From: Nannocystis bainbridge
Lineage (GTDB): Bacteria; Myxococcota_A; Polyangia; Nannocystales; Nannocystaceae
DNA length: 64,000 bases
Reading direction: 5' to 3'
Assembly (NCBI RefSeq): GCF_028368995.1
Contig: NZ_JAQNDL010000002.1
Coordinates: 1,856,001-1,920,000, forward strand
Part shown: positions 1 through 64,000 of the stretch, piece after piece
Position numbering within the stretch: position 1 is the first letter of the stretch
Layout: every line of letters starts with the position of its first letter
The notes under the pieces: model-generated
What the model was told of the DNA's origin: nothing
What the model saw: only the letters and a program-made list of their open reading frames with translations
Databases searched by the model: none
Made by a program: the position numbers and the translations under genes

Positions 1-615
1 ATCGGCGAAAACCACGCCCTCGTCGACCTCACCGGCCTGCCTGACGACCTTCAGCTCGGCGTCGATCGCCTCGGCCTCAGCTTCATCATCGCCGGCAACC
101 AGGGCCTCGAGCGCCTCACCGGCTACCCCGCCGGCCTCGCCGCCTTGCCCGGCGGCCTCGCCGTGCTGCAGAACCACGGCCTGCCCGACCTCACCGGCCT
201 CGAGTTGCTGCGCCACGTCGTCGGTGACCTCATCCTCGGCCGCCGCCGCATCGCCGAGCTCGAGCTCCCCTGCACCGACCCCGAGGCGCTCGGCGGCAAC
301 GAAGGCATGCAGACCCTGAGCGGCCTGTCCGCGCTCGAGCGCGTCGACGGCAACCTCGCGATCGCCTGCAACCCCGCGCTCGTGGCCCTCGATGCCTTCG
401 CCTCCCTGCAGTCCACCGGCGGCAGCCTCACCCTGCGTCAGAACCCCGCCCTCGCCGACATCACCGGCCTCGGCGGCGCTGCTGGATCCCTGACCCACGT
501 CGGCGGCGTATACGAGCTCGAGTGCAGCCCGCTCGTCGACCCCGAGGCCGCCGTCGCGGTGCTCGACAAGGTCGACGCCCCGGTCCCCACCGTGCTCGAC
601 CTCGCGTGCCCGTGA
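1..615 (+). CDS. 5'-truncated receptor L-domain / leucine-rich repeat-like protein
   Basis: Frame is open from base 1 to TGA at 613-615. Repeats of the type N-x-x-L-x-x-L-x-G-L (NHGLPDLTGLELL, NEGMQTLSGLSAL, NPALADITGL) resemble myxobacterial L-domain proteins. Confidence 0.7.
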   Translation: MGENHALVDLTGLPDDLQLGVDRLGLSFIIAGNQGLERLTGYPAGLAALPGGLAVLQNHGLPDLTGLELLRHVVGDLILGRRRIAELELPCTDPEALGGNEGMQTLSGLSALERVDGNLAIACNPALVALDAFASLQSTGGSLTLRQNPALADITGLGGAAGSLTHVGGVYELECSPLVDPEAAVAVLDKVDAPVPTVLDLACP

Positions 616-746
616 CGCCACGCGTACGAGCCCTTGGGTACTCGTGACGCACCGCGCGTACGGACCCTCGCGGGCCCGTGACACCCCGCCTATGAGCCCC
701 GCAAGCCCGTGACGCACCGGCGTACGAGTCCCACGTCACACGGGCC
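611..746. repeat. Degenerate tandem repeat of about 32-34 bp, 4 copies, between convergent genes
   Basis: CGTGAC(G/A)C starts at 611, 643, 677 and 708, each followed by a GCGTACGAG-like segment. Confidence 0.6.
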
Positions 747-1601
747 TCAGCCGCGCAGCCCCGCCCACGCGCCCGCCCACGCGCGCACCTCGAACGTCAC
801 CGCCCATGACGCATCGCCCTTGCCCCACGCCGTCAGCAGCACTCGTCGCCGGTGCCGCGACACGCTCACCCGCGGCTGCTCCCCGTTCTGCCACCGCAGC
901 GGCGAACTAGTCTCGGCCCACGGCTTCTCGCACAGCACCACCAGGCGCACCAGCTGACACCACGGCAGCGGCACCACCAGCTGCGCCCCCGCCGGTAGCT
1001 GCGGCGACGTGATCGTAATCGCCGGATCGTCCACCCCGCCGCCGCAGTCGAGCGCGACCTCGTTCAGCCGCGTCGCATCGTCCCACGTCGTCGTGTCGTG
1101 GTGCCACGCGCCCCGACCCCCCGGATCGTACCCCGTTCGCGCGACCGGCCCGGCCACCCGCGCGCGCAACCCCGTAAGCCGCTCCGCGAGCCGCTGCAGC
1201 GGCGCCGCGTCGACCGCCTCCTCGCGCACCGCCGAAGCGTGCAGCGAGAACCAGTACGGCCCGATGCAGTCGCGGTAGCCGAGCCCGATCTCGTGGCCGC
1301 ACGCGCACACCAGGTTGGGCAGCTCCGGCCCGTAGTGGGCCAGCCCGCAGCAGCCGATCGTGCGCGCCCCGTCGGCGTGGATCCGCAGCCACTTCATCGA
1401 CGGCGCGAGCAGCCACGGATAGCTCGCCGGCTCGGTCAGGAGCGACCCGCGGAGCAGCGGGCTGTCGCGGCGCACGAACCACCGCGACGGCAGCGACCAC
1501 GTGTGGCTCATGTGGAGGTTCAGCGCATCCGCCAGCTCGAGCTCGCGCAGCCACGACGTGAGCGCCGCGCCGCAACGAGGACACCGAAACCGCGAGCGCA
1601 T
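747..1601 (-). CDS. Hypothetical Cys-rich, probably zinc-binding protein
   Basis: ORF 747..1610 with ATG at 1601 (MRSRFRCPRCG). Further Cys motifs GCCG, CACG and DC. Confidence 0.65.
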   Translation of the reverse strand: MRSRFRCPRCGAALTSWLRELELADALNLHMSHTWSLPSRWFVRRDSPLLRGSLLTEPASYPWLLAPSMKWLRIHADGARTIGCCGLAHYGPELPNLVCACGHEIGLGYRDCIGPYWFSLHASAVREEAVDAAPLQRLAERLTGLRARVAGPVARTGYDPGGRGAWHHDTTTWDDATRLNEVALDCGGGVDDPAITITSPQLPAGAQLVVPLPWCQLVRLVVLCEKPWAETSSPLRWQNGEQPRVSVSRHRRRVLLTAWGKGDASWAVTFEVRAWAGAWAGLRG

Positions 1602-1675
1602 CGCCGCCACCCCGCCAACTTACCGCGAACCCGCGAGGCCCGGCGCACGCCCTGCGATGCCTCGCTCCTTCGCTG

Positions 1676-1735
1676 CCGCGCGACCCCTCGACTCCGCGCG
1701 CTCCCTCGACTCCGCGCGACCCCTCGACTCCGCGC
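1676..1735. repeat. 18-bp tandem repeat, about 3 copies
   Basis: Unit (C)GCGCGACCCCTCGACTC repeated with small changes in the divergent intergenic region. Confidence 0.6.
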
Positions 1736-1838
1736 ACCCCCGACCCGCACCCGATAGCGACCGCTCGCAACCTCCGGCACCTCTCGCAGGCCCGGGCACC
1801 GCGTTGTCTCGGCCTCGGCGCGGCGATAGGCTGCGACG

Positions 1839-2396
1839 GTGAGCGGACCTATCTATGAAACGCTGCTCGAATTCAGCCGCACCCTCCGCGACGATCACCT
1901 CGACGAAGATCTTTCACGCATCGAGCTGCCCAACAACCGCGTGCTCGACACCCAGGTAATTCACGCCCGCGGCAAGCTCGACGGCCGCCCCGTCGTCGTC
2001 TCCTACCACTCGCACTGGATCGTCGGCTCCACCTATCGACCGCATATCCTCGAGGTCTTCGTCACCGGCAACCACCTCAAGACCGAAGCCGAGTGCCGCG
2101 CCCGCAGCTTCCTCGACGACGTGCTGCGGTGGTTCGGCGGAGGCGGCCTGCGCGGCCCCGACCCGATCTTCACCGAACGACGGATCGACGCCGCCAGGGA
2201 CGCCGACCTCACCGACCTCGACCGCCCCGAGTTCACCGCCCGCCTCGCCAACCTCAGCGGCCTCGTCTACTGCCACAAGGTCCAGATCCAGGCCGGCACC
2301 GGCATCAACGCCTGGTTCCACGCCCTCCCGTTCCAGCGCTCGCTGCCCCAGCTCCAAGCCCTCGTCCGCACCGTCGCCGACCTCGCATCCACATGA
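1839..2396 (+). CDS. Hypothetical protein (185 aa)
   Basis: GTG-start ORF with globular composition and GC-rich third positions; no family recognised. Confidence 0.65.
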   Translation: MSGPIYETLLEFSRTLRDDHLDEDLSRIELPNNRVLDTQVIHARGKLDGRPVVVSYHSHWIVGSTYRPHILEVFVTGNHLKTEAECRARSFLDDVLRWFGGGGLRGPDPIFTERRIDAARDADLTDLDRPEFTARLANLSGLVYCHKVQIQAGTGINAWFHALPFQRSLPQLQALVRTVADLAST

Positions 2397-2482
2397 CCGT
2401 ATCGACATGCTCTCGGAGACATTTTCGATAGGACATGTCCTATAGGACATTGTCCACACAACATGTCCTATCCGACACTCGA
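2389..2482. repeat. 14-bp-period array of the TGTCC-N4-GGACA palindrome (array 1)
   Basis: Junction tetramers (CATG or a variant) at 2392, 2406, 2420, 2434, 2448, 2462 and 2476. Perfect unit TGTCCTATAGGACA at 2436-2449. Confidence 0.85.
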
Positions 2483-2805
2483 TCGCGTCCCGAGCAACGT
2501 CTTCCACGCTGCCTAACTCACCCGAACCCAAGTCAGCGCATCGCATAGCGTCGCGTCTGCACCGAGCCGCGCCGCACATGTCCTATCCGACACTCGATCG
2601 CGTCCCGAGCAACGTCTTCCCACGCTGCCTGACTCATCCGAACCCAAGTCAGCGCATCGCATCGCATCGCATCACGTCTGGCCCGAGCCGCGCCGCACAT
2701 GTCCTATCCGACACTCGATCGCGTCCGAGTAACGCCCCCCTACGCCGCCTGACTCACCCGTACCAAGCCAGCGCCTCGCCTCGCATCTGCACCAAGCCGC
2801 GCCTC
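2461..2805. repeat. Tandem repeat of about 115-121 bp, 3 copies
   Basis: ACATGTCCTATCCGACACTCGATCGCGTCC starts at 2461, 2576 and 2697, with conserved downstream sequence (CTGACTCA..CCG, CCAAG..AGCGC, GCCGCGCC). Confidence 0.85.
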
Positions 2806-2816
2806 GCAAGCTCCCC

Positions 2817-2972
2817 ATATCGCCTCGGGCCTCGGCTAAAGCTCGCTGCGTAAGCTTTCCCTTCGTATCGCCTCGGGCCTCGGCGAAGGCTCGCCGGTCC
2901 CTTCGTATCGCCTCGAGCCCCGGCCGAGCCTCAAGCTCCCCCGCATCGCCGCGAGCCTCCGCGAAGAATCGC
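2817..2972. repeat. Degenerate tandem repeat of about 40 bp, 4 copies
   Basis: An (T/C)ATCGCC(T/G)CG(G/A)GCC core recurs near 2818, 2866, 2906 and 2944. Confidence 0.6.
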
Positions 2973-3181
2973 CGCGCAACGAGCCACGCCGTTATCGTCG
3001 CGAGAAAGCGCCCGTTCGGCGGCCAGCCCTGGCCGTCGAACGGGCGCCGACGCTCTCTCCCAGGAGACACCCCGCATCGAAGCCCACGACGGCGAGGCTG
3101 CCTCTCACGGCTGCAGCCGTGCCTGGGGGTCCGGGGAAGGGTCGACCACAGCCCCCCCGAAGGACATGTCCCCACCTCCAT

Positions 3182-6100
3182 CTAGAACGGCTGCAAGAAC
3201 GTCAAATTCACCCCGACCCGCGGCAGCTGAAACTCCCCCGGCGCCACCCCTTGATACTCTGCCAGATAATCCGGCAGCACCTCATCGAGGCACGTCGAGC
3301 GTCGGCGGACCAGCGGCACCGCCACATCGAACCGGATGAACTGCGGCGTCACCCCCAGCAGCTGCAGGAAGGCCGTCACCCCGTAGCCGACCTGCCCGTA
3401 CCAGCTCTCCTTCCCGAACCACCCGCGCAGCGTATCGCACGGCGACACCGAAGCCGCCCCTGTGAACAGCGTCCCCCCGATCCCTCGCAGCCAGAACAGG
3501 TGGACCAGGTTCACATTGAAGTTCGACCAGAACATGTGCCGGTACTCGAGCTGCGCCAGCGCCACCCCGCGGCCGAACAGCTCGTTCCCCCCGTACGCTC
3601 CGAGCCCGTCGACCCCGCCCGCGCGCACCAGGCTGCGGAACTCCGGCCGGCCCATCAGCGGCACCATCATCGTCAGCTCGACCCGGCTCGCCAGCGTGTG
3701 TTGGTGTGCCAGCGGCCAGATGTGCACCCACGACGCCGACGCCGTCAGCCCGTGCCGGTGATCCGGCGCTGGCACCCCCGTGCGCAGCGTCTCCTGCGCG
3801 TACAGCCCGAACGCCAGCCGGTGCCCGCGATCGGGCCACAGGCTGAACTTGCGCGTATCGTCGATGATCGCCAGCGACTGGGCGAACCGCACCCCGCCGA
3901 CCCCGTCGAGCCCGCGCGCTGTCAGCGAGTGGACCTCGCCGAACATGCGCACCCGCCCGCGCCGGCGCCGGCGGTTGACCTTGTCGCCGAACCACACCGT
4001 CGCCCCGCCGCCGATCGCCGCCGCCGACTCGCGGTCGCGGTGCAGCTGCAGGTGGCCGATCGATCCGAGGTCGCGGCGCCGGCTCATCTCGAACAGCACC
4101 CGCCCTGACAGCGCCTGCAGCCGCGCCGCCGGCGTCTGCCCCGCCAGGAACTCCGACGCCGACACCTCGAAGCCGAACCCCGTGTAGACGAAGCGGAAGC
4201 TCGTCGGCGAGCGATTGTTGTAGAGCGGGTCGACGTTGCGCCGCGGCCCCTGCGGCTCCTCGAGCAGGCGCGTGCGCGGGTCGACCATCACCGAGCGCAG
4301 CTTGTGCTGCGTCTCGAGCGTGAACACATGGTCGATCGTACCTGACCCCGGGGACACCTCGTGATTGTTCCCCGACCCCAGCGACCCGTTCCACACCAGA
4401 TAGTGGCGCTGCCCGCCGCGCTCGGTCGCCAGCACCTGCACCGGCTCGACCGCCGCGTGCTCGCCTTCTCGCCGGATCGTGATCGTGTGCTGCCAGCGGC
4501 CGTCATCGAGCGGCACGCTGTCGACCTTCGCCACCGAGTAATCGACCGCCGGATAGGCCGCCAGCCACTGGTCGAAGAACCACCCGAGCGAGCGCCCGTA
4601 GGCCGCCTCGGCCGCGGCCACCGGGTCGCCGGTGCGGTCGCGCGCGACCCTGTCGTAGAACGCCTCGCGCTGGCCCGGCGTCAGCAGGTCGACCATCTTC
4701 TCGTGGATCCGGCGCCCGGTCGGCAGCGGGTGCGAGAAGAACAGCGGGTGCAGGCGCAGCGGCATGACGTCCTCGCTGCCGCGGAAGTAGCTCTGGGCGA
4801 ACGCCGCCTGGCCGGTGTAGAGGAAGTTGTCGACCATCGGCACGAACGTGATGCGCCGCAGGATGTCGCTGGCGAACTCGTCGCCCTGGGCCCGGCGGGC
4901 CCGCCACACGTCGAGCAGCGCCGTCGCCACCGCGTCGTAGAGCCACAGGTCGGTCGACGGATCGTGGCGACCCACATAGGCCCCGTACATGATCTCGTCG
5001 AGCATCGCCCGGGCCGCCGCCGCCTGATGAAAGCCCTGGAACCGCCGGCCCGGCGACACCTGGGCGAACTGATCGCTGACCAGCACCGCCGACGGGTGCG
5101 CCTGGGCGATCTCGGCCCGCAGCGGCCCCTGCACCACCGTCAGGCGGCTGTCGGGCGGCGGCTCCAGGCCGGCGATCGTGGCCACGTCGATCGCCTCGCG
5201 GGCGATCCGCAGCATGTGACCCGGCACGTCGCGATAAAGCTGCAACCAGCGCTCGTCGGGCACCTGATCGCCCGGGCGCCAGAACATGTGGAGCACCTCG
5301 ATCCGCACCCCGCGGTGGGTCTCGTGGGCCCGCTTCCACCGCGGGCCCCAGAACACCTCGGGGTACGCGACCTCGTCCGCCCCGACCGCCCCGCTGACGA
5401 CCACCACCTCGTCGCGCCCCAGCGCCTTGGCCTCGCTGGCCGTCGGGACATGTCCTGGAGACCATGTCGGAACCGCGGCGAACCGCGCGTCGACCGTCCA
5501 GCGCGCCGGCGTCACGATCCGCGCGTCGGGGTCGAGGCGCGCGCCGCCGCGGGCCGGCGCGCTCGGCAGCGGCGCCACCGCCCCGCTCAGGCTGCAGCGC
5601 CGGCGCGAGCAGCCGAACGGCCAGTAGCGGCGCGGCACCTCGACCGTGTACGCCAGCGTCAGCGTGTCTGTCCCTTCGGACATGGTCACCTCGACGTCGC
5701 GGCGCGCGTGGATCTGGCGGACCCGCGCCGCGCCGGTGTGCTCGCCGACCGTCAGCCGCCCGCGGTGGAACGGCCCGTCGAGGTAGTTCGCCTTGGCCAC
5801 CTCGTCGAGCTCGTTCGGCTCGCGCCCCAGCGCCTCGGCGAAGTTCAGCAGCACCAGCGTCTCGCCGGCGCGGGCCGGTCGGCTCAGCGTGTAGGTCGCC
5901 TCGCCGACGGCCGCCCCGCCTGCTCGCGGCACTCGCTTGCCGTCGGGCAGCCGCTCACCGCCTCGCACGACCTCGAGGCGGACCGCCACCGCCGTCACCG
6001 CGAGCGCGTCACTCGTCGGCGCCAGGTCCGTCGCCGGTCCGGTCGGCGGTTCCGCGTGAGCTTGCAGCGGCGAAAGGCCCGACGGATCTGAAGCGGCCTC

Positions 6101-6355
6101 GATCGGCTCGTCGCGCGGCACCAGGACCGGCGACGTCCGGACCGCCCACGGACTCGCCGTGACGCCCGGAGTCGCCGTCGCGACCGCGAGTCCGACCAAC
6201 CACGGCGCGAGCAGCCCACTGGACAACCGCGCTCTTCTGGGGCCAGCCACAGCCGGCTTGAGAGTGCCCGACCTCTCCCCACCGCACCAGGGCCAGCCGC
6301 TCACCCGGCGTTCGGCGCGGGTTTGCCCACCGTTTCCCGCCACGAGCTTGCCCAC
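3182..6355 (-). CDS. Secreted M1-aminopeptidase-like protein (zinc motif degenerate) fused to a C-terminal Omp85/BamA-TamA-like beta-barrel; start uncertain
   Basis: Signal-like segment LLAPWLVGLAVATA. M1-like elements (SLGWFFDQWL, PAVDYSV, VMVDP). Barrel features: VDGLGAY (VRGY-like), LEYRH, IRFDVAVP and terminal Phe (VNLTFLQPF). Confidence 0.7.
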   Translation of the reverse strand: MGKLVAGNGGQTRAERRVSGWPWCGGERSGTLKPAVAGPRRARLSSGLLAPWLVGLAVATATPGVTASPWAVRTSPVLVPRDEPIEAASDPSGLSPLQAHAEPPTGPATDLAPTSDALAVTAVAVRLEVVRGGERLPDGKRVPRAGGAAVGEATYTLSRPARAGETLVLLNFAEALGREPNELDEVAKANYLDGPFHRGRLTVGEHTGAARVRQIHARRDVEVTMSEGTDTLTLAYTVEVPRRYWPFGCSRRRCSLSGAVAPLPSAPARGGARLDPDARIVTPARWTVDARFAAVPTWSPGHVPTASEAKALGRDEVVVVSGAVGADEVAYPEVFWGPRWKRAHETHRGVRIEVLHMFWRPGDQVPDERWLQLYRDVPGHMLRIAREAIDVATIAGLEPPPDSRLTVVQGPLRAEIAQAHPSAVLVSDQFAQVSPGRRFQGFHQAAAARAMLDEIMYGAYVGRHDPSTDLWLYDAVATALLDVWRARRAQGDEFASDILRRITFVPMVDNFLYTGQAAFAQSYFRGSEDVMPLRLHPLFFSHPLPTGRRIHEKMVDLLTPGQREAFYDRVARDRTGDPVAAAEAAYGRSLGWFFDQWLAAYPAVDYSVAKVDSVPLDDGRWQHTITIRREGEHAAVEPVQVLATERGGQRHYLVWNGSLGSGNNHEVSPGSGTIDHVFTLETQHKLRSVMVDPRTRLLEEPQGPRRNVDPLYNNRSPTSFRFVYTGFGFEVSASEFLAGQTPAARLQALSGRVLFEMSRRRDLGSIGHLQLHRDRESAAAIGGGATVWFGDKVNRRRRRGRVRMFGEVHSLTARGLDGVGGVRFAQSLAIIDDTRKFSLWPDRGHRLAFGLYAQETLRTGVPAPDHRHGLTASASWVHIWPLAHQHTLASRVELTMMVPLMGRPEFRSLVRAGGVDGLGAYGGNELFGRGVALAQLEYRHMFWSNFNVNLVHLFWLRGIGGTLFTGAASVSPCDTLRGWFGKESWYGQVGYGVTAFLQLLGVTPQFIRFDVAVPLVRRRSTCLDEVLPDYLAEYQGVAPGEFQLPRVGVNLTFLQPF

Positions 6356-6464
6356 CGGGCAGGCCGGGCTCTACAGTCGTCGTGGCGGGTCCCCGCCGGA
6401 GCTTTTAGCCATGACTTCGCTTTCTCGATGGTTCCGCGGCGCGCGCGCCCCAGGTTCGAACGGT

Positions 6465-8747
6465 ATGACGGCACAGGCTCGACCGCTGCCGGTCAGCGAG
6501 TGGCTCCGCGGCTTCACCCTCGGCCTCCTGGTCGCCGTCGGCTGCGGCCGCAGCGACTACCTCGGCCCCTGTGCCAGCGACGCCGACTGCGGCACCGGCT
6601 ACATCTGCGCCGCCGACGGCGTGTGCATCGAGGTCGGCGGCGAGTGCATCGTCGACGCCGACTGTCCTGACGGCGAGAAGTGCCTCAACTACGAGTGCGT
6701 CGGCCCGCAGGTGTGCGACGACAACCTCGAGTGCCCCCCGGGCACGATCTGCGTGATCCCCGAGGGCGAGGACATGGGCGTGTGCCAGGGCCCGCCGCCG
6801 ACCTGCCCGCCCTGCCCGGTCGGCACCGAGTGCGACGACAACGGCCAGTGCGTCCCGGTCGACCCGCCCGTCTGCCAAAACGACTTCGAGTGCCCCCAGG
6901 GCCAGATCTGCGTCGACGGCACCTGCACCGACCCCGGCGAGTGCGAGTTCGACTTCGAGTGCCCGTTCGAGCAGCAGTGCGTCGAGGGCCAGTGCGTCCC
7001 GGTCGGCTGCGACTTCTGCCAGTGCGAGAACGACTTCGACTGCCCGTTCGGCCAGGTCTGCGTCGACAACTTCTGCCAGCCGGAGTGCTTCAGCGACGAC
7101 CAGTGCCCGTTCGGCGAGGTCTGCCTCGACGGCTCCTGCGTCACCGGCGAGTGCACCATCGACCAGGACTGCCCGCCCAACGAGGTGTGCGAGAACGGCT
7201 TCTGCCAGGGCCAGTTCTGCTTCGACAGCACCGACTGCGACCCCGGCGAGCAGTGCATCGATTTCCAGTGCGTGCCCGGCGGCATGTGCCAGACCGACGC
7301 CGACTGCCCGCAAGGCACCGAGTGTGAGAACGGCGCCTGCGTCCCGATCGCCGGCTGCAACACCGACCTCGACTGCCCGCAGGGCCAGCAGTGCCAGGGC
7401 GGCGTGTGCATCCCCGGCCAGCTGTGCATGAACGACGCCGACTGCCCGCCCGGCGAGCTGTGCGTCGGCGGCGTCTGCTTCTTCCCGCCCGAGTGCATCC
7501 AGGACGCCGACTGCCCGGCAGGCCAGCTGTGCGTCGACGGCGACTGCCAGGATCCGCCGCCGCCGATCTGCATGTCGGACCTCGACTGTCCTCCGGGACA
7601 GGTCTGCAACCTGCAGACCCTGATGTGCGAGCTGTCGCCGCCGCCGCAGTGCATCGACAACGACGACTGCCCCGCCGGCCAGATCTGCGACGCCAACCAG
7701 CAGTGCGTCGACGCTCCGCCCCCGCAGTGCATCGACAACGACGACTGCCCCGCCGGCCAGATCTGCGACGCCAACCAGCAGTGCGTCCCCATCGTCCCCC
7801 AGTGCATCGACAACGACGACTGCCCGGTCGGCCAGATCTGCGACGCCAACCAGCAGTGCGTCCCCATCGTCCCCCAGTGCATCGACAACGACGACTGCCC
7901 CGTCGGCCAGATCTGCGACGCCAACCAGCAGTGCGTCCCCATCGTCCCCCAGTGCATCGACAACGACGACTGCCCCGTCGGCCAGATCTGCGACGCCAAC
8001 CAGCAGTGCGTCCCCATCGTCCCTCAGTGCATCGACAACGACGACTGCCCCGTCGGCCAGATCTGCGACGTCAACCAGCAGTGCGTCCCCATCGTCCCCC
8101 AGTGCATCGACAACGACGACTGCCCGGTCGGCCAGATCTGCGACGCCAACCAGCAGTGCGTCCCCATCGTCCCTCAGTGCATCGACAACGATGACTGCCC
8201 GGTCGGCCAGATCTGCGACGCCAACCAGCAGTGCGTCCCCATCGTCCCTCAGTGCATCGACAACGATGACTGCCCGGTCGGCCAGATCTGCGACGCCAAC
8301 CAGCAGTGCGTCCCCATCGTCCCTCAGTGCATCGACAACGACGACTGCCCGGTCGGCCAGATCTGCGACGCCAACCAGCAGTGCGTCGTCGCCCCGCCCC
8401 CGGTGTGCGTCGGCAACGACGACTGCGTCATCGACGAGGTCTGCATCGCCGGCACCTGCACCTTCATCGGGGACTGCCAGACCGACGTCCACTGCGCGAC
8501 CGGCCAGACCTGCGAGGCGGGCGTGTGCACCGGCCAGCCGCAGTGCACGACCAACGCCGAGTGCGCCGCCAACGAGTTCTGCCTGTTCGGCGAGTGCTTC
8601 GCGCCGAAGATGTGCGTGAAGAACAAGGACTGCGACACTGGCCAGGTCTGCGTGTTCGGCCTGTGCTCCGCCGGGGTCGAGTGCGCCGAGCATGCCGACT
8701 GCCCGGTCGGCCAGGCCTGCTTCGAGGGTCACTGCAACACCCTTTGA
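6465..8747 (+). CDS. Cys-rich repeat lipoprotein with many C-x2-D-x-D-C-P-x-G-x2-C-x3-4-C modules
   Basis: Lipobox LLVAVGC follows the ATG at 6465; the rest of the protein is tandem 4-Cys modules. Confidence 0.85.
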   Translation: MTAQARPLPVSEWLRGFTLGLLVAVGCGRSDYLGPCASDADCGTGYICAADGVCIEVGGECIVDADCPDGEKCLNYECVGPQVCDDNLECPPGTICVIPEGEDMGVCQGPPPTCPPCPVGTECDDNGQCVPVDPPVCQNDFECPQGQICVDGTCTDPGECEFDFECPFEQQCVEGQCVPVGCDFCQCENDFDCPFGQVCVDNFCQPECFSDDQCPFGEVCLDGSCVTGECTIDQDCPPNEVCENGFCQGQFCFDSTDCDPGEQCIDFQCVPGGMCQTDADCPQGTECENGACVPIAGCNTDLDCPQGQQCQGGVCIPGQLCMNDADCPPGELCVGGVCFFPPECIQDADCPAGQLCVDGDCQDPPPPICMSDLDCPPGQVCNLQTLMCELSPPPQCIDNDDCPAGQICDANQQCVDAPPPQCIDNDDCPAGQICDANQQCVPIVPQCIDNDDCPVGQICDANQQCVPIVPQCIDNDDCPVGQICDANQQCVPIVPQCIDNDDCPVGQICDANQQCVPIVPQCIDNDDCPVGQICDVNQQCVPIVPQCIDNDDCPVGQICDANQQCVPIVPQCIDNDDCPVGQICDANQQCVPIVPQCIDNDDCPVGQICDANQQCVPIVPQCIDNDDCPVGQICDANQQCVVAPPPVCVGNDDCVIDEVCIAGTCTFIGDCQTDVHCATGQTCEAGVCTGQPQCTTNAECAANEFCLFGECFAPKMCVKNKDCDTGQVCVFGLCSAGVECAEHADCPVGQACFEGHCNTL
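7645..8388 (+). repeat. Intragenic 75-bp near-identical tandem repeat, 10 copies
   Basis: PQCIDNDDCP(A/V)GQICDANQQCV(PIV) occurs 10 times; copies 2-10 have a 75-bp period (TGCATCGAC at 7728, 7803 ... 8328). Confidence 0.95.
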
Positions 8748-8770
8748 TGGGCCGCTCGCGCCGATGACGA

Positions 8771-8798
8771 GAGCCCGCAGCGCCGTCGCTGCGGGCTC
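8771..8798 (+). terminator. 12-bp GC-rich hairpin downstream of the Cys-rich gene
   Basis: GAGCCCGCAGCG-ccgt-CGCTGCGGGCTC. No U-tract, so a terminator role is uncertain. Confidence 0.45.
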
Positions 8799-8965
8799 GT
8801 GACGTCGGCGCCCCCTGGCGCCCCCTGGCGCTCACGCGCGCGGCCTGACGCGCGAGCCGCCCGATGCGCTTCGTTCCGCGCGCGCGCCCGTTCGTGCCGC
8901 CGACGCGGTCGTTCGTGCCGTGGCCCGCGTCGCGCGGCGCGGCGCGGGGTCTCATCGCCGTGCCC

Positions 8966-10288
<1,323 letters not shown>

Positions 10289-10289
10289 C

Positions 10290-11351
10290 ATGCTGGCGAT
10301 GCGCCCCGTGCTCCGCGCTCTCGGCCTGTGGCTCGCCGTCGTGACGATCTTCGTCGGCAAGACCTGGGCCTCGTCGCAGCTGATCGCCCGGCCCTTGCCG
10401 CTCGCCGACATCGTCGTCGCCGAGCTGCTGACCTTCGGCCCGTGGCTGGCCCTGGCGCCGCTCGCTCTGCTGGCCGCGCGGCGCTTCCCCCTGGTCGGGC
10501 CCGGCCGCGCCCGCCACCTCGCCGTCCTCCTCGTAATCGGCGTCGGCCTCGCGCTGCTCCACGTCGTGCTCGCGGTGCTGCTCGTCGCCTTGCTCGCCGG
10601 CGCGTGGCCCTCGCTCGGCGCGCTGCTCGAGCAAGTCCGCCACGCCTTCGCGCGCGCCGCTGGCCCTCACCTGGTCGTCTATGCCGCCCTGGTCGCCGTC
10701 GCCCACGCGCTCGCGTTCCGCCGCGACGCCGAGGTCCGGGCCCGCCGCGCCGCCGCGCTCGAGGCCGCCCTGGCCCGCGCCGAGCGCGATCGCCTGCGCA
10801 TGCAGCTACACCCGCATTTCCTGTTTAACACCCTGCACGCCGTCTCCGCGCTGATGAGCCGCGACGTCGCCGGCGCGCGGCGCATGATCGCCGGCCTCAG
10901 CGAGCTGCTGCGGGTCGCGCTCGACGACGACGACGACGACGTGCCGCTCGCGCGCGAGCTCGAGATCCTGGGCCTCTACCTCGAGATCCAGCAGACCCGC
11001 TTCGCCGAGAGGCTGACGATCACGCTCGACGTCGACCCGGAGGCCCGCGCGGCGCGGGTGCCCAAGCTGCTGCTGCAGCCGCTGGTCGAGAACGCGATCC
11101 GCCACGGCATCGAGCCGCGGGCGGGCGGCGGCGCGCTCGGCCTCGAGGCCCGCCGCCGCGGCGATCGCCTGCAGCTCACCCTGCACGACGACGGCGCCGG
11201 CCTGGCCCCCGTCGCGCGCGAGGGTGTCGGCCTCGGCAACACCCGCGCGCGGCTCGAGAAGTCGTACCCCGGCGATCACCGGTTCTCGCTCGCGCCCCGC
11301 CCCGGCGGCGGCGTGGTGGCCACCATCGACCTGCCGTTTCGCCGCGGCTAA
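10290..11351 (+). CDS. LytS/YehU-family membrane sensor histidine kinase
   Basis: N-terminal TM segments; motifs QLHPHFLFNTL, LLQPLVENAIRHG, DDGAG and GVGLGN. Confidence 0.93.
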   Translation: MLAMRPVLRALGLWLAVVTIFVGKTWASSQLIARPLPLADIVVAELLTFGPWLALAPLALLAARRFPLVGPGRARHLAVLLVIGVGLALLHVVLAVLLVALLAGAWPSLGALLEQVRHAFARAAGPHLVVYAALVAVAHALAFRRDAEVRARRAAALEAALARAERDRLRMQLHPHFLFNTLHAVSALMSRDVAGARRMIAGLSELLRVALDDDDDDVPLARELEILGLYLEIQQTRFAERLTITLDVDPEARAARVPKLLLQPLVENAIRHGIEPRAGGGALGLEARRRGDRLQLTLHDDGAGLAPVAREGVGLGNTRARLEKSYPGDHRFSLAPRPGGGVVATIDLPFRRG

Positions 11352-11367
11352 CCTCGACGCAGAGCCG

Positions 11368-12114
11368 ATGACCATCCGGGCGCTGATCGTCGATGACGAG
11401 CCGCTCGCGCGCGACCTCCTGCGCGAGATGCTGGCCGCGCACCCGCGCGTGGCCGTGGTCGGCGAGTGCCGCAGCGGCGCCGAGGCCGTGCGCGCGATCG
11501 ACCGGCTCGCCCCCGACGTCGTGTTCCTCGACGTGCAGATGCCGGAGATGAGCGGCTTCGAGGTCGTCGCGGCCGTCGGCGCCGCGCGCATGCCGAGGGT
11601 CGTGTTCGTCACCGCCCACGACCGCTACGCCGTGCAGGCCTTCGAGGTCCACGCGCTCGACTACCTGCTCAAGCCGTTCGACGACGCGCGCCTGGCCCGC
11701 GCGGTCGCCCGCCTCGACGCCGCCGGCGACGGCCTGGGCGCCCGCCTGGCCGCCCTGCTGGCCGAGCGCGCGCCGGCGCGGCCCGAGCGGCTGGTGATCC
11801 ACGACGGCGGCCGCGCGGTGTTCGTTCCGCTGGCCGAGGTCGACTGGATCGAGGCCGCGGGCAAGTACGTGGTCGTGCACGCCGGCGCCGCCAGCCACGT
11901 CCTGCGCGAGTCGATCTCGACCCTCGAGGCCGAGCTGGACCCGCGCCGGTTCGCCCGCATCCATCGCTCCACGATCGTGCGCGTCGAGCAGATCCACGCG
12001 GTCGAGACCCTGCTCGGCGGCGACTACGAGGTGGTCCTCCGCGACGGCACCCGCCTCACCACCAGCCGCGGCCACCGCCACCGCGTCCAGGCCCTGCTCG
12101 GCCGCCGCGGCTGA
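11368..12114 (+). CDS. LytTR-family response regulator
   Basis: Receiver motifs IVDDE, FLDVQMP and LLKP; LytTR motif FARIHRSTIV. Confidence 0.95.
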   Translation: MTIRALIVDDEPLARDLLREMLAAHPRVAVVGECRSGAEAVRAIDRLAPDVVFLDVQMPEMSGFEVVAAVGAARMPRVVFVTAHDRYAVQAFEVHALDYLLKPFDDARLARAVARLDAAGDGLGARLAALLAERAPARPERLVIHDGGRAVFVPLAEVDWIEAAGKYVVVHAGAASHVLRESISTLEAELDPRRFARIHRSTIVRVEQIHAVETLLGGDYEVVLRDGTRLTTSRGHRHRVQALLGRRG

Positions 12115-12273
12115 ACCACGCCGCGAACTCCAGCCTCACGCGGCGCATCCAATCCCTGCGGCCGGCTCGCTGGCGTCACCGACGAACTCCTCGGGCTCGG
12201 CCGCCTGACCTTCGGCCGCTCGCGGCGCAGTGACACGAGTCCTGTCTGCTCCGCGTCGTGCGGCGCAGACGGT

Positions 12274-12364
12274 CGACATGCCCGCGAAGACATGTCCATC
12301 GCGCAATGTCGCAACAGACATGTCCCCGATGACATGCCCCTCGAGACATGCCCCCGGGGACACC
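12274..12364. repeat. 14-bp-period palindrome array (array 2)
   Basis: Junctions at 12277 CATG, 12291 CATG, 12305 AATG, 12319 CATG, 12333 CATG, 12347 CATG and 12361 CACC; lies between convergent genes. Confidence 0.9.
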
Positions 12365-12377
12365 TCGCTCGCGCCGC

Positions 12378-15300
12378 TCAGCGCGCCGCCGCGACGCTCG
12401 GCTGCCCCTTGGGGAAGCTCCCGTACGAGAACAGCGACGCCGGGGCGACCTCGACCACGTCGGCGATCTTCTTCAGCCCCGCGAGGTCGACGCGCTCGCG
12501 GTTGCCGACCAGGCTGACGACCGGCGGCACCGCGGCGAAGCTCGACGCGAAGCCCTGCAGCTGCTCCTGCGTCATCGCCCCGATGGTCTGCCACACCCAC
12601 GGGCGCGGGTCGGTCTTCTCACCCAGCTCGTCCCACGCGTGGACCATCCACCCGCTCGCGCGCGGATCGACGCGGCTGCTGCGGTACTCCTGCTCGATGG
12701 CGGCGCGGGTCGAGCCCAGGCGCACGCTGTCGAGCGGGCGGCCGAGCAGCTCGAAGAACACCTTGAGCGCCTCCGAGGTCTTGTCCGACTGCGTGCCGAG
12801 CCCGCCGCGCAGCGCCCACGCGTCGGTCGGCCGCGAGCCGGCGAACAGCACGCCCCACGCGTAGTAGACCAGCCCTCGCGACTCGCGCATCTCCTGGAAC
12901 AGCAGCGTGTTCATGCCGCCGCCGAGGTACTCGCTGAGCATGCGCGCCGCCGGCCGCTGCTCGCGGGCCAGCGCGGCCGACGGCAGCGCCACCGCGATCG
13001 TCGACTTGGCGACGTCGCGGTGGGTGAAGTAGAGCGTCGGCTTCGGCACCTTGCGGTAGGCCACCGGCGGGCGCTGCGGCAGCTTGCGGTGCTGCTTGCC
13101 GAGCGCCACGACCTTGGCCGCCTCGGGCGCGGCGCGCGGGCCGAAGTAGAGGGTCTTGTGCTGGTAGTCGACGAACTCGCGCGCCAGGTTGGCCAGCGCC
13201 GCGGGCTTGGCCCCGACGATCTGCGCGTTGGTGGGGGCCTGCAGGTACTCGCTGTCCTTGCCGTGGATCGCGTAGTCGGCCAGCGCGCCGGCCAGCTCGT
13301 CGGGATCCTCGAGCGCGTCGCGACGGGTGCTGATCACGTTGTCGGCGATCCCGCGCAGCACCACCGGATCGATCTTCACCTCGCGCAGCCAGCGATCGAC
13401 CAGCGCCAGGCTCTGCTCCATGTTGGCGTCGACGCCCTCGACGGTGATGGCGCTCTCGTGAGCGCCGCACGCGAACTCGACGTGGGTGCCGAGCGCGAAC
13501 AGCTTCTTCTTCAGCGCCTCGGCCGACAGCTCGCCGGCGCCCGACTGCTCGACCACGTCGAGCGCGTGGCACAGCATGCGCTCGCGCTTGTGCCCGCGCT
13601 CGAACCGGTAGGTCAGCGAGAACAGGTCGTTGCGGCCGTTCTGGACCGCCACCAGCGGCCCGCCCGGCAGCTCGGCGCGCACGTAGTGGGTGCCCTCGAC
13701 CAACCACTCAGGCTCGATCGGCTTGGCCGGCCGCTTCAGCGCCGCCTCGGCGAACTGGCTGTGCCGCTCGGGGTGCAGCTCGACCGGCGTCAGCGCCGGC
13801 TTGTCGATCTTGGCCACCTCGGGCTTGCCGGCCTTCCGATGCACGGCGCTGAAGTTGGCGCCGAGGTACTTGTTGGCGACGCGCACGACGTCGTCGCGGG
13901 TGACCTCGCGGATCTTGCGATCGCGGGCGACCACGTCCTGCCACGCGCGGCCCTCGACGAACGCGTCGGCCATCTTGTGCGCGCGGAAGCTGTTGCTCTC
14001 GCGGGCGCGCTTGTCGGCGATGTCCTGGTTGAGCACGATCGCCGCCACGTCCTCGGCCGTGAACTCGCCGCGCTTGAGCTTGGCGACCACGCCCAGCAGC
14101 AGCGCCTCGACCTCGGCGTGGGTCTGGCCCTCGCGCAGCTGGGCGCGCGTCATGAACCACCCGGACTCGTGCAGGAACGTGCTGCTGGCCCCGGCCGACG
14201 GCACCTTCTGGCTCAGCTCGAGCTCGACGTTGAGCAGGCCGCTGGTGCTGTTGTCCATCAACCAGTCCATCACCGTCAGCGCCGGCTCGTCGGCGTGATC
14301 GGACGCGGTGGTCTGCCAGGCCAGCGCGACCTCCTGCTCACCCTCGGCGATCACGTCGGCCTGCACCCGCGCGGCGATCGGCTGCAGCGAGCCCGGATCG
14401 AGCTTGTCGAGCGCCCGCGGCTCGAGCTTGCCCAGCGCCTGCTCGAGCTTCGGCAGCGCGGTCGCGGCGTCGATGTCGCCGGCCAGCACGATCGCCATGT
14501 TGTTCGGCACGTACCAGCGGCCGAAGTAGTCGACCATGTCCTGATATGCCGGGACCTTGAGGTGCTCGATCTCGCCGATCGTCGTCTGCGTGCCGTAGGG
14601 GTGGCGCGGGAACAGATTGCGCGTGGTCGCGAAGTAGGTCCGCGCCCACGGGTTGTCGAGCGAGAGGTTCTTCTCCTCGTAGACCGCCTCCATCTCGGTG
14701 GTGAACAGGCGGAACACCGGATCGGAGAACCGCTCGCCCTCGACGTCGGCCCACACGTCGAAGCGGTTGCTCGGCACGTCGACGATGTAGACGGTCTGGT
14801 CGAACGAGGTGAAGGCGTTGACGCCGAAGATCCCGAGCTCGGCGTAGACGCGGTCGAACTCGTTGGGGATAGCGGTGGCCGCGACCTTCTGGTTGGCGGC
14901 GTCGAGCTCGGCGAAGATCCGCTGGCGCTCGGCCGGATCTTTGGTCGCCCGCAGATCGCGGTACAGCTGCTCGATGCGGGCCAGGTGCGGCGCCTCGGCG
15001 GCGTGGTCGAGGGTGCCGAGCTCGTCGGTGCCCTTGAAGAGCATGTGCTCGAGGTAGTGCGCGAGCCCGGTCGAGCTCGCCGGATCGGAGCGGCTGCCGG
15101 CGCGCACGGCGATCCAGGCGTCGAAGCGCGGCTTCTGCCGATCGGTGCTGATGTACACGGTCATGCCGTTGCTCAGCCGGTGCACCGAGACGGCCAGCGG
15201 ATCGCCCGCCAGCGCGGCGTGGGTCGGCGGCAGCGCGGAGGCGGCGAGGATGGCGTCGCGGGCCGCCGGAGCGCCGGCGGCCGCGGTCTCGCCGGGCGGC

Positions 15301-15383
15301 GTGGAGGTCGTGGAAGCGGCGGTCTTGCAGCCGACGGCGGCGAGGACAAAGGCGCCGAACAGGCGCGAGGCGAACGTGGACAT
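12378..15383 (-). CDS. M16 (insulinase/pitrilysin) zinc protease lipoprotein
   Basis: Lipobox LAAVGC; GLAHYLEHMLFKG (HxxEH), NAFTSFDQT and a second M16 half with EMRESRGLVY. Confidence 0.95.
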   Translation of the reverse strand: MSTFASRLFGAFVLAAVGCKTAASTTSTPPGETAAAGAPAARDAILAASALPPTHAALAGDPLAVSVHRLSNGMTVYISTDRQKPRFDAWIAVRAGSRSDPASSTGLAHYLEHMLFKGTDELGTLDHAAEAPHLARIEQLYRDLRATKDPAERQRIFAELDAANQKVAATAIPNEFDRVYAELGIFGVNAFTSFDQTVYIVDVPSNRFDVWADVEGERFSDPVFRLFTTEMEAVYEEKNLSLDNPWARTYFATTRNLFPRHPYGTQTTIGEIEHLKVPAYQDMVDYFGRWYVPNNMAIVLAGDIDAATALPKLEQALGKLEPRALDKLDPGSLQPIAARVQADVIAEGEQEVALAWQTTASDHADEPALTVMDWLMDNSTSGLLNVELELSQKVPSAGASSTFLHESGWFMTRAQLREGQTHAEVEALLLGVVAKLKRGEFTAEDVAAIVLNQDIADKRARESNSFRAHKMADAFVEGRAWQDVVARDRKIREVTRDDVVRVANKYLGANFSAVHRKAGKPEVAKIDKPALTPVELHPERHSQFAEAALKRPAKPIEPEWLVEGTHYVRAELPGGPLVAVQNGRNDLFSLTYRFERGHKRERMLCHALDVVEQSGAGELSAEALKKKLFALGTHVEFACGAHESAITVEGVDANMEQSLALVDRWLREVKIDPVVLRGIADNVISTRRDALEDPDELAGALADYAIHGKDSEYLQAPTNAQIVGAKPAALANLAREFVDYQHKTLYFGPRAAPEAAKVVALGKQHRKLPQRPPVAYRKVPKPTLYFTHRDVAKSTIAVALPSAALAREQRPAARMLSEYLGGGMNTLLFQEMRESRGLVYYAWGVLFAGSRPTDAWALRGGLGTQSDKTSEALKVFFELLGRPLDSVRLGSTRAAIEQEYRSSRVDPRASGWMVHAWDELGEKTDPRPWVWQTIGAMTQEQLQGFASSFAAVPPVVSLVGNRERVDLAGLKKIADVVEVAPASLFSYGSFPKGQPSVAAAR

Positions 15384-15536
15384 CGATGCGATCCGGTGCG
15401 GGAGCGCCCAATCTTACGCCGCCGCGATCGTGGTCACGCCCGGCTCGCGCCGCGCGAACATGGTTCGAGGCCGCGGCGCGGCGAGACGTCGATCACGCCC
15501 TGCGCGGCGATCCGCGGGCCGGCGCGGGCGCCGGCG

Positions 15537-15938
15537 TCAGTTGGGCATCGGCACCGGACCCGACGCCGGGCGGGTGCCGCGGCGGCGCACGACCGGACCG
15601 GCGTGGTGGTGCACCATCTTCCAGTCGCCGTCCTCGCGCACGAACACGTTGGTGGCCACCAGCTCGGTGTCGCCGATCGTCTGGGCGCAGATGACGTAGC
15701 CCATGTCCTCGCCCGGGTACGCCTCGGCGGCGCCGTACTCGATCTCCCGCGGCGCCGAGCCGGCCAGGATCGCCTGCCAGCTCTCCATGATCTCCTCGCG
15801 CTCGACCAGCGGGGTCCAGCCCGGATGCACGCACGTCACCGGCACCGCCCGCGCCCACACGTCGTCCATCGCGCCCAGGTCGGCGCTAGAGAAGGCCTCG
15901 TAGAACCTACGGTTGGCGGCCAGCAGCGCGTCGCTCAT
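15537..15938 (-). CDS. NTF2/SnoaL-like domain protein
   Basis: Motifs ANRRFYEAF, CVHPGW, ATNVF and WKMVHHH. Confidence 0.85.
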   Translation of the reverse strand: MSDALLAANRRFYEAFSSADLGAMDDVWARAVPVTCVHPGWTPLVEREEIMESWQAILAGSAPREIEYGAAEAYPGEDMGYVICAQTIGDTELVATNVFVREDGDWKMVHHHAGPVVRRRGTRPASGPVPMPN

Positions 15939-16016
15939 CTGCGGCAGATATAGCAGCCGCCGTCGCCGACGGCTCGCGCCGAACATCGCTCGTCCCGGGA
16001 CGGATCGAGCGCGCCG

Positions 16017-17181
<1,165 letters not shown>

Positions 17182-17189
<8 letters not shown>

Positions 17190-17736
17190 CGGGCAGCACC
17201 TCGGCGCGCACGTCCGCGGCGCGCCTGCTCTGGAACTCGCGCAGCGCCTCGGCCAGCGCCGGGCGGGCCAGCGCCAGCACCCGGATCGCCTGCAGCGCGG
17301 CGTTGTAGGCCCCGGCGGGGCCGATCGCCAGGGTCCCGACCGGCACGCCGCGGGGCATCTGCACGATCGACAGCAGCGAGTCGAGGCCCTGCAGCGCCGA
17401 GGTCTGGATCGGCACCCCGAACACCGGCAGGCGCGTCTCCGCGGCCACCATGCCCGGAAGGTGGGCGGCCCCGCCCGCGCCGGCGACGATCACCGCCAGC
17501 CCGCGCGCCTCGGCCGTGCGCGCGTACTCGGCCAGCCACTCGGGCGTACGGTGGGCCGAGACCACGCGGCACTCGTGCGGCACGCCGAATTGCTTCAGCA
17601 CCCCCGCGGCCTCGCGCATCGTCTCCCAGTCGGAGCGGCTGCCCATGATCACGCCGACGAGCGGTGGCTCGTCGCCGCTCGATCGGCTCGGTTCGACAGG
17701 GCTCGCTCGCTCGCCAGCCGGGTCCCCTGCGCTCAT
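17182..17736 (-). CDS. purE: N5-CAIR mutase
   Basis: [24 protein letters not shown] and [10 protein letters not shown]. Confidence 0.97.
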
Positions 17737-17794
17737 GGGCGGATTATCCCGATCTGGTGGAACACGACAACAAAAACTCGTGTACCTGGCCCTG

Positions 17795-18442
17795 ATGGCG
17801 AGAATTTCCGCGTTCGTGGCCGCTTGCCTGGTGTTCTTGCTGGCCAGCGAGGCCGGCGCGGAGCTCGAACCGAAGCGCAAGGGGCTGCAGGTCGATGTCG
17901 CGGGCGGCCTGTCCTTTTGCATGCCGGGCGGCGCGGCGCGGTGTAAGCGCGTCGACGGCGTCGTCGCCCCGCACGCCGGCGGCGTCGTCACCGTCGGCTA
18001 TCGGTTCCGCCCGTGGCTGCTGGCCGGCCTTTCGTACGAATTCGGGCTGCTGCGGCCGTCGTACACCGACATCCTCGGCGGCCGCCAGCTCTACGGCCCC
18101 GCCCGCCACCAGGGCCTGTTCGGCGTCGTGCGCACGGGCGTCGACATCGGCCGCATCGATCTCGGGCTCGAAGTCGGCCTCGGCTACTCGCAGCAGGTCG
18201 CTACCTACGTCCTCGACGAATTCCGCGGTCAGCGCTACGGCACGCTCGGGTTCGCGGCCCGCGTCACGCCGCTGCTCGCCGTCTACCTCACCCGTCGCGT
18301 CTACATGGGCCTGCGCTGGGACGTGACCCTGAACTTCCACCGCAGCCCGGCGTGCAGCCCCGGGCGCTGTGACGGCCCCGTGCGCGCGCCCGCGTTCGGC
18401 CACCACTCCCTGCTCGGCCTGATGGTCGGCGTCACGATCTGA
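17795..18442 (+). CDS. Small outer-membrane beta-barrel protein (OMP_b-brl-like)
   Basis: Signal peptide, alternating hydrophobic strands and two Cys pairs; paralogous to the next gene. Confidence 0.7.
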
Positions 18443-18528
18443 GCGGCTTCCGCGCGATTTCACCCGCGCGCGCATGCTCGATCGGCCGGCGCCTTGCGCC
18501 GTCGCCGACTGCCTCACAGAACACCCGC

Positions 18529-19194
18529 ATGACCCCTGCCCGGTTCGTCCTCTGCGCCCTTGCCGCGACCCTCACCCTCAGCGTGGCCACTGCCGTCCAG
18601 GCCGCGGACGTGAAGCGTCGCGGCGGGCAGGCCGAGATGATGATCGGCGGATCGCTGTGCATCCCGAGCCAGGCCGGCTGCAAGTCGACCGACGAGATCG
18701 CCGGCCGCACCATGCCTTCGTTCGGCATGGGCTTCACGCTCGGCTTCCGCCCGCTCCGCGCCCTCATGATCGGCGCCGCCTACAACGTCGGCTTCTTCAA
18801 CGCCGACTATCAGACCGCCAGCACCGACGCCTACCGGGCCTCGTACCAGAACAGCTTCTTCGCGGTGATCCGCGGCATCCTGCCGATCTGGCGCCTCGAC
18901 CTCGGGCTCGAGATCGGCCCCGGCTTCTCGCGCCAGGTGTTCAACGCCCGCGGCGGCGTGCTGCCGTACGATCGCCAGTATTCGCAGGGCTTCGCCCTCA
19001 AGACCGCGCCCTCGATCGACTTCTTCGTCACCCGCCAGTTCTTCATCGGCGGCAAGGTCGACTTCATCTGGAATTTCCACCGCGAGGTCTGCACCGCCGA
19101 CGGCGGCAACCGGGCCTGCTTCAAGCGCGACGACAACGATCAGGCCAGCGTCCACCAGATGATCGTCGGCTTCCACCTCGGCACCACCTTCTGA
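18529..19194 (+). CDS. Small outer-membrane beta-barrel protein (OMP_b-brl-like)
   Basis: Signal peptide ending AVQA, amphipathic strands and C-terminal HLGTTF. Confidence 0.75.
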   Translation: MTPARFVLCALAATLTLSVATAVQAADVKRRGGQAEMMIGGSLCIPSQAGCKSTDEIAGRTMPSFGMGFTLGFRPLRALMIGAAYNVGFFNADYQTASTDAYRASYQNSFFAVIRGILPIWRLDLGLEIGPGFSRQVFNARGGVLPYDRQYSQGFALKTAPSIDFFVTRQFFIGGKVDFIWNFHREVCTADGGNRACFKRDDNDQASVHQMIVGFHLGTTF

Positions 19195-19247
19195 AGTGAA
19201 GTGAAGCGACGCGCGGCGGGTCGGGCGCGCTGCTAAAGTCCGCCGGC

Positions 19248-20720
19248 ATGTGGACCCCGCCCGCCAAGATCCGCCACGCGATCCCGCCGGCGCGCTGGCC
19301 GAGCGCCGCGGAGGCGGCCGCCAGCCGGTGGTTTTCGCCGATCGACGTCGGCCCCTGTCGGCTGCACGCGCGCACCTGGGTCCCGGCGATGGTGCCGTGG
19401 CGGGCCTCCGACGACGGCCGCGTCACGCCCGACGTGATCGCCTGGTACGCGCGCTTCGCCGCCGGCGAGCCGGGCGCGCTGGTGGTCGAGGCCACGGGGA
19501 TCCGCGACGTCCCGAGCGGCCCCTTGCTGCGGATCGGCGACGACCGCTTCGTCGCCGGCCTGGCCGACCTGGTCGCCGCCGTGCGCGAGGCCAGCGGCGG
19601 CCGCACGCGCCTGTTCATCCAGCTGATCGATTTCCTCGCGGTCAAGCGCCGCCCCGCGCCCGACAAGTTCTTCGCCCGCTTCTTGCGCGTCGACGCCGGC
19701 CACCGCGAGCGCCTCGCCGCCGCCCTCGCCGACGACCGCTGGCTGGCCGCGCCCGAGGCCGAGCTGCGCGCGTTTCTCCTGGCTGCCGAGACAGGTCTCT
19801 TGGAGCAGGTCCTCACGGACAGGGAGCGACGCGAGCTCGAGTTCGGCTACCGCGAGCTGGTGACCGACCTCGACCTGCCGCACGTGCGCGACCTGCCGCG
19901 GGTGCTGCCCGAGCTGTTCGCCGCGGCGGCTGCGCGGGCCGAGGCCGCCGGGTTCGACGGCGTCGAGCTGCACTACGCCCACGCCTACACGATGGCGAGC
20001 TTCCTCTCGCGCACCAACACCCGCGCTGACGGCTACGGCGGCACGCTCGCGGGTCGCGCTCGCCTGCCGCTCGAGGTGCTCGCGGCCGTGCGCGCGCGCG
20101 TCGGCGCCGGCACAGCGGTCGGCTGCCGCATGCTCGGCGACGAGGTCATCGCCGGCGGCAGCGACCTCGCCGACGCGGTCCAGTTCGCCCGCGACTTCGC
20201 GGCCGCCGGCATGGATTTCGTGAGCGTGTCCAAGGGCGGCAAGTTCGACGACGCCCACCCGCCCAAGGTCGGCGAGGCCGTCTACCCCTACACCGGCCCG
20301 AGCGGCTACGAGTGCATGCCCACGGTCCACAGCGACGCGCGCGGCCCGTTCGCGCGCAACGTCCCGCTCGCCGCCGCCATCCGGGCCGCCATCCGGGCCG
20401 ACGGCCGGATCACCCCCGTGGTCGCTGCCGGCGGGATCCACGAGTTCGGCCAGGCCGAGGCGATCCTCGCCGCCGGCGACGCCGACATCGTCGCCGCCGC
20501 CCGCCAGAGCCTCGCCGACCCCGACTGGTTTTTAAAGGTTCGCGAGGGCCGCGGCGCCGAGGTCCGCCGCTGCAAGTTCACCAACTACTGCGAGGCGCTC
20601 GACACCCAGCACAAGCAGGTCACCTGCCAGCTGTGGGACCGCGTCGAGCTCGACGAGCCCGGCCTGACCCGCTCGCACGACGGCAAGCGCCGGCTGGTCG
20701 CCCCGACCTGGCGGCGCTGA
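19248..20720 (+). CDS. NADH:flavin oxidoreductase (old yellow enzyme family)
   Basis: VVEATG, AGFDGVELHYAHAY, TNTRADGYGG and ARQSLADPDW, with a C-terminal Cys cluster. Confidence 0.9.
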   Translation: MWTPPAKIRHAIPPARWPSAAEAAASRWFSPIDVGPCRLHARTWVPAMVPWRASDDGRVTPDVIAWYARFAAGEPGALVVEATGIRDVPSGPLLRIGDDRFVAGLADLVAAVREASGGRTRLFIQLIDFLAVKRRPAPDKFFARFLRVDAGHRERLAAALADDRWLAAPEAELRAFLLAAETGLLEQVLTDRERRELEFGYRELVTDLDLPHVRDLPRVLPELFAAAAARAEAAGFDGVELHYAHAYTMASFLSRTNTRADGYGGTLAGRARLPLEVLAAVRARVGAGTAVGCRMLGDEVIAGGSDLADAVQFARDFAAAGMDFVSVSKGGKFDDAHPPKVGEAVYPYTGPSGYECMPTVHSDARGPFARNVPLAAAIRAAIRADGRITPVVAAGGIHEFGQAEAILAAGDADIVAAARQSLADPDWFLKVREGRGAEVRRCKFTNYCEALDTQHKQVTCQLWDRVELDEPGLTRSHDGKRRLVAPTWRR

Positions 20721-20944
20721 CCTGGCGCAGCGGACATGTCGCAAAGGACATTCCTGGAGCGCCAGCCCGGGCTGCCCCGCACGCCGCGAGGACCGGCTGG
20801 TCGCCCCGACGTGGCGGCGATGACCTGGCGCATCGGACATGCCGCAAAGGACATGCCCTGGAGCGCATGTCCGGTTCGACATGTCGTGAAGGACATCGAA
20901 CTTCGCAGGTCCGTGCTCTCGGAGGCTTCCTCGCGGACATGTCC
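20704..20944. repeat. 14-bp-period palindrome arrays (array 3) inside a tandem duplication of about 105-110 bp
   Basis: Junctions at 20707, 20721, 20735 and 20749, then 20810, 20824, 20838, 20852, 20866, 20880 and 20894. An extra GGACATGTCC sits at 20935-20944. Confidence 0.85.
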
Positions 20945-20961
20945 TGAGCCTCGGTCCCGGG

Positions 20962-22056
20962 TCACCCGCGGCGGGCGATCCGCGACTCGGGCGTGCCGGG
21001 GCCGATCGTGAACAGCGCCAGCGTCAGCTGACAGCCATCGGCGCTGACGGCCACCGGGCAGGTCACGAAGCCGGGCACGCGCAGCTGGGCGCTGCGGGTG
21101 ACGCCCTGCCAGGGGGCGTCCAGGCCGTCGCGTTCGGCGAACCACACCCCCGCGCGGCCGTCGTTGGGATCGCCGAAGCCGCCGCCCTCGCTGTCGAACG
21201 CGCCGAAGAACAGCCGCAGCCCGTCGGGCGCCAGCGCCGGACAGGCGAGCACGCCGAAGCCCGGGTCGGCCGGCGTCACCTCGACCGGCGCCACGTCGGG
21301 GAAGCTCGGGTGCACCTGCGGATCGCGGGCGACCTGCCAGAACTTGAAGCCGAGCTGGAACTGCCCCCACGCCGGCCCGTCGTCGCGCTGGAACAGCAGC
21401 GTCGCGCCGTCGGCGGTCGGGTTGGGGTGGCTCTCGACCCGATTGCCGAACGCCAGCGCCCCGCCCGCGACCGTCGGTACGCCCCACCCGTCGCCGTCGC
21501 GCGGCAGCACGTAGATGTCGCCGTTGCCGCCGAAGAACAGCTCCTGCGTGGCGGCGACGAACGCGGGGTGATCGGCCTCGAACGACGACGACGGCCACAC
21601 CGACGCCCCGGCCGGGAACGCCACCGCCGGGTCGTCGCGGACCGAGCGGACCACGTGCCACTGGCCGCCCAGGAACGCCCGCCAGTGCAGCGTCTCGGCG
21701 TCGGGCGACAGCATCGGCGAGCTGCCCGGCGGGTCGAGCCCCAGCGACTCGACCGCCCAGTCCTCGACCCCGAGGCCCCAGCAGCCGACCGGAGCGCCGG
21801 TCGTCTCGGTGGTCCCCGAGGACATGTCCGGAAGGACACCCGTGGTCGAAGACGAGGTCGTCGGCGAGCTCGTGCTCGCGTCGGTCGTGCCCGTCGGCGC
21901 CGATGTCGATGTCGTCGTCGTCGAGGTCGTCGTCGACGACGCCGTGGTCGCGCCGCCCGAGCCGCCGCCGGTCCCGCCTTCGCCGTCGAAGGCCGGGTTC
22001 TGTCGCAGGCAGCCAGCCACCAGCGCCGCCGCCGTCATCGCCCACGCGCGCCGCAT
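20962..22056 (-). CDS. Lipoprotein with Thr-rich linker and TolB/PD40-like propeller repeats
   Basis: Lipobox ALVAGC; repeats PMLSPDA, PTADGATLLF, PALAPDGLRLFF and PVAVSADG. Confidence 0.75.
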   Translation of the reverse strand: MRRAWAMTAAALVAGCLRQNPAFDGEGGTGGGSGGATTASSTTTSTTTTSTSAPTGTTDASTSSPTTSSSTTGVLPDMSSGTTETTGAPVGCWGLGVEDWAVESLGLDPPGSSPMLSPDAETLHWRAFLGGQWHVVRSVRDDPAVAFPAGASVWPSSSFEADHPAFVAATQELFFGGNGDIYVLPRDGDGWGVPTVAGGALAFGNRVESHPNPTADGATLLFQRDDGPAWGQFQLGFKFWQVARDPQVHPSFPDVAPVEVTPADPGFGVLACPALAPDGLRLFFGAFDSEGGGFGDPNDGRAGVWFAERDGLDAPWQGVTRSAQLRVPGFVTCPVAVSADGCQLTLALFTIGPGTPESRIARRG

Positions 22057-22147
22057 CTCCGATCGGCATAGCGGATCGCCGGCCCGCCGTCGACGTCCGC
22101 AAGGCCGGGCCCCGTGTGACCGACGTTCGGCGGCCGGCCCGCCGCTC

Positions 22148-24613
22148 TCACGGCCCGAGGATCGGCGCCTCGATGAACGCCGGGACCACGTCGTCGCGCA
22201 GGTGCACCCGCGCGACCAGCCCGTCGGGGTCGAGCCCCGCGGTCGCAAAGTCGAACACGTGGCCGATCCCGGACACGTACGGCACCTCGTGGGTGTCGCC
22301 GACCGGCAGGTCGTCCTTGGTGAACGACAGCGTCAGCGGCACGCGCAGGTGCACGGGCGCGTCGGCGGCGACCTCGGGATCGAGCAAGCGAAAGCCGCCG
22401 ACCGGCCACTTGTCGTCCATGACGTAGGCCGGCGGCGGCCGCGTCACGTCGAGCGTCAACTGACCGCCGGCGAGCACCGCCGAGAGCGCGTGCTCGGGCG
22501 CGAACGCGACCTCGAACGGCGCCGTCGTCAGCGCGTAGTCCTCGGTCGCCTGGCCGTCGAACGCGCGGCCGTCGATGCGCAGGCGATAGGTGCCGGCCGG
22601 CAGGTCCGCCGGCACCTGCCAGTCGACGAACCACTTCTGCTGGCGCTCGGCCAGCAGCTTGCCGTTGGGCTTGGGGTCCGGCGCGTAGTGGGTGAGCATG
22701 TGGTAGCGGCTGTTGTCGAGCGCCGCACCGGCCCAGCCGCTCGGCGACGCCACGTCGACGAAGCCGCCGCCGTCGTCGACCTGGACCGTCACGCGCGGCT
22801 CGCCGAGCCCCGGCTCGCCGCCGTTCCAGGCCGCCCGCAGCGTCTCGCCGCGCCAGATCGTCGGCGGCGGCTCGGCCGTCAGCCCGGGCGCGTCGACGCC
22901 GGCCTCGAGCGCGCGCGGCTCGAACGACTTGCCGACCGACAGCGACGGCGACTGCTCCGACCACACCGGCGAACCGTCGCCGGCGATCAGCGCCTCGACC
23001 TCGGTCATCTGCCCGTCGACCAGGTACTTGGCGAGCAGCGGGCCCCACAGGCTCATCTCCGACTCGTAGCCGCCCTGCAGCCAGTCGTCGGGCTGGGTCA
23101 GGTACAGCAGGTGATCCTGCGAGTAGCCGAACACCATGCCGTCGACGGCGCGGTCCTCGTAGGCGGTGCGCGCGTACTGAATCACCGACGCTGTCGGCTC
23201 GCCGGGCAGCGTCAGCATGTAGAAATCGTCGAGGCGCGCCACGGTCAAGTAGGTCTGATGGACCTCGCCGTGCGGCACCGTCTCGCCGAGCGACTCGAGC
23301 AGCCCTTGCATCGGCATGCAGTTCTTCGGCTTGCCCTCCAGGCTGGTCGCGGGGTTGCCGTCGTCGACGTCGGCCTCGGCGCCCTTGCACTGCCACGCGC
23401 CCCACAGGTACGGCCCGCCCTGCGCGTTCTGGAACTCGGGGTAGTCGTCGTAGCCCATCCCGCTGTACGTCAGGTCGATGCGGCGCGAACGGACCCCGAG
23501 CGTCGCCTCGTCGCGCCACTCGATCGCGTCGTAGAGCGCGAGGATCCGCGGCGCCGCGGCGTGACCGATGCGCTCGATGCGGGCCGGCTCCGGGTGGCCG
23601 AGGCCGTCGCCCGCGGGCGAGGCGTCGCCGCCGCCCGACTGCGCGAACATGCCGAAGATCGGCTGGCCCTTGGCGGCGAAGAACGCCTCCTCGAACTTCA
23701 TCTCGAGCCCGCCCGCCGCGTCCTCGGTGAACAGCTCGTTGGGCGAGTCGAACACCGTGCCGTGCATGCCGAAGTTGATTACCGTCGCCATCGGCGTGCC
23801 GTCGGGCCGGCGCACCGCCAGCAGCGTCAGGCGGGCGTCCTTGCCGTACGTCGGGTCGTTCTCGCCGCGGCGGTCGCGGTACACCGCGTCGTCCGGATCC
23901 CAGTCGTCCAGCCACGTCGCGCCCCACTGCGCCGGCGCCAGGTCGGCGACCGCGGCCGCGATCACGTCGGCCATCGCCGTCGTCATGCGATCGATCAGCT
24001 CCTCGTCGGGCGAGTCGCCGCCGACGAACCCGAGCGGCGCCGGCAGCCGCCAGTAGCGGGCCAGGTTGTGGTGCGAGTGCGTCGCGGCGGTGATGAGGCG
24101 GCCGGTGATGTCGATGCCGTGGTCGGCCTTGAGCTTCTCGATCGCGCCCTCGGTCAGCGAGTGCTCCGAGCTCATCGTCGGCATCTTCATCACCACCAGC
24201 CGCTCGCCGCCGACCTCGATCACCATCGCCTTGATCGTGCCGAGCCCGTAGAAGCCGCTCGCGCCGTTCAGCAGGTGGTTCCACGGCGTGTTGTTGGTGA
24301 CCGTCCGCCCGCCGTAGCCGGCCATCGACGCGCCGACCGGTCCGGTCAGATAACCGACGGCCACGCCGGCCTGGATCGGGCCCTGCGGCAGCGGATCGAT
24401 CTCTTCCGTGGTGCTGGCGGTCGTCCCGCTGGAGGTCGTCGGCGGCGCCCCGGACGAGGTCGGTGTCACATCGGTGGACGAGCCGGTGGCGGCGGTCGCG
24501 TCCGACGTCGACGAGGCGTCCGTGGCCGACGTCTCCGCGGCCGAACCCGGACAACCTGCCAGCGCGAGCGCCGCGAAGGCCCGCCACCACCAAAGCTGCT
24601 GCTTCATCATCAT
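22148..24613 (-). CDS. Neutral/alkaline non-lysosomal ceramidase-family lipoprotein
   Basis: Lipobox LALAGC; motifs MAGYG, ATHSH, NFGMHGT, GDASP, LPGEP and Y...GGYE. Confidence 0.8.
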   Translation of the reverse strand: MMMKQQLWWWRAFAALALAGCPGSAAETSATDASSTSDATAATGSSTDVTPTSSGAPPTTSSGTTASTTEEIDPLPQGPIQAGVAVGYLTGPVGASMAGYGGRTVTNNTPWNHLLNGASGFYGLGTIKAMVIEVGGERLVVMKMPTMSSEHSLTEGAIEKLKADHGIDITGRLITAATHSHHNLARYWRLPAPLGFVGGDSPDEELIDRMTTAMADVIAAAVADLAPAQWGATWLDDWDPDDAVYRDRRGENDPTYGKDARLTLLAVRRPDGTPMATVINFGMHGTVFDSPNELFTEDAAGGLEMKFEEAFFAAKGQPIFGMFAQSGGGDASPAGDGLGHPEPARIERIGHAAAPRILALYDAIEWRDEATLGVRSRRIDLTYSGMGYDDYPEFQNAQGGPYLWGAWQCKGAEADVDDGNPATSLEGKPKNCMPMQGLLESLGETVPHGEVHQTYLTVARLDDFYMLTLPGEPTASVIQYARTAYEDRAVDGMVFGYSQDHLLYLTQPDDWLQGGYESEMSLWGPLLAKYLVDGQMTEVEALIAGDGSPVWSEQSPSLSVGKSFEPRALEAGVDAPGLTAEPPPTIWRGETLRAAWNGGEPGLGEPRVTVQVDDGGGFVDVASPSGWAGAALDNSRYHMLTHYAPDPKPNGKLLAERQQKWFVDWQVPADLPAGTYRLRIDGRAFDGQATEDYALTTAPFEVAFAPEHALSAVLAGGQLTLDVTRPPPAYVMDDKWPVGGFRLLDPEVAADAPVHLRVPLTLSFTKDDLPVGDTHEVPYVSGIGHVFDFATAGLDPDGLVARVHLRDDVVPAFIEAPILGP

Positions 24614-24769
24614 CGCCGACTATACCGTCGCGTGACCGCGACAGATCCGCGCCAGCGCGGCCGGGGCGTGCACGCGAGCTCACGCTCCCCGCTGCGCCCG
24701 CGCCCGCGGGGCCCCGGCTCCGCCGACAAAGCTGGCTGCCTTTGCTAGCCTCGGGACCTCGCGCCCGTT

Positions 24770-26236
24770 GTGACCCCCCTCGCCGGTGCCCTCTTCGCAG
24801 CCACGTGCCTCGCCGCGCGAGCGTCGGGCCTCGCCTCGTCGTGGGCGCAAGAACCTGTCTCGAAGGACAGCGAGCTCGCGCCCGAGCTGACGCCGCCGAG
24901 CGATGTGGCGCCGCCGAGCGGGCCGCTCAAGTCGGACGCCGCGGTCGGTGGGGGCCCCGAGCCGACCCCTGTGCCTGCGGCCGCGCTGCCGCCCGCCACC
25001 GTGCCCGAGGGCGCGCGCCCGGACACCATGATGACGCCGGCCGGTCCGGCGCCGAACCTGCCGCCGCGTGAGCGCGTGCGCTGGGGCTGGTTGACCCACC
25101 CGCTGTCGCCGACGCCGAGCCAGTATCAGATCCGCAAGGGCCAGAGCCCGCACCGCGTGCTGCCGCTGCCGAGCGTGCGCTCCCAGCCCGGCGTCGGCCT
25201 CATGCTCGGCGCCAACATCTCGTACGCCTATCGCCGCAAAGAGGGCGACCCCAACCGCATCTACATGATCTTCGAGTCGCGGGTGTCGCTGAAGAAGGTC
25301 CAGGACCACAGCTTCTTCATCCGCCTGCGCGATCTCCTGCGCCGCGAAGAGGTGTTCGAGTTCGGCGTGCTCGGCTACGTCGACCCCGTGTTCCCGTACT
25401 ACGGGATCGGCAACAACAACAACCTCGAGGGCATCGACCTCCAGGCTCGCTACTACCAGGCCCACCTCAACACCGTCGGCGGCTCGCTGACCTACCAGCA
25501 CCCGCTGTGGCGCCTGCAGGCCCTCGGCGACAAGCCGCCGGGGATGCTGCGCTCGTACGCCGGCCTGGCCTACTACGCCGACCGCGTGCGCACCTACGAC
25601 AACTCGCTGCTGCAGGCCGAGAACCCGGCCGCCGACCTCAGCGCCCGCCGTGGCCTCATCCGCCTCGGCCTGACGTGGGACCGCCGCGACAACGAGTGGA
25701 GCCCCGGCAAGGGCAGCCTGTTCGACGTCATCGTCGACAACGCGGGCCCGTGGACCGGCTCGACCGACGCGTGGGGCCGGCTGTCGGCCAACTTCCGCAC
25801 CTACTGGACGCTCGGCGTGGACAAGCTGGTGCTGGCCCACCGCCTGAGCTTCGACGCGCTGTGGGGCGACGCGCCGCTGGTCCCGCTCGGCGAGTTCGGC
25901 GGGCTGCTGACCACCGACGGCCTCGGCGGGGCGTCGGCCGGCCGCGGCTGGATGCGGCGCCGCTACATCGGCCGCCTGAAGGCGTTCGGCAGCCTCGAGC
26001 TGCGCTTCGAACCGCTCGAGCTGAAGGTCCGCCGCCACACGCTGGGCATCGGCCTCAAGGGCTTCGTCGATCTGGGCGTGGTGGCCGACCGCATGCAAGA
26101 CCTGCCGAAGCACTGGCATGTGTCCGGAGGGACCGGTCTGCAGGTGATCTGGGACCAGTTCGCGGTGCTGCGGCTCGACGCCGGCTTCTCGCGCGAGAGC
26201 TTCGGCATCTACTTCATCAACGAGCACGCGTTCTGA
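24770..26236 (+). CDS. BamA/TamA (Omp85) family outer-membrane protein
   Basis: Pro-rich N-terminus; YYGIGN, WDRRDNEWSPGKG, GRGW..RRY, ELRF, FVDLG and terminal EHAF. Confidence 0.85.
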   Translation: MTPLAGALFAATCLAARASGLASSWAQEPVSKDSELAPELTPPSDVAPPSGPLKSDAAVGGGPEPTPVPAAALPPATVPEGARPDTMMTPAGPAPNLPPRERVRWGWLTHPLSPTPSQYQIRKGQSPHRVLPLPSVRSQPGVGLMLGANISYAYRRKEGDPNRIYMIFESRVSLKKVQDHSFFIRLRDLLRREEVFEFGVLGYVDPVFPYYGIGNNNNLEGIDLQARYYQAHLNTVGGSLTYQHPLWRLQALGDKPPGMLRSYAGLAYYADRVRTYDNSLLQAENPAADLSARRGLIRLGLTWDRRDNEWSPGKGSLFDVIVDNAGPWTGSTDAWGRLSANFRTYWTLGVDKLVLAHRLSFDALWGDAPLVPLGEFGGLLTTDGLGGASAGRGWMRRRYIGRLKAFGSLELRFEPLELKVRRHTLGIGLKGFVDLGVVADRMQDLPKHWHVSGGTGLQVIWDQFAVLRLDAGFSRESFGIYFINEHAF

Positions 26237-26303
26237 GGCGCTGACTCGCGGGCGCGCGGCAGGGCTCGCGCGGGTCGCTCCGCAACTGCCGACTGCGGCT
26301 CGA

Positions 26304-26459
26304 GAGGCCGACCCGCACGCGGCCGCCGTCGCGGGCACGAAAAAAAGACACGCCTCTCTGCGCGCCCTCTTCGAGAGGCCGACGCACACGCGATCGCCGG
26401 CACGCACGCGGCCGCATCGCGCGCACGGAGAAAGGCGCGCCTCTCGGCGCGCCCCCTTC
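26304..26459. repeat. Degenerate direct repeat, 2 copies, between convergent genes
   Basis: GAGGCCGAC..GCACGCGGCCGC..TCGCG.GCACG.A.AAAG..CGCCTCTC.GCGCGCCC..TTC occurs twice (near 26304 and 26375). Confidence 0.55.
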
Positions 26460-26490
26460 ACGTCTCACCTGTCCTTGCGGACAGCTTCGC

Positions 26491-27726
26491 TCAATCGGCG
26501 TCGCCGGCTTCGGGCTCGGCCTTGGCGTCGTCGCCGGCGGGCGCGGGGCCGCGGGCCTTCATCTCGATGGGCGGGTGGCCGGCCGGCATCTCGCTCGGGT
26601 TGACCACGGCCGGGCGCTTGGGGCCGCGCGGGTCGGGGCCGAGCAGCTCCTCCATCTTGTTCTGGACCTTGTACTTGGCCAGCAGCGCGTCCTTCAGCTC
26701 GCGGCGGCCCTGGTGGAGCTTGCGCTGGCTGAGGCGCTCCTTGATCTGGTCGGCGAGCGCCTCCTTGGGCAGGTCGCCGGGCGGGTACTTGGCCAGGATC
26801 TTGATGATGTGGATGCCGAACTTGGTCTCGACGGGCTTCGAGATCTCGCCGGGCTTGAGCTTGAAGGCCGCGACGCTGAACTCCTCGACCATGCGGTCCT
26901 TGGTGAAGATGCCGAGGTCACCGCCCTTGTCGGCGCTGGGGCCGACCGAGTTCTCCTTGGCCAGCTGCGTGAAGTCGGCGCCCGCTGCGGTGGCCTTCTT
27001 GTAAAGCTCGTCGGCCTTGGCCACCGCCTCCTTGCGCCACTTGTCCTTGTCCTCCTGCGACGGCTCGGGCGGCTTCTCGCCCATCGGCGTCGGCTGCTCC
27101 TGCGGCCCGATCGGGATCAGGATGTGCGCGGCGTGGATCCGCTCGCCCTCCGACTTGTAGTTGGGCTTGATCTTCTCGTACTCCTCGTCGACCTCGGCGC
27201 TGGTGACCTCCAGCTTGCCGTCCTTCTCGAGGAACTGCTGCTCGAGGATCTCGGCCACGTACATGTCGCGGAGGCTCTGCTCGGTCTCGCCGCGGCGCTG
27301 CAGGTGCTTGTCCCAGTCCTTGATGCCCTGCTTCTGCTGGGTCTCGCGCTCGGCAAGCTTGGCAGCGTCGGCCTCGACGCCGCGGGCCTTGGCCTCCTGG
27401 CGCAGGATCTCGTTGTAGACCAGGCGCTCGGTGATCGACTTGCGATAGCGCCGGTCGGCCGACGGCGGGATCTCGCGGCCGCGGTCGGTGTACTTCTTCA
27501 CCTTGAGGTCGTAGATGTCCTTGAACTGGGCCAGCGGGATCGCGACCTCGTTGACGGTGGCGATGACTTCCGGAAGCGCCGGCAGGCCCTCGCCCGCGGC
27601 GGCCTTGGTCGGCTGCTCCGGGGCGGCCTTCTCGTCGGTCTTCTGCGGCGTGGGCGTGCTCGGCGAGCAGCCGACGGCGAGGGCGAGACAAAGTCCGAGG
27701 GACACGCGAGGGACGAAGCGAAGCAT
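26491..27726 (-). CDS. SurA/PrsA-like parvulin peptidyl-prolyl isomerase lipoprotein
   Basis: Lipobox LAVGC; SurA-N-like region; HILI, GGDLG, ISKPVETKFGIHII. Confidence 0.93.
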   Translation of the reverse strand: MLRFVPRVSLGLCLALAVGCSPSTPTPQKTDEKAAPEQPTKAAAGEGLPALPEVIATVNEVAIPLAQFKDIYDLKVKKYTDRGREIPPSADRRYRKSITERLVYNEILRQEAKARGVEADAAKLAERETQQKQGIKDWDKHLQRRGETEQSLRDMYVAEILEQQFLEKDGKLEVTSAEVDEEYEKIKPNYKSEGERIHAAHILIPIGPQEQPTPMGEKPPEPSQEDKDKWRKEAVAKADELYKKATAAGADFTQLAKENSVGPSADKGGDLGIFTKDRMVEEFSVAAFKLKPGEISKPVETKFGIHIIKILAKYPPGDLPKEALADQIKERLSQRKLHQGRRELKDALLAKYKVQNKMEELLGPDPRGPKRPAVVNPSEMPAGHPPIEMKARGPAPAGDDAKAEPEAGDAD

Positions 27727-27953
27727 TCTGTTCTCCTGGCCGAAGCGAAGCGGGCTGAGCCCGTGCAGACCGGTCGCCGCATTCGCGCGGCGACCGCAGG
27801 GCGTCGGCGGCGCGAGATTGTAAGCCGGAGCGAGCGTCCGATCCAAGCGGCGACAAGCGCGGCCCCCCCGGCGCAACGGACCCGCCCCCCGGAGACCGCG
27901 CGTGAGCCTCCCCCGCGGCGCCTGCGGCGATTTTCGCGTAGCATCCCGCGCCC

Positions 27954-29348
27954 ATGACCCGCCTGGTCCAGATCCGCGGCACGAGGACGGCGCCGGAGCC
28001 GCCCATGACCGCGCAGGAGCTGCCCGCCACGTCGGAGCTCCCCGGAGTCGCCGGGCCGCGCGTCTACGTCGAGACCCTCGGCTGCCAGATGAACGAGGCC
28101 GACTCTTCGCTCATCGTCGGCCAGCTGGCGGCCCGCGGCTACGTGCGCGTGCCCGATCCGGCGACCGCCGACGTGATCCTGCTCAACACCTGCGCGGTCC
28201 GGGAAAAGGCCGAGGAGCGGGTCTACGGGCGCACCAGCCAGCTGCTGCGGCACAAGAAGGACAATCCGGATCTGGTGTTCGGCATTACCGGGTGCATGGC
28301 CGAGCACCTGCGCGACAAGGTCCAGAAGCAGGCGCCGCACATCGGCCTGGTCGCCGGCCCCGACAGCTACCGCCGGATCGGCAGCCTGGTCGACCGCGCG
28401 CGCGCCGGGGAGCGCGTCGTCGACGTCGCCCTCGACCGCGAGGAGACCTACGACGGCCTCGACGGGGTGCCCGACGACGACGGCGTCAGCGGTCAGGTCA
28501 CGATCCAGCGCGGCTGCGACAAGTTCTGCACGTTCTGCGTGGTCCCGTACACCCGCGGCCGCGAGCGCGGCGTGGCCCCGCGCGAGGTCCTGCGCCAGGC
28601 CAGGCAGCTGGCCGAGCGCGGTTACAAAGAGATCGTCCTGCTCGGCCAGACGGTCAACTCGTACGTGTGGGAGGACGCGAGCTTCGCCGACCTGCTGCGG
28701 GCGATCGCGGCGCTCGATGGGATCGAGCGGATCCGCTTCACGAGCCCCTACCCCGTCGACTTCACCGACCCGCTGATCGCGACGATGGCCGAGCTCGAGA
28801 AGGTGTGCCCGTACATCCACCTGCCGGCGCAGTCCGGCTCGGATCGGATGCTGACGGCGATGAAGCGCGGCTACTCGCGCGGCGAGTTCGTCGATCTGGT
28901 CGGCCGCCTGCGCGCCGCCATGCCCGACCTGGCGCTGTCGACCGATCTGATGGTCGGCTTCTGCGGCGAGACCGAAGAGGATCACGCCGAGACGCTGTCG
29001 CTGATGCGCGAGGTCCGGTTCGACTCGGCGTTCATGTTCCGCTACAGCGACCGCGGGATCACCTACGCCGCCCGCAAGCTGCAGGACGACGTGCCCGACG
29101 AGGTCAAGGGCCGCCGCCTGCAAGAGGTCATCGAGCTGCAGGAGCAGCACACCCGCGCGTCGCACCACGCCCGCGTCGGCAAGCGCGAGCGCGTGCTCAT
29201 CAGCGGCCTGTCCCACCGCGGCGACCGGGTGCTCGGCCGCACGCCCCGGTTCCAGAGCGTGCTGCTGCCCCTCGGGACAGGTTCTCCGGGACAGACGATC
29301 GAGGTCGCCATCTCGGCGACGACGGGCCACTCGCTCATCGCCAGCTGA
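27954..29348 (+). CDS. miaB: tRNA-2-methylthio-N6-dimethylallyladenosine synthase
   Basis: TLGCQMNEADS, NTCAVREKAE, radical SAM motif GCDKFCTFC, HLPAQSGS and a C-terminal TRAM-like region. Confidence 0.96.
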   Translation: MTRLVQIRGTRTAPEPPMTAQELPATSELPGVAGPRVYVETLGCQMNEADSSLIVGQLAARGYVRVPDPATADVILLNTCAVREKAEERVYGRTSQLLRHKKDNPDLVFGITGCMAEHLRDKVQKQAPHIGLVAGPDSYRRIGSLVDRARAGERVVDVALDREETYDGLDGVPDDDGVSGQVTIQRGCDKFCTFCVVPYTRGRERGVAPREVLRQARQLAERGYKEIVLLGQTVNSYVWEDASFADLLRAIAALDGIERIRFTSPYPVDFTDPLIATMAELEKVCPYIHLPAQSGSDRMLTAMKRGYSRGEFVDLVGRLRAAMPDLALSTDLMVGFCGETEEDHAETLSLMREVRFDSAFMFRYSDRGITYAARKLQDDVPDEVKGRRLQEVIELQEQHTRASHHARVGKRERVLISGLSHRGDRVLGRTPRFQSVLLPLGTGSPGQTIEVAISATTGHSLIAS

Positions 29349-29361
29349 GCGCGGCGCCGTC

Positions 29362-30214
29362 TCACTCGGCGGCCGCCGTCGACTCCGCGCGAGCCAGCAG
29401 CGCCGCTCGCCGGGCCCGGCTCAAGTACAAGAAATTCGCCGGCAGCCCGAAGCGCAGCGGCGCCTGCGTCGCCGGCGAGTCCTTCGCCGGGAAGCGCTCT
29501 GCCAGCGCCGCCGCCGCGCGCACGAGCGTGCGGTCGATCGCCCCGAGGTCGTACTCGGCCCCGAGCTGCAGCTTCGCGCGGACTGGCGGCGGCACGATCG
29601 ACACCGCGGCGCGGGCGACCGCGCGGTAGAAGAACCCGAGCCCGCGGGCCCAGTCGGTCCATCATCGCCGCGAAGTCGGCCTCGCACGTGAGCACGTTCT
29701 GGACCCCGTAGAGGCGGGCGACCGGACCGCTCTCGGCGAAGTAGCGGTCGCGGTCGGCGGCGGACACCGGGGCGACGAAGCGGTCGTACGCGGTGAGGAA
29801 CCCGTAGACCGCGGTCGCGCTGACCCAGTCGAGCAGCTCCGGGTCGAGCGCCCGGTACGGTTCACCGGCCGGCGTCGCGCCGTTGACCTTCGCGTGCAGC
29901 TTGTTGACGCCGGCGATCACCCGCCGCGCTGCGCTCTGCGGCCCGAACGCGCCGACCATCGCCGCGATCGCGGTCCGCCGCGAGCGACCGACCGGGTCGG
30001 CCTTGTACGTCGAGTGGTCCCATACGCCGCTGCGGATCCGCGCGTCCGCGAACTCGAGCAGCACCGCCGCGATGCCGCCGATCGCCAGCGCCACCGGGTT
30101 CTTGTAGATGCGCCAGTGGACCGAGTCCGGGCCGACGAAGCCGGGCTCGCCCCGCGGGTTCGCGTAGTCGATCTGCCAGCCCATGTACCGCGCCCGCGAA
30201 TCACTGGAGCCCAT
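29362..30214 (-). pseudogene. MpaB/DUF2236 oxygenase-family gene, frameshifted near 29645
   Basis: The N-terminal part (GPDSVHW, GVWDHS, YRALDPELLDWV) is in one frame. The C-terminal part (ARAAVSIVPPPVR..LGAEY..DSPATQA..GLP.NFLY) is in another. Confidence 0.75.
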
Positions 30215-30318
30215 GCCGCACCTCCCGAGGACAGCGATCGTATGACCGTCCTTCGCGCCGCGGGCAAGCCTCGCCGCGAGCGGGCCCGCGCTCAGAGTCA
30301 CGTCGGGGGCCGTCCTAG

Positions 30319-30370
30319 TCACATGTTCCTTCAGACATGCTCTTTCGAACATGCCTTCGAGGCCATGTCC
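30319..30370. repeat. 14-bp-period palindrome array (array 4)
   Basis: CATG at 30322, 30336, 30350 and 30364. Confidence 0.85.
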
Positions 30371-30573
30371 GGGGCGGCTCCCCGCCCCCACGCGTGCTCG
30401 GTGTCGGCGCGGCGTGCCGAAGCGCGAGAGACTGCGCCGCTGCGCCGCGAGTCCTGGTCTCGCCGGTGGTCGGCGGCGGCAGCAAGAGCGGCGGCGCCCT
30501 CGCTCGCGACCCAAACGCGAAGGGCCCGCGCCGCAGCGGCGCGAGCCCTCGCTCGGGACGGCCTGCGTCGGCC

Positions 30574-31839
30574 TCAGAAGTTGAAGCCGAAGCCGAAGCC
30601 CTGCATGCCGCGGCTGAGGATCGGGCCGCCGCGGACGTTCTGGATCCGCGACACCGACTTGAGGCTCTTCTCGGTCTTGATGAAGTCCTTCGCGTCGGTG
30701 CGGTCCTGGTAGATGATGACCGCGAGCACGCCGGCGAGCAGGACGGTGGTGAGCAGGGCGACGTCGCCGCCGATCAGGCGGTTGCGCATCGTGTTGCCCT
30801 TGTCGGCCACGTCCGAGGCCATGGCGGTGTACTCCTGGGACTGCAGCGGGTCCGTCTTGTCGAGCTTCGAGTTGTTGAGGTCGTCGAGCGCCGACTTGTA
30901 CGGGCCGCGGGCCGCGAGGCCCAGCGAGTAGAAGATGCCGGTGGTGAGCAGGGCGCCGGCGGTGAGGCCGAGGGCCACCCACGCGCGGGTCTGGAAGTAG
31001 CCGAACACCGGGCCGCGCTTGCACACCGGGCGCAGGTCCTTGGGGTCGTCCTTGTTGACGCGCGGCTTGGGCGGGCCGTTGCGGCAGAAGTCCTTGAAGT
31101 CCTTCTTGAGGTCGACCTTGACGTTGCTGGTGTCGATGAGCTCACCCTGGCCGGCCGCGACCTTGCCGACGGCGTCGTCGATCGCCGCCTTCTCGGCCGC
31201 CAGCTCCTCGGGGGTCTTGGCCGGCTCGTCGAGCTCGGCGAGGATCTTCTGCTCCTCGGCCGTGGCCGGGGCGACGGGCGTGCGATAGTTGTTGAGCGTC
31301 GTGACCATCGCCCGCGGCAGCGCGAGCGGGAGGATCAGGTCGTCGGGGTTGATCGTCGGCGTGAACTCCTTGACCTTGGCCTTCTTGGCGACGTCGTAGA
31401 CGACGATCGAGCTCGGCGTGGTCGGCCCGCCGACGGTGCCGTAGATCAGGTAGTCGTAGCCGGTGCCCGACTTGGCGGCGCCCTTGTTGAGCCACTCGAT
31501 GACCTTGCCGACGCACGCGTCGGCCCCGCCCTTGCACTTGACCTTGCCGGCGGCGCCGTCGATGTCGAGCGCGACACCCTTGACGGTGTAACCGGCGGCG
31601 CTCATGTCGGTCAGGATCTGCGAGCGCAGCCCCTCGGCCGCCGCCGGGTCGCCGCTCAGGCGAAACAAACCGATCGTGTTGCCGGTCGAAGCAGGAGCCG
31701 GCGCCGCGGCGAACATGCCGAAGGACGCCGGCGAGGACGCAGCCGCGGGCAACGGCGAGAAGGCGAGCGCCGCACAGAGGACGCCGGTAAAGGCGCGGAG
31801 GAGCGGCGACGGGCGAGACGACGTGATGGCTGCGGTCAT
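30574..31839 (-). CDS. Exported or membrane hypothetical protein of myxobacterial type
   Basis: Signal peptide, two C-terminal hydrophobic segments and terminal strand GFGFGFNF; strong GC3 bias. Confidence 0.8.
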   Translation of the reverse strand: MTAAITSSRPSPLLRAFTGVLCAALAFSPLPAAASSPASFGMFAAAPAPASTGNTIGLFRLSGDPAAAEGLRSQILTDMSAAGYTVKGVALDIDGAAGKVKCKGGADACVGKVIEWLNKGAAKSGTGYDYLIYGTVGGPTTPSSIVVYDVAKKAKVKEFTPTINPDDLILPLALPRAMVTTLNNYRTPVAPATAEEQKILAELDEPAKTPEELAAEKAAIDDAVGKVAAGQGELIDTSNVKVDLKKDFKDFCRNGPPKPRVNKDDPKDLRPVCKRGPVFGYFQTRAWVALGLTAGALLTTGIFYSLGLAARGPYKSALDDLNNSKLDKTDPLQSQEYTAMASDVADKGNTMRNRLIGGDVALLTTVLLAGVLAVIIYQDRTDAKDFIKTEKSLKSVSRIQNVRGGPILSRGMQGFGFGFNF

Positions 31840-31901
31840 GTGGCGGGTCGGGGAAGCGCGGGGATGATAGCGGTCTGATTTTGCCCTGGAAAGCCCCACG
31901 A

Positions 31902-33920
31902 TCATGACCGGGGCTCAGGGGTCGCCGAATCCGACGCGGAACGGACCCGCGGGACCAGCACGAGGCCTGCGAGGGTGATCAGGACCCCGACCCCGAGGGC
32001 GATCCACATGGTCCGGTTGGCCTGCGCCGCGAGGGCCTGCCGGCCCGCCACGACCACGATCGCGGCCGCCAGCAGGTGCTCGGCGATCGCGGGCCAGCGC
32101 CGCCTGCCCGGCACCGCCAGCGCGAGCCCGGTGCCGGCCATCCACGCCATCGCCGCGGCCGGCGCGAGCAGGGCCGCCGCCCCCGCCGACATGCGCGACA
32201 GCACGAGCAGCGCCGCCGGGACGATCACCGCAAGCAGCGCCAGACGAGCCGCCAGGACCGGTCTGCGCGGCCCGAGCGCAGACCCCGCGAACCGCACCAC
32301 CGGGCCGAGCAAGGCCGCCAGCAGGCCGACCAGCAGCGCCAACGCCGAGGCGGCGACGATCCCCTCGGCGACTTCGATGCCGAGCCCGCTACCGCGGTGG
32401 AGCGCCTCCCCCAGCCCGGCGATCGCCCCCGCCAGCGGCAGCGCGTGCGCCGGATCTGTCGGCGGCGTCAGCTCGGGCGTCCACCAGGTCGCGGCCGCCA
32501 GGCTGCCGGCGAGCCCGAGGGTGCCGGCGGCGATCGGCAGGACGCGCGCGACCAGGCCGCGCCAGCCGCCCGACGCCCGCGCCGGGCCGACCGCGATCGC
32601 GGCGTGACCTGACCCGAGGGCCAGGAGCGCGACCCACGGTCCGAGCGCCAGCGGCGCCTCCCAGCCGGCCGGGCGCGACCAGGCTTCGACCTGTACCGAG
32701 AGACCTGGCGCGAGGAACATGAACGAAAGGACAGCCGCGATCGCGGCGGTCGCCCCGCCCCAGCGCGACAGTCCGGCCGCGGCCTGGCCGCGCGGCCCGC
32801 AGGCGGCCACGAACACCAGCCCGAGGGCGATCCAGGCCCACGCCCGCAGCTCGCCGTAGACCCGCTCGCGCGGCCACCCGAGCGCGCGCGCCAGCGACAG
32901 CCGCGGCTGGCCGAGCGCCTCGGTGTAGCCGGTCCAGCGCCCGGTCAGCCCGAGCCCGGCGCTGGCCTCGGAGCTGTACTTGTCGGGGCACATGCGCTCC
33001 ATCACCGGGTCGGGCTGGCGCGGGCGCGGGTTGTTTGGCGCGCCGGGGCACACGAACTCGACCCGCGATCCGCGGCCGACCCCGCCCGAGGTCACGTGCA
33101 GGCGCGGCTCGGTCGGCGCCTCCGCCGGCCGGTCGAGCCGCTCGCGCGCCTCCGGCAGCTCCTCGGCCGTCACCGTCGCCGCGGCGAACGCCTGGTACGC
33201 GCGCGCCGGCCCGTGCTCGGCGTACTGCAGCTCGGCGATCTTCTGCAGGTCGCGGGTCAGCGCCTCGGCCAGCGCCGCCGGGCCGTAGCCCTTGCTGCCG
33301 TCGGGCTCGACGTAATCGTTGATCGGCAGGTCGAACGGGCCGTAGCCGTCGATCACGATCGCCGTGGTCTGAAACGGGTGGATGCCGAGGATCGGCCCGC
33401 CCCACGTCTCGCCGCGCGCGTGGGCCCCGGCGGCCTCGAAGCGGGCGCCCGCGGCCCCGGCGGCGAATGTCCCCAAGACCATGGCGCAAAGGACAGGTCC
33501 TTGCAGCCATGTCCTTCGGGCCAGGAAGCCGAGCGGCAGGACCAGCGCGGCCAGCAGCGCCGGCGCGGCCGCCCACAGCGCCGCCGGATAGGCCACCACG
33601 ACCCCGGCGATCGCCCGCGCGGCGACGGTGGCGATCGGGATCGCGGGGGCCAGGATCAGGGCCGCCAGCGCGATCCGGCGCGCCCGCGGCAGCCCGGCGA
33701 TCACGGCCGGATCGGGGGCCCCCGGGCCGCGCCGCGCGACCAGCAGGACCGCGCCGAAGCCGATCACGACCGCCGGCACAGCGCCCCACGCGAGCGGCAC
33801 CGCCAGGCCCGCGGTCAGGCCGACGCCTGCGGCGACCGCGACGCCGCCGAGGTCGGCCACGGCCGGCGCGGGCCCGGGCGAGGGCGGCACGATCTCGGAG
33901 GCGGCAGGGCCCGCGGACAC
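31902..33920 (-). CDS. Polytopic membrane protein of unknown function
   Basis: Many TM segments flanking a soluble domain (GIHPFQ..IDGYGPFD.PINDYVEP, two Cys). Confidence 0.75.
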   Translation of the reverse strand: MSAGPAASEIVPPSPGPAPAVADLGGVAVAAGVGLTAGLAVPLAWGAVPAVVIGFGAVLLVARRGPGAPDPAVIAGLPRARRIALAALILAPAIPIATVAARAIAGVVVAYPAALWAAAPALLAALVLPLGFLARRTWLQGPVLCAMVLGTFAAGAAGARFEAAGAHARGETWGGPILGIHPFQTTAIVIDGYGPFDLPINDYVEPDGSKGYGPAALAEALTRDLQKIAELQYAEHGPARAYQAFAAATVTAEELPEARERLDRPAEAPTEPRLHVTSGGVGRGSRVEFVCPGAPNNPRPRQPDPVMERMCPDKYSSEASAGLGLTGRWTGYTEALGQPRLSLARALGWPRERVYGELRAWAWIALGLVFVAACGPRGQAAAGLSRWGGATAAIAAVLSFMFLAPGLSVQVEAWSRPAGWEAPLALGPWVALLALGSGHAAIAVGPARASGGWRGLVARVLPIAAGTLGLAGSLAAATWWTPELTPPTDPAHALPLAGAIAGLGEALHRGSGLGIEVAEGIVAASALALLVGLLAALLGPVVRFAGSALGPRRPVLAARLALLAVIVPAALLVLSRMSAGAAALLAPAAAMAWMAGTGLALAVPGRRRWPAIAEHLLAAAIVVVAGRQALAAQANRTMWIALGVGVLITLAGLVLVPRVRSASDSATPEPRS

Positions 33921-33979
33921 GCGGCTCTTTTACCAGAGCGGCGCGGCGAGGCGGCGCAGATCGGCTAACCTCCCCGCCG

Positions 33980-36379
<2,400 letters not shown>

Positions 36380-36383
36380 CGGG

Positions 36384-36477
36384 TGCGATGGCGCTTCGAG
36401 CATGTCCCGGGGGGCATGCTCGAAGAGACATGCGCGTCAGGACATGTCGAACCCGACATGTCCATCAGGACATGCGC
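36384..36477. repeat. 14-bp-period palindrome array (array 5)
   Basis: GATG at 36387, then CATG at 36401, 36415, 36429, 36443, 36457 and 36471. Perfect unit TGTCCATCAGGACA at 36459-36472. Confidence 0.92.
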
Positions 36478-36630
36478 GCGGGCGCGGCTTCAGCCGGCCG
36501 AGCGCGGCGCGGTGCCTGGCCCTCACCCCGTGCGAGCCACAGCCGCTCCCGGCCCTGCTCTCGCAAGCCGCGAGCCGCGGCCGCTTCCGGCCGGGCTCTC
36601 GCTAGCCACGGGCCCGACGGGCCCCTGCCC

Positions 36631-39600
36631 TCACTTGGCGCGGATGACCTGGTCCTCGGCGGCCTTGATCTTGCGCGTGTAGTCGACGATCTCGGGGTAG
36701 CGCGCGGCCTCGTAGGTGCCGGTCACCAGGGTCGAGCGCGTCGTCATCTTGATCTGCCCCGGGCCGACCTGCTTGACCGTGCGGCGGTAGGTGCCGAACG
36801 GGCCCTCGATCGTCTCCTCGGTCGGCGGCGCGGTGAAGCCGGCGCCGTCGAGCTTGATCGTCAGGCTGGCCTCGAGCAGCGGCGCGTACGGCATCGCCCA
36901 GCCGGTCTTGCGCTGCGGCAGCGAGGCGTAGTTGAGGCCCATGTTCATCGGCACCGAGTTGGCGCGCATCAGCAGCTCGCCGCCCTGCTGGACGATCGCG
37001 CCGCGGACCTTGGCGGTGAAGCGCAGCCGCAGCGGCTTCGGCAGGTCGAGCTTGTGCTCGATGTCGAGGTCGACCAGCTCGGCGCCGGAGCCGACCAGGA
37101 TCGCGCCGAGCTCGGCGCGCTCGAAGCCCTCGTTGATGCGGTCGGCGTCGAGCGTGCGCAGGCCCTCGCGCCAGGCGGCCGCCTCCATGCCCTGGAGCTC
37201 GATCGTGCCGCGCAGCGTGCCAGTGCCGTCGCGCGCCAGCTCGAGCTCGAGCTCGTAGCTGCGGCGGTCGGCCAGGCTCGGCGGCGAGGCCGGCAGCTTG
37301 ACCGGGCCCGGCGCGGGCTCGTCCTCGTCGAGCTGCACGCGCATGCCCTGCGCCTGCGACAGCCCCGGCATCAGGTAGCCGATCGGCAGCACCTTCGAGG
37401 TGGTGAGCACCATCGTCGGCGCCTTGCCGCCGGTGTGGACCGCCAGGATCGGCACCTCGTAGGTCTCGAGCATCGGGCTGCCGCCAGGCAGCGGCTTGAG
37501 CGAGAAGTTGTCGCGCGCCAGCCAGAGCTCACTGCGCACGCCCACCTCGCGCAGCAAGGCCTTGAGCAGCGTCTGCCGGTTGCCGCGGCGGGCCGACAGC
37601 GTCGCGGTGGCCGGCGTCGTGATGTCGCCGGACTCCTCGACCTCCTCGACCACCCACGCCCGCAGCGCCAGCAGCTTGGCCTGCGGGGTGCTGGCGTTGC
37701 GCGTCAGGTTGACGGCCAGCGTCCGCAGCTCGGGGTTGGCGCGCTGGCCGGTGTAGATGCGCAGGCCGAGGCTGGCCAGCCACTTGTTGGGATCGACCGC
37801 GGTGTAGACCCGCACCGACGGGACCTCGTCGAGGATGTGGCGCATCTGCGGCTCGACGCCGATCCGCTGCGAGCGCTCGACCTTCCAGGTCTTCAAGACC
37901 AGGTCGGTGCCGGCCAGCGAGCCCTCGACGGTGGCCGGGGCGCCGACGCGGCGGTCGACCTTGATCGCCACCGACTTGGGGTGCGCGACCAGCAGCTCCG
38001 ACACGTGGAACGGGGTCTCGGCCGACTGGAAGCGGAACGTGGTGAGGTCGATGTAGCCGGGCAACAGGCCCAGCGGCTCGCGGTCGAGCAGCAGCTCGTA
38101 CTCGACGCAGTCGCCGATCTGCAGCCCGCGCAGGCTGAGGCCGCTCTTCTCCGGGATCGACTCCGGCTCGAACACGGCGCCGTCGGCCTTGATGGTGTGC
38201 AGCGTCAGCACGCGAGCGCCGTCGGGCGGCGTGATCTCGCCGTAGCGATCGATCGCCTCTTTGCTGCGCAGCTCGATGATGGTGTGGACGAGCTGGCGCT
38301 GGCTGCCGTCGTCGTAGACCCGGATCGCGCTGCGATCGAGCACCAGCACCTCGCTCGCGCCCTCGTAGTCGCCGGGGCGCGGGGCCGCCGGGGCGCCGGC
38401 CGGGGCCGCGACCGCGAAGTTACTGGCGCGGTAGGCCGCGACCAGCGGGGCTCCGTCGACGCGCAGCTTCTGCAGGTCGTCGGGGATCCCGAGGCCGGCG
38501 GCGATCGTGTGCAGGGCCGAGCTCTGCGGGGCCTTGGTGAGGGCCGCCTGCACGCTCGCGCGCGCGGCCGCCGGGTCGCCGGCGCGGGCCTGCAGGTCGG
38601 CGGTGGCGACCAGCGTGCGCGCGCCGAACGGCCGCAGCGCGAGGATCTTCTTGCGCCACGCGATCGCGGCCGGGTAGTCGCCCTCCGAGATCTCGAGCTC
38701 GGCCAGCTGCTCGATGACATCGAGATCGTCGGGGGTGCGCTCGAGCAGCTTGAGCAGCAGCGCCCGCGCGTCGGCGTTGCGGCCGCGGCGGAACGCCAGG
38801 GCCGCGCGCGAGCCGGTGGTGCCAGCGCAGCGCTCGAGCTCGATCGCCAGCGCGTCCTCGCGGGCGACCTCGCTGCGCCGCTGCGCCAGGGTGCGCTGGG
38901 CCTTGAGCACGGCGCACGCGCGCGGGTGGATCGCGGCGGCCCGCGCCAGCGCGGCCTCGGCCAGCGGCTCGTTGCCGCGGGCGAGGTAGGTGGCGAAGCG
39001 GACCAGCTCGCCCGGCACGTGGCGCAGCGCCTTGGCGGGCAGCGCGGCAAGGGCCGCCTCGACCTCGCTGACCTCGTTCTTCTCGAGGTCGAGCTCGAGC
39101 AGGCGCACGCGCGCGCGATCGAGGTCGGGCGCGAGCCGGACCGCCTCCTCGATCGCCTCGCGCTGGCGCGACGTCGAGGCGGTGCGCTCGCGCGACGGAT
39201 CGGCGATCTCGAACGCCGCGACCAGCACCTGGCCCTCGGGGAAATCGGGCCCGTAGGCCTGCAGGTTGCCGGTGAAGCGCTCGGCGGCGTCGGAGTCGCC
39301 CTCCGCCAGCGCGTCGGCGGCCGCCAGGTAGGCGCGCAGCGGCAGGTAGCTCGGCCCGGCCAGCGGCCCGCGATCGGCGAGCAGGTCGTGGTGACCGATG
39401 CGCAGCGGCTCGCCCGCGAACGGGGTCGTCGCCGCCGGGCCGTCGGCCTTGGCCTGGATCGGCTTGCCGGCGGCGTCGGTGGCCCGCACCAGCACCCAGG
39501 TCTTCTCGCGCGCGGCCGCGGTGTGGATCTCGAGGCGATGCGGCCCGGGCGCGACCTTCAGCTGCAGCAGGTTCTCCGCCGCCGGCCAGCGGTCGCTGCG

Positions 39601-40479
39601 ATCGCTGCGGAAGATCGGCTTGCCGTCGAGGTAGACCCGCATCGGCTCCTGGCTCGACAGACTGAGGACGAGGCTGTCCCCGGGGACAGCCAGGCTCGTG
39701 CGCATGCGCCTGACCCCGCCGCGGGGCGTCATGTTCCACGTGCGCACGGCGCAGGCCAGCGGGGTCAGCACGGCCGTCGTATCGGCCTTGAACGTGTCTG
39801 TCCCGGAGGACATGTCCTTTGCGGCAGCCCGCAGCTCGAGCGCCTCGAGGCTGCCCTCGACCGGGCCGACCGTGAACGCGCGCACGCAGCCCTGCTCGTC
39901 GTAGTACTGCAGGTACGGCTGGTCGAGGCGGCGGGCGATCTGGGCCCGCAAGCTGACGAGCGGCTGGACCACCTCGACCGGCAGGCGGTCGCGCGCCAGC
40001 TTGTCGTAGAAGCGGACGAAGTCCTCGTCGTCGTCGGGCAGCTCGCCGTGGTTCTCGCCGATCAGGCGCGCGGCCAGCTCGGCCAGGCCGGTCTGGACGC
40101 GGCGCGCCTCGGGCTCGGCGCCGGGCTTGGTGGCGCCGACGATCAGCGCCTGGGCCATGCTGCGGGTCGTCTTGAGGTCGAGGCGGGCGTCGGCGAAGAT
40201 CATGCGCGAGGCCTGCGCGACCATGTCGCCCTTGCCGGCCAGGCGGTCGAGGATCGGCCGCGCCTTGGCGGGCTGCTTGAGGAACAGCCAGTGCAGGTGG
40301 GCCGCCTCGCGCCAGGCCGCGTCGTCGTCGGGGTGCGACTTGAGGCGGGCCTCGAGCGCCTTGAGGCGGGCGCGCGCGCTGTCCTCGGTGTGCGGCTCCT
40401 GCGTCGCCTCGCGCGGCTTGCAGGCCGGGGCGGCGGCGAGCAGCGCCAGGGCCGAGAAAACAGCTGTACGAAGGGACAT
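36631..40479 (-). CDS. TPR + DUF3857 + degenerate transglutaminase-like lipoprotein (alternative start 40521)
   Basis: Lipobox-like LAAAPAC, TPR-like helices and a DUF3857-like region (RVYDDGS, GLQIGDCVEY). The catalytic Cys position reads ARRGNRQTLLKALL. Confidence 0.8.
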   Translation of the reverse strand: MSLRTAVFSALALLAAAPACKPREATQEPHTEDSARARLKALEARLKSHPDDDAAWREAAHLHWLFLKQPAKARPILDRLAGKGDMVAQASRMIFADARLDLKTTRSMAQALIVGATKPGAEPEARRVQTGLAELAARLIGENHGELPDDDEDFVRFYDKLARDRLPVEVVQPLVSLRAQIARRLDQPYLQYYDEQGCVRAFTVGPVEGSLEALELRAAAKDMSSGTDTFKADTTAVLTPLACAVRTWNMTPRGGVRRMRTSLAVPGDSLVLSLSSQEPMRVYLDGKPIFRSDRSDRWPAAENLLQLKVAPGPHRLEIHTAAAREKTWVLVRATDAAGKPIQAKADGPAATTPFAGEPLRIGHHDLLADRGPLAGPSYLPLRAYLAAADALAEGDSDAAERFTGNLQAYGPDFPEGQVLVAAFEIADPSRERTASTSRQREAIEEAVRLAPDLDRARVRLLELDLEKNEVSEVEAALAALPAKALRHVPGELVRFATYLARGNEPLAEAALARAAAIHPRACAVLKAQRTLAQRRSEVAREDALAIELERCAGTTGSRAALAFRRGRNADARALLLKLLERTPDDLDVIEQLAELEISEGDYPAAIAWRKKILALRPFGARTLVATADLQARAGDPAAARASVQAALTKAPQSSALHTIAAGLGIPDDLQKLRVDGAPLVAAYRASNFAVAAPAGAPAAPRPGDYEGASEVLVLDRSAIRVYDDGSQRQLVHTIIELRSKEAIDRYGEITPPDGARVLTLHTIKADGAVFEPESIPEKSGLSLRGLQIGDCVEYELLLDREPLGLLPGYIDLTTFRFQSAETPFHVSELLVAHPKSVAIKVDRRVGAPATVEGSLAGTDLVLKTWKVERSQRIGVEPQMRHILDEVPSVRVYTAVDPNKWLASLGLRIYTGQRANPELRTLAVNLTRNASTPQAKLLALRAWVVEEVEESGDITTPATATLSARRGNRQTLLKALLREVGVRSELWLARDNFSLKPLPGGSPMLETYEVPILAVHTGGKAPTMVLTTSKVLPIGYLMPGLSQAQGMRVQLDEDEPAPGPVKLPASPPSLADRRSYELELELARDGTGTLRGTIELQGMEAAAWREGLRTLDADRINEGFERAELGAILVGSGAELVDLDIEHKLDLPKPLRLRFTAKVRGAIVQQGGELLMRANSVPMNMGLNYASLPQRKTGWAMPYAPLLEASLTIKLDGAGFTAPPTEETIEGPFGTYRRTVKQVGPGQIKMTTRSTLVTGTYEAARYPEIVDYTRKIKAAEDQVIRAK

Positions 40480-40522
40480 GCGCGAACGAACAGGGTGCAA
40501 GGGCAAGGTGCTCCGGGACATG

Positions 40523-43500
40523 TCAGTTCGCCCCCCGCGGCTCGGGGCGGAGCTCGAACGCCTGCTCGAGGGCGCCGTCGACCTGGCCGAGGAACTCGCG
40601 CAGGGCGCGGTAGTCGGCGGCCTTGAAGCGGTGGGTGCGGTACTCGAGCTCGGTGCGGACCTCGACGCGGTCGCCGCGGCCGGCGACGTCGAGGGAGAAG
40701 CGGGCGAACGGGGTCTCGAACGACTTGCCCGCCGGCGATGAACCAAAGGTGTAGCCCTTCGGCGCGGTGACCTCGATGACGTTGACCTCGGTGGCCGGGG
40801 CCGCCATCACCAGGTCGTGCTCGCGCGTGGCTTGGCTGGCGAGGCCGCGCTGCAGCCCGGTGCGGTGGCCGAGCACGTTGAAGCGCAGCACGTCGCCCTG
40901 GCGCTGGGCCCACGCGGGCACGCTCCAGGCGCTCTGGATCTGGACCGGGTGCAGCACGTCGTCGATGCCCGGGACCGCGAGCTCGCGGATCTCGAGCCCG
41001 GGGAACTGACCACCCCACACCTGCGTCAGCCGCTCCCTGCGGTTCTCGGCCGCCTGCAGCGCGCTGCGCCACGAGGCCGCCGAGGCGCCGGTGACGGTGA
41101 ACTGGTGCTTCACGTCGGCGCTGCCGTCGGCCTTGAGCTCGACGGTCTGGTGGACGAGCTGCTTGTTGTCGCCGCTGGCGCTGACCGGGATGGTCTTGAA
41201 CTCGGCGCCCTTGCCGTCGCGCACGATGAGCACCGTCGCGCCCTGGTCGCCGGTCGGCAGCTCCTCGGGCCCCGAGAACTCGGCGGTGCCGTCGAGGTAG
41301 AGGTCGAGGCTCGGCACGTAGGTGATCGCGTGGTTGAAAGCCGACAGGCTGGCCGGCGTGGCCCCGAGCGTGCCCTGGTCGCGCGTGCGCACCAGCACCA
41401 GGTGCGAGGCGATGCCGGCCTCGGCGAGCATGACCTTGAGCAGGCTCGCCTTGTCCTTGCAGTCGCCGAAGCGGCGGTCGTACACGTCGGTGGTGCGGTA
41501 GGGCTTGAAGCCGTGGATGCCGAACTCGAGCCCGACGTAGCGGGTCGAGGTGATGACGTGCTTGTAGAGCGCGCGCACCTTGTCGCGCTCCCCTGCCCCT
41601 TTGGGCAGGCTCTTCAGGACCTCCTGGACGGCCGCCTTGATCTTGGCGTCGACGACCAGCTGCTCCTTGACGAGGTTCCAGTACCAGCGGCCGACCGCGT
41701 CCCAGTCGCTGTAGGTGCTGACGTGGAGGTACTTGACCAGCTCGGTCCAGCCCGGCATCCCGCTCTCGGGCTTGATCCCGCGGCGCTCGCCCATGCTCAC
41801 GCGGTAGCGCACGGTGCCCTCGCCGGGCCCGGGCTCCTGCGCGACCGGCTGGTTGAAGTAGAGCTTCCGCGACGACGGCGCCTCGAGCACGTACTCGCGC
41901 AGCAGCTGCGGCTCGAACCCCTCGAGCGGGACCATCTCGCCGAAGTAGTCGTCGAACTTGTTGTGGAGCGCGGTGTCGCGGCGCACGAACGCGACCTCGA
42001 GCACGTCGCCGACGCGCAGGCCGCCGAAGTTCACCCGCTGCTGCCGCTGGTCGTAGAACATGCGGTAGCCGGCGTCGGTCAGCGAGACCACCGTCGGATC
42101 GCCGATCTCCTCGATGCGCCCGTCAGCCCGCCGCACGCGCGCGCGGCGAACCTCGACGTAGGCCTCTTCGGGGTCGTAGACCATGCCCTGCACGGCCTGG
42201 CTGCGGATCCCGCGGTCGTCGAGGACGCGCACGACGCGGTGCTCGAGCCGCTCGGTCAGGCCGTTCGGCAGCACGCGCACCACCGTGCGGTGGAGCAGGA
42301 CCCCGGCGTCCTTGCCAGCCCACGACTTCGGGGTCGGCTTCTTGGCAAGGACCTCGAAGTCGACCGGGTAGCGCGACAGCAGGTCGTCTTTTTGGGTCGC
42401 GTCGAGGGTCGCCAGGTAGTCGCGCAGCTCGGGCTGCTGTGGCCGCAGGGCCAGTGAGCGCCGCACGCTGCGGATCGCCGCCGGACCGTCGCCGTCGCGC
42501 GCGGCCAGGCGGGCCAGCGCGGTGTGGATGTCGGCGTCCTGCGGCGCGAGGTCGACGGCCGCCTGCAGGGCCGCGCGCGCCTTGGCCAGATCGCCGCGCG
42601 CCTCCTCGAGCCGGGCGACCTCGCGGAACGCCTCCGGCAAGCCGGGCACGGCGGCCGCGCGTCGGCGGCCGACCTCGGCGGCCGCGTCCGGCTTGCCGAG
42701 CCGCAGCTTGCCGTCGGCGATCTGCCGCGCCAGCCCGCCGTCGGTCGGCCGCTCCCCGGCGAGCTGCTCGAGCAGCGCCAGCGCCGGCTCGGTCCGCCCG
42801 AGGTCGAGCAGGCGGTCGGCCTTGTCGCGCAGCAGCAGCGCCGACCCGGGGTAGCGCTTGAGCATGGCCTCGACCCATTCGAGCGCCGCCAGCGGGAAGC
42901 CGTCGGTCGCCAGCCGCGTCGCCAGGGTCAGCTCGATCAGGACATCGTCGGGCGTGGTCGTGAAGGCCTCGTCGAGCAGGGTCCGGCCGCGCTCCTCGAG
43001 CCCGAGGCTCTGGTAGCGCAGGCTCAGGTCGGCCAGCATCGACGCCAGCAGCGGCGCGCTCGCCTTGCCCTCCTTGCGCGCGCGCTCGATGCCGGCCAGC
43101 AGCGCGGTCCGGCTCGAATTCTGGTCAGGGTCGAGGATCGACAGCAACTGGGCGCTGCGGGCGCTCTTCAGCGCGTCGTCGGCCTCGCGTGCGCGGTCGA
43201 CCGCGGTGCGATCCTCGGGGGCGAACGGCGCGGTCCAGCGGTAGAACTCGACCAGCGCGAGCCGGTCGGCAGGCCGCGGCTTCGAGCCCTGAGCGCGCGC
43301 CTCGAGCAGCCCGCGCAGGCTCCGGACCGGCTTCAGCTTGGCGAGCTGTTTTGCGGCGGATTTCGCGGCCTTGGGTGCCGGCGGTTCACCCGATGGTTGA
43401 ACCGGATCCGGGGCGCTGCCGCGGACCTCGAGGCCGGCCAGCGGGGCGCCCGACGGCGCGCTGATCCGGGCGTAGAAACCCCAGAGGCCCTCGTCGGCGC

Positions 43501-44335
43501 CGAGCTTGATCAGCAGGCGGTTCCACCCGGCCTGCAGGCGCAGCGGGTGGGCGTCCTGGAGCGCGTTCGGCGAGTGGTAGCTGTCGGCCTGACCGACCGG
43601 GACGCCGTCGAGCCAGATCTTGTAGGCCCCGGCGGCGCCCAGGTGTAGGGCGGCGTCGGCGGCCCGCTCGCTGCGGATCCACAGGGTCGCGTAGCCGGTG
43701 ACGTCCGAGTCCGGCTGGAGGAGATCGCCCAGGTTGACGAAGCCGTTGCGCGGCGCCTTGGCGTGCACGAACGCGCGCCACGGCAACGGCTCGCCCGGCA
43801 GCTTGCCGACGAAGGTCTGGCCGGCCGAAAACGGCGCCGTCTCCGGCTCGAACACCTGGTCGTGGCCGCCGCGGCCGCTGTTGTCGAACGGACCGACGAT
43901 CTGCCAGTCGAGCAGGTAGCCCTCGGCGCGGAAGGCCGCCTCGGCGTCCTGGCCCTGCCCCTGCCCCTCGTGCTCGAGCAGCTGCCCGCGCACGTAGCCG
44001 GCGTAGCTGGCGACCAGCGGCTCCCGGTGCTTGCGCGCGCCGTCGACGAAGGCCAGCAGCTCGTCGCGCGGGACCTCGCCGTGGAGATCGTAGACCAGAC
44101 CGAGCAGCGCGAGCACGGCCGCGGGCCCGGTCTCGTTGCGGAGCAGCGCCTTGCGGCGCTCGAACTCGCGGACCCATCGCCCCGGGTGGGCAGCGTCGCG
44201 GACGCCGGGCTTGAACAGCGAGGCCTGCGGCGCGGCGGCGGGCGGGGTCGGAGCGGTGGCAGGAGCGGCCGGTCCCGGGGCCAGGGCGAGCGCGAGCGCG
44301 AGCCAGGCGTGGCGGGCGGCTGTGACGGCGAGCAT
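40523..44335 (-). CDS. TPR + DUF3857 + transglutaminase-like domain exported protein
   Basis: WQIVGPFDN, TPR-like repeats, DUF3857-like region (RVLPNG, GLRVGDVLE) and triad motifs GDCKDKA, FNHAI and YLDGT. Confidence 0.88.
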   Translation of the reverse strand: MLAVTAARHAWLALALALAPGPAAPATAPTPPAAAPQASLFKPGVRDAAHPGRWVREFERRKALLRNETGPAAVLALLGLVYDLHGEVPRDELLAFVDGARKHREPLVASYAGYVRGQLLEHEGQGQGQDAEAAFRAEGYLLDWQIVGPFDNSGRGGHDQVFEPETAPFSAGQTFVGKLPGEPLPWRAFVHAKAPRNGFVNLGDLLQPDSDVTGYATLWIRSERAADAALHLGAAGAYKIWLDGVPVGQADSYHSPNALQDAHPLRLQAGWNRLLIKLGADEGLWGFYARISAPSGAPLAGLEVRGSAPDPVQPSGEPPAPKAAKSAAKQLAKLKPVRSLRGLLEARAQGSKPRPADRLALVEFYRWTAPFAPEDRTAVDRAREADDALKSARSAQLLSILDPDQNSSRTALLAGIERARKEGKASAPLLASMLADLSLRYQSLGLEERGRTLLDEAFTTTPDDVLIELTLATRLATDGFPLAALEWVEAMLKRYPGSALLLRDKADRLLDLGRTEPALALLEQLAGERPTDGGLARQIADGKLRLGKPDAAAEVGRRRAAAVPGLPEAFREVARLEEARGDLAKARAALQAAVDLAPQDADIHTALARLAARDGDGPAAIRSVRRSLALRPQQPELRDYLATLDATQKDDLLSRYPVDFEVLAKKPTPKSWAGKDAGVLLHRTVVRVLPNGLTERLEHRVVRVLDDRGIRSQAVQGMVYDPEEAYVEVRRARVRRADGRIEEIGDPTVVSLTDAGYRMFYDQRQQRVNFGGLRVGDVLEVAFVRRDTALHNKFDDYFGEMVPLEGFEPQLLREYVLEAPSSRKLYFNQPVAQEPGPGEGTVRYRVSMGERRGIKPESGMPGWTELVKYLHVSTYSDWDAVGRWYWNLVKEQLVVDAKIKAAVQEVLKSLPKGAGERDKVRALYKHVITSTRYVGLEFGIHGFKPYRTTDVYDRRFGDCKDKASLLKVMLAEAGIASHLVLVRTRDQGTLGATPASLSAFNHAITYVPSLDLYLDGTAEFSGPEELPTGDQGATVLIVRDGKGAEFKTIPVSASGDNKQLVHQTVELKADGSADVKHQFTVTGASAASWRSALQAAENRRERLTQVWGGQFPGLEIRELAVPGIDDVLHPVQIQSAWSVPAWAQRQGDVLRFNVLGHRTGLQRGLASQATREHDLVMAAPATEVNVIEVTAPKGYTFGSSPAGKSFETPFARFSLDVAGRGDRVEVRTELEYRTHRFKAADYRALREFLGQVDGALEQAFELRPEPRGAN

Positions 44336-44438
44336 GGGCGGGCCATGATGCGGGAGTTTTTCCCCGGTTGCCACAGTCCGCGCACCAGTGCGCGAGCAGG
44401 CCGTGGCGCGCGGCCGGCGAGGCGCGCGCGCCCGACCG

Positions 44439-46391
<1,953 letters not shown>

Positions 46392-46490
46392 GAGCGGCAG
46401 GATAGCGGCTCGCCGCGGCGCGCGGAGGACTTCACGCAGGACGGCGTTGGCGGGGCGCGGGGGCCGATCGGGGCCGCCCGCCCGGGTCGG

Positions 46491-47339
46491 TCAGCCGACG
46501 CGGCGGTAGCGACCGGGCGGCGATTCGACGACGAGCCCGAGGCGCTGGGCCGTCAGCAGATCGACCAGGCGCGTCAGTGGATCGGGGATGGCGTCGAGGC
46601 CCAGGCCGTGCGGTCCGGCCGCTGCGAGCGCCGCATCGAGCCAGGCGAGCTCGGGCGGGAAGCGCCGCACCGACGCGGCCTCGCCGGCGAGCCAGCGCGT
46701 GAACGCCGGGGCGAACGCGTCCGGCTCGCCCGGCAAGCCCGTGGCGCCGCGAGCCACCAGATCGGCGCAGCCAGGGCTGCCGAGCACGACCGCGAGCCGA
46801 CGCTTGCGCTTCAGGGCGCACAGCCCGGTGCCGTGGCTGCCCGAGCGCGCGGCGGCCTCGACCACCAGCACCGCCGCGGCGAGCTCGACGACGACGGCGT
46901 TGCGACTGGCGAACATCGGCCGGCAGAACTCGGTGCCGGGCGGGTGACAGAACAGCAGGCCCGAGCCCGCGGCCCCGGCGATCGACCTGTACCAGGGGAC
47001 ATGTTGCGAGGGATAGGGCCGATCGGCGCCGCACGGCAGGACCGCCAGCTGCGGCACGCCGGCCGCCAGCGCCGCGCGGTGGGCCGCGATGTCGACGCCG
47101 ATGGCGCCGCCGGAGACCAGGGCGAGGCCGGCGGCCCGCATGGCGGCGATCGTCGGCTCGAGCAACGCGAGGCGATCACGCCGCGCGGCGCGGCTGCCGA
47201 CGATCGCCAGGCGCGGCGCGGGCGGCAGCTCGCCGGCGAGGAAGTAAGGGCCCGCGCTGGCGAGGCCGAGGTCGACGGGAGGGACAGGTCGCGGCGTGAA
47301 CACAAGGAGAGGTCGCTGCGAGGGCGCCTTCTTTTGCAC
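46491..47339 (-). CDS. dprA: DNA-processing protein DprA/Smf, short form; start uncertain
   Basis: AIVGSR, VSGGAIGVDIAAHRAAL, F.SRN, VLVVEAAARSGS and a C-terminal winged-helix-like end (GLV...PGRY). Confidence 0.85.
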   Translation of the reverse strand: MQKKAPSQRPLLVFTPRPVPPVDLGLASAGPYFLAGELPPAPRLAIVGSRAARRDRLALLEPTIAAMRAAGLALVSGGAIGVDIAAHRAALAAGVPQLAVLPCGADRPYPSQHVPWYRSIAGAAGSGLLFCHPPGTEFCRPMFASRNAVVVELAAAVLVVEAAARSGSHGTGLCALKRKRRLAVVLGSPGCADLVARGATGLPGEPDAFAPAFTRWLAGEAASVRRFPPELAWLDAALAAAGPHGLGLDAIPDPLTRLVDLLTAQRLGLVVESPPGRYRRVG

Positions 47340-47555
47340 GCGGCCGCGGGCGAGCTTTGGCAGGCTCGCAGGCTTCGCGCGAACGGGCGGCTCCGCGACG
47401 CGCCCGGATCCGCGTTGCGAGCGCGTGTCCGGCCCCCTGACAGGGATGTCCCAACGGCGGGCCGCTCGCCGCGGTGAATATCTTCATAACGCCGAGATCG
47501 TTGGATTTTTCCCAGCCGTTCGGCGCGCCCGTGACGTGCATCGTCAGCCCTCGTC

Positions 47556-48110
47556 ATGGCTCGCCACGCCCGACTCCTCGTCACGCTCCTCGCGCTCGTA
47601 CCTGCCTGCGCGGAGGCCACCGCCGGCGACTACGTCCAGGAAGGCGGCGACAGCTCCGCCACCGGCGATCCCGGCGAGGGCAGCGGCGGCGGGATGATGG
47701 AGCCGCTGCCGCGCCATCTGCTCGAGTGCGAGCTGGCGGCGCCGTGCGAGTTCCCGTTCCTCGGCTTCGACTTCGACAAGAGCCTGACGCCGCCGGGCTT
47801 CAGCCCCAGTGATCTCTGCGTGTTCACCAGCCTCGCGCGCGGCGAGCCGGGCCTCATCGAGACGGTCGCCGAGTTCAGCGACGCGACCGCGCGGCTCGAC
47901 TACGCGGTGGTCGGTCCGGGCGTCGCGCTGCGCCAGGCGTCGGGCGAGAGCGACGCGGGCGGCCGCTGGCTGAAGGGCGTGTTCCGCTGCGAGCTGCAGC
48001 CCAGCGCCTGGTTCACCGCGTGCCTGCAGGCGCCCTCCGCGGACTGCCTCGACCCCGAGCAGTGGGTCGTGGACTGCGAGCCTCTCGACAACCTGGTCTG
48101 CCCGGGCTAA
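47556..48110 (+). CDS. Hypothetical Cys-containing lipoprotein
   Basis: Lipobox LALVPAC, Gly/Ser linker and 8 further Cys. Confidence 0.75.
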
Positions 48111-48120
48111 TCGTCAGCGG

Positions 48121-49233
48121 GTGAAGGTCAAGGCTGCAGTCGCTCACCGGGCCGGCGCGCCCCTCTCGATCGAGACCGTCGATCTCGAAGGACCACGCGC
48201 CGGCGAAGTTTTGCTCGAGATCAAGGCGACGGGGGTGTGCCACACCGACGCCTTCACCCTGTCCGGCAAGGACCCGGAGGGCCTGTTCCCGACCATCCTC
48301 GGCCACGAAGGCGCCGGCGTGGTGGTCGACGTCGGCCCCGGCGTGACCTCCGTGAAGAAGGGCGATCACGCGATCCCGCTCTACACGCCCGAGTGTCGCC
48401 AGTGCAAGTTCTGCCTGTCCGAAAGGACCAATCTGTGTCAGGCGATCCGGTCGACCCAGGGCCAGGGCCTGATGCCCGACGGCACCAGCCGGTTCTCGAT
48501 CGGCGGCAAGCCCCTGTTCCACTACATGGGCTGCTCGACGTTCGCCAACTACACGGTGCTGCCCGAGATCGCGGTCGCCAAGATCCGCGAGGACGCCCCG
48601 TTCGACAAGGTCTGCTACATCGGCTGCGGCGTGACGACCGGCGTCGGCGCGGTCATCAACACCGCCAAGGTCCGCCCGGGTGACAACGTCGTGGTGTTCG
48701 GCCTCGGCGGCATCGGCCTCAACGTGATCCAGGGCGCGCGTCTGGCCGGCGCCAACATGATCGTCGGCGTCGACCTCAACCCCGCGCGCAAGGACATCGC
48801 CGAGCGGTTCGGCATGACCCACTTCGTCGACGCCAGCCAGGTGCCCGGCGGCGAGCTCGTGGCCCACATCGTCAACCTCACCGGCGGCGGCGCCGACTTC
48901 TCGTTCGAGTGCGTCGGCAACGTCCACGTCATGCGCCAGGCGCTCGAGTGCTGTCACAAGGGCTGGGGCACCTCGGTGATCATCGGCGTGGCGGGCGCGG
49001 GCGAAGAGATCAGCACGCGGCCGTTCCAGCTGGTCACCGGGCGGGTGTGGAAGGGCTCGGCGTTCGGCGGGGCCAAGGGCCGGCGCGACGTGCCGAAGAT
49101 CGTCGACTGGTACATGGACAAGAAGATCAACATCGACGACCTCATCACCCACGTGCTCCCGGTCGAGAAGATCAACGACGCCTTCGACCTGATGCACCAC
49201 GGTGACTCGATCCGCACCGTCGTCACCTTCTGA
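48121..49233 (+). CDS. frmA: S-(hydroxymethyl)glutathione dehydrogenase / class III alcohol dehydrogenase
   Basis: [30 protein letters not shown] and [22 protein letters not shown]. Confidence 0.97.
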
Positions 49234-49266
49234 GCCGCCGCGCGGCCCCGGCCGGAGCGGTCACGG

Positions 49267-49289
49267 ACGGCCCCCCGCGGGGCCGTTTT
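49267..49289 (+). terminator. Probable intrinsic terminator of frmA
   Basis: ACGGCCCC-ccgc-GGGGCCGT followed by TTT, 34 bp after the stop codon. Confidence 0.6.
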
Positions 49290-49447
49290 CGCGTTTCGAG
49301 CGGACGTCCGACAGCGGTCCGCCCGCCCTGCACCGCCGCCGCGCGCGGGGGTGATCCGGCGCGCGGAGGTGGGTGGGCCCGCAAGTCTCACGGGCTCGCC
49401 GCTGCGGGTGAAACTCGCGGGCTGCTACACTGCGCGCGCTCGTGCCC

Positions 49448-52400
49448 ATGACGCCGCAGATCTTCGGCCGCTACGCGCTGATCGAGCAGATCGGCGAGGG
49501 AGGCATGGCCGACGTGTTCCTCGCCGAGGCCGGCGTCGCCGAGGGCCTGAAGAAGCGCGTCGTCATCAAGAAGATCCGCAGCGACGTCGCCGACCAGCCC
49601 GAGTTCATGCGGATGTTCGTCGCCGAGGCGGAGGTCGCCCTCGGCCTCAACCACGCCAACATCGTCCAGGTGTTCGACTTCGGCCGCGTCGGCGGGGCCT
49701 TTTACCTCGCCATGGAGTTGGTCGAGGGCGTCGACTTGATGCGCATGGTCCGGCTGGTCGGCCAGCGCGGCGAGCGGGTGCCGATCGTCATCGCCGCGTA
49801 CATCGCCCACCAGGTCGCGGCCGGCCTCGCCTACGCGCACGCCAAGCGCGACGACTTCGGCCGCCCGCTGGCGATCGTCCACCGCGACATCAGCCCGCAC
49901 AACATCATGCTGAGCCTCGCCGGCACGGTGAAGATCCTCGACTTCGGCATCGCTCGCACCGCCGCCAAGGCGCGCCGCGACGGCGGCGCCGAGGACAGCA
50001 CGATCCAGGGCAAGATCGCGTACATGTCGCCCGAGCAGGCCAACGGCTGGCCGCTCGACGCCCGCTCCGACATCTACTCGCTCGGCGTGGTCCTCTACGA
50101 GCTGCTGACCGGCGAGCTGGTGTTCCGCGACGCCGACCGCATGGCCGCGCTCGAGCAGGTCCGCACGCGCCCGCTGCCGCCGCTGCGCCGCGTCGCGCCC
50201 GAGGTGCCCGAGGTGCTGGCCGCGGTGGTCGACCGCGCCCTCGCGCGCGAGCCGGCCGAGCGGTGGGACAGCGCGCGCGCCATGCAGAGCGCGCTGGCGG
50301 CGTTTCTTCACCGCGCCGATCCGGTCGTCGACGACGAGGTGCTGTCGGCCTTCGTCGCCGCGCGCGTGCCAGAGCAACTGTACGACCGCGGCTCGGGCGA
50401 CGCCGAGGTCACGCGCGAGCTCGAGGGCTCGCAGTCGCAGCTGCACGCGCCGCCGCGGCCCGAGGTGCGGCGCGTCGTGCTGCTCAAGGCCGCGCTGGCG
50501 CCGGCGCTCGGCGTCGAGGATCCGCTCGAGCCGGCCCGGTTCTTCGCGCTGGCCCGCGACATCGCCTACAAGCGCGACGCCCAGGTGAGCGAGCTCGGGG
50601 CGCGCGGCCTCTTGCTCGTGTTCGGCGCCGTGCTCGATCCCGGCGACGTCGACGAGGCGGCGCTGCGGGCCGCGCTGGCCCTGCGCGAGGCGGCCAGCGA
50701 GGCGGCGCCCGGGCACCAGATCGGCGTGGTCCTGGCCGCCGCGCCCTTGCCGATCCGACATGTCCCTTCGGGCATGCCCGCGGTCGAGGTCGGCCACGAT
50801 CTGCGGCGTCACCTGCAGACGATGGCCGACGGCGTGCTCGACGGGCCGGTGCTGGTCGCCGGCGATCTGGCGGCGCGGCTGGCCGGGTCGTGGCAGTTCG
50901 GGCCGCCGCGGGCGATCGAGGTCGTGCGCCCGCGTCGCGCCGCCGACCTCACCGGCGGCGTGCTGCCGCCGTGGGCCAGCGCGCTCGCGCAGGCGGTGCC
51001 GCTGCTCGGGCCGGTGGTCGCGCCGCGGCTCGTGACCGTCGGCGGGCGCCAGCCGCTGTACGGCCGCGAGCTCGAGCTCAAGCTGCTGCGCGACAGCTTC
51101 GCCGAGGCGATCCGGGCCCGGGTCGCGCGCACGGTGCTGGTCGTCGGCGGCCCGGGGATCGGCAAGCGCGCCCTGCTCGACCGCTTCCTCGCCGCCCTGC
51201 CCCGCGGCGGCTGCGTGGTCCTGCGCGCGCGCGGCCAGTGGCGCCGCCGCAACGTCCCGTTCGGGGTGTTCCAGGAGATGCTGCGGCAGTTCCTCGACGC
51301 CGGCCCGGAGACCACCACGGCCGACATCGAGTCGCGCCTGGCCAGCGAGCGGGTGGTCGGCGCCGGCGAGCTGGCGCAGGCGCTCGCGCGCGCGCTCGGC
51401 GTGTCCCCCGGGACAGGTCTCAACGTACATGTCCGAACGGACAGCGACGGCGCCGGCGATCCGCGGTCGCGGCGCGAGCGGCTGTGGCGACCGATCCGCC
51501 GCCTGATCCGCGCCCTCGCCCAGCGCCGGCCGGTGCTGATGGTGGTCGAGGACCTCCACTTCGTCGACGCTCACAGCCTCGGCCTGCTGCACGAGTGGCT
51601 GCAGGAGCCGCACAGCCTGCCGCTCATGGGCCTCGCCACCGCCCGCCCCGGCCCGCGCGCCGACGAGCTGCGGGCGCTGCCGGGCGTGCACGCGATCGAG
51701 CTGCGCGAGCTCGACGACCACGCCCGCCGCGAGCTGGTGGTCCGCCGCTTCGACGACCCCGCCGAGGCCGAGGAGCTGGCCGCGGCGATCGTCGCGCGCA
51801 CCGGCGGCAACCCGCTGTTCATCGAGGAGACCCTGGCCGAGCTGCTGCGCCGCGGCGTGGTCGGCCCCGGCGACGACGGTCGGATGTGGCGCGTGCACCA
51901 GCGCGGCGCTCGCATCGAGGTCCCGCCGAGCGTCGAGGACGCGCTGCTGGCCCGCCTCGACGCGCTCGACCCCGAGGCGCGCGCGCTGATCGACGGCGCG
52001 GCCGTGCTTGGCCTGACCTTTCGGACAGGTGAACTCGCGGCCCTGCTGCAGCGCCCGCAGGCCGAGCTCGTCGAACCTCTGGCCGCGCTGGTCGACGCCG
52101 GCCTGCTCGAGCGCCCGCCGCTGCCGGCCGGCACGCCCGCGGCGGCCCGGTTCGCCACCCTCAGCCTGCACGAGGTCGCCCGCGGCAACCTGTCCTCGGG
52201 GACATGCGAGGGCATGCACGCGCGGGCCGCCGAGCTCAAGGCGGCCCGCGCCGACTACCAGCCCGGGCGCGACGACGGCCCGATCGCCGATCACTGGGCC
52301 CAGGCGCGCCGGCCCGAGGCGGCGATCGAGCCGGCCCTGCGCGCGGCCCGGTTCGCCCGCGACGTCGCCGGCAACGTCGAGGCCTACTACTACCTGTCGC

Positions 52401-53704
52401 TGGCGCTGCGCTCGATGCGGCCCGAGGCCGATCCGCGGGCCTGGGACGCGCTGCGCGAGCGCGAGGCGATCCTGGCCGCGTGGGGCCGCCGGCGGGCCCA
52501 GGGCGCCGATCTTCGGGCGCTCTTGCGGCTCGCGCTCGGCACCAACGAGCGCGAGGTGTTCGCGCTCGGCCGCCTGCTCCGCTTCTACCTCGACTGTGGG
52601 CGCATCCAGCGGGCCCAACAATTGTTCCCGCGCCTGGCCCGTCAGACCGAGGCCCTGCCCGACGCCGACCCGCACCGCGGCCTCGTCGGCGAGCTCGGCT
52701 CGGCGCTGATGCTGGCGCGCGACCGGCCCGAGGAGGCCGAGCGCCTCGCCGCCGCCGGCCTGGCCCACTGCCCGCCCGAGGCCGCCGCCCAGCGCTGCCG
52801 CCTCCACGCCGCGTTGGGCCGGGCTCAGCTCGCGCAGGGTCGGCTGGCCGAGGCGGTGGTCAACTTCGAGGCCACGCTGCACCTGGCCCAAAAGACAGGT
52901 CTCCTGCGGCTCGAGGGCGAGGCGCTCAACAGCCTCGGCGAGGTCGCCGGCCGCGGCACCCGCTATCAGGAGGCGGTCGACTACTTCCGCGCCGCGCTGC
53001 AGGTCGACCGCGACCTCGGCGACCGGGCGGCGACCGGCACCAAGCTGGCCAACCTCGGCATCGTCTACACCGCGATCGGCCTCTATCGCCGCGCCGAACG
53101 CTACCTCCGCAAGGCGCTCGAGCTGCACGAGGCGATCGGTCACCCCGGCCTGCTGCTCGAGGTCGTCGTCAACCTCGGCGAGGTCTCGGCCGAGCACGGC
53201 GACGTCCAGGCCGCGCGCGCGCTGCTGCTGCACGCCGCCGACATGGCCGCCGCCCGCGGCGACGCCCGCACCGAGCTGCGGGCCCGCGCCCGCCTGGCCC
53301 GCGCCCTCGTCGACGGCAGCCCGCCCGACCTCGAAGAGGCCCGGGTCCTCGCCGAAGCCGTGCTGGCCCGCGCCCGCGGCCTCGGCCTGCGCACCGCCAC
53401 CTGTCGCGCGCTGCATGTCCTTTCGCGCCTGTCCGAACAGACAGGCGACCTCACGACCGCGCGCGCGCTCGAGGAGGAGGCGGTCGAGCTGGTCCGCGCC
53501 GGCGCGGCCCCGATCGACGGGGTGCTTTCGATCCACCACCTCGGCCACCTGCTGGCCGAGGTCCGCCCGGCCGAGTCGGCGGCCCTGCTCGCCGACGCCG
53601 CTGCTGCCGTGCGCGCCCGCCTCGAGGGCCTGCGCGACGAGGACCTGCGCCGCGGCTACCTGGCCCAGGCGAAGGTCCAGGAGATCCTCGGCGAGGCCGA
53701 GTGA
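49448..53704 (+). CDS. Ser/Thr kinase + degenerate cyclase-like domain + AAA/STAND ATPase + TPR protein
   Basis: GEGGMA, HRDISPHN, DFG, YMSPEQ; LYGRELEL, GGPGIGK, VVEDLH, TGGNPLF; C-terminal TPR-like repeats. Confidence 0.92.
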   Translation: MTPQIFGRYALIEQIGEGGMADVFLAEAGVAEGLKKRVVIKKIRSDVADQPEFMRMFVAEAEVALGLNHANIVQVFDFGRVGGAFYLAMELVEGVDLMRMVRLVGQRGERVPIVIAAYIAHQVAAGLAYAHAKRDDFGRPLAIVHRDISPHNIMLSLAGTVKILDFGIARTAAKARRDGGAEDSTIQGKIAYMSPEQANGWPLDARSDIYSLGVVLYELLTGELVFRDADRMAALEQVRTRPLPPLRRVAPEVPEVLAAVVDRALAREPAERWDSARAMQSALAAFLHRADPVVDDEVLSAFVAARVPEQLYDRGSGDAEVTRELEGSQSQLHAPPRPEVRRVVLLKAALAPALGVEDPLEPARFFALARDIAYKRDAQVSELGARGLLLVFGAVLDPGDVDEAALRAALALREAASEAAPGHQIGVVLAAAPLPIRHVPSGMPAVEVGHDLRRHLQTMADGVLDGPVLVAGDLAARLAGSWQFGPPRAIEVVRPRRAADLTGGVLPPWASALAQAVPLLGPVVAPRLVTVGGRQPLYGRELELKLLRDSFAEAIRARVARTVLVVGGPGIGKRALLDRFLAALPRGGCVVLRARGQWRRRNVPFGVFQEMLRQFLDAGPETTTADIESRLASERVVGAGELAQALARALGVSPGTGLNVHVRTDSDGAGDPRSRRERLWRPIRRLIRALAQRRPVLMVVEDLHFVDAHSLGLLHEWLQEPHSLPLMGLATARPGPRADELRALPGVHAIELRELDDHARRELVVRRFDDPAEAEELAAAIVARTGGNPLFIEETLAELLRRGVVGPGDDGRMWRVHQRGARIEVPPSVEDALLARLDALDPEARALIDGAAVLGLTFRTGELAALLQRPQAELVEPLAALVDAGLLERPPLPAGTPAAARFATLSLHEVARGNLSSGTCEGMHARAAELKAARADYQPGRDDGPIADHWAQARRPEAAIEPALRAARFARDVAGNVEAYYYLSLALRSMRPEADPRAWDALREREAILAAWGRRRAQGADLRALLRLALGTNEREVFALGRLLRFYLDCGRIQRAQQLFPRLARQTEALPDADPHRGLVGELGSALMLARDRPEEAERLAAAGLAHCPPEAAAQRCRLHAALGRAQLAQGRLAEAVVNFEATLHLAQKTGLLRLEGEALNSLGEVAGRGTRYQEAVDYFRAALQVDRDLGDRAATGTKLANLGIVYTAIGLYRRAERYLRKALELHEAIGHPGLLLEVVVNLGEVSAEHGDVQAARALLLHAADMAAARGDARTELRARARLARALVDGSPPDLEEARVLAEAVLARARGLGLRTATCRALHVLSRLSEQTGDLTTARALEEEAVELVRAGAAPIDGVLSIHHLGHLLAEVRPAESAALLADAAAAVRARLEGLRDEDLRRGYLAQAKVQEILGEAE

Positions 53705-53801
53705 GCGCCCGCGTTCGCGTCGTGAGGACATGACTGATGGGACAGGTCCGCGAGCCGGCTCTCGCGGCCGCGACCCGACTCGCCTATCCTCGGTCTGCGT
53801 G

Positions 53802-54635
53802 ATGCGTCCCTCGGACCTGCTCGACCACGCCGAATTCTGGCGCGCCCATTACTCGTTCTGTCTGTCTCCCGCCGCCCAGCAGGCGCTCTTTCCGGGCCCC
53901 GACCAGGACACGCCGATCGAGCGCACGCCCTTCTACCTCGACCTGTTCGGCCTGACGAAGCAGGCCGCCGAGCTCCGCGTGCAGCAGATCCGCGCCGCCG
54001 GGAGCGTCGAAGCGGCGATCGAGCGCGCCCTCGCGGCCGACCCCCTGTGCGACCTCTGGCCCGAGCTTACCGACGCGATTCGGGCCGACTTCCGCGACGC
54101 CGAGGCCCGCGCGCGTGAGCCCGACGCCGCGCTCGTGCTGCGCTTCCCGGCGGGCTGGTCGATCGAGGTCCGCTACCACCCGGGCGCGGTGAAGTTCGTG
54201 CTCTCTGGACCTGGACGCAGCGCGCCGCTCCTGCTCGGCGCCGACGCTGGAGATGGATCGATGCCGATGTTGCGCTGGGAAGAGCTCGAGCTCCTCACCC
54301 GCCGGGTGCAACGGATCGACGACGCCTCGCCGAGCGACGTCGCCGGCATGAGCGGCAGAGTCCTGGCGATCGGCGCGTGCGGCTCGATCACCGACGACCC
54401 GGCGGCCGCCGAGGAGCTCGTGGCCGGCTTCTGGGGCGGTGCTCCCGACGCCGCAGCCCTCGCGCGTGAGCTCGTGCGACGGCCTCACTTTCGCTGGTCC
54501 GAGGACGCGGAGCTGGGTTGGCTGTGCGAGGGCCGCCACGGCCATCGCCAGCGCCCCGCCGTCGACCGACCCGGTTGGTCGACGCGCGAGCTGACGTTCG
54601 TGCGGTCGTTCTTCCGCGCGATCGAAGGCGCGTAG
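53802..54635 (+). CDS. Hypothetical protein resembling Imm19-type immunity proteins
   Basis: FW..HY, YHPG...F.L, LLG...G...P.LRWEEL and C-terminal W.C.G.HGHRQ (HxxRN-like). Recognised from memory, not by search. Confidence 0.55.
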   Translation: MRPSDLLDHAEFWRAHYSFCLSPAAQQALFPGPDQDTPIERTPFYLDLFGLTKQAAELRVQQIRAAGSVEAAIERALAADPLCDLWPELTDAIRADFRDAEARAREPDAALVLRFPAGWSIEVRYHPGAVKFVLSGPGRSAPLLLGADAGDGSMPMLRWEELELLTRRVQRIDDASPSDVAGMSGRVLAIGACGSITDDPAAAEELVAGFWGGAPDAAALARELVRRPHFRWSEDAELGWLCEGRHGHRQRPAVDRPGWSTRELTFVRSFFRAIEGA

Positions 54636-54843
54636 GAGCCTCGCCCCTTCGTCTTCGGCCTGCATCTCGGCGACCACCTCGATCGCAGACAATCCGAGAA
54701 CTCTCGATCGACCGGTGAAACTTCCCTGCCGGTGCTTCCGTGCGCGGCAACACCGGCCGCTCCGGTTCGCGCCGTGCGAGCGGACTTTCCTCGCGTCTCG
54801 CCGCGCTGATCTGCCAGCCCACGGCGCGCCGCTGACTCCGGCG

Positions 54844-57800
54844 ATGGTTATTCACATAAATAAGCCCGAGCGGATCGTGATCGTCGGTGGTGGCATGGCG
54901 GCCCTCACCACCGCCTTCGAGTTGACCTCGCGTCCCGACTGGCGCGAGCGCTACGACATCACCGTCTATCAGATGGGCCATCGGCTCGGCGGCAAGGGGG
55001 CCAGCGGGCGCGATCAGGAGCGCTTCGATCGCATCGAGGAGCACGGCCTCCACCTCTTCTACGGCTTCTACGACAACGCCTTCTCGGTCCTGCGCCGCTG
55101 TTACGACGAGCTCGCGCGGCCCGCCGGCGCCCCGCTGCGGACCCTCGAGGACGCGTTTCATCCCCACTCGCTGGTCGTGTTCGAGGAGCAGCGCGGCGGG
55201 CAGTGGCACCACCAGCCGCTGCTGTTCCCGCGCAATCACGAGCGCCCGGGCCTCGGCGCCGCCACCCCGACCCCGGCGGCGCTGATCCCCAAGATGCTCA
55301 CCTTCCTGCTCGATCTTTTCGACGAGCAACCACTGCTCAAGAACCCCGCCGCCACTCGCAGCGATCGCGCCGCGCTGCGGCTGCTGCGGCGCGGCGTCTC
55401 CGGCCTGCTCGGCGAGCTCGGCGAGTTCCTCCAGCGCCCCGGCGACGGCCTCGTGGTCGTGCGGCGCGAGGCCTTGCTCGGCCGCCTGCTCGCGTTCTCG
55501 CGCTGGACCTGGCGCCTGTGCGCGCCGCTGCTCGCTCGCCGGCCCGACCTGCGCGTCGCCTGGACCGCCGTCGACGTCACCCTGGCGATGATCCGCGGCA
55601 TGATCGCCGACCGCCTGGTCGAAGAGACAGCCGTCGACTGGCTCCGCCTCGACCACGAGGACTTCCGCGCCTGGCTGCGCCGCCACGGCGCCAGCGACGA
55701 GGCCGTCGCCGCTTCCACCGTCGCGGGCGTCTACGCCGGGGCCTACATGGCCGACCAGGAGCTCGGCGCCGGCACGGCCCTGCACTGGACGCTGCGCATG
55801 CTCTACACCTACCGCGGCGCGCTCTTCTACAAGATGCAGGCCGGCATGGGCGACGTCGTGTTCGCGCCGCTGTACCTGGTGCTGCGCGCTTGCGGCGTCA
55901 AGTTCCGCTTCTTCCACCGCGCCGACGCGCTGCGCCTGTCGGCCGATCGCAGCCGGATCGACGAGGTCGTGTTCGGGCGCCAGGTCGCCGTCAAGGGCGG
56001 CCGCGACTACGAGCCGCTCTACGACGTGAAGGGCCTGCCGTGCTGGCCGAGCGAGCCGCTCTACGACCAGCTCGAGCACGGCGACGCGCTGGCGCAGAGC
56101 GGCGAGAACCTCGAGGACTGGGGCACGCAGTGGCCCGACTCGCAGGAACCGCTGGTGCTCGCGGCCGGCCGCGATTTCGACCGCGTGCTGCTCGGCATCG
56201 GCCTCGGCGCGGTGCCGGCCCTGTGCGCCGAGATGATCGCCGACCCGAACAACCCGCGCTTCGCCGCGATGGTGCGCGCCGTCAAGACCACCCACACCGC
56301 GTCGGCGCAGCTGTGGTTCCGCGGCGACCTGGCCTCGACCGGCTGGCGCTTGCCGCCGCCGGTGATGATCCCCCACGCCATGCCGCTCGACACCTGGGCC
56401 GACATGAGCCACCTCCTGCCGCGCGAGAGCTTTCCGGGACATGTCCCTACGGCCAGCTGCGCCTACCTCACCGCGGCGATGGACGACGACGAGACGCCGC
56501 CGGTCCGCCGCGAGGACGCCGAAGGTTATTGCGCACGCCAGACCGCGCGGATCCGGACCCTGCTCGCGCAGCACCTGCGCACCAACAGCGCGCACCTGTG
56601 GCCGGCCGCGCAGAAGCCCGGCGGCGGCCTCGATCACCGCTGCCTCGTCACCACCGACGCCGGCGCCGATCCGCTCGACTGGCAGCACGTCAGCCCGTGC
56701 CTCAATCCGTCCGACCGCTACGTGCGATCGATCCGCGGCAGCACCCTCCATCGCCTCGACGCCGGCGCCTCCGGCTACGACAACCTGGTCCTGTGCGGCG
56801 ACTGGACCCTCAACCCGATGAACCTCGGCTGCGTCGAGGGCGCGACGATGTCGGGCATTCGCGCGGCCCAGGTCATCAGCGGCGAGGCCATCGCCCTGCA
56901 CGACGACTGGCTGGCCGCGCGCCACCCGGCCCTGCGCACGCCCGCGCGCGAGCGGCCGCGCTACATCCAGCGGGCGCTCAACGAGTCGACCTCGCCGCCG
57001 TACGAGGCGCGGGCCACCGCGATGTACGCCTCGGTCCTCGCCGCCGAACCCGAGCGCCTCGCCGACCTGTGCCAGCGTCACCTCGGCCTCAACCCCGAGC
57101 GCTGCTACCTCCCGCTCGGCCCCTCGGTGGTGTTCTACGCCCAGCACAACCACGCGCTGTCGGCCGTCGACGCGCCCGGCGTGGTCCCCGAGCGCGACTT
57201 CGGCTTCCTCGTCCCCGTCGCCGTGTGCGAGCGCCGGGCCGGCAAGCTGACGCCCGTCGGCGTCGCCGTCTACATGCCGTACCTCTGGGTCGACCTCGGC
57301 GCGGCGCTGCTCGGTGGGCGCGAGGTCCTCGGCTTCCCCAAAGGCCAGGCGACGCTCGGCTTCCCCGGCGCGCCCACCGGCGCCGTCGAGCTGCGCGTCG
57401 ATGCCTGGATGCCGCCCGCGAGCGGCCGCGGCGACGCCTGGCGCGAGGAGCGGCTGATCGACGCCCGCCTCGACGACAGCGCCAGGAGCCGCGTCCGCTC
57501 GCTCGCCGACGCCCTGCGCTCCGGCTTCGACCCCTCCTGGCTGGCCAGCCGCGGCGTCGACCTGGCCGGCCAGCTCTGCCTGCTGCGCGCCATCACCATG
57601 ACCCTTCGGACAGGTGGCCTGCGTATGGTGTTCCTCAAGCAGTACCGCGACGCCGCCGCCTGCGATCGCGCCTGCTACCAGGCGATCGTCGAGGCCCCGT
57701 GCACCCGCGCCGGCACCCCGCGCGTGGCGGCCCAGCTGCCCGGGGCGCTGCAGCTCCAGATCTTGCGCCGCTCCGGCCTGCTGGCGGAGCTCGGCCTGCG

Positions 57801-57906
57801 CACCAGCGGGGGCGACGCGGAGCGCGCCCGGGTGCCGGCGCTGGCGACGTTCTACACCGAGCTCGACTTCACGATCGGCGCGGCCGACGTGGTGTGGGCG
57901 GCCTGA
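54844..57906 (+). CDS. FAD/NAD(P)-binding oxidoreductase fused to an acetoacetate decarboxylase-like domain
   Basis: IVGGGMAA, RLGGKGASGR, IEEHGLHLFYGFY, LCGDWT and GCVEGATMSG; C-terminal PYLWVD..GGREVLGFPK and FLKQYRD. Confidence 0.85.
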   Translation: MVIHINKPERIVIVGGGMAALTTAFELTSRPDWRERYDITVYQMGHRLGGKGASGRDQERFDRIEEHGLHLFYGFYDNAFSVLRRCYDELARPAGAPLRTLEDAFHPHSLVVFEEQRGGQWHHQPLLFPRNHERPGLGAATPTPAALIPKMLTFLLDLFDEQPLLKNPAATRSDRAALRLLRRGVSGLLGELGEFLQRPGDGLVVVRREALLGRLLAFSRWTWRLCAPLLARRPDLRVAWTAVDVTLAMIRGMIADRLVEETAVDWLRLDHEDFRAWLRRHGASDEAVAASTVAGVYAGAYMADQELGAGTALHWTLRMLYTYRGALFYKMQAGMGDVVFAPLYLVLRACGVKFRFFHRADALRLSADRSRIDEVVFGRQVAVKGGRDYEPLYDVKGLPCWPSEPLYDQLEHGDALAQSGENLEDWGTQWPDSQEPLVLAAGRDFDRVLLGIGLGAVPALCAEMIADPNNPRFAAMVRAVKTTHTASAQLWFRGDLASTGWRLPPPVMIPHAMPLDTWADMSHLLPRESFPGHVPTASCAYLTAAMDDDETPPVRREDAEGYCARQTARIRTLLAQHLRTNSAHLWPAAQKPGGGLDHRCLVTTDAGADPLDWQHVSPCLNPSDRYVRSIRGSTLHRLDAGASGYDNLVLCGDWTLNPMNLGCVEGATMSGIRAAQVISGEAIALHDDWLAARHPALRTPARERPRYIQRALNESTSPPYEARATAMYASVLAAEPERLADLCQRHLGLNPERCYLPLGPSVVFYAQHNHALSAVDAPGVVPERDFGFLVPVAVCERRAGKLTPVGVAVYMPYLWVDLGAALLGGREVLGFPKGQATLGFPGAPTGAVELRVDAWMPPASGRGDAWREERLIDARLDDSARSRVRSLADALRSGFDPSWLASRGVDLAGQLCLLRAITMTLRTGGLRMVFLKQYRDAAACDRACYQAIVEAPCTRAGTPRVAAQLPGALQLQILRRSGLLAELGLRTSGGDAERARVPALATFYTELDFTIGAADVVWAA

Positions 57907-57917
57907 CGCGCCCCAGC

Positions 57918-58058
57918 GGGCATGCCCTTCACGACATGTCCCCGTGCCCCCTGCCTGGAGCTAGTTCTACCGCCCGCCCCACATGGCACAAGGGGCATGT
58001 CCTCTCGAACATGCCCCTTCCAACAGGCCCTTTCAGACATGCCCTTTCGGACCTGTCC
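57918..58058. repeat. 14-bp-period palindrome array (array 6)
   Basis: CATG at 57921 and 57935; then 57982 CATG, 57996 CATG, 58010 CATG, 58024 CAGG, 58038 CATG and 58052 CCTG. Confidence 0.9.
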
Positions 58059-58064
58059 GAAGCC

Positions 58065-59795
<1,731 letters not shown>

Positions 59796-59884
59796 GTCCG
59801 CAATGCTCCGGCTGTCCGCGTGCTTACCACCTTACTGCCCGAGCCGGGTACTGGGCCGTTCGCCCCCGGACTCACGCAGGCCCG

Positions 59885-62089
<2,205 letters not shown>

Positions 62090-62300
62090 GTCCGGCCCAG
62101 CCTAAGCGGGCGGCGAGGCGCGGTCAACGCAGACAGGGCCCTGCCCGAGCGCCGCCGCCGCCGCCCGCCGGGCCCCGGCGGCGCTCGCCAGGGCGCCGCG
62201 AACGTGCATCCACTGCGCTGGCGCGTGCACGTCTCCACGTGCGGCACCTCCCTGGCGGGCCGACACGCGGTTCGGGGTCGTCGGGAGTAGGCTCCGCGCC

Positions 62301-63854
62301 ATGACCTCCGGGAGCCCTGTTTCGGTCGTGATCGGCCACACGATTGCCCTGCGCGACGTGGACGCTGTCGCCCGCCGCGGCGCCGCCGTCTCGCTCGCCG
62401 CCGAGGCGCGGGACGAGCTGCGACAGACGCGGGATCACCTCGAGCGAGCGCTGGCCGCCGGCGCGATCATCTACGGCGTCAACACCGGCTTCGGCGCCCT
62501 GTCCGACGCGAAGATCGCCCCCGACGAGCTCGGGATCTTGCAGCAGAACCTGCTGCGCAGCCACGCGGCCGGGGTCGGCCCGGCGTTCTCCGCCGACGTC
62601 GTGCGCGCCCTCTTGCTGCTGCGCGCCCACACCCTCGCGCTCGGGGCCAGCGGCGTGTCGCCCGGCGTGCCCGAGTTCCTGCTGCAGATGCTGGCCCGCG
62701 ATGTCCTCCCGGTCGTCCCGTGCCAGGGCAGCGTCGGCGCCAGCGGTGACCTGGCCCCGCTGGCCCACCTCGCCCTGGTCGCCATCGGCGAGGGGTTCGC
62801 CTGGTCCGAAGGACAGATCATCTCCGGCGCCGACGCCCTCGCGCGCGCCGGCCTGACCCCGCTGCGCCTCGGCCCCAAGGAGGGCCTGAGCCTCATCAAC
62901 GGCACCCAGGTCACCACCGCCGTCGGCGCGCTCGCGCTGTGCGACGCCGCCGAGCTGATCGCCGCCGCCGACATCCTCGGCAGCCTCAGCCTCGACGCGC
63001 TGCTCGGCACCGTCACCGCCACCGACCCGCGGATCCACGCCGGCAAGCCACACGTCGGCCAGCGCGAGAGCGCCGCCGTCTCGCGCGCCCTGCTCGTCGA
63101 CTCCCCGCTCCGCGCCTCGCACAGCGACTGCGGCGAGGTCCAGGACGCCTACGCCCTCCGCTGCATGCCGCAGGTCCACGGGGCCGCGCGCGACGCCCTC
63201 GCCTACGTCGCCGGCGCCGTGCAGGTCGAGCTCAACAGCTTCACCGACAACCCGCTGGTGCTGGCCCGCGCGGACGGCGGCTTCGACGTCCTCAGCGGCG
63301 GCAACTTCCACGCCGGCACCGTCGCCCTCCCGCTCGATCACATGACCGCCGCGCTCACCACCCTCGCCACCATCAGCGAGCGCCGCACCGATCGCATGCT
63401 CAACCCCGCGACCTCGCGCGGCCTCCCGGCCTTCCTGGCCGAAAGGCCAGGTGTCGAGAGCGGCCTGATGATGGCCCACGTCACCGCCTCGGCGCTCGCC
63501 AGCGAGTGCAAGTCGCTCAGCTTCCCCGCCTCCGTCGACACCATCCCGACCTCGGCCGGCAAGGAGGACCACGTCAGCATGGGCCCGATCGCCGCCCGCA
63601 AGCTGCGCAGCGTGGTCGACAACCTCGCCCGCGTGCTCGCCATCGAGGCCATCGCCGCCGCCCGCGGCCTCGACCTGCGCGGGCACCCGACCAGCGCCCC
63701 GCTCCAGCGCGTCCACGCGGCCATCCGCGCCCACGTCCCGCCGTGGACCGGCGACCGCAGCCCGGGCGGCGACACCGAGGCCCTCGCCGCCGCGATCCTG
63801 CGCGGCGAGCTGCGCCGCGCCGCCGAGGTCGCCTCCCCGCTCGATCGCGGCTGA
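62301..63854 (+). CDS. hutH: Histidine ammonia-lyase
   Basis: YGVNTGFG, NLLRSH, GSVGASGDLAPLAHL (MIO), KEGLSLING, QDAYALRC.PQVHG and EDHVSMG. Confidence 0.93.
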   Translation: MTSGSPVSVVIGHTIALRDVDAVARRGAAVSLAAEARDELRQTRDHLERALAAGAIIYGVNTGFGALSDAKIAPDELGILQQNLLRSHAAGVGPAFSADVVRALLLLRAHTLALGASGVSPGVPEFLLQMLARDVLPVVPCQGSVGASGDLAPLAHLALVAIGEGFAWSEGQIISGADALARAGLTPLRLGPKEGLSLINGTQVTTAVGALALCDAAELIAAADILGSLSLDALLGTVTATDPRIHAGKPHVGQRESAAVSRALLVDSPLRASHSDCGEVQDAYALRCMPQVHGAARDALAYVAGAVQVELNSFTDNPLVLARADGGFDVLSGGNFHAGTVALPLDHMTAALTTLATISERRTDRMLNPATSRGLPAFLAERPGVESGLMMAHVTASALASECKSLSFPASVDTIPTSAGKEDHVSMGPIAARKLRSVVDNLARVLAIEAIAAARGLDLRGHPTSAPLQRVHAAIRAHVPPWTGDRSPGGDTEALAAAILRGELRRAAEVASPLDRG

Positions 63855-63937
63855 GCAGCCGCGCAACGGCGCGCCCGGAGAGCGCATCACCGGGCAGTCA
63901 TTCATCGTGGCGCTCGCTCTCGTGTCGCCACACGAAA

Positions 63938-64000
63938 GGACATGTCCAGGCCACCCTGCCCTCATGGACATGTCCTTCTCGGCATGTTCCATTGAACATG
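63938..64000. repeat. 14-bp-period palindrome array (array 7, runs off the window)
   Basis: Junctions at 63941 CATG, 63955 CCTG, 63969 CATG, 63983 CATG and 63997 CATG. Confidence 0.88.

Follow-up and report, generated by a model that had tools for sequence, protein, structure and literature searches.

The palindromes Noc-NBS, SlmA-SBS, MatP-matS, RacA-ram, and ParB-parS each number tens of sites and follow an ori/ter pattern. The uptake sequences DUS (Neisseria) and USS (Pasteurellaceae) number thousands of copies that are specific to a lineage and lie inside genes or, in concentrated form, behind them, and known uptake sequences are, like Chi, asymmetric words. Operators of 14 bp with an uncontacted center are read by the repressor and Cro of phage 434, and arrays of sites are read by ribbon-helix-helix proteins (the met-boxes of MetJ, the heptads of omega); in both cases the operators are few and lie at promoters. 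HIP1, a lineage-restricted cyanobacterial palindrome, is described as 15- to 300-fold over-represented, conserved within and between reading frames, and unsettled in function (PMC5861425), and accounts of it tie it to methyltransferases (PMC4390886, PMC13756078). REP elements are described as 20-40 bp long and as carrying GTAG or CGTC as an end tag (PMC3733652). The sequence examined here, TGTCC-N4-GGACA, is a short gapped palindrome that is present in thousands of copies in this Nannocystis genome, as phased arrays behind genes and as single sites within genes. The literature search turned up no published account of it, in agreement with an earlier note on this DNA that knew of no chromosome-organizing site with this sequence, and the closest known phenomenon is HIP1.

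The window (the whole 64-kb stretch of DNA that was analyzed) holds 12 perfect units, all at the starts given in the earlier note, and 100 dinucleotide-preserving shuffles of it yielded a mean of 0.03 units and a maximum of 1, with none reaching 12. The 11-Mb genome encodes 1987 perfect units where 12.8 are expected from 5-mer frequencies, a 156-fold over-representation. When all palindromes of the form 5-N4-5 were compared, a high count coincided with high enrichment only in TGTCC and its TGTCT variant. The Y/R form TGTCY-N4-RGACA has 2982 sites genome-wide, and a relaxed form, which includes false matches in a gene encoding Cys-Pro-x-Gly-Gln repeats, has 6858 versus 470 for a reversed control pattern. 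By itself, the TGTCC half-site is not enriched (23,769 occurrences, where 5-mers of like composition have a median of 21,970), and 7183 of these 23,769 have a relaxed partner at +9; the enriched unit is the N4-spaced pair and not the single half-site. Extended by its flanks, the motif reads C-M-TGTCC-N4-GGACA-K-G.

Genome-wide, the distance between CATG tetramers peaks at 14, 28, and 42 bp, as the earlier note had predicted, and also at 56 bp (3736, 2073, 1586, and 751 occurrences, respectively); nearby distances occur about 260-320 times when divisible by 3 and about 70-130 times otherwise. The longest phased arrays reach 8-10 units. All seven arrays previously reported in the window repeat C[AC][TG]G in steps of 14 bp or its multiples with a few irregular steps (for example, 18 and 71 in 20704-20900; 15, 4, and 28 in 57918-58058), and according to crude gene calls all seven are intergenic and lie behind the 3' ends of genes, four of them between convergent genes. 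They are as follows, none being assigned a strand:

2389..2482, phased array that overlaps the stop codon of gene 1839..2396 (plus strand) and includes the perfect unit 2436-2449; C[AC][TG]G at 2392, 2406, 2434, and 2462
12274..12364, phased array that fills the convergent gap between a LytTR response-regulator gene, 11368..12114 (plus strand), and an M16 peptidase gene, 12378..15383 (minus strand); relaxed units at 12279, 12335, and 12349, steps of 14, 28, 14, and 14
20704..20945, pair of sub-arrays that lie between two convergent genes, an Oxidored_FMN gene, 19248..20720 (plus strand), and gene 20962..21825 (minus strand)
30319..30370, short array whose 4 centers follow one another at 14 bp, located behind gene 30574..31668 (minus strand)
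36384..36477, array in the convergent gap between lon, 33980..36379 (plus strand), and a TPR gene, 36631..40479 (minus strand)
57918..58058, array that fills the convergent gap between gene 54895..57906 (plus strand) and a Ser/Thr kinase gene, 58065..59648 (minus strand)
63938..64000, array cut by the window end, downstream of an aromatic amino acid lyase gene, 62328..63854 (plus strand)

The first of these arrays is followed by a tandem repeat of 116/121 bp (2461-2787), every copy of which opens with a unit. The arrays are not recent slippage copies, as neighboring spacers within them have 1.39 of 4 bases in common versus 1.11 for random pairs.

The remaining perfect units of the window, likewise without an assigned strand, are solitary or lie inside genes:

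26470..26483, solitary perfect unit between two convergent genes, an Omp85 gene, 24905..26236 (plus strand), and a SurA-like gene, 26491..27705 (minus strand)
21825..21838, solitary perfect unit located where gene 20962..21825 (minus strand) is called to start, counted as intergenic
5669..5682, intragenic perfect unit in gene 3182..5998 (minus strand)
7587..7600, intragenic perfect unit in a Cys-rich DUF7107 repeat gene, 6465..8747 (plus strand)
39675..39688, perfect unit inside the TPR gene 36631..40479 (minus strand), kept in all five other species examined
39799..39812, intragenic perfect unit with an abutting TGTCC, kept in all five other species examined
51402..51443, two perfect units at a distance of 28 bp inside a kinase-AAA-TPR gene, 49448..53704 (plus strand)
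52191..52204, intragenic perfect unit found in this genome only
58547..58560, perfect unit inside the Ser/Thr kinase gene 58065..59648 (minus strand)

Of the perfect units, 8 fall within reading frames and 4 are intergenic, so the description of the sites as intergenic holds for the seven arrays but not for the dispersed units. At 52191..52204, five other species carry CTGGCC...GGGACA, which indicates that this unit was born by base substitutions and not by insertion.

Position relative to genes was assessed genome-wide with labels from a crude custom gene caller, by which at least one relaxed unit occurs in 757 of 1316 convergent intergenic regions (57.5%), 1042 of 3827 tandem regions, and 278 of 1470 divergent regions; the reversed control pattern occurs in 1-2% of intergenic regions. 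The first unit mostly begins between -3 and +40 from the stop codon, and across 665 long tandem regions the density is 2.7 units per kb beside the stop and has dropped to about 0.5 per kb at a distance of 175-300 bp. In divergent regions, the first 125 bp upstream of starts hold 0-0.3 units per kb. Starts at stop codons, presence in more than half of the convergent regions, and avoidance upstream of gene starts together argue for insulation of gene ends rather than for a role in segregation.

By the same crude gene calls, 1942 of the 2982 strict Y/R sites are non-coding and 1040 lie within called genes, and at 725 of these 1040 coding sites the GC3 of the host frame is kept on both sides. Coding sites number 1023 versus 23-30 in five shuffles of synonymous codons (a roughly 38-fold excess) and versus 8-11 in shuffles of codon order; the intragenic third of the strict sites is encoded via synonymous codon choice. 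The presence of sites is also linked to native codon usage and to GC (r = 0.49).

The motif is carried by all 10 other Nannocystis genomes, with 114-959 copies in five smaller assemblies and 1550-2090 in five large ones, and by two sister genera with 87 and 161 copies, while 27 other relatives have 0-8. In the sister genus with 161 sites, these are solitary, at about one per 50 kb. In a comparison with a species about 89% identical, the motif is retained at 27 of 39 aligned coding sites, and over 32 fully aligned coding sites identity is 0.944 in the core, 0.844 in the spacer, and 0.835 in the flank. Orthologous intergenic regions tend to agree in having or lacking units, which occur in both members of 37 pairs, in one member only of 12 and 6, and in neither member of 91. 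Downstream of lon, an array is present in five named Nannocystis species, and in a four-species alignment of this array CATG every 14 bp is invariant, spacers differ, and mean column identity is 63%. The pair at 51402..51443 behaves similarly across 5 species, its half-sites being largely kept and the N4 of its second unit always different (GAAC, GTCA, GCCA, GTTC, GCCC, GATC). As judged from these alignments, the half-sites and their phase persist from species to species, and the N4 spacer drifts.

With moderate confidence, we interpret the motif as the double-stranded DNA site of an abundant, sequence-specific binder with two-fold symmetry in the Nannocystis lineage, with arrays acting as barriers at the ends of transcription units and intragenic sites as anchors. 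One half-site would be read per subunit, the T, G, and C of TGnC being nearly invariant, and the N4 center would be left uncontacted and sensed indirectly via DNA shape. Adjoining 18-bp sites would share a palindromic CATG flank, which would fix the 14-bp period, and the shared flank and the period would allow a row of dimers to coat an array, with successive dimers turned about 120 degrees. Arrays at or just behind stop codons would then be nucleoprotein barriers (insulator, roadblock, or topological barrier), and the roughly 1000 single intragenic sites may anchor this protein more weakly, under selection at the DNA level. Statistics, positions, conservation, and DNA-level symmetry are the observations from which we infer protein binding, cooperativity, and function. 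The motif alone permits no assignment of the putative binder to a protein family, and the window, in which the earlier note saw no obvious binder, indeed encodes only the LytTR regulator and a weak HTH_20 match. It should be noted that the about 1000 conserved sites inside genes sit uneasily with a barrier role.

The 3' bias and the link to codon usage and GC would also arise if sites accumulate by residence time where they are least harmful. A HIP1-like explanation supposes that a methyltransferase, repair, or recombination process keeps or generates the palindrome genome-wide, or that the palindrome has a diffuse role in chromosome structure, in either case with no dedicated protein coat, and that position reflects tolerance only. 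The phenomenology is that of HIP1 in its 156-fold enrichment, its encoding by synonymous codons, and its conservation, and compositionally atypical, lower-GC islands are poor in the motif, the copy number of which is graded across the lineage. Nevertheless, exact 14-bp phasing, starts at stop codons, and avoidance of promoters demand more than tolerance, and we know of no phased arrays of HIP1. Furthermore, in a comparison of methyltransferases that covered the C5 and D12 classes, the C5 class had 0 matches in this genome and was present in only 3 of the 10 other Nannocystis genomes, and the D12 class, present in this genome, was found in 34 of 41 relatives regardless of the motif. We consider this explanation unlikely.

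Thousands of lineage-restricted copies in and between genes, concentrated behind genes and scarce in compositionally foreign islands, would likewise be expected of a self-recognition signal for a DNA uptake, defense, or recombination machine, comparable to DUS/USS or Chi, in which a receptor for the motif would favor or spare DNA of the own lineage, and a dprA gene lies in the window, although dprA is widespread. The literature search found no competence data for this organism. The strict dyad, the lack of enrichment of the lone half-site, and the phased arrays of up to 8-10 units, for which we know of no counterpart in uptake-sequence and Chi systems, make such a signal improbable.

A REP-like or terminator-like hairpin of RNA or single-stranded DNA, serving as a terminator, an mRNA stabilizer, or a substrate of a REP-associated transposase, would account for the 3'-end and convergent bias, and some arrays fold well: five folds gave z of -4.87, -4.87, -2.86, -2.47, and -1.24 against shuffles, the two lowest values being those of both strands of 36380-36480. 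Among 1942 intergenic sites (crude gene calls), 131 have at least 5 extra pairs versus 40.7 expected, and 54 have at least 7, forming long perfect inverted repeats, versus 3.9 expected. In three species, two adjacent non-consensus decamers of the lon array are reverse complements, and other 8-bp hairpins are fewer in convergent regions with arrays (0.95 per kb) than in those without (1.98 per kb), a difference equally in keeping with a protein barrier at gene ends. The long inverted repeats of some sites and the strongly folding arrays suggest that hairpin formation may matter for a subset. Of the 1942 intergenic sites, however, 762 are unpaired outside their 5-bp core, and pairing at coding sites is not in excess. 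Mutual information between flanks does not exceed 0.05 bits; for the pair (-1,+14), Watson-Crick combinations number 1651 of 2982 versus 1367 expected, with 0.038 bits. Compensated double variants number 25 versus 20.6, 78 versus 76, and 127 versus 94 under independence, with a modest excess in one case (146 versus 60), and one-sided variants are as frequent as under independence. When tandem intergenic regions are read on their sense strand, U.G-type variants at position 4 are not favored over C.A-type ones (150 versus 159), and the N4 spacer shows no orientation relative to transcription. Its central dinucleotide is biased relative to intergenic background (AA/TT 3.65-fold, GA/TC 2.2-fold, GC 0.24-fold). 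Rfam gave 0 matches in the window, and in the logo the site is not followed by a T run. Intragenic sites make up a third of the total, and base substitution gave rise to at least one site. Y1_Tnp/RAYT (PF01797) has 0 matches in this genome (90.5% complete) and was found in 6 of 14 control genomes. Since half-sites vary independently, strand and G.U asymmetry are lacking, no RAYT gene was found, and the spacer has a preference, the data fit a double-stranded DNA site of a symmetric dimer and not an RNA hairpin or REP, which we regard as very improbable. The reading of the site by a symmetric dimer, as proposed in the earlier note, receives indirect support from the independent half-sites, the lack of strand asymmetry, the enrichment of the N4-spaced pair alone, the shape-like preference of the spacer, and the persistence of phase and half-sites between species with changing spacers.

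Each of the five contigs carries the motif about 23-33 times per 100 kb, and its distribution follows no clear ori/ter pattern; dnaA (C1:4.35 Mb) lies in a high-density region, and the mildly lower density (16-18 per 100 kb) around the skew switch on C3 is equaled by dips elsewhere. A regional chromosome-organizing system of the Noc/SlmA/MatP/RacA/ParB type, with sites marking territory for division-site selection or segregation, is the analogy the earlier note had drawn. The site is a 14-bp palindrome dispersed in and between genes, and the 161 solitary sites of the sister genus do resemble such systems in number, but the roughly even density, a copy number about 100 times that known for them, a single match in this genome in a binder search that covered ParB_N, and the unexplained positioning at stop codons leave it highly improbable.

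Returning to the putative dimer on gene-end arrays, a bolder version would have Nannocystis mark its transcription-unit ends by protein instead of RNA, with the dimer polymerizing on the arrays from the stop codon onward and across more than half of all convergent gaps. The coated arrays would stop transcription from both directions as roadblock terminators, serve as insulators, hold back supercoils, and in part take the place of hairpin terminators, with intragenic sites organizing the nucleoid; this we offer tentatively and consider doubtful. If a protein reads the motif, it has several thousand selected sites, and to the best of our knowledge no bacterial sequence-specific DNA-binding protein has as many. 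The arrays would then be a gene-end element that is neither hairpin terminator nor REP, and the motif a second, independent palindrome selected genome-wide beside HIP1. It is also a sharp lineage signature for Nannocystis DNA that flags foreign islands, and it is worth considering when engineering Nannocystis, which are producers of natural products.

Compared with known systems, the motif shares with Noc-NBS, SlmA-SBS, MatP-matS, RacA-ram, and ParB-parS the form of a dispersed 12-16-bp palindrome, read there by dimers, but those systems have tens of sites and this genome has thousands. As mechanistic analogies only, the 434 operator is likewise a 14-bp dyad whose center matters though it is not conserved, and abutting dimers could cover exactly phased boxes in tandem as with MetJ and omega, whereas these proteins have few operators, at promoters, and the thousands of sites in this genome avoid promoters. 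REP/BIME elements are also palindromic, high-copy, concentrated behind genes, and often clustered, but they are tagged hairpins that come with RAYT transposases, whereas the Nannocystis motif has a 5-bp core stem, no tag in its logo, no stem covariation, no RAYT gene, and, by crude gene calls, a third of its copies inside genes. DUS and USS are similar in having lineage-specific copies by the thousands in and behind genes, but are asymmetric words, whereas in Nannocystis only the dyad is enriched and phased arrays are present. Most alike is HIP1 (GCGATCGC), a short conserved palindrome that is hyper-abundant in and between reading frames and restricted to a lineage. HIP1, however, is a contiguous octamer and the Nannocystis motif a split dyad with a free N4. 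Arrays with an exact 14-bp phase that begin at stop codons set the Nannocystis motif apart, as does its lack of correlation with methyltransferases of the D12 or C5 class, and its positional signature (stop codons, convergent gaps, and 14-bp phase), again unlike HIP1, makes its function directly testable.

The earlier note had listed 12 perfect units of the split palindrome TGTCC-N4-GGACA in the window, and all 12 were found at exactly the positions it gave, against a mean of 0.03 units in 100 dinucleotide-preserving shuffles, none of which reached 12. The claimed phasing of seven arrays likewise held, in that C[AC][TG]G centres are spaced by 14 bp or its multiples with a few irregular steps. 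The motif is also abundant genome-wide. The window lies on contig C3, at 1856001-1920000, of the Nannocystis bainbridge assembly (11,048,555 bases in 5 contigs, 71-72% GC), which carries 1987 perfect units where 12.8 are expected from 5-mer frequencies, and among all 5-N4-5 palindromes compared only TGTCC and its variant TGTCT combine a high count with high enrichment. Admitting Y/R at the inner position (TGTCY-N4-RGACA) yields 2982 sites genome-wide, and the relaxed pattern TGNCY-N4-RGNCA yields 6858, versus 470 for the reversed control pattern.

What is enriched is the pair and not the half-site. TGTCC alone occurs 23,769 times, against a median of 21,970 for 5-mers of equal composition; a relaxed partner stands 4 bp off in 7183 copies, and an abutting one in 3512. 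Within the half-site, single-variant counts indicate that G1 is nearly invariant and that T0 and C3 are strongly kept, with T2 and C4 tolerant, and the logo widens the core to R-C-M-TGTCC-YYRR-GGACA-K-G-Y. The centre of the N4 spacer favours AA/TT (3.65 times background), GA/TC (2.2 times), and TA, and disfavours GC, AC/GT, AG/CT, and CC/GG, a preference suggestive of shape readout at uncontacted bases. Since the preferred flank is CA...TG, neighbouring sites can hold a palindromic CATG in common, which accounts for the 14-bp period and for the junction GGACATGTCC. Across the genome, CATG-CATG distances peak at the 14 (3736), 28 (2073), and 42 (1586) that the earlier note had predicted, and further at 56 (751) and 70 (383), with roughly 70-320 occurrences at each distance neighbouring these multiples. 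Junctions matching at least 8 of 10 positions number 12,834, versus 2517 for a control word, and at least three phased junctions form each of 713 chains, 617 of them intergenic according to a purpose-written, crude codon-likelihood gene caller (7967 genes, 79-83% coding) on which every coding or intergenic figure here rests. The double unit was not found in viral contigs, and the N. bainbridge genome itself has only 16, so that this absence carries no weight. Sites of similar geometry include ATGT-N8-ACAT (PadR) and 5-N4-5 (FNR-type) sites. The junction decamer also fits the form RRRCWWGYYY of the p53 half-site consensus, a likeness that we take for coincidence.

The earlier note described the seven arrays as intergenic. 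They are indeed intergenic, yet 8 of the 12 perfect units in the window are intragenic, and among the products of their host genes are a kinase-AAA-TPR protein, a TPR protein, and a Ser/Thr kinase. Genome-wide, 1942 of the 2982 Y/R sites fall outside called genes, at 0.95 per kb, and 1040 inside them, at 0.116 per kb; 725 of the latter have host-frame GC3 above 0.85 on both sides and are therefore truly intragenic. The in-gene hits fall into the three reading frames as 507, 438, and 95, favouring frames that avoid rare codons. Five protein-preserving synonymous-codon shuffles returned 23-30 coding sites versus the 1023 observed, indicating that the motif is written into genes via codon choice, and codon-order shuffles returned 8-11. 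In gene 6465..8747 of the window, a 75-bp repeat (7647-8387; 9.8 copies, 97% identity) specifies a Cys-rich protein of DUF7107/Dickkopf_N-like type, and the TGCCCCGTCGGCCA words in it, which code for Cys-Pro-x-Gly-Gln, are thus false positives for the relaxed pattern. The motif as a whole could instead reflect a HIP1-like process operating without a coat protein, which we regard as unlikely. Two methyltransferase classes were examined: N. bainbridge has no C5 methyltransferase, for which reason C5 methylation with short-patch repair was rejected, and the D12 class, also considered and rejected, is uncorrelated with the motif.

Sequences from five species could be aligned to the window (89-93% identity), and the breaks in these alignments fall exactly at the array-bearing intergenic regions. 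Intragenic units 39675 and 39799 are present in all five; unit 51430 mostly keeps its half-sites with an N4 that differs in every species; and unit 52191, the single traceable gain, is found only in N. bainbridge as a product of substitutions, which rules out in-frame insertion of a mobile element in that case. In a 730-kb contig from the most distant of the five, identity across 32 fully aligned coding sites is 0.944 for the core, 0.844 for the spacer, and 0.835 for the flank. Among the aligned sites there, the motif is retained in 27 of 39 coding and 10 of 17 intergenic cases, the majority of intergenic sites being non-alignable. Orthologous intergenic regions carry units in both species in 37 cases, in one only in 12 and 6, and in neither in 91, an agreement to which shared descent adds as the species are kin. 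Whole units seem to be gained and lost between species.

The lon locus of the window shows 95% protein identity to Nannocystis radixulma, N. exedens, N. punicea, N. pusilla, and Nannocystis sp. RBIL2, and the array behind lon (36384-36477) occurs in all six core species; none was found behind lon in more distant Nannocystis MAGs. In a four-species alignment of this array (mean column identity 63%), complete invariance is essentially limited to the CATG centre of each 14-bp step and to the outer G and C. Adjacent spacers within arrays agree at 1.39 of 4 bases versus 1.11 in random pairs, so that the arrays are not fresh products of slippage, and recent slippage was rejected as their source. Directly after the first array lies a 116/121-bp tandem repeat (window 2461-2787; 2.8 copies, 85-88% matches), each copy of which opens with a motif-like unit (ACATGTCCTATCCGACA...). 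The intergenic region upstream of a dprA-like gene (46491..47303), at 46392-46490 in the window, measures 99-384 bp across six Nannocystis species and contains zero units.

Exact motifs were counted in N. bainbridge and 40 relatives, which are kin, so that the counts are non-independent. Beside the 1987 of N. bainbridge, the 10 further genomes in the genus hold 114-2090 perfect units, roughly tracking assembly size and clade. Two other genera of the family hold 161 (G013; control 1) and 87 (G011; control 10), and the remaining 27 relatives 0-8. Sites inspected in G013 are solitary, often intragenic, and outside arrays, and an analogous motif at comparable density was sought in 200 kb of G011 and not found. 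A repeated element, bearing a perfect site close to one of its ends (...GGACATGTACATTCTTCC...), is common to two G013 contigs (L065 and L069), and none of the adjoining ORFs (493, 270, and 184 aa) matches a Pfam family. That the motif serves as an uptake or self-recognition word is improbable.

A function as a hairpin or REP appears slightly less probable still. Symmetric flank positions barely covary: positions (-1,+14) form Watson-Crick pairs in 1651 of 2982 sites versus 1367 expected, with mutual information of 0.038 bits. One-sided core variants are as frequent as under independence, and compensated doubles are little favoured over uncompensated ones. In tandem regions the sense strand carries U.G-type and C.A-type variants equally often (150 versus 159; 115/82 and 56/40 at other positions), with nothing consistent in coding regions. 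REP/RAYT was rejected given the absence of a Y1 transposase from N. bainbridge and of stem covariation, and an RNA hairpin or tetraloop was rejected as a general explanation given no orientation of N4 to transcription, no asymmetry of G.U versus C.A, and zero Rfam matches in the window. On the other side, 36380-36480 folds far better than shuffles on both strands (z -4.87; three other arrays, -2.86, -2.47, and -1.24). Among the 1942 intergenic sites, at least 7 further pairs occur in 54 (3.9 expected) and at least 5 in 131 (40.7 expected), with no such excess at coding sites. A minority of intergenic units thus belong to real long palindromes, and hairpin character is retained as a minority feature.

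Per kb, convergent intergenic regions hold 2.08 sites, tandem ones 0.92, and divergent ones 0.37. One or more relaxed units occur in 757 of the 1316 convergent regions, in 1042 of the 3827 tandem ones, and in 278 of the 1470 divergent ones; the reversed control pattern reaches 1-2% of intergenic regions. The first unit 3' of genes mostly starts between -3 and +40 from the stop, and in 115 cases the stop codon TGA forms the first three bases of the unit. In the 665 tandem regions that measure 450 bp or more, density drops with distance, from 2.7 per kb beside the stop to about 0.5 per kb 175-300 bp away, positions still at least 150 bp before the next start; in divergent regions it is 0-0.3 per kb within the first 125 bp upstream of starts. 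Other perfect 8-bp hairpins occur at 0.95 per unmasked kb in convergent regions with at least 2 units versus 1.98 in those with none. Units 3' of genes are commoner where codon usage is more native, genes with at least 2 rising from 9% to 27% across quintiles. A search for expression runs returned soil, wetland, and root metagenomes stored as contigs, and no run from a culture.

Site density along the contigs ranges over 23-33 per 100 kb. Two loci are referred to below:

C3:1147646-1147930, the sole ParB_N match in N. bainbridge
C1:4353122-4353607, dnaA

The relation to oriC and terminus that the earlier note proposed to map did not emerge, as dnaA, at the C1 skew switch, lies in a dense region and the dip at the C3 switch is mild and recurs elsewhere. 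A regional system of the Noc, SlmA, or MatP type is accordingly very improbable, with only a single ParB_N gene in the genome. That gene and the C3 skew switch are about 350 kb apart, an unusual placement if this switch is rightly read as the terminus. The 50-kb bins with the fewest sites are lower in GC and atypical in codon usage; those at C1:1.10-1.30 Mb, at C2:0.75 and 1.85 Mb, and elsewhere (1-3 sites, GC 0.68-0.70) have a low coding fraction under the native codon model and are probably acquired islands.

Together, the evidence fits a symmetric dimeric protein that reads double-stranded DNA, and overlapping sites would let a row of such dimers, perhaps cooperatively, occupy the arrays. 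That units start at stop codons, occupy most convergent gaps, avoid promoters, and partly exclude other hairpins suggests a barrier at transcription-unit ends, and intragenic sites may be weaker anchors. We infer binding, cooperativity, and function alike, and on a modest balance of probability favour this joint reading. No candidate binder was found among the domain matches of the window or from ORFs beside the G013 sites. The genes for a LytS-type histidine kinase and a LytTR response regulator (window 10290-12114) run up to array 12274-12364; since direct repeats are what LytTR proteins bind, no link with the motif is seen. Window 8864-10288 encodes an FG-GAP repeat protein with a weak TcdB_toxin_midN match (24.7 bits, just under the 24.8-bit cut-off).

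The motif was also compared with 434 operators, MetJ and omega arrays, DUS/USS, Noc, SlmA, MatP, and ParB. HIP1 is the closest described phenomenon (PMC5861425; PMC4390886), and REPs were compared as well (PMC3733652). No description of the motif in Nannocystis or other myxobacteria was found in the literature searched, whose coverage was incomplete. As far as we found, the split dyad, the exact phasing, and the positioning at gene ends are undescribed, the lineage-wide iterated palindrome as such being a known kind.

Follow-up and report, generated by a model that had tools for sequence, protein, structure and literature searches.

A clade-specific palindromic DNA word, hyper-abundant at gene ends and inside genes of Nannocystis

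INTRODUCTION

DNA uptake sequences (DUS and USS) are clade-specific words with thousands of copies spread over genes as well as spacers, often as inverted pairs after genes; within coding sequence, they sit where their cost can be borne. To our knowledge, the uptake sequences known so far are oriented and nonpalindromic and have no fixed register. Arrays of abutting half-sites, bound cooperatively at a few promoters or centromeres, are known from the metboxes of MetJ and the heptads of the omega repressor. Among short palindromes, HIP1 (GCGATCGC) of cyanobacteria shows a 15- to 300-fold excess, and the study reporting it reads its conservation as selection and describes a peptide, RNA, or gene-regulation role as without support (PMC5861425). 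HIP1 has also been associated with methyltransferases, according to a further study (PMC4390886), and published uptake systems are covered by PMC2397512, PMC3630211, and PMC2346458.

Here, we analyzed a window of 64,000 nucleotides of Nannocystis bainbridge (contig NZ_JAQNDL010000002.1, positions 1,856,001 to 1,920,000), together with its genome and those of relatives. An initial annotation of this window had described a 14-bp code inside coding sequences that overrides codon bias.

RESULTS

Sequence, geometry, and distribution of the word

Behind the 14-bp code lies the palindrome TGTCC-N4-GGACA, and the CATG, CAGG, or CCTG junctions that recur every 14 bp are both ends of one such unit. The half-site GGACA(T/G)G alternates in orientation along the DNA and, consequently, units lie end to end with a strict 14-bp period, forming GGACATGTCC junctions with a second dyad besides the palindrome of the unit itself. 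The initial annotation was right about the 14-bp phasing; to be amended in it are the unit, which is palindromic with a second dyad, and the main home of the word, which is at the 3' ends of genes.

The 11-Mb genome holds 1987 perfect units against 3 for the reversed control pattern, so that this short palindrome, as is typical of HIP1, lies far beyond compositional expectation. It tops all 5-N4-5 palindromes by count in a genome of 71.5% G+C; its enrichment is several hundred-fold, and that of the inner CATG is just 1.24-fold over expectation genome-wide. Spacing is rigid across the genome (1987 units with N4, 16 with N3, and 5 with N5), and GGACA.{9}GGACA occurs 639 times versus 5 for.{8} and 16 for.{10}. 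Consecutive sites lie 14, 28, 42, and 56 bp apart in 485, 274, 165, and 58 cases, and the longest phased chains reach 8 units. Although loop length is fixed, loop sequence is free, with no sequence common to the loops; therefore, the units do not derive from a single copied element, unlike REP/REPIN. Segments of 20 kb below 69% G+C carry 0.5 to 3.8 sites, compared with 12.6 to 14.8 in those above 71%, a signature of resident DNA.

The motif is limited to Nannocystis and two sister genera. All 11 Nannocystis genomes contain 114 to 2090 units, the sister genera contain 87 and 161, and the remaining 18 genomes contain 0 to 7. Of the public stretches that carry the double junction (n = 78), 75 are Nannocystis, Nannocystaceae, or Myxococcales records. 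No variant "dialect" of the word was found in 98 kb of one sister genus (G011).

Gene ends and spacers

The 3' ends of genes are the main location of the word, convergent spacers above all. Perfect units reach 1.54 per kb in convergent spacers, 0.66 in tandem spacers, and 0.21 in divergent ones; 57% (n = 1281), 27%, and 16% of these spacers, respectively, contain a unit in which 9 or more of the 10 fixed bases match, and distances from stop codons are concentrated within 80 bp. Among the window spacers listed, seven of eight convergent and none of eight divergent spacers hold a unit of at least 8/10. The convergent ones include arrays at 2394..2477 and 20723..20939, an array at 12279..12362 with five units of at least 8/10 (12279; 12307-12349), two of them at least 9/10, and units at 57923..58053. 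A further array follows lon in a convergent spacer (36403..36472), and phased units lie after the aromatic-lyase gene at the end of the window (63957..63998). The convergent spacer with the perfect unit at 26470..26483 measures 655 to 1509 bp and bears 4 to 6 units in three of the four congeners that could be mapped. Arrays in convergent spacers differ in length and copy number among congeners and look like an expanding repeat.

A transcription-factor operator was rejected, as divergent spacers are the poorest (0.21/kb) and sites are even along genes; the initial annotation had likewise argued against a promoter operator, from mid-gene positions.

Units inside coding sequence

Genes were called with a codon-likelihood caller made for this analysis, with no curated annotation behind the calls; Pfam matches support purK, the miaB-like gene, acs, dprA, lon, the OYE, ADH, aromatic-lyase, and Omp85-like genes, and two kinases. 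Of the 1987 perfect units, 800 (about 40%) fall in coding sequence, 715 of them within high-scoring gene calls, and 1170 in spacers. Ten genome-wide shuffles of synonymous codons yielded only 19 to 34. Coding density is 0.086 perfect units per kb, or 0.28 per kb at 9/10 or better, with an even distribution along gene length. All reading frames are used (64, 278, and 458 of 800), tracking codon cost, and 379 distinct peptides are encoded, so that no conserved peptide accounts for the motif. The clustering of rare codons previously described was borne out: A/T third positions make up 29.0% (2819/9728) in the arms of units of at least 9/10 versus 6.0% (186,530/3,087,726) outside.

The same excess appears within the 56,313 bp of called coding sequence in the window when compared with the mean of 100 synonymous-codon shuffles: 8 perfect units versus 0.03, 27 units of at least 9/10 versus 2.1 (maximum 6), and 19 phased pairs versus 2.7 (maximum 7). 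At 8/10, 67 matches stand against 42.5, meaning that about two thirds of them are background. The 27 units amount to one per 2.1 kb, in agreement with the proposed density of roughly one site per 2 kb. When the junctions previously reported were grouped by hand into 27 places and scored on the 10 fixed bases, 22 held a unit of at least 9/10 and five (purK 16829, 32690, 44631, 52882, and 62800) reached only 8/10; most are inside genes, but 21823/21837 and 40463-40519 straddle a start codon into the spacer.

Along the window, the gene at 3182-5998(-) carries a 9/10 unit at 4343..4356, whose TGTCC arm is intact in all five congeners and shows no indel relative to G011; two phased units (9/10 and 8/10) with a perfect GGACATGTCC junction at 5437..5464, aligned without indel to GC3 codons in G011; and a perfect unit at 5669..5682. 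The perfect unit at 7587..7600 belongs to a Cys-rich repeat gene (6465-8747(+)), and its alignment is the least reliable because that gene is repetitive. In purK (16017-17189(-)), only a degenerate phased pair (8/10 and 7/10) is found at 16831..16858, whereas single 9/10 units occur at 19808..19821 in the OYE-family gene (19248-20720(+)) and at 24856..24869 and 26121..26134 in the Omp85-like gene (24770-26236(+)), the last being perfect in five of five congeners. Two phased units (9/10 and 10/10) at 21811..21838 cross the start codon of gene 20962-21825(-), its ATG lying inside the CATG junction. The miaB-like gene (27954-29348(+)) has two phased units (9/10 and 8/10) at 29266..29293, and the membrane-protein gene (31902-33920(-)) has four (8, 8, 7, and 9 of 10) at 33468..33523; the stretch 33466-33522 lies in a real coding region, with conservation of codon position 2 above 1 above 3 on both flanks.

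Further along the window, a 9/10 unit occurs in lon (33980-36379(+)) at 35871..35884, and the TPR gene (36631-40479(-)) holds a perfect unit at 39675..39688, two phased units (10/10 and 8/10) at 39799..39826, and a mostly noncoding phased run at 40465..40520 that extends from its first codons into a 43-bp spacer. Units of 9/10 are present in acs (44439-46391(-)) at 45275..45288, dprA (46491-47303(-)) at 46988..47001, and the zinc ADH gene (48211-49233(+)) at 48416..48429. The kinase gene at 49442-53704(+) has 9/10 units at 50761..50774, 52014..52027, and 53430..53443 (the end of a phased run starting at 53400), a pair of perfect units spaced 28 bp apart around a 7/10 unit at 51402..51443, where loops differ among congeners and arms stay, and a perfect unit at 52191..52204 that reads TGGCC (9/10) in the five congeners. 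Finally, the oxidoreductase gene (54844-57906(+)) has 9/10 units at 56442..56455 and 57599..57612, and the second kinase gene (58065-59774(-)) has a perfect unit at 58547..58560 and a 9/10 unit at 59732..59745.

Origin and conservation of coding units

Codon alignments of purK, miaB, lon, acs, ADH, the kinase gene, and gene 3182-5998 with relatives at 50 to 88% protein identity contained no indel at any site shown, as the initial annotation had held in noting intact frames without insertion. The word was created in place by synonymous plus some nonsynonymous substitutions. In ADH, writing was purely synonymous (CTC TCG GAG CGC to CTG TCC GAA AGG), and the peptide CLSERTNLC is identical. The LGTG.PG peptide of miaB is also unchanged, with GGC ACC GGC .. 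GGC of genomes G002 and G009 becoming GGG ACA GGT .. GGA, and LTRGTG of lon is shared with G011, where it is coded CGT GGT ACC GGC. These three genes match the expectation that the word arises by synonymous substitution without indels. In purK, no indel was seen across 10 orthologues, and Y-to-W and E-to-G changes shift the sequence toward the word, which is thus written by nonsynonymous changes as well. An in-frame palindromic insertion (RPE- or MITE-like) was rejected, given the lack of indels relative to orthologues at the sites shown in the seven genes; in the aligned part of G001, an indel was detected in 5 of 125 coding units.

Across 110 cells (27 sites by 5 congeners), third-position A/T in arms was identical in 109, versus 1378 of 3739 elsewhere, the 110 cells being nonindependent because the congeners are mutually related. 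When G001 was compared one to one (125 coding units in 328.7 kb of alignment), 123/129 were identical in arms versus 2156/5272 elsewhere, and 102 of the 125 units still match at 9/10 or better. Identity outside arms was thus 37 to 41% across both comparisons, and loops vary more than arms among congeners. The word is therefore written in place within coding sequence and then near-frozen among congeners, between which about 60% of the A/T third positions elsewhere differ; as for HIP1, it lies within and between ORFs and is kept between genomes. At greater depth, sites are not kept: none of six sites in the kinase gene at 49442-53704 is common with G009, which has one site of its own; any site-specific function is thus putative.

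Duplex DNA or RNA hairpin

Arm covariation showed no excess of compensatory pairs: at arm pair 2/11, C-G occurs 146 times versus 381 and 314 single changes, with mismatches such as G-A at 335. Flank pairing at coding sites gave 358 Watson-Crick pairs versus 358 expected from marginals, and G.U-compatible variants had no advantage on the sense strand, with counts of 318 to 274 for tandem spacers and 297 to 371 for coding sequence. Shuffled sequences folded as well as coding sites (z between -1.85 and +1.09). Intergenic arrays fold strongly, up to -47.5 kcal/mol (z = -5.75) in the array after lon. No T run was found after the hairpin, and no Rfam family matched in the window. The word lacks the stem covariation, the G.U tolerance on the transcribed strand, and the U tract of an intrinsic terminator or structured RNA. 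A six-frame search for the Y1/RAYT transposase (PF01797) gave no match in this genome, which is 90.5% complete, and 6 of 14 control genomes were positive. The absence of arm covariation, the rigid N4, and the fact that coding sites fold weakly favor reading as duplex DNA by an oligomeric protein over RNA hairpins.

DISCUSSION

Our leading interpretation, which we hold tentatively and at a little short of even chances, is a clade-specific hyper-abundant DNA word that is read on double-stranded DNA by a putative sequence-specific protein and kept for its site density. Such a reader would occupy each palindrome as a dimer, might align unit after unit, and many sites per genome would be retained because its job depends on their density. 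It might mark or insulate transcription units at their 3' ends, help to manage the nucleoid or supercoils, or mark resident DNA. Coding copies may be the price-limited part of the demand for sites, placed where the codon and amino acid cost is bearable. The DNA of this soil bacterium and of its close relatives so carries a second message for a putative reader. The proposal that a DNA word is favored through codon choice, as with uptake sequences or HIP1, is upheld by shuffles, frames, distinct peptides, origin by substitution, and conservation, but writing is also nonsynonymous and a recombination or uptake drive is possible too. Positional conservation is also expected from persistent drive (uptake plus recombination, or biased repair) and not from selection alone, so that either may be at work.

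A bolder version, possible if on the doubtful side, is a genome-wide protein-DNA lattice in Nannocystis and the closest genera, in which the putative protein polymerizes on alternating GGACA(T/G)G half-sites in the 14-bp register and marks transcription-unit ends and resident DNA. The register would correspond to three dimers per four helical turns, and selection for enough sites would override codon bias, and even amino acid choice, in hundreds of unrelated genes. If true, this would be a chromosome-organizing or self-marking system of a kind without description in the literature searched.

Other explanations share part of this evidence. Thousands of copies in coding sequence and spacers alike, frame use that tracks codon cost, restriction to one clade, inverted pairs enriched at 3' ends, depletion in low-G+C and probably acquired DNA, and sites common to close species that turn over at depth would all suit an uptake sequence, whereby a competence receptor prefers word-bearing DNA and uptake with homologous replacement spreads copies by molecular drive, as with Neisseria DUS and Pasteurellaceae USS. 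ComEC, an HHH_3/ComEA-like gene, and dprA are encoded, but competence genes are also present in 10 to 11 of the 14 control genomes and therefore say little. We consider uptake unlikely, given the strict 14-bp phasing, found also in coding pairs that arose without indels, against the oriented and unphased words known, and the lack of a dialect in the 98 kb of G011. The 3'-end bias and the strong folding of intergenic arrays would also be expected if the intergenic copies acted as RNA hairpins or terminators, which counts against a reader of double-stranded DNA, as do the repeat-like changes of convergent-spacer arrays among congeners and the turnover of sites at depth. A REP/BIME-like 3' UTR hairpin, terminator, or mRNA stabilizer acting on RNA or single-stranded DNA, with coding copies as spillover, would explain the convergent, tandem, and divergent densities, the pileup within 80 bp of stop codons, the strong folding of arrays, and their variable length among congeners. 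Against it stand the 800 of 1987 perfect units that lie in coding sequence and are conserved there, the lack of covariation, of sense-strand G.U bias, of a 3' T run, and of an Rfam match in the window, the rigid length and free sequence of the loop, coding-site folding equal to shuffles, and the absence of PF01797 from the six-frame search, making this account distinctly unlikely.

A bias in mutation, repair, or methylation with sequence specificity might also keep turning near-matches into the word, leaving it as a neutral by-product; this would suit sites that come from point substitutions and the methyltransferase link of HIP1 (PMC4390886). The account appears very improbable for a specificity over 10 to 14 bases with two dyads, a several hundred-fold enrichment beside an inner CATG at just 1.24-fold, and amino acid changes tolerated in purK; moreover, the HIP1 study takes conservation in and between ORFs as selection and not replenishment (PMC5861425). 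Chance, codon usage, or a conserved peptide has virtually no probability: it describes most 8/10 matches (67 versus 42.5), but shuffles fall far too low at 9/10 and 10/10, three frames and 379 distinct peptides are involved, and the reversed control gives 3 against 1987, so that it is already refuted at the level of at least 9/10.

The closest analogues are HIP1 and the DNA uptake sequences. Compared with other known systems, the Nannocystis word resembles REP, BIME, and REPIN-RAYT elements in being palindromic and present in many copies, with a preference for 3' ends and convergent spacers and a variable cluster size; it differs in that 40% of perfect units are intragenic, whereas the REP class is extragenic, and in that no Y1 transposase (PF01797, six frames) was found in the genome. 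With uptake sequences it shares clade specificity, thousands of copies in coding sequence and spacers, and coding copies placed where the cost is tolerable, but it is a palindrome on a 14-bp lattice. Its short, alternating, abutting half-sites in fixed register suggest, by analogy with MetJ and the omega repressor, unit-by-unit protein binding, although it has thousands of sites, also intragenic, and is poorest in promoter-bearing spacers. Like HIP1, it is a short over-represented palindrome found in and between ORFs and conserved between genomes; unlike cyanobacterial HIP1, it is another sequence in another phylum, has a bipartite build (5-N4-5) and a further dyad where two units meet, can run to 8 units in phased arrays, and is strongly biased toward 3' ends.

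Geometry and abundance of the word

The initial annotation had described a 14-bp code in the window, seen as phased junctions inside genes. The junctions are real, but the CATG, CAGG and CCTG that recur every 14 bp only flank one unit, the palindrome TGTCC-N4-GGACA, and abutting units generate the self-complementary junction GGACATGTCC. The genome (G000; 11.05 Mb, 71.5% G+C, 5 contigs, with the window at C3:1856001-1920000) holds 1987 perfect units (10/10 fixed bases). Their consensus is R-C-(A/C)-TGTCC-YYRR-GGACA-(T/G)-G-Y, and since it reaches 2-3 bases past the unit, the half-site becomes GGACA(T/G)G; successive half-sites point in opposite directions, at spacings of 4 and 0.

Among all 5-N4-5 palindromes of the genome (30,718) this is the commonest, despite being A+T-richer than the genome, and the reversed pattern, taken as a control, occurs 3 times genome-wide. 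Loop length is rigid, with 1987 units at N4 versus 8, 16, 5 and 3 at N2, N3, N5 and N6, and so is the register: GGACA.{9}GGACA is found 639 times, versus 5 with one base less and 16 with one base more. Sites lie 14, 28, 42 and 56 bp apart 485, 274, 165 and 58 times, respectively, and the longest phased chains comprise 8 units. A peak at 36 bp was discarded as a signal of its own, being due to a few longer tandem repeats with an embedded unit. At a threshold of at least 9/10, 6245 units are present genome-wide, about one per 1.8 kb.

Position relative to genes

Genes were called with our own codon-likelihood caller (8062 genes, 84% of the genome), and the named genes of the window were confirmed by Pfam. 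Perfect units are intergenic in 1170 cases and coding in 800, with 17 across a gene boundary, which gives 0.66 per kb of intergenic versus 0.086 per kb of coding sequence. Convergent spacers carry 1.54 perfect units per kb, tandem spacers 0.66 and the divergent, promoter-bearing spacers 0.21; a unit of at least 9/10 is present in 57% of 1281, 27% of 3515 and 16% of 1452 of them, respectively. Intergenic units are concentrated within 80 bp of stop codons, and those within genes are evenly spread, with fewer in the last fifth. Of the window spacers listed, a unit at 8/10 or better occurs in 7 of the 8 convergent and 3 of the 15 tandem ones and in none of the 8 divergent ones. In five near congeners the equivalent convergent spacers contain units in most mappable cases and the divergent spacers contain none, while the convergent spacers differ in length (e.g., 254 bp versus 655-1509 bp) and in unit copy number. 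Because promoter-bearing spacers are the poorest in units, a set of regulator operators is excluded, in agreement with the initial annotation, which had argued from mid-gene positions.

Some local features accompany this distribution. The CATG junction contains start codons at window positions 21823-21825 and 40477-40479; genome-wide, 11 perfect units stop immediately ahead of the initial base of a called start codon, and 11 begin immediately behind it. Between two convergent genes, 1.2 kb at 29349-30573 has no called gene and a single 8/10 unit, and the same stretch in two congeners has 1-3 units of at least 9/10. A 785-bp convergent spacer includes a tandem repeat at 2461-2787 (period 116-121 bp, 2.8 copies, 85-88% matches), every copy of which has a near-perfect unit (ACATGTCCTATCCGACA) at its start; in the five congeners nothing was found to align here. 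Another repeat, at 7647-8387 (75 bp, 9.8 copies, 97% identity), appears to be a module of 25 residues that expanded recently within the Cys-rich gene at 6465-8747, which has DUF7107 and Dickkopf-like matches. Five loci elsewhere in the genome (C2:1217435-1217800, C1:2717297-2717440, C2:2067142-2067290, C2:1484073-1484727 and C3:25781-26398) carry longer tandem repeats in which one unit recurs per period, the periods being 36, 46-49 and 68 bp. Some of these repeats fall in divergent spacers according to our gene caller. The repeats may represent RNA arrays or repeat proteins missed by annotation; arrays in divergent spacers, followed as a lead to a reader protein, yielded nothing beyond the 46-49-bp and 68-bp repeats.

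Units inside coding sequence

Ten genome-wide shuffles of synonymous codons left 19-34 perfect units, 25-46 copies of GGACATGTCC and 10-18 phased half-site pairs in coding sequence, versus 800, 312 and 374 observed. The window's coding sequence has 8 perfect units, 27 of at least 9/10 and 19 phased pairs, versus means of 0.03, 2.1 and 2.7 over 100 shuffles. All reading frames are used (64, 278 and 458 units), in an order that follows the fewness of A/T-ending codons each frame requires, and the 800 coding units are spread over 597 genes and 379 distinct peptides, 715 of them in high-scoring gene calls. Third positions are A or T in 29.0% of cases within the arms versus 6.0% elsewhere, an enrichment that the initial annotation had expected. 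Both its observation and its inference that codon choice favors a DNA word, and not a peptide, hold up.

Codon alignments with the five congeners (about 90% identity) and more distant relatives (50-88%) reveal how such units arise. In the alcohol dehydrogenase gene (ADH; 48211-49233, plus strand), the peptide CLSERTNLC is identical in G002, of the same genus, and G021, of a sister genus, and their CTC TCT/TCG GAG CGC corresponds to CTG TCC GAA AGG in the clade of the window. The miaB-like gene retains LGTG.PG with GGC ACC GGC .. GGC changed to GGG ACA GGT .. GGA, and lon retains LTRGTG with CGT GGT ACC GGC changed to CGA GGG ACA GGT; in the kinase (49442-53704, plus strand), CAC GTG CTC .. CTC GCC GAG became CAT GTC CTT .. 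CTG TCC GAA. In purK, where an A/T-rich degenerate version of the word is common to the whole genus, the amino-acid changes Y to W and E to G also bring the stretch nearer the word. An in-frame palindromic insertion class is excluded because no indels appear at the sites in the codon alignments. The ADH orthologue of the congener G007 has a 1-base deletion beside the unit (window 48444), reflecting a frameshift or else a misassembly, and was dropped from the codon alignment. The word is clade-wide, was put into genes by substitution and was then retained there.

Conservation and distribution

For the 27 coding units of at least 9/10, A/T third positions within the arms are identical in the five congeners in 109 of 110 comparisons, versus 1378 of 3739 (37%) elsewhere, and G/C third positions in 372 of 385, versus 87% elsewhere. 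Since relatives are otherwise counted repeatedly, we added a one-to-one comparison of 480 kb (400 + 80 kb) of the congener G001 with 502 kb of contig C3, which yielded 328.7 kb of alignment containing 125 coding units. Identity at A/T third positions was 123/129 in arms versus 2156/5272 (41%) elsewhere, and at G/C third positions 322/329 versus 87.6%. G001 retains 102 of the 125 units at 9/10 or better and 17 at 8/10; one more scores lower, and indels affect the other 5. Conservation of loop bases is below that of average coding positions (third-position identity 73-74%). The six kinase units are common to 3-5 of the five near congeners, with one unit present only in G000; none is present in the congener G009, whose one unit in this gene lies at another position, and G002, G009 and the sister genus G011 lack the miaB unit. 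Conservation of the sites does not extend to greater phylogenetic depth.

All 11 genomes of the genus contain 114-2090 units each and two sister genera 87 and 161; in 18 further genomes from this family and class the count is 0-7 (control counts, 0-10). Across the genomes of 185,579 species the double junction was found in 78 stretches, 75 of them labelled Nannocystis, Nannocystaceae or Myxococcales. A variant dialect of the word was sought in G011 and none was found within 98 kb. Site density correlates with G+C (r = 0.48), with its minimum in low-G+C 20-kb windows. Some 100-kb bins (e.g., G000 C1 at about 1.1-1.3 Mb) have 10 sites of at least 9/10 versus a mean of 56, and six 20-kb windows have none versus 0.007 expected under Poisson; both are probably acquired islands. 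The sole viral contig with the double junction, L147 of IMG/VR (8916-8948; 66% G+C, 3 units of at least 9/10 in 9 kb), may represent a phage infecting a related host.

The proposed reader of the word and rival explanations

A hairpin in RNA or single-stranded DNA is one rival explanation, and the intergenic array at window 36395-36480 does fold strongly (-47.5 kcal/mol, z -5.75), with z near -2 for three further intergenic arrays. The folding of five coding sites does not exceed that of shuffles (z -1.85 to +1.09), and the arms show no excess of compensatory changes: single-arm variants far outnumber doubles, and mismatched pairs are as frequent as paired ones. Flank pairs occur as predicted from their marginals, about half of all 9/10 variants are transversion-type mismatches, and the 9/10 units show no preference for variants that retain a sense-strand G.U pair (tandem spacers, 318 to 274; coding sequence, 297 to 371). 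The unit is not followed by a T run, and the window has no Rfam match. Loop orientation bias is weak and inconsistent, the sense strand favoring GCAA, GTGA and GAAA but not GCGA or GAGA. We therefore rejected the RNA-structure reading, and a hairpin element of either kind seems improbable. Inversion of the loop by hairpin template switching was likewise rejected (1 exact reverse complement in 36 diverged loops versus a null mean of 0.37).

The rigid loop length and free loop sequence suit the fixed half-site spacing of a putative reader better than a hairpin. We tentatively favor, at somewhat less than even odds, a candidate oligomerising protein that would read the word on double-stranded DNA. 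A drive by DNA uptake is unlikely, though less so than the hairpin; uptake sequences are also near in distribution and in their manner of sitting in genes. A repair bias is the least probable of these explanations. A general CATG enrichment or methylation drive was rejected, as CATG has an O/E of just 1.24. Other palindromes are avoided in this genome (O/E: AAGCTT 0.26, TCGCGA 0.30, AACGTT 0.36, TACGTA 0.37, CTAG 0.20), which may reflect restriction systems.

Implications and comparison with known systems

In one bacterial genus, a putative reader of DNA sequence would limit the choice of synonymous codons, and of some amino acids, across hundreds of genes, a second layer of information. Recoding or codon-optimising Nannocystis genes would remove units, and models of codon usage and dN/dS for genomes of this type are biased at them. 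Unit density tells resident from acquired DNA. The rigid two-dyad geometry is a sharp bait for a candidate reader protein, and the clade boundary (the genus and two sister genera versus six other genera of the family) is a clean phyletic filter.

No published description of the Nannocystis motif was found in the main texts of the literature searched. Mobilisation of the REP/RAYT kind was rejected, with no PF01797/Y1 transposase found in the genome; the word is not a member of that class, since its units are not confined to extragenic DNA and their loops share no sequence. Its closest analogue is HIP1, which is reported to be in excess and conserved within and between ORFs, with no peptide or RNA role (PMC5861425). 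The Nannocystis word offers a way into the long-standing question of what purpose hyper-abundant palindromes such as HIP1 serve; new in this word are its bipartite two-dyad form, strict 14-bp register, phased arrays and strong 3'-end bias.
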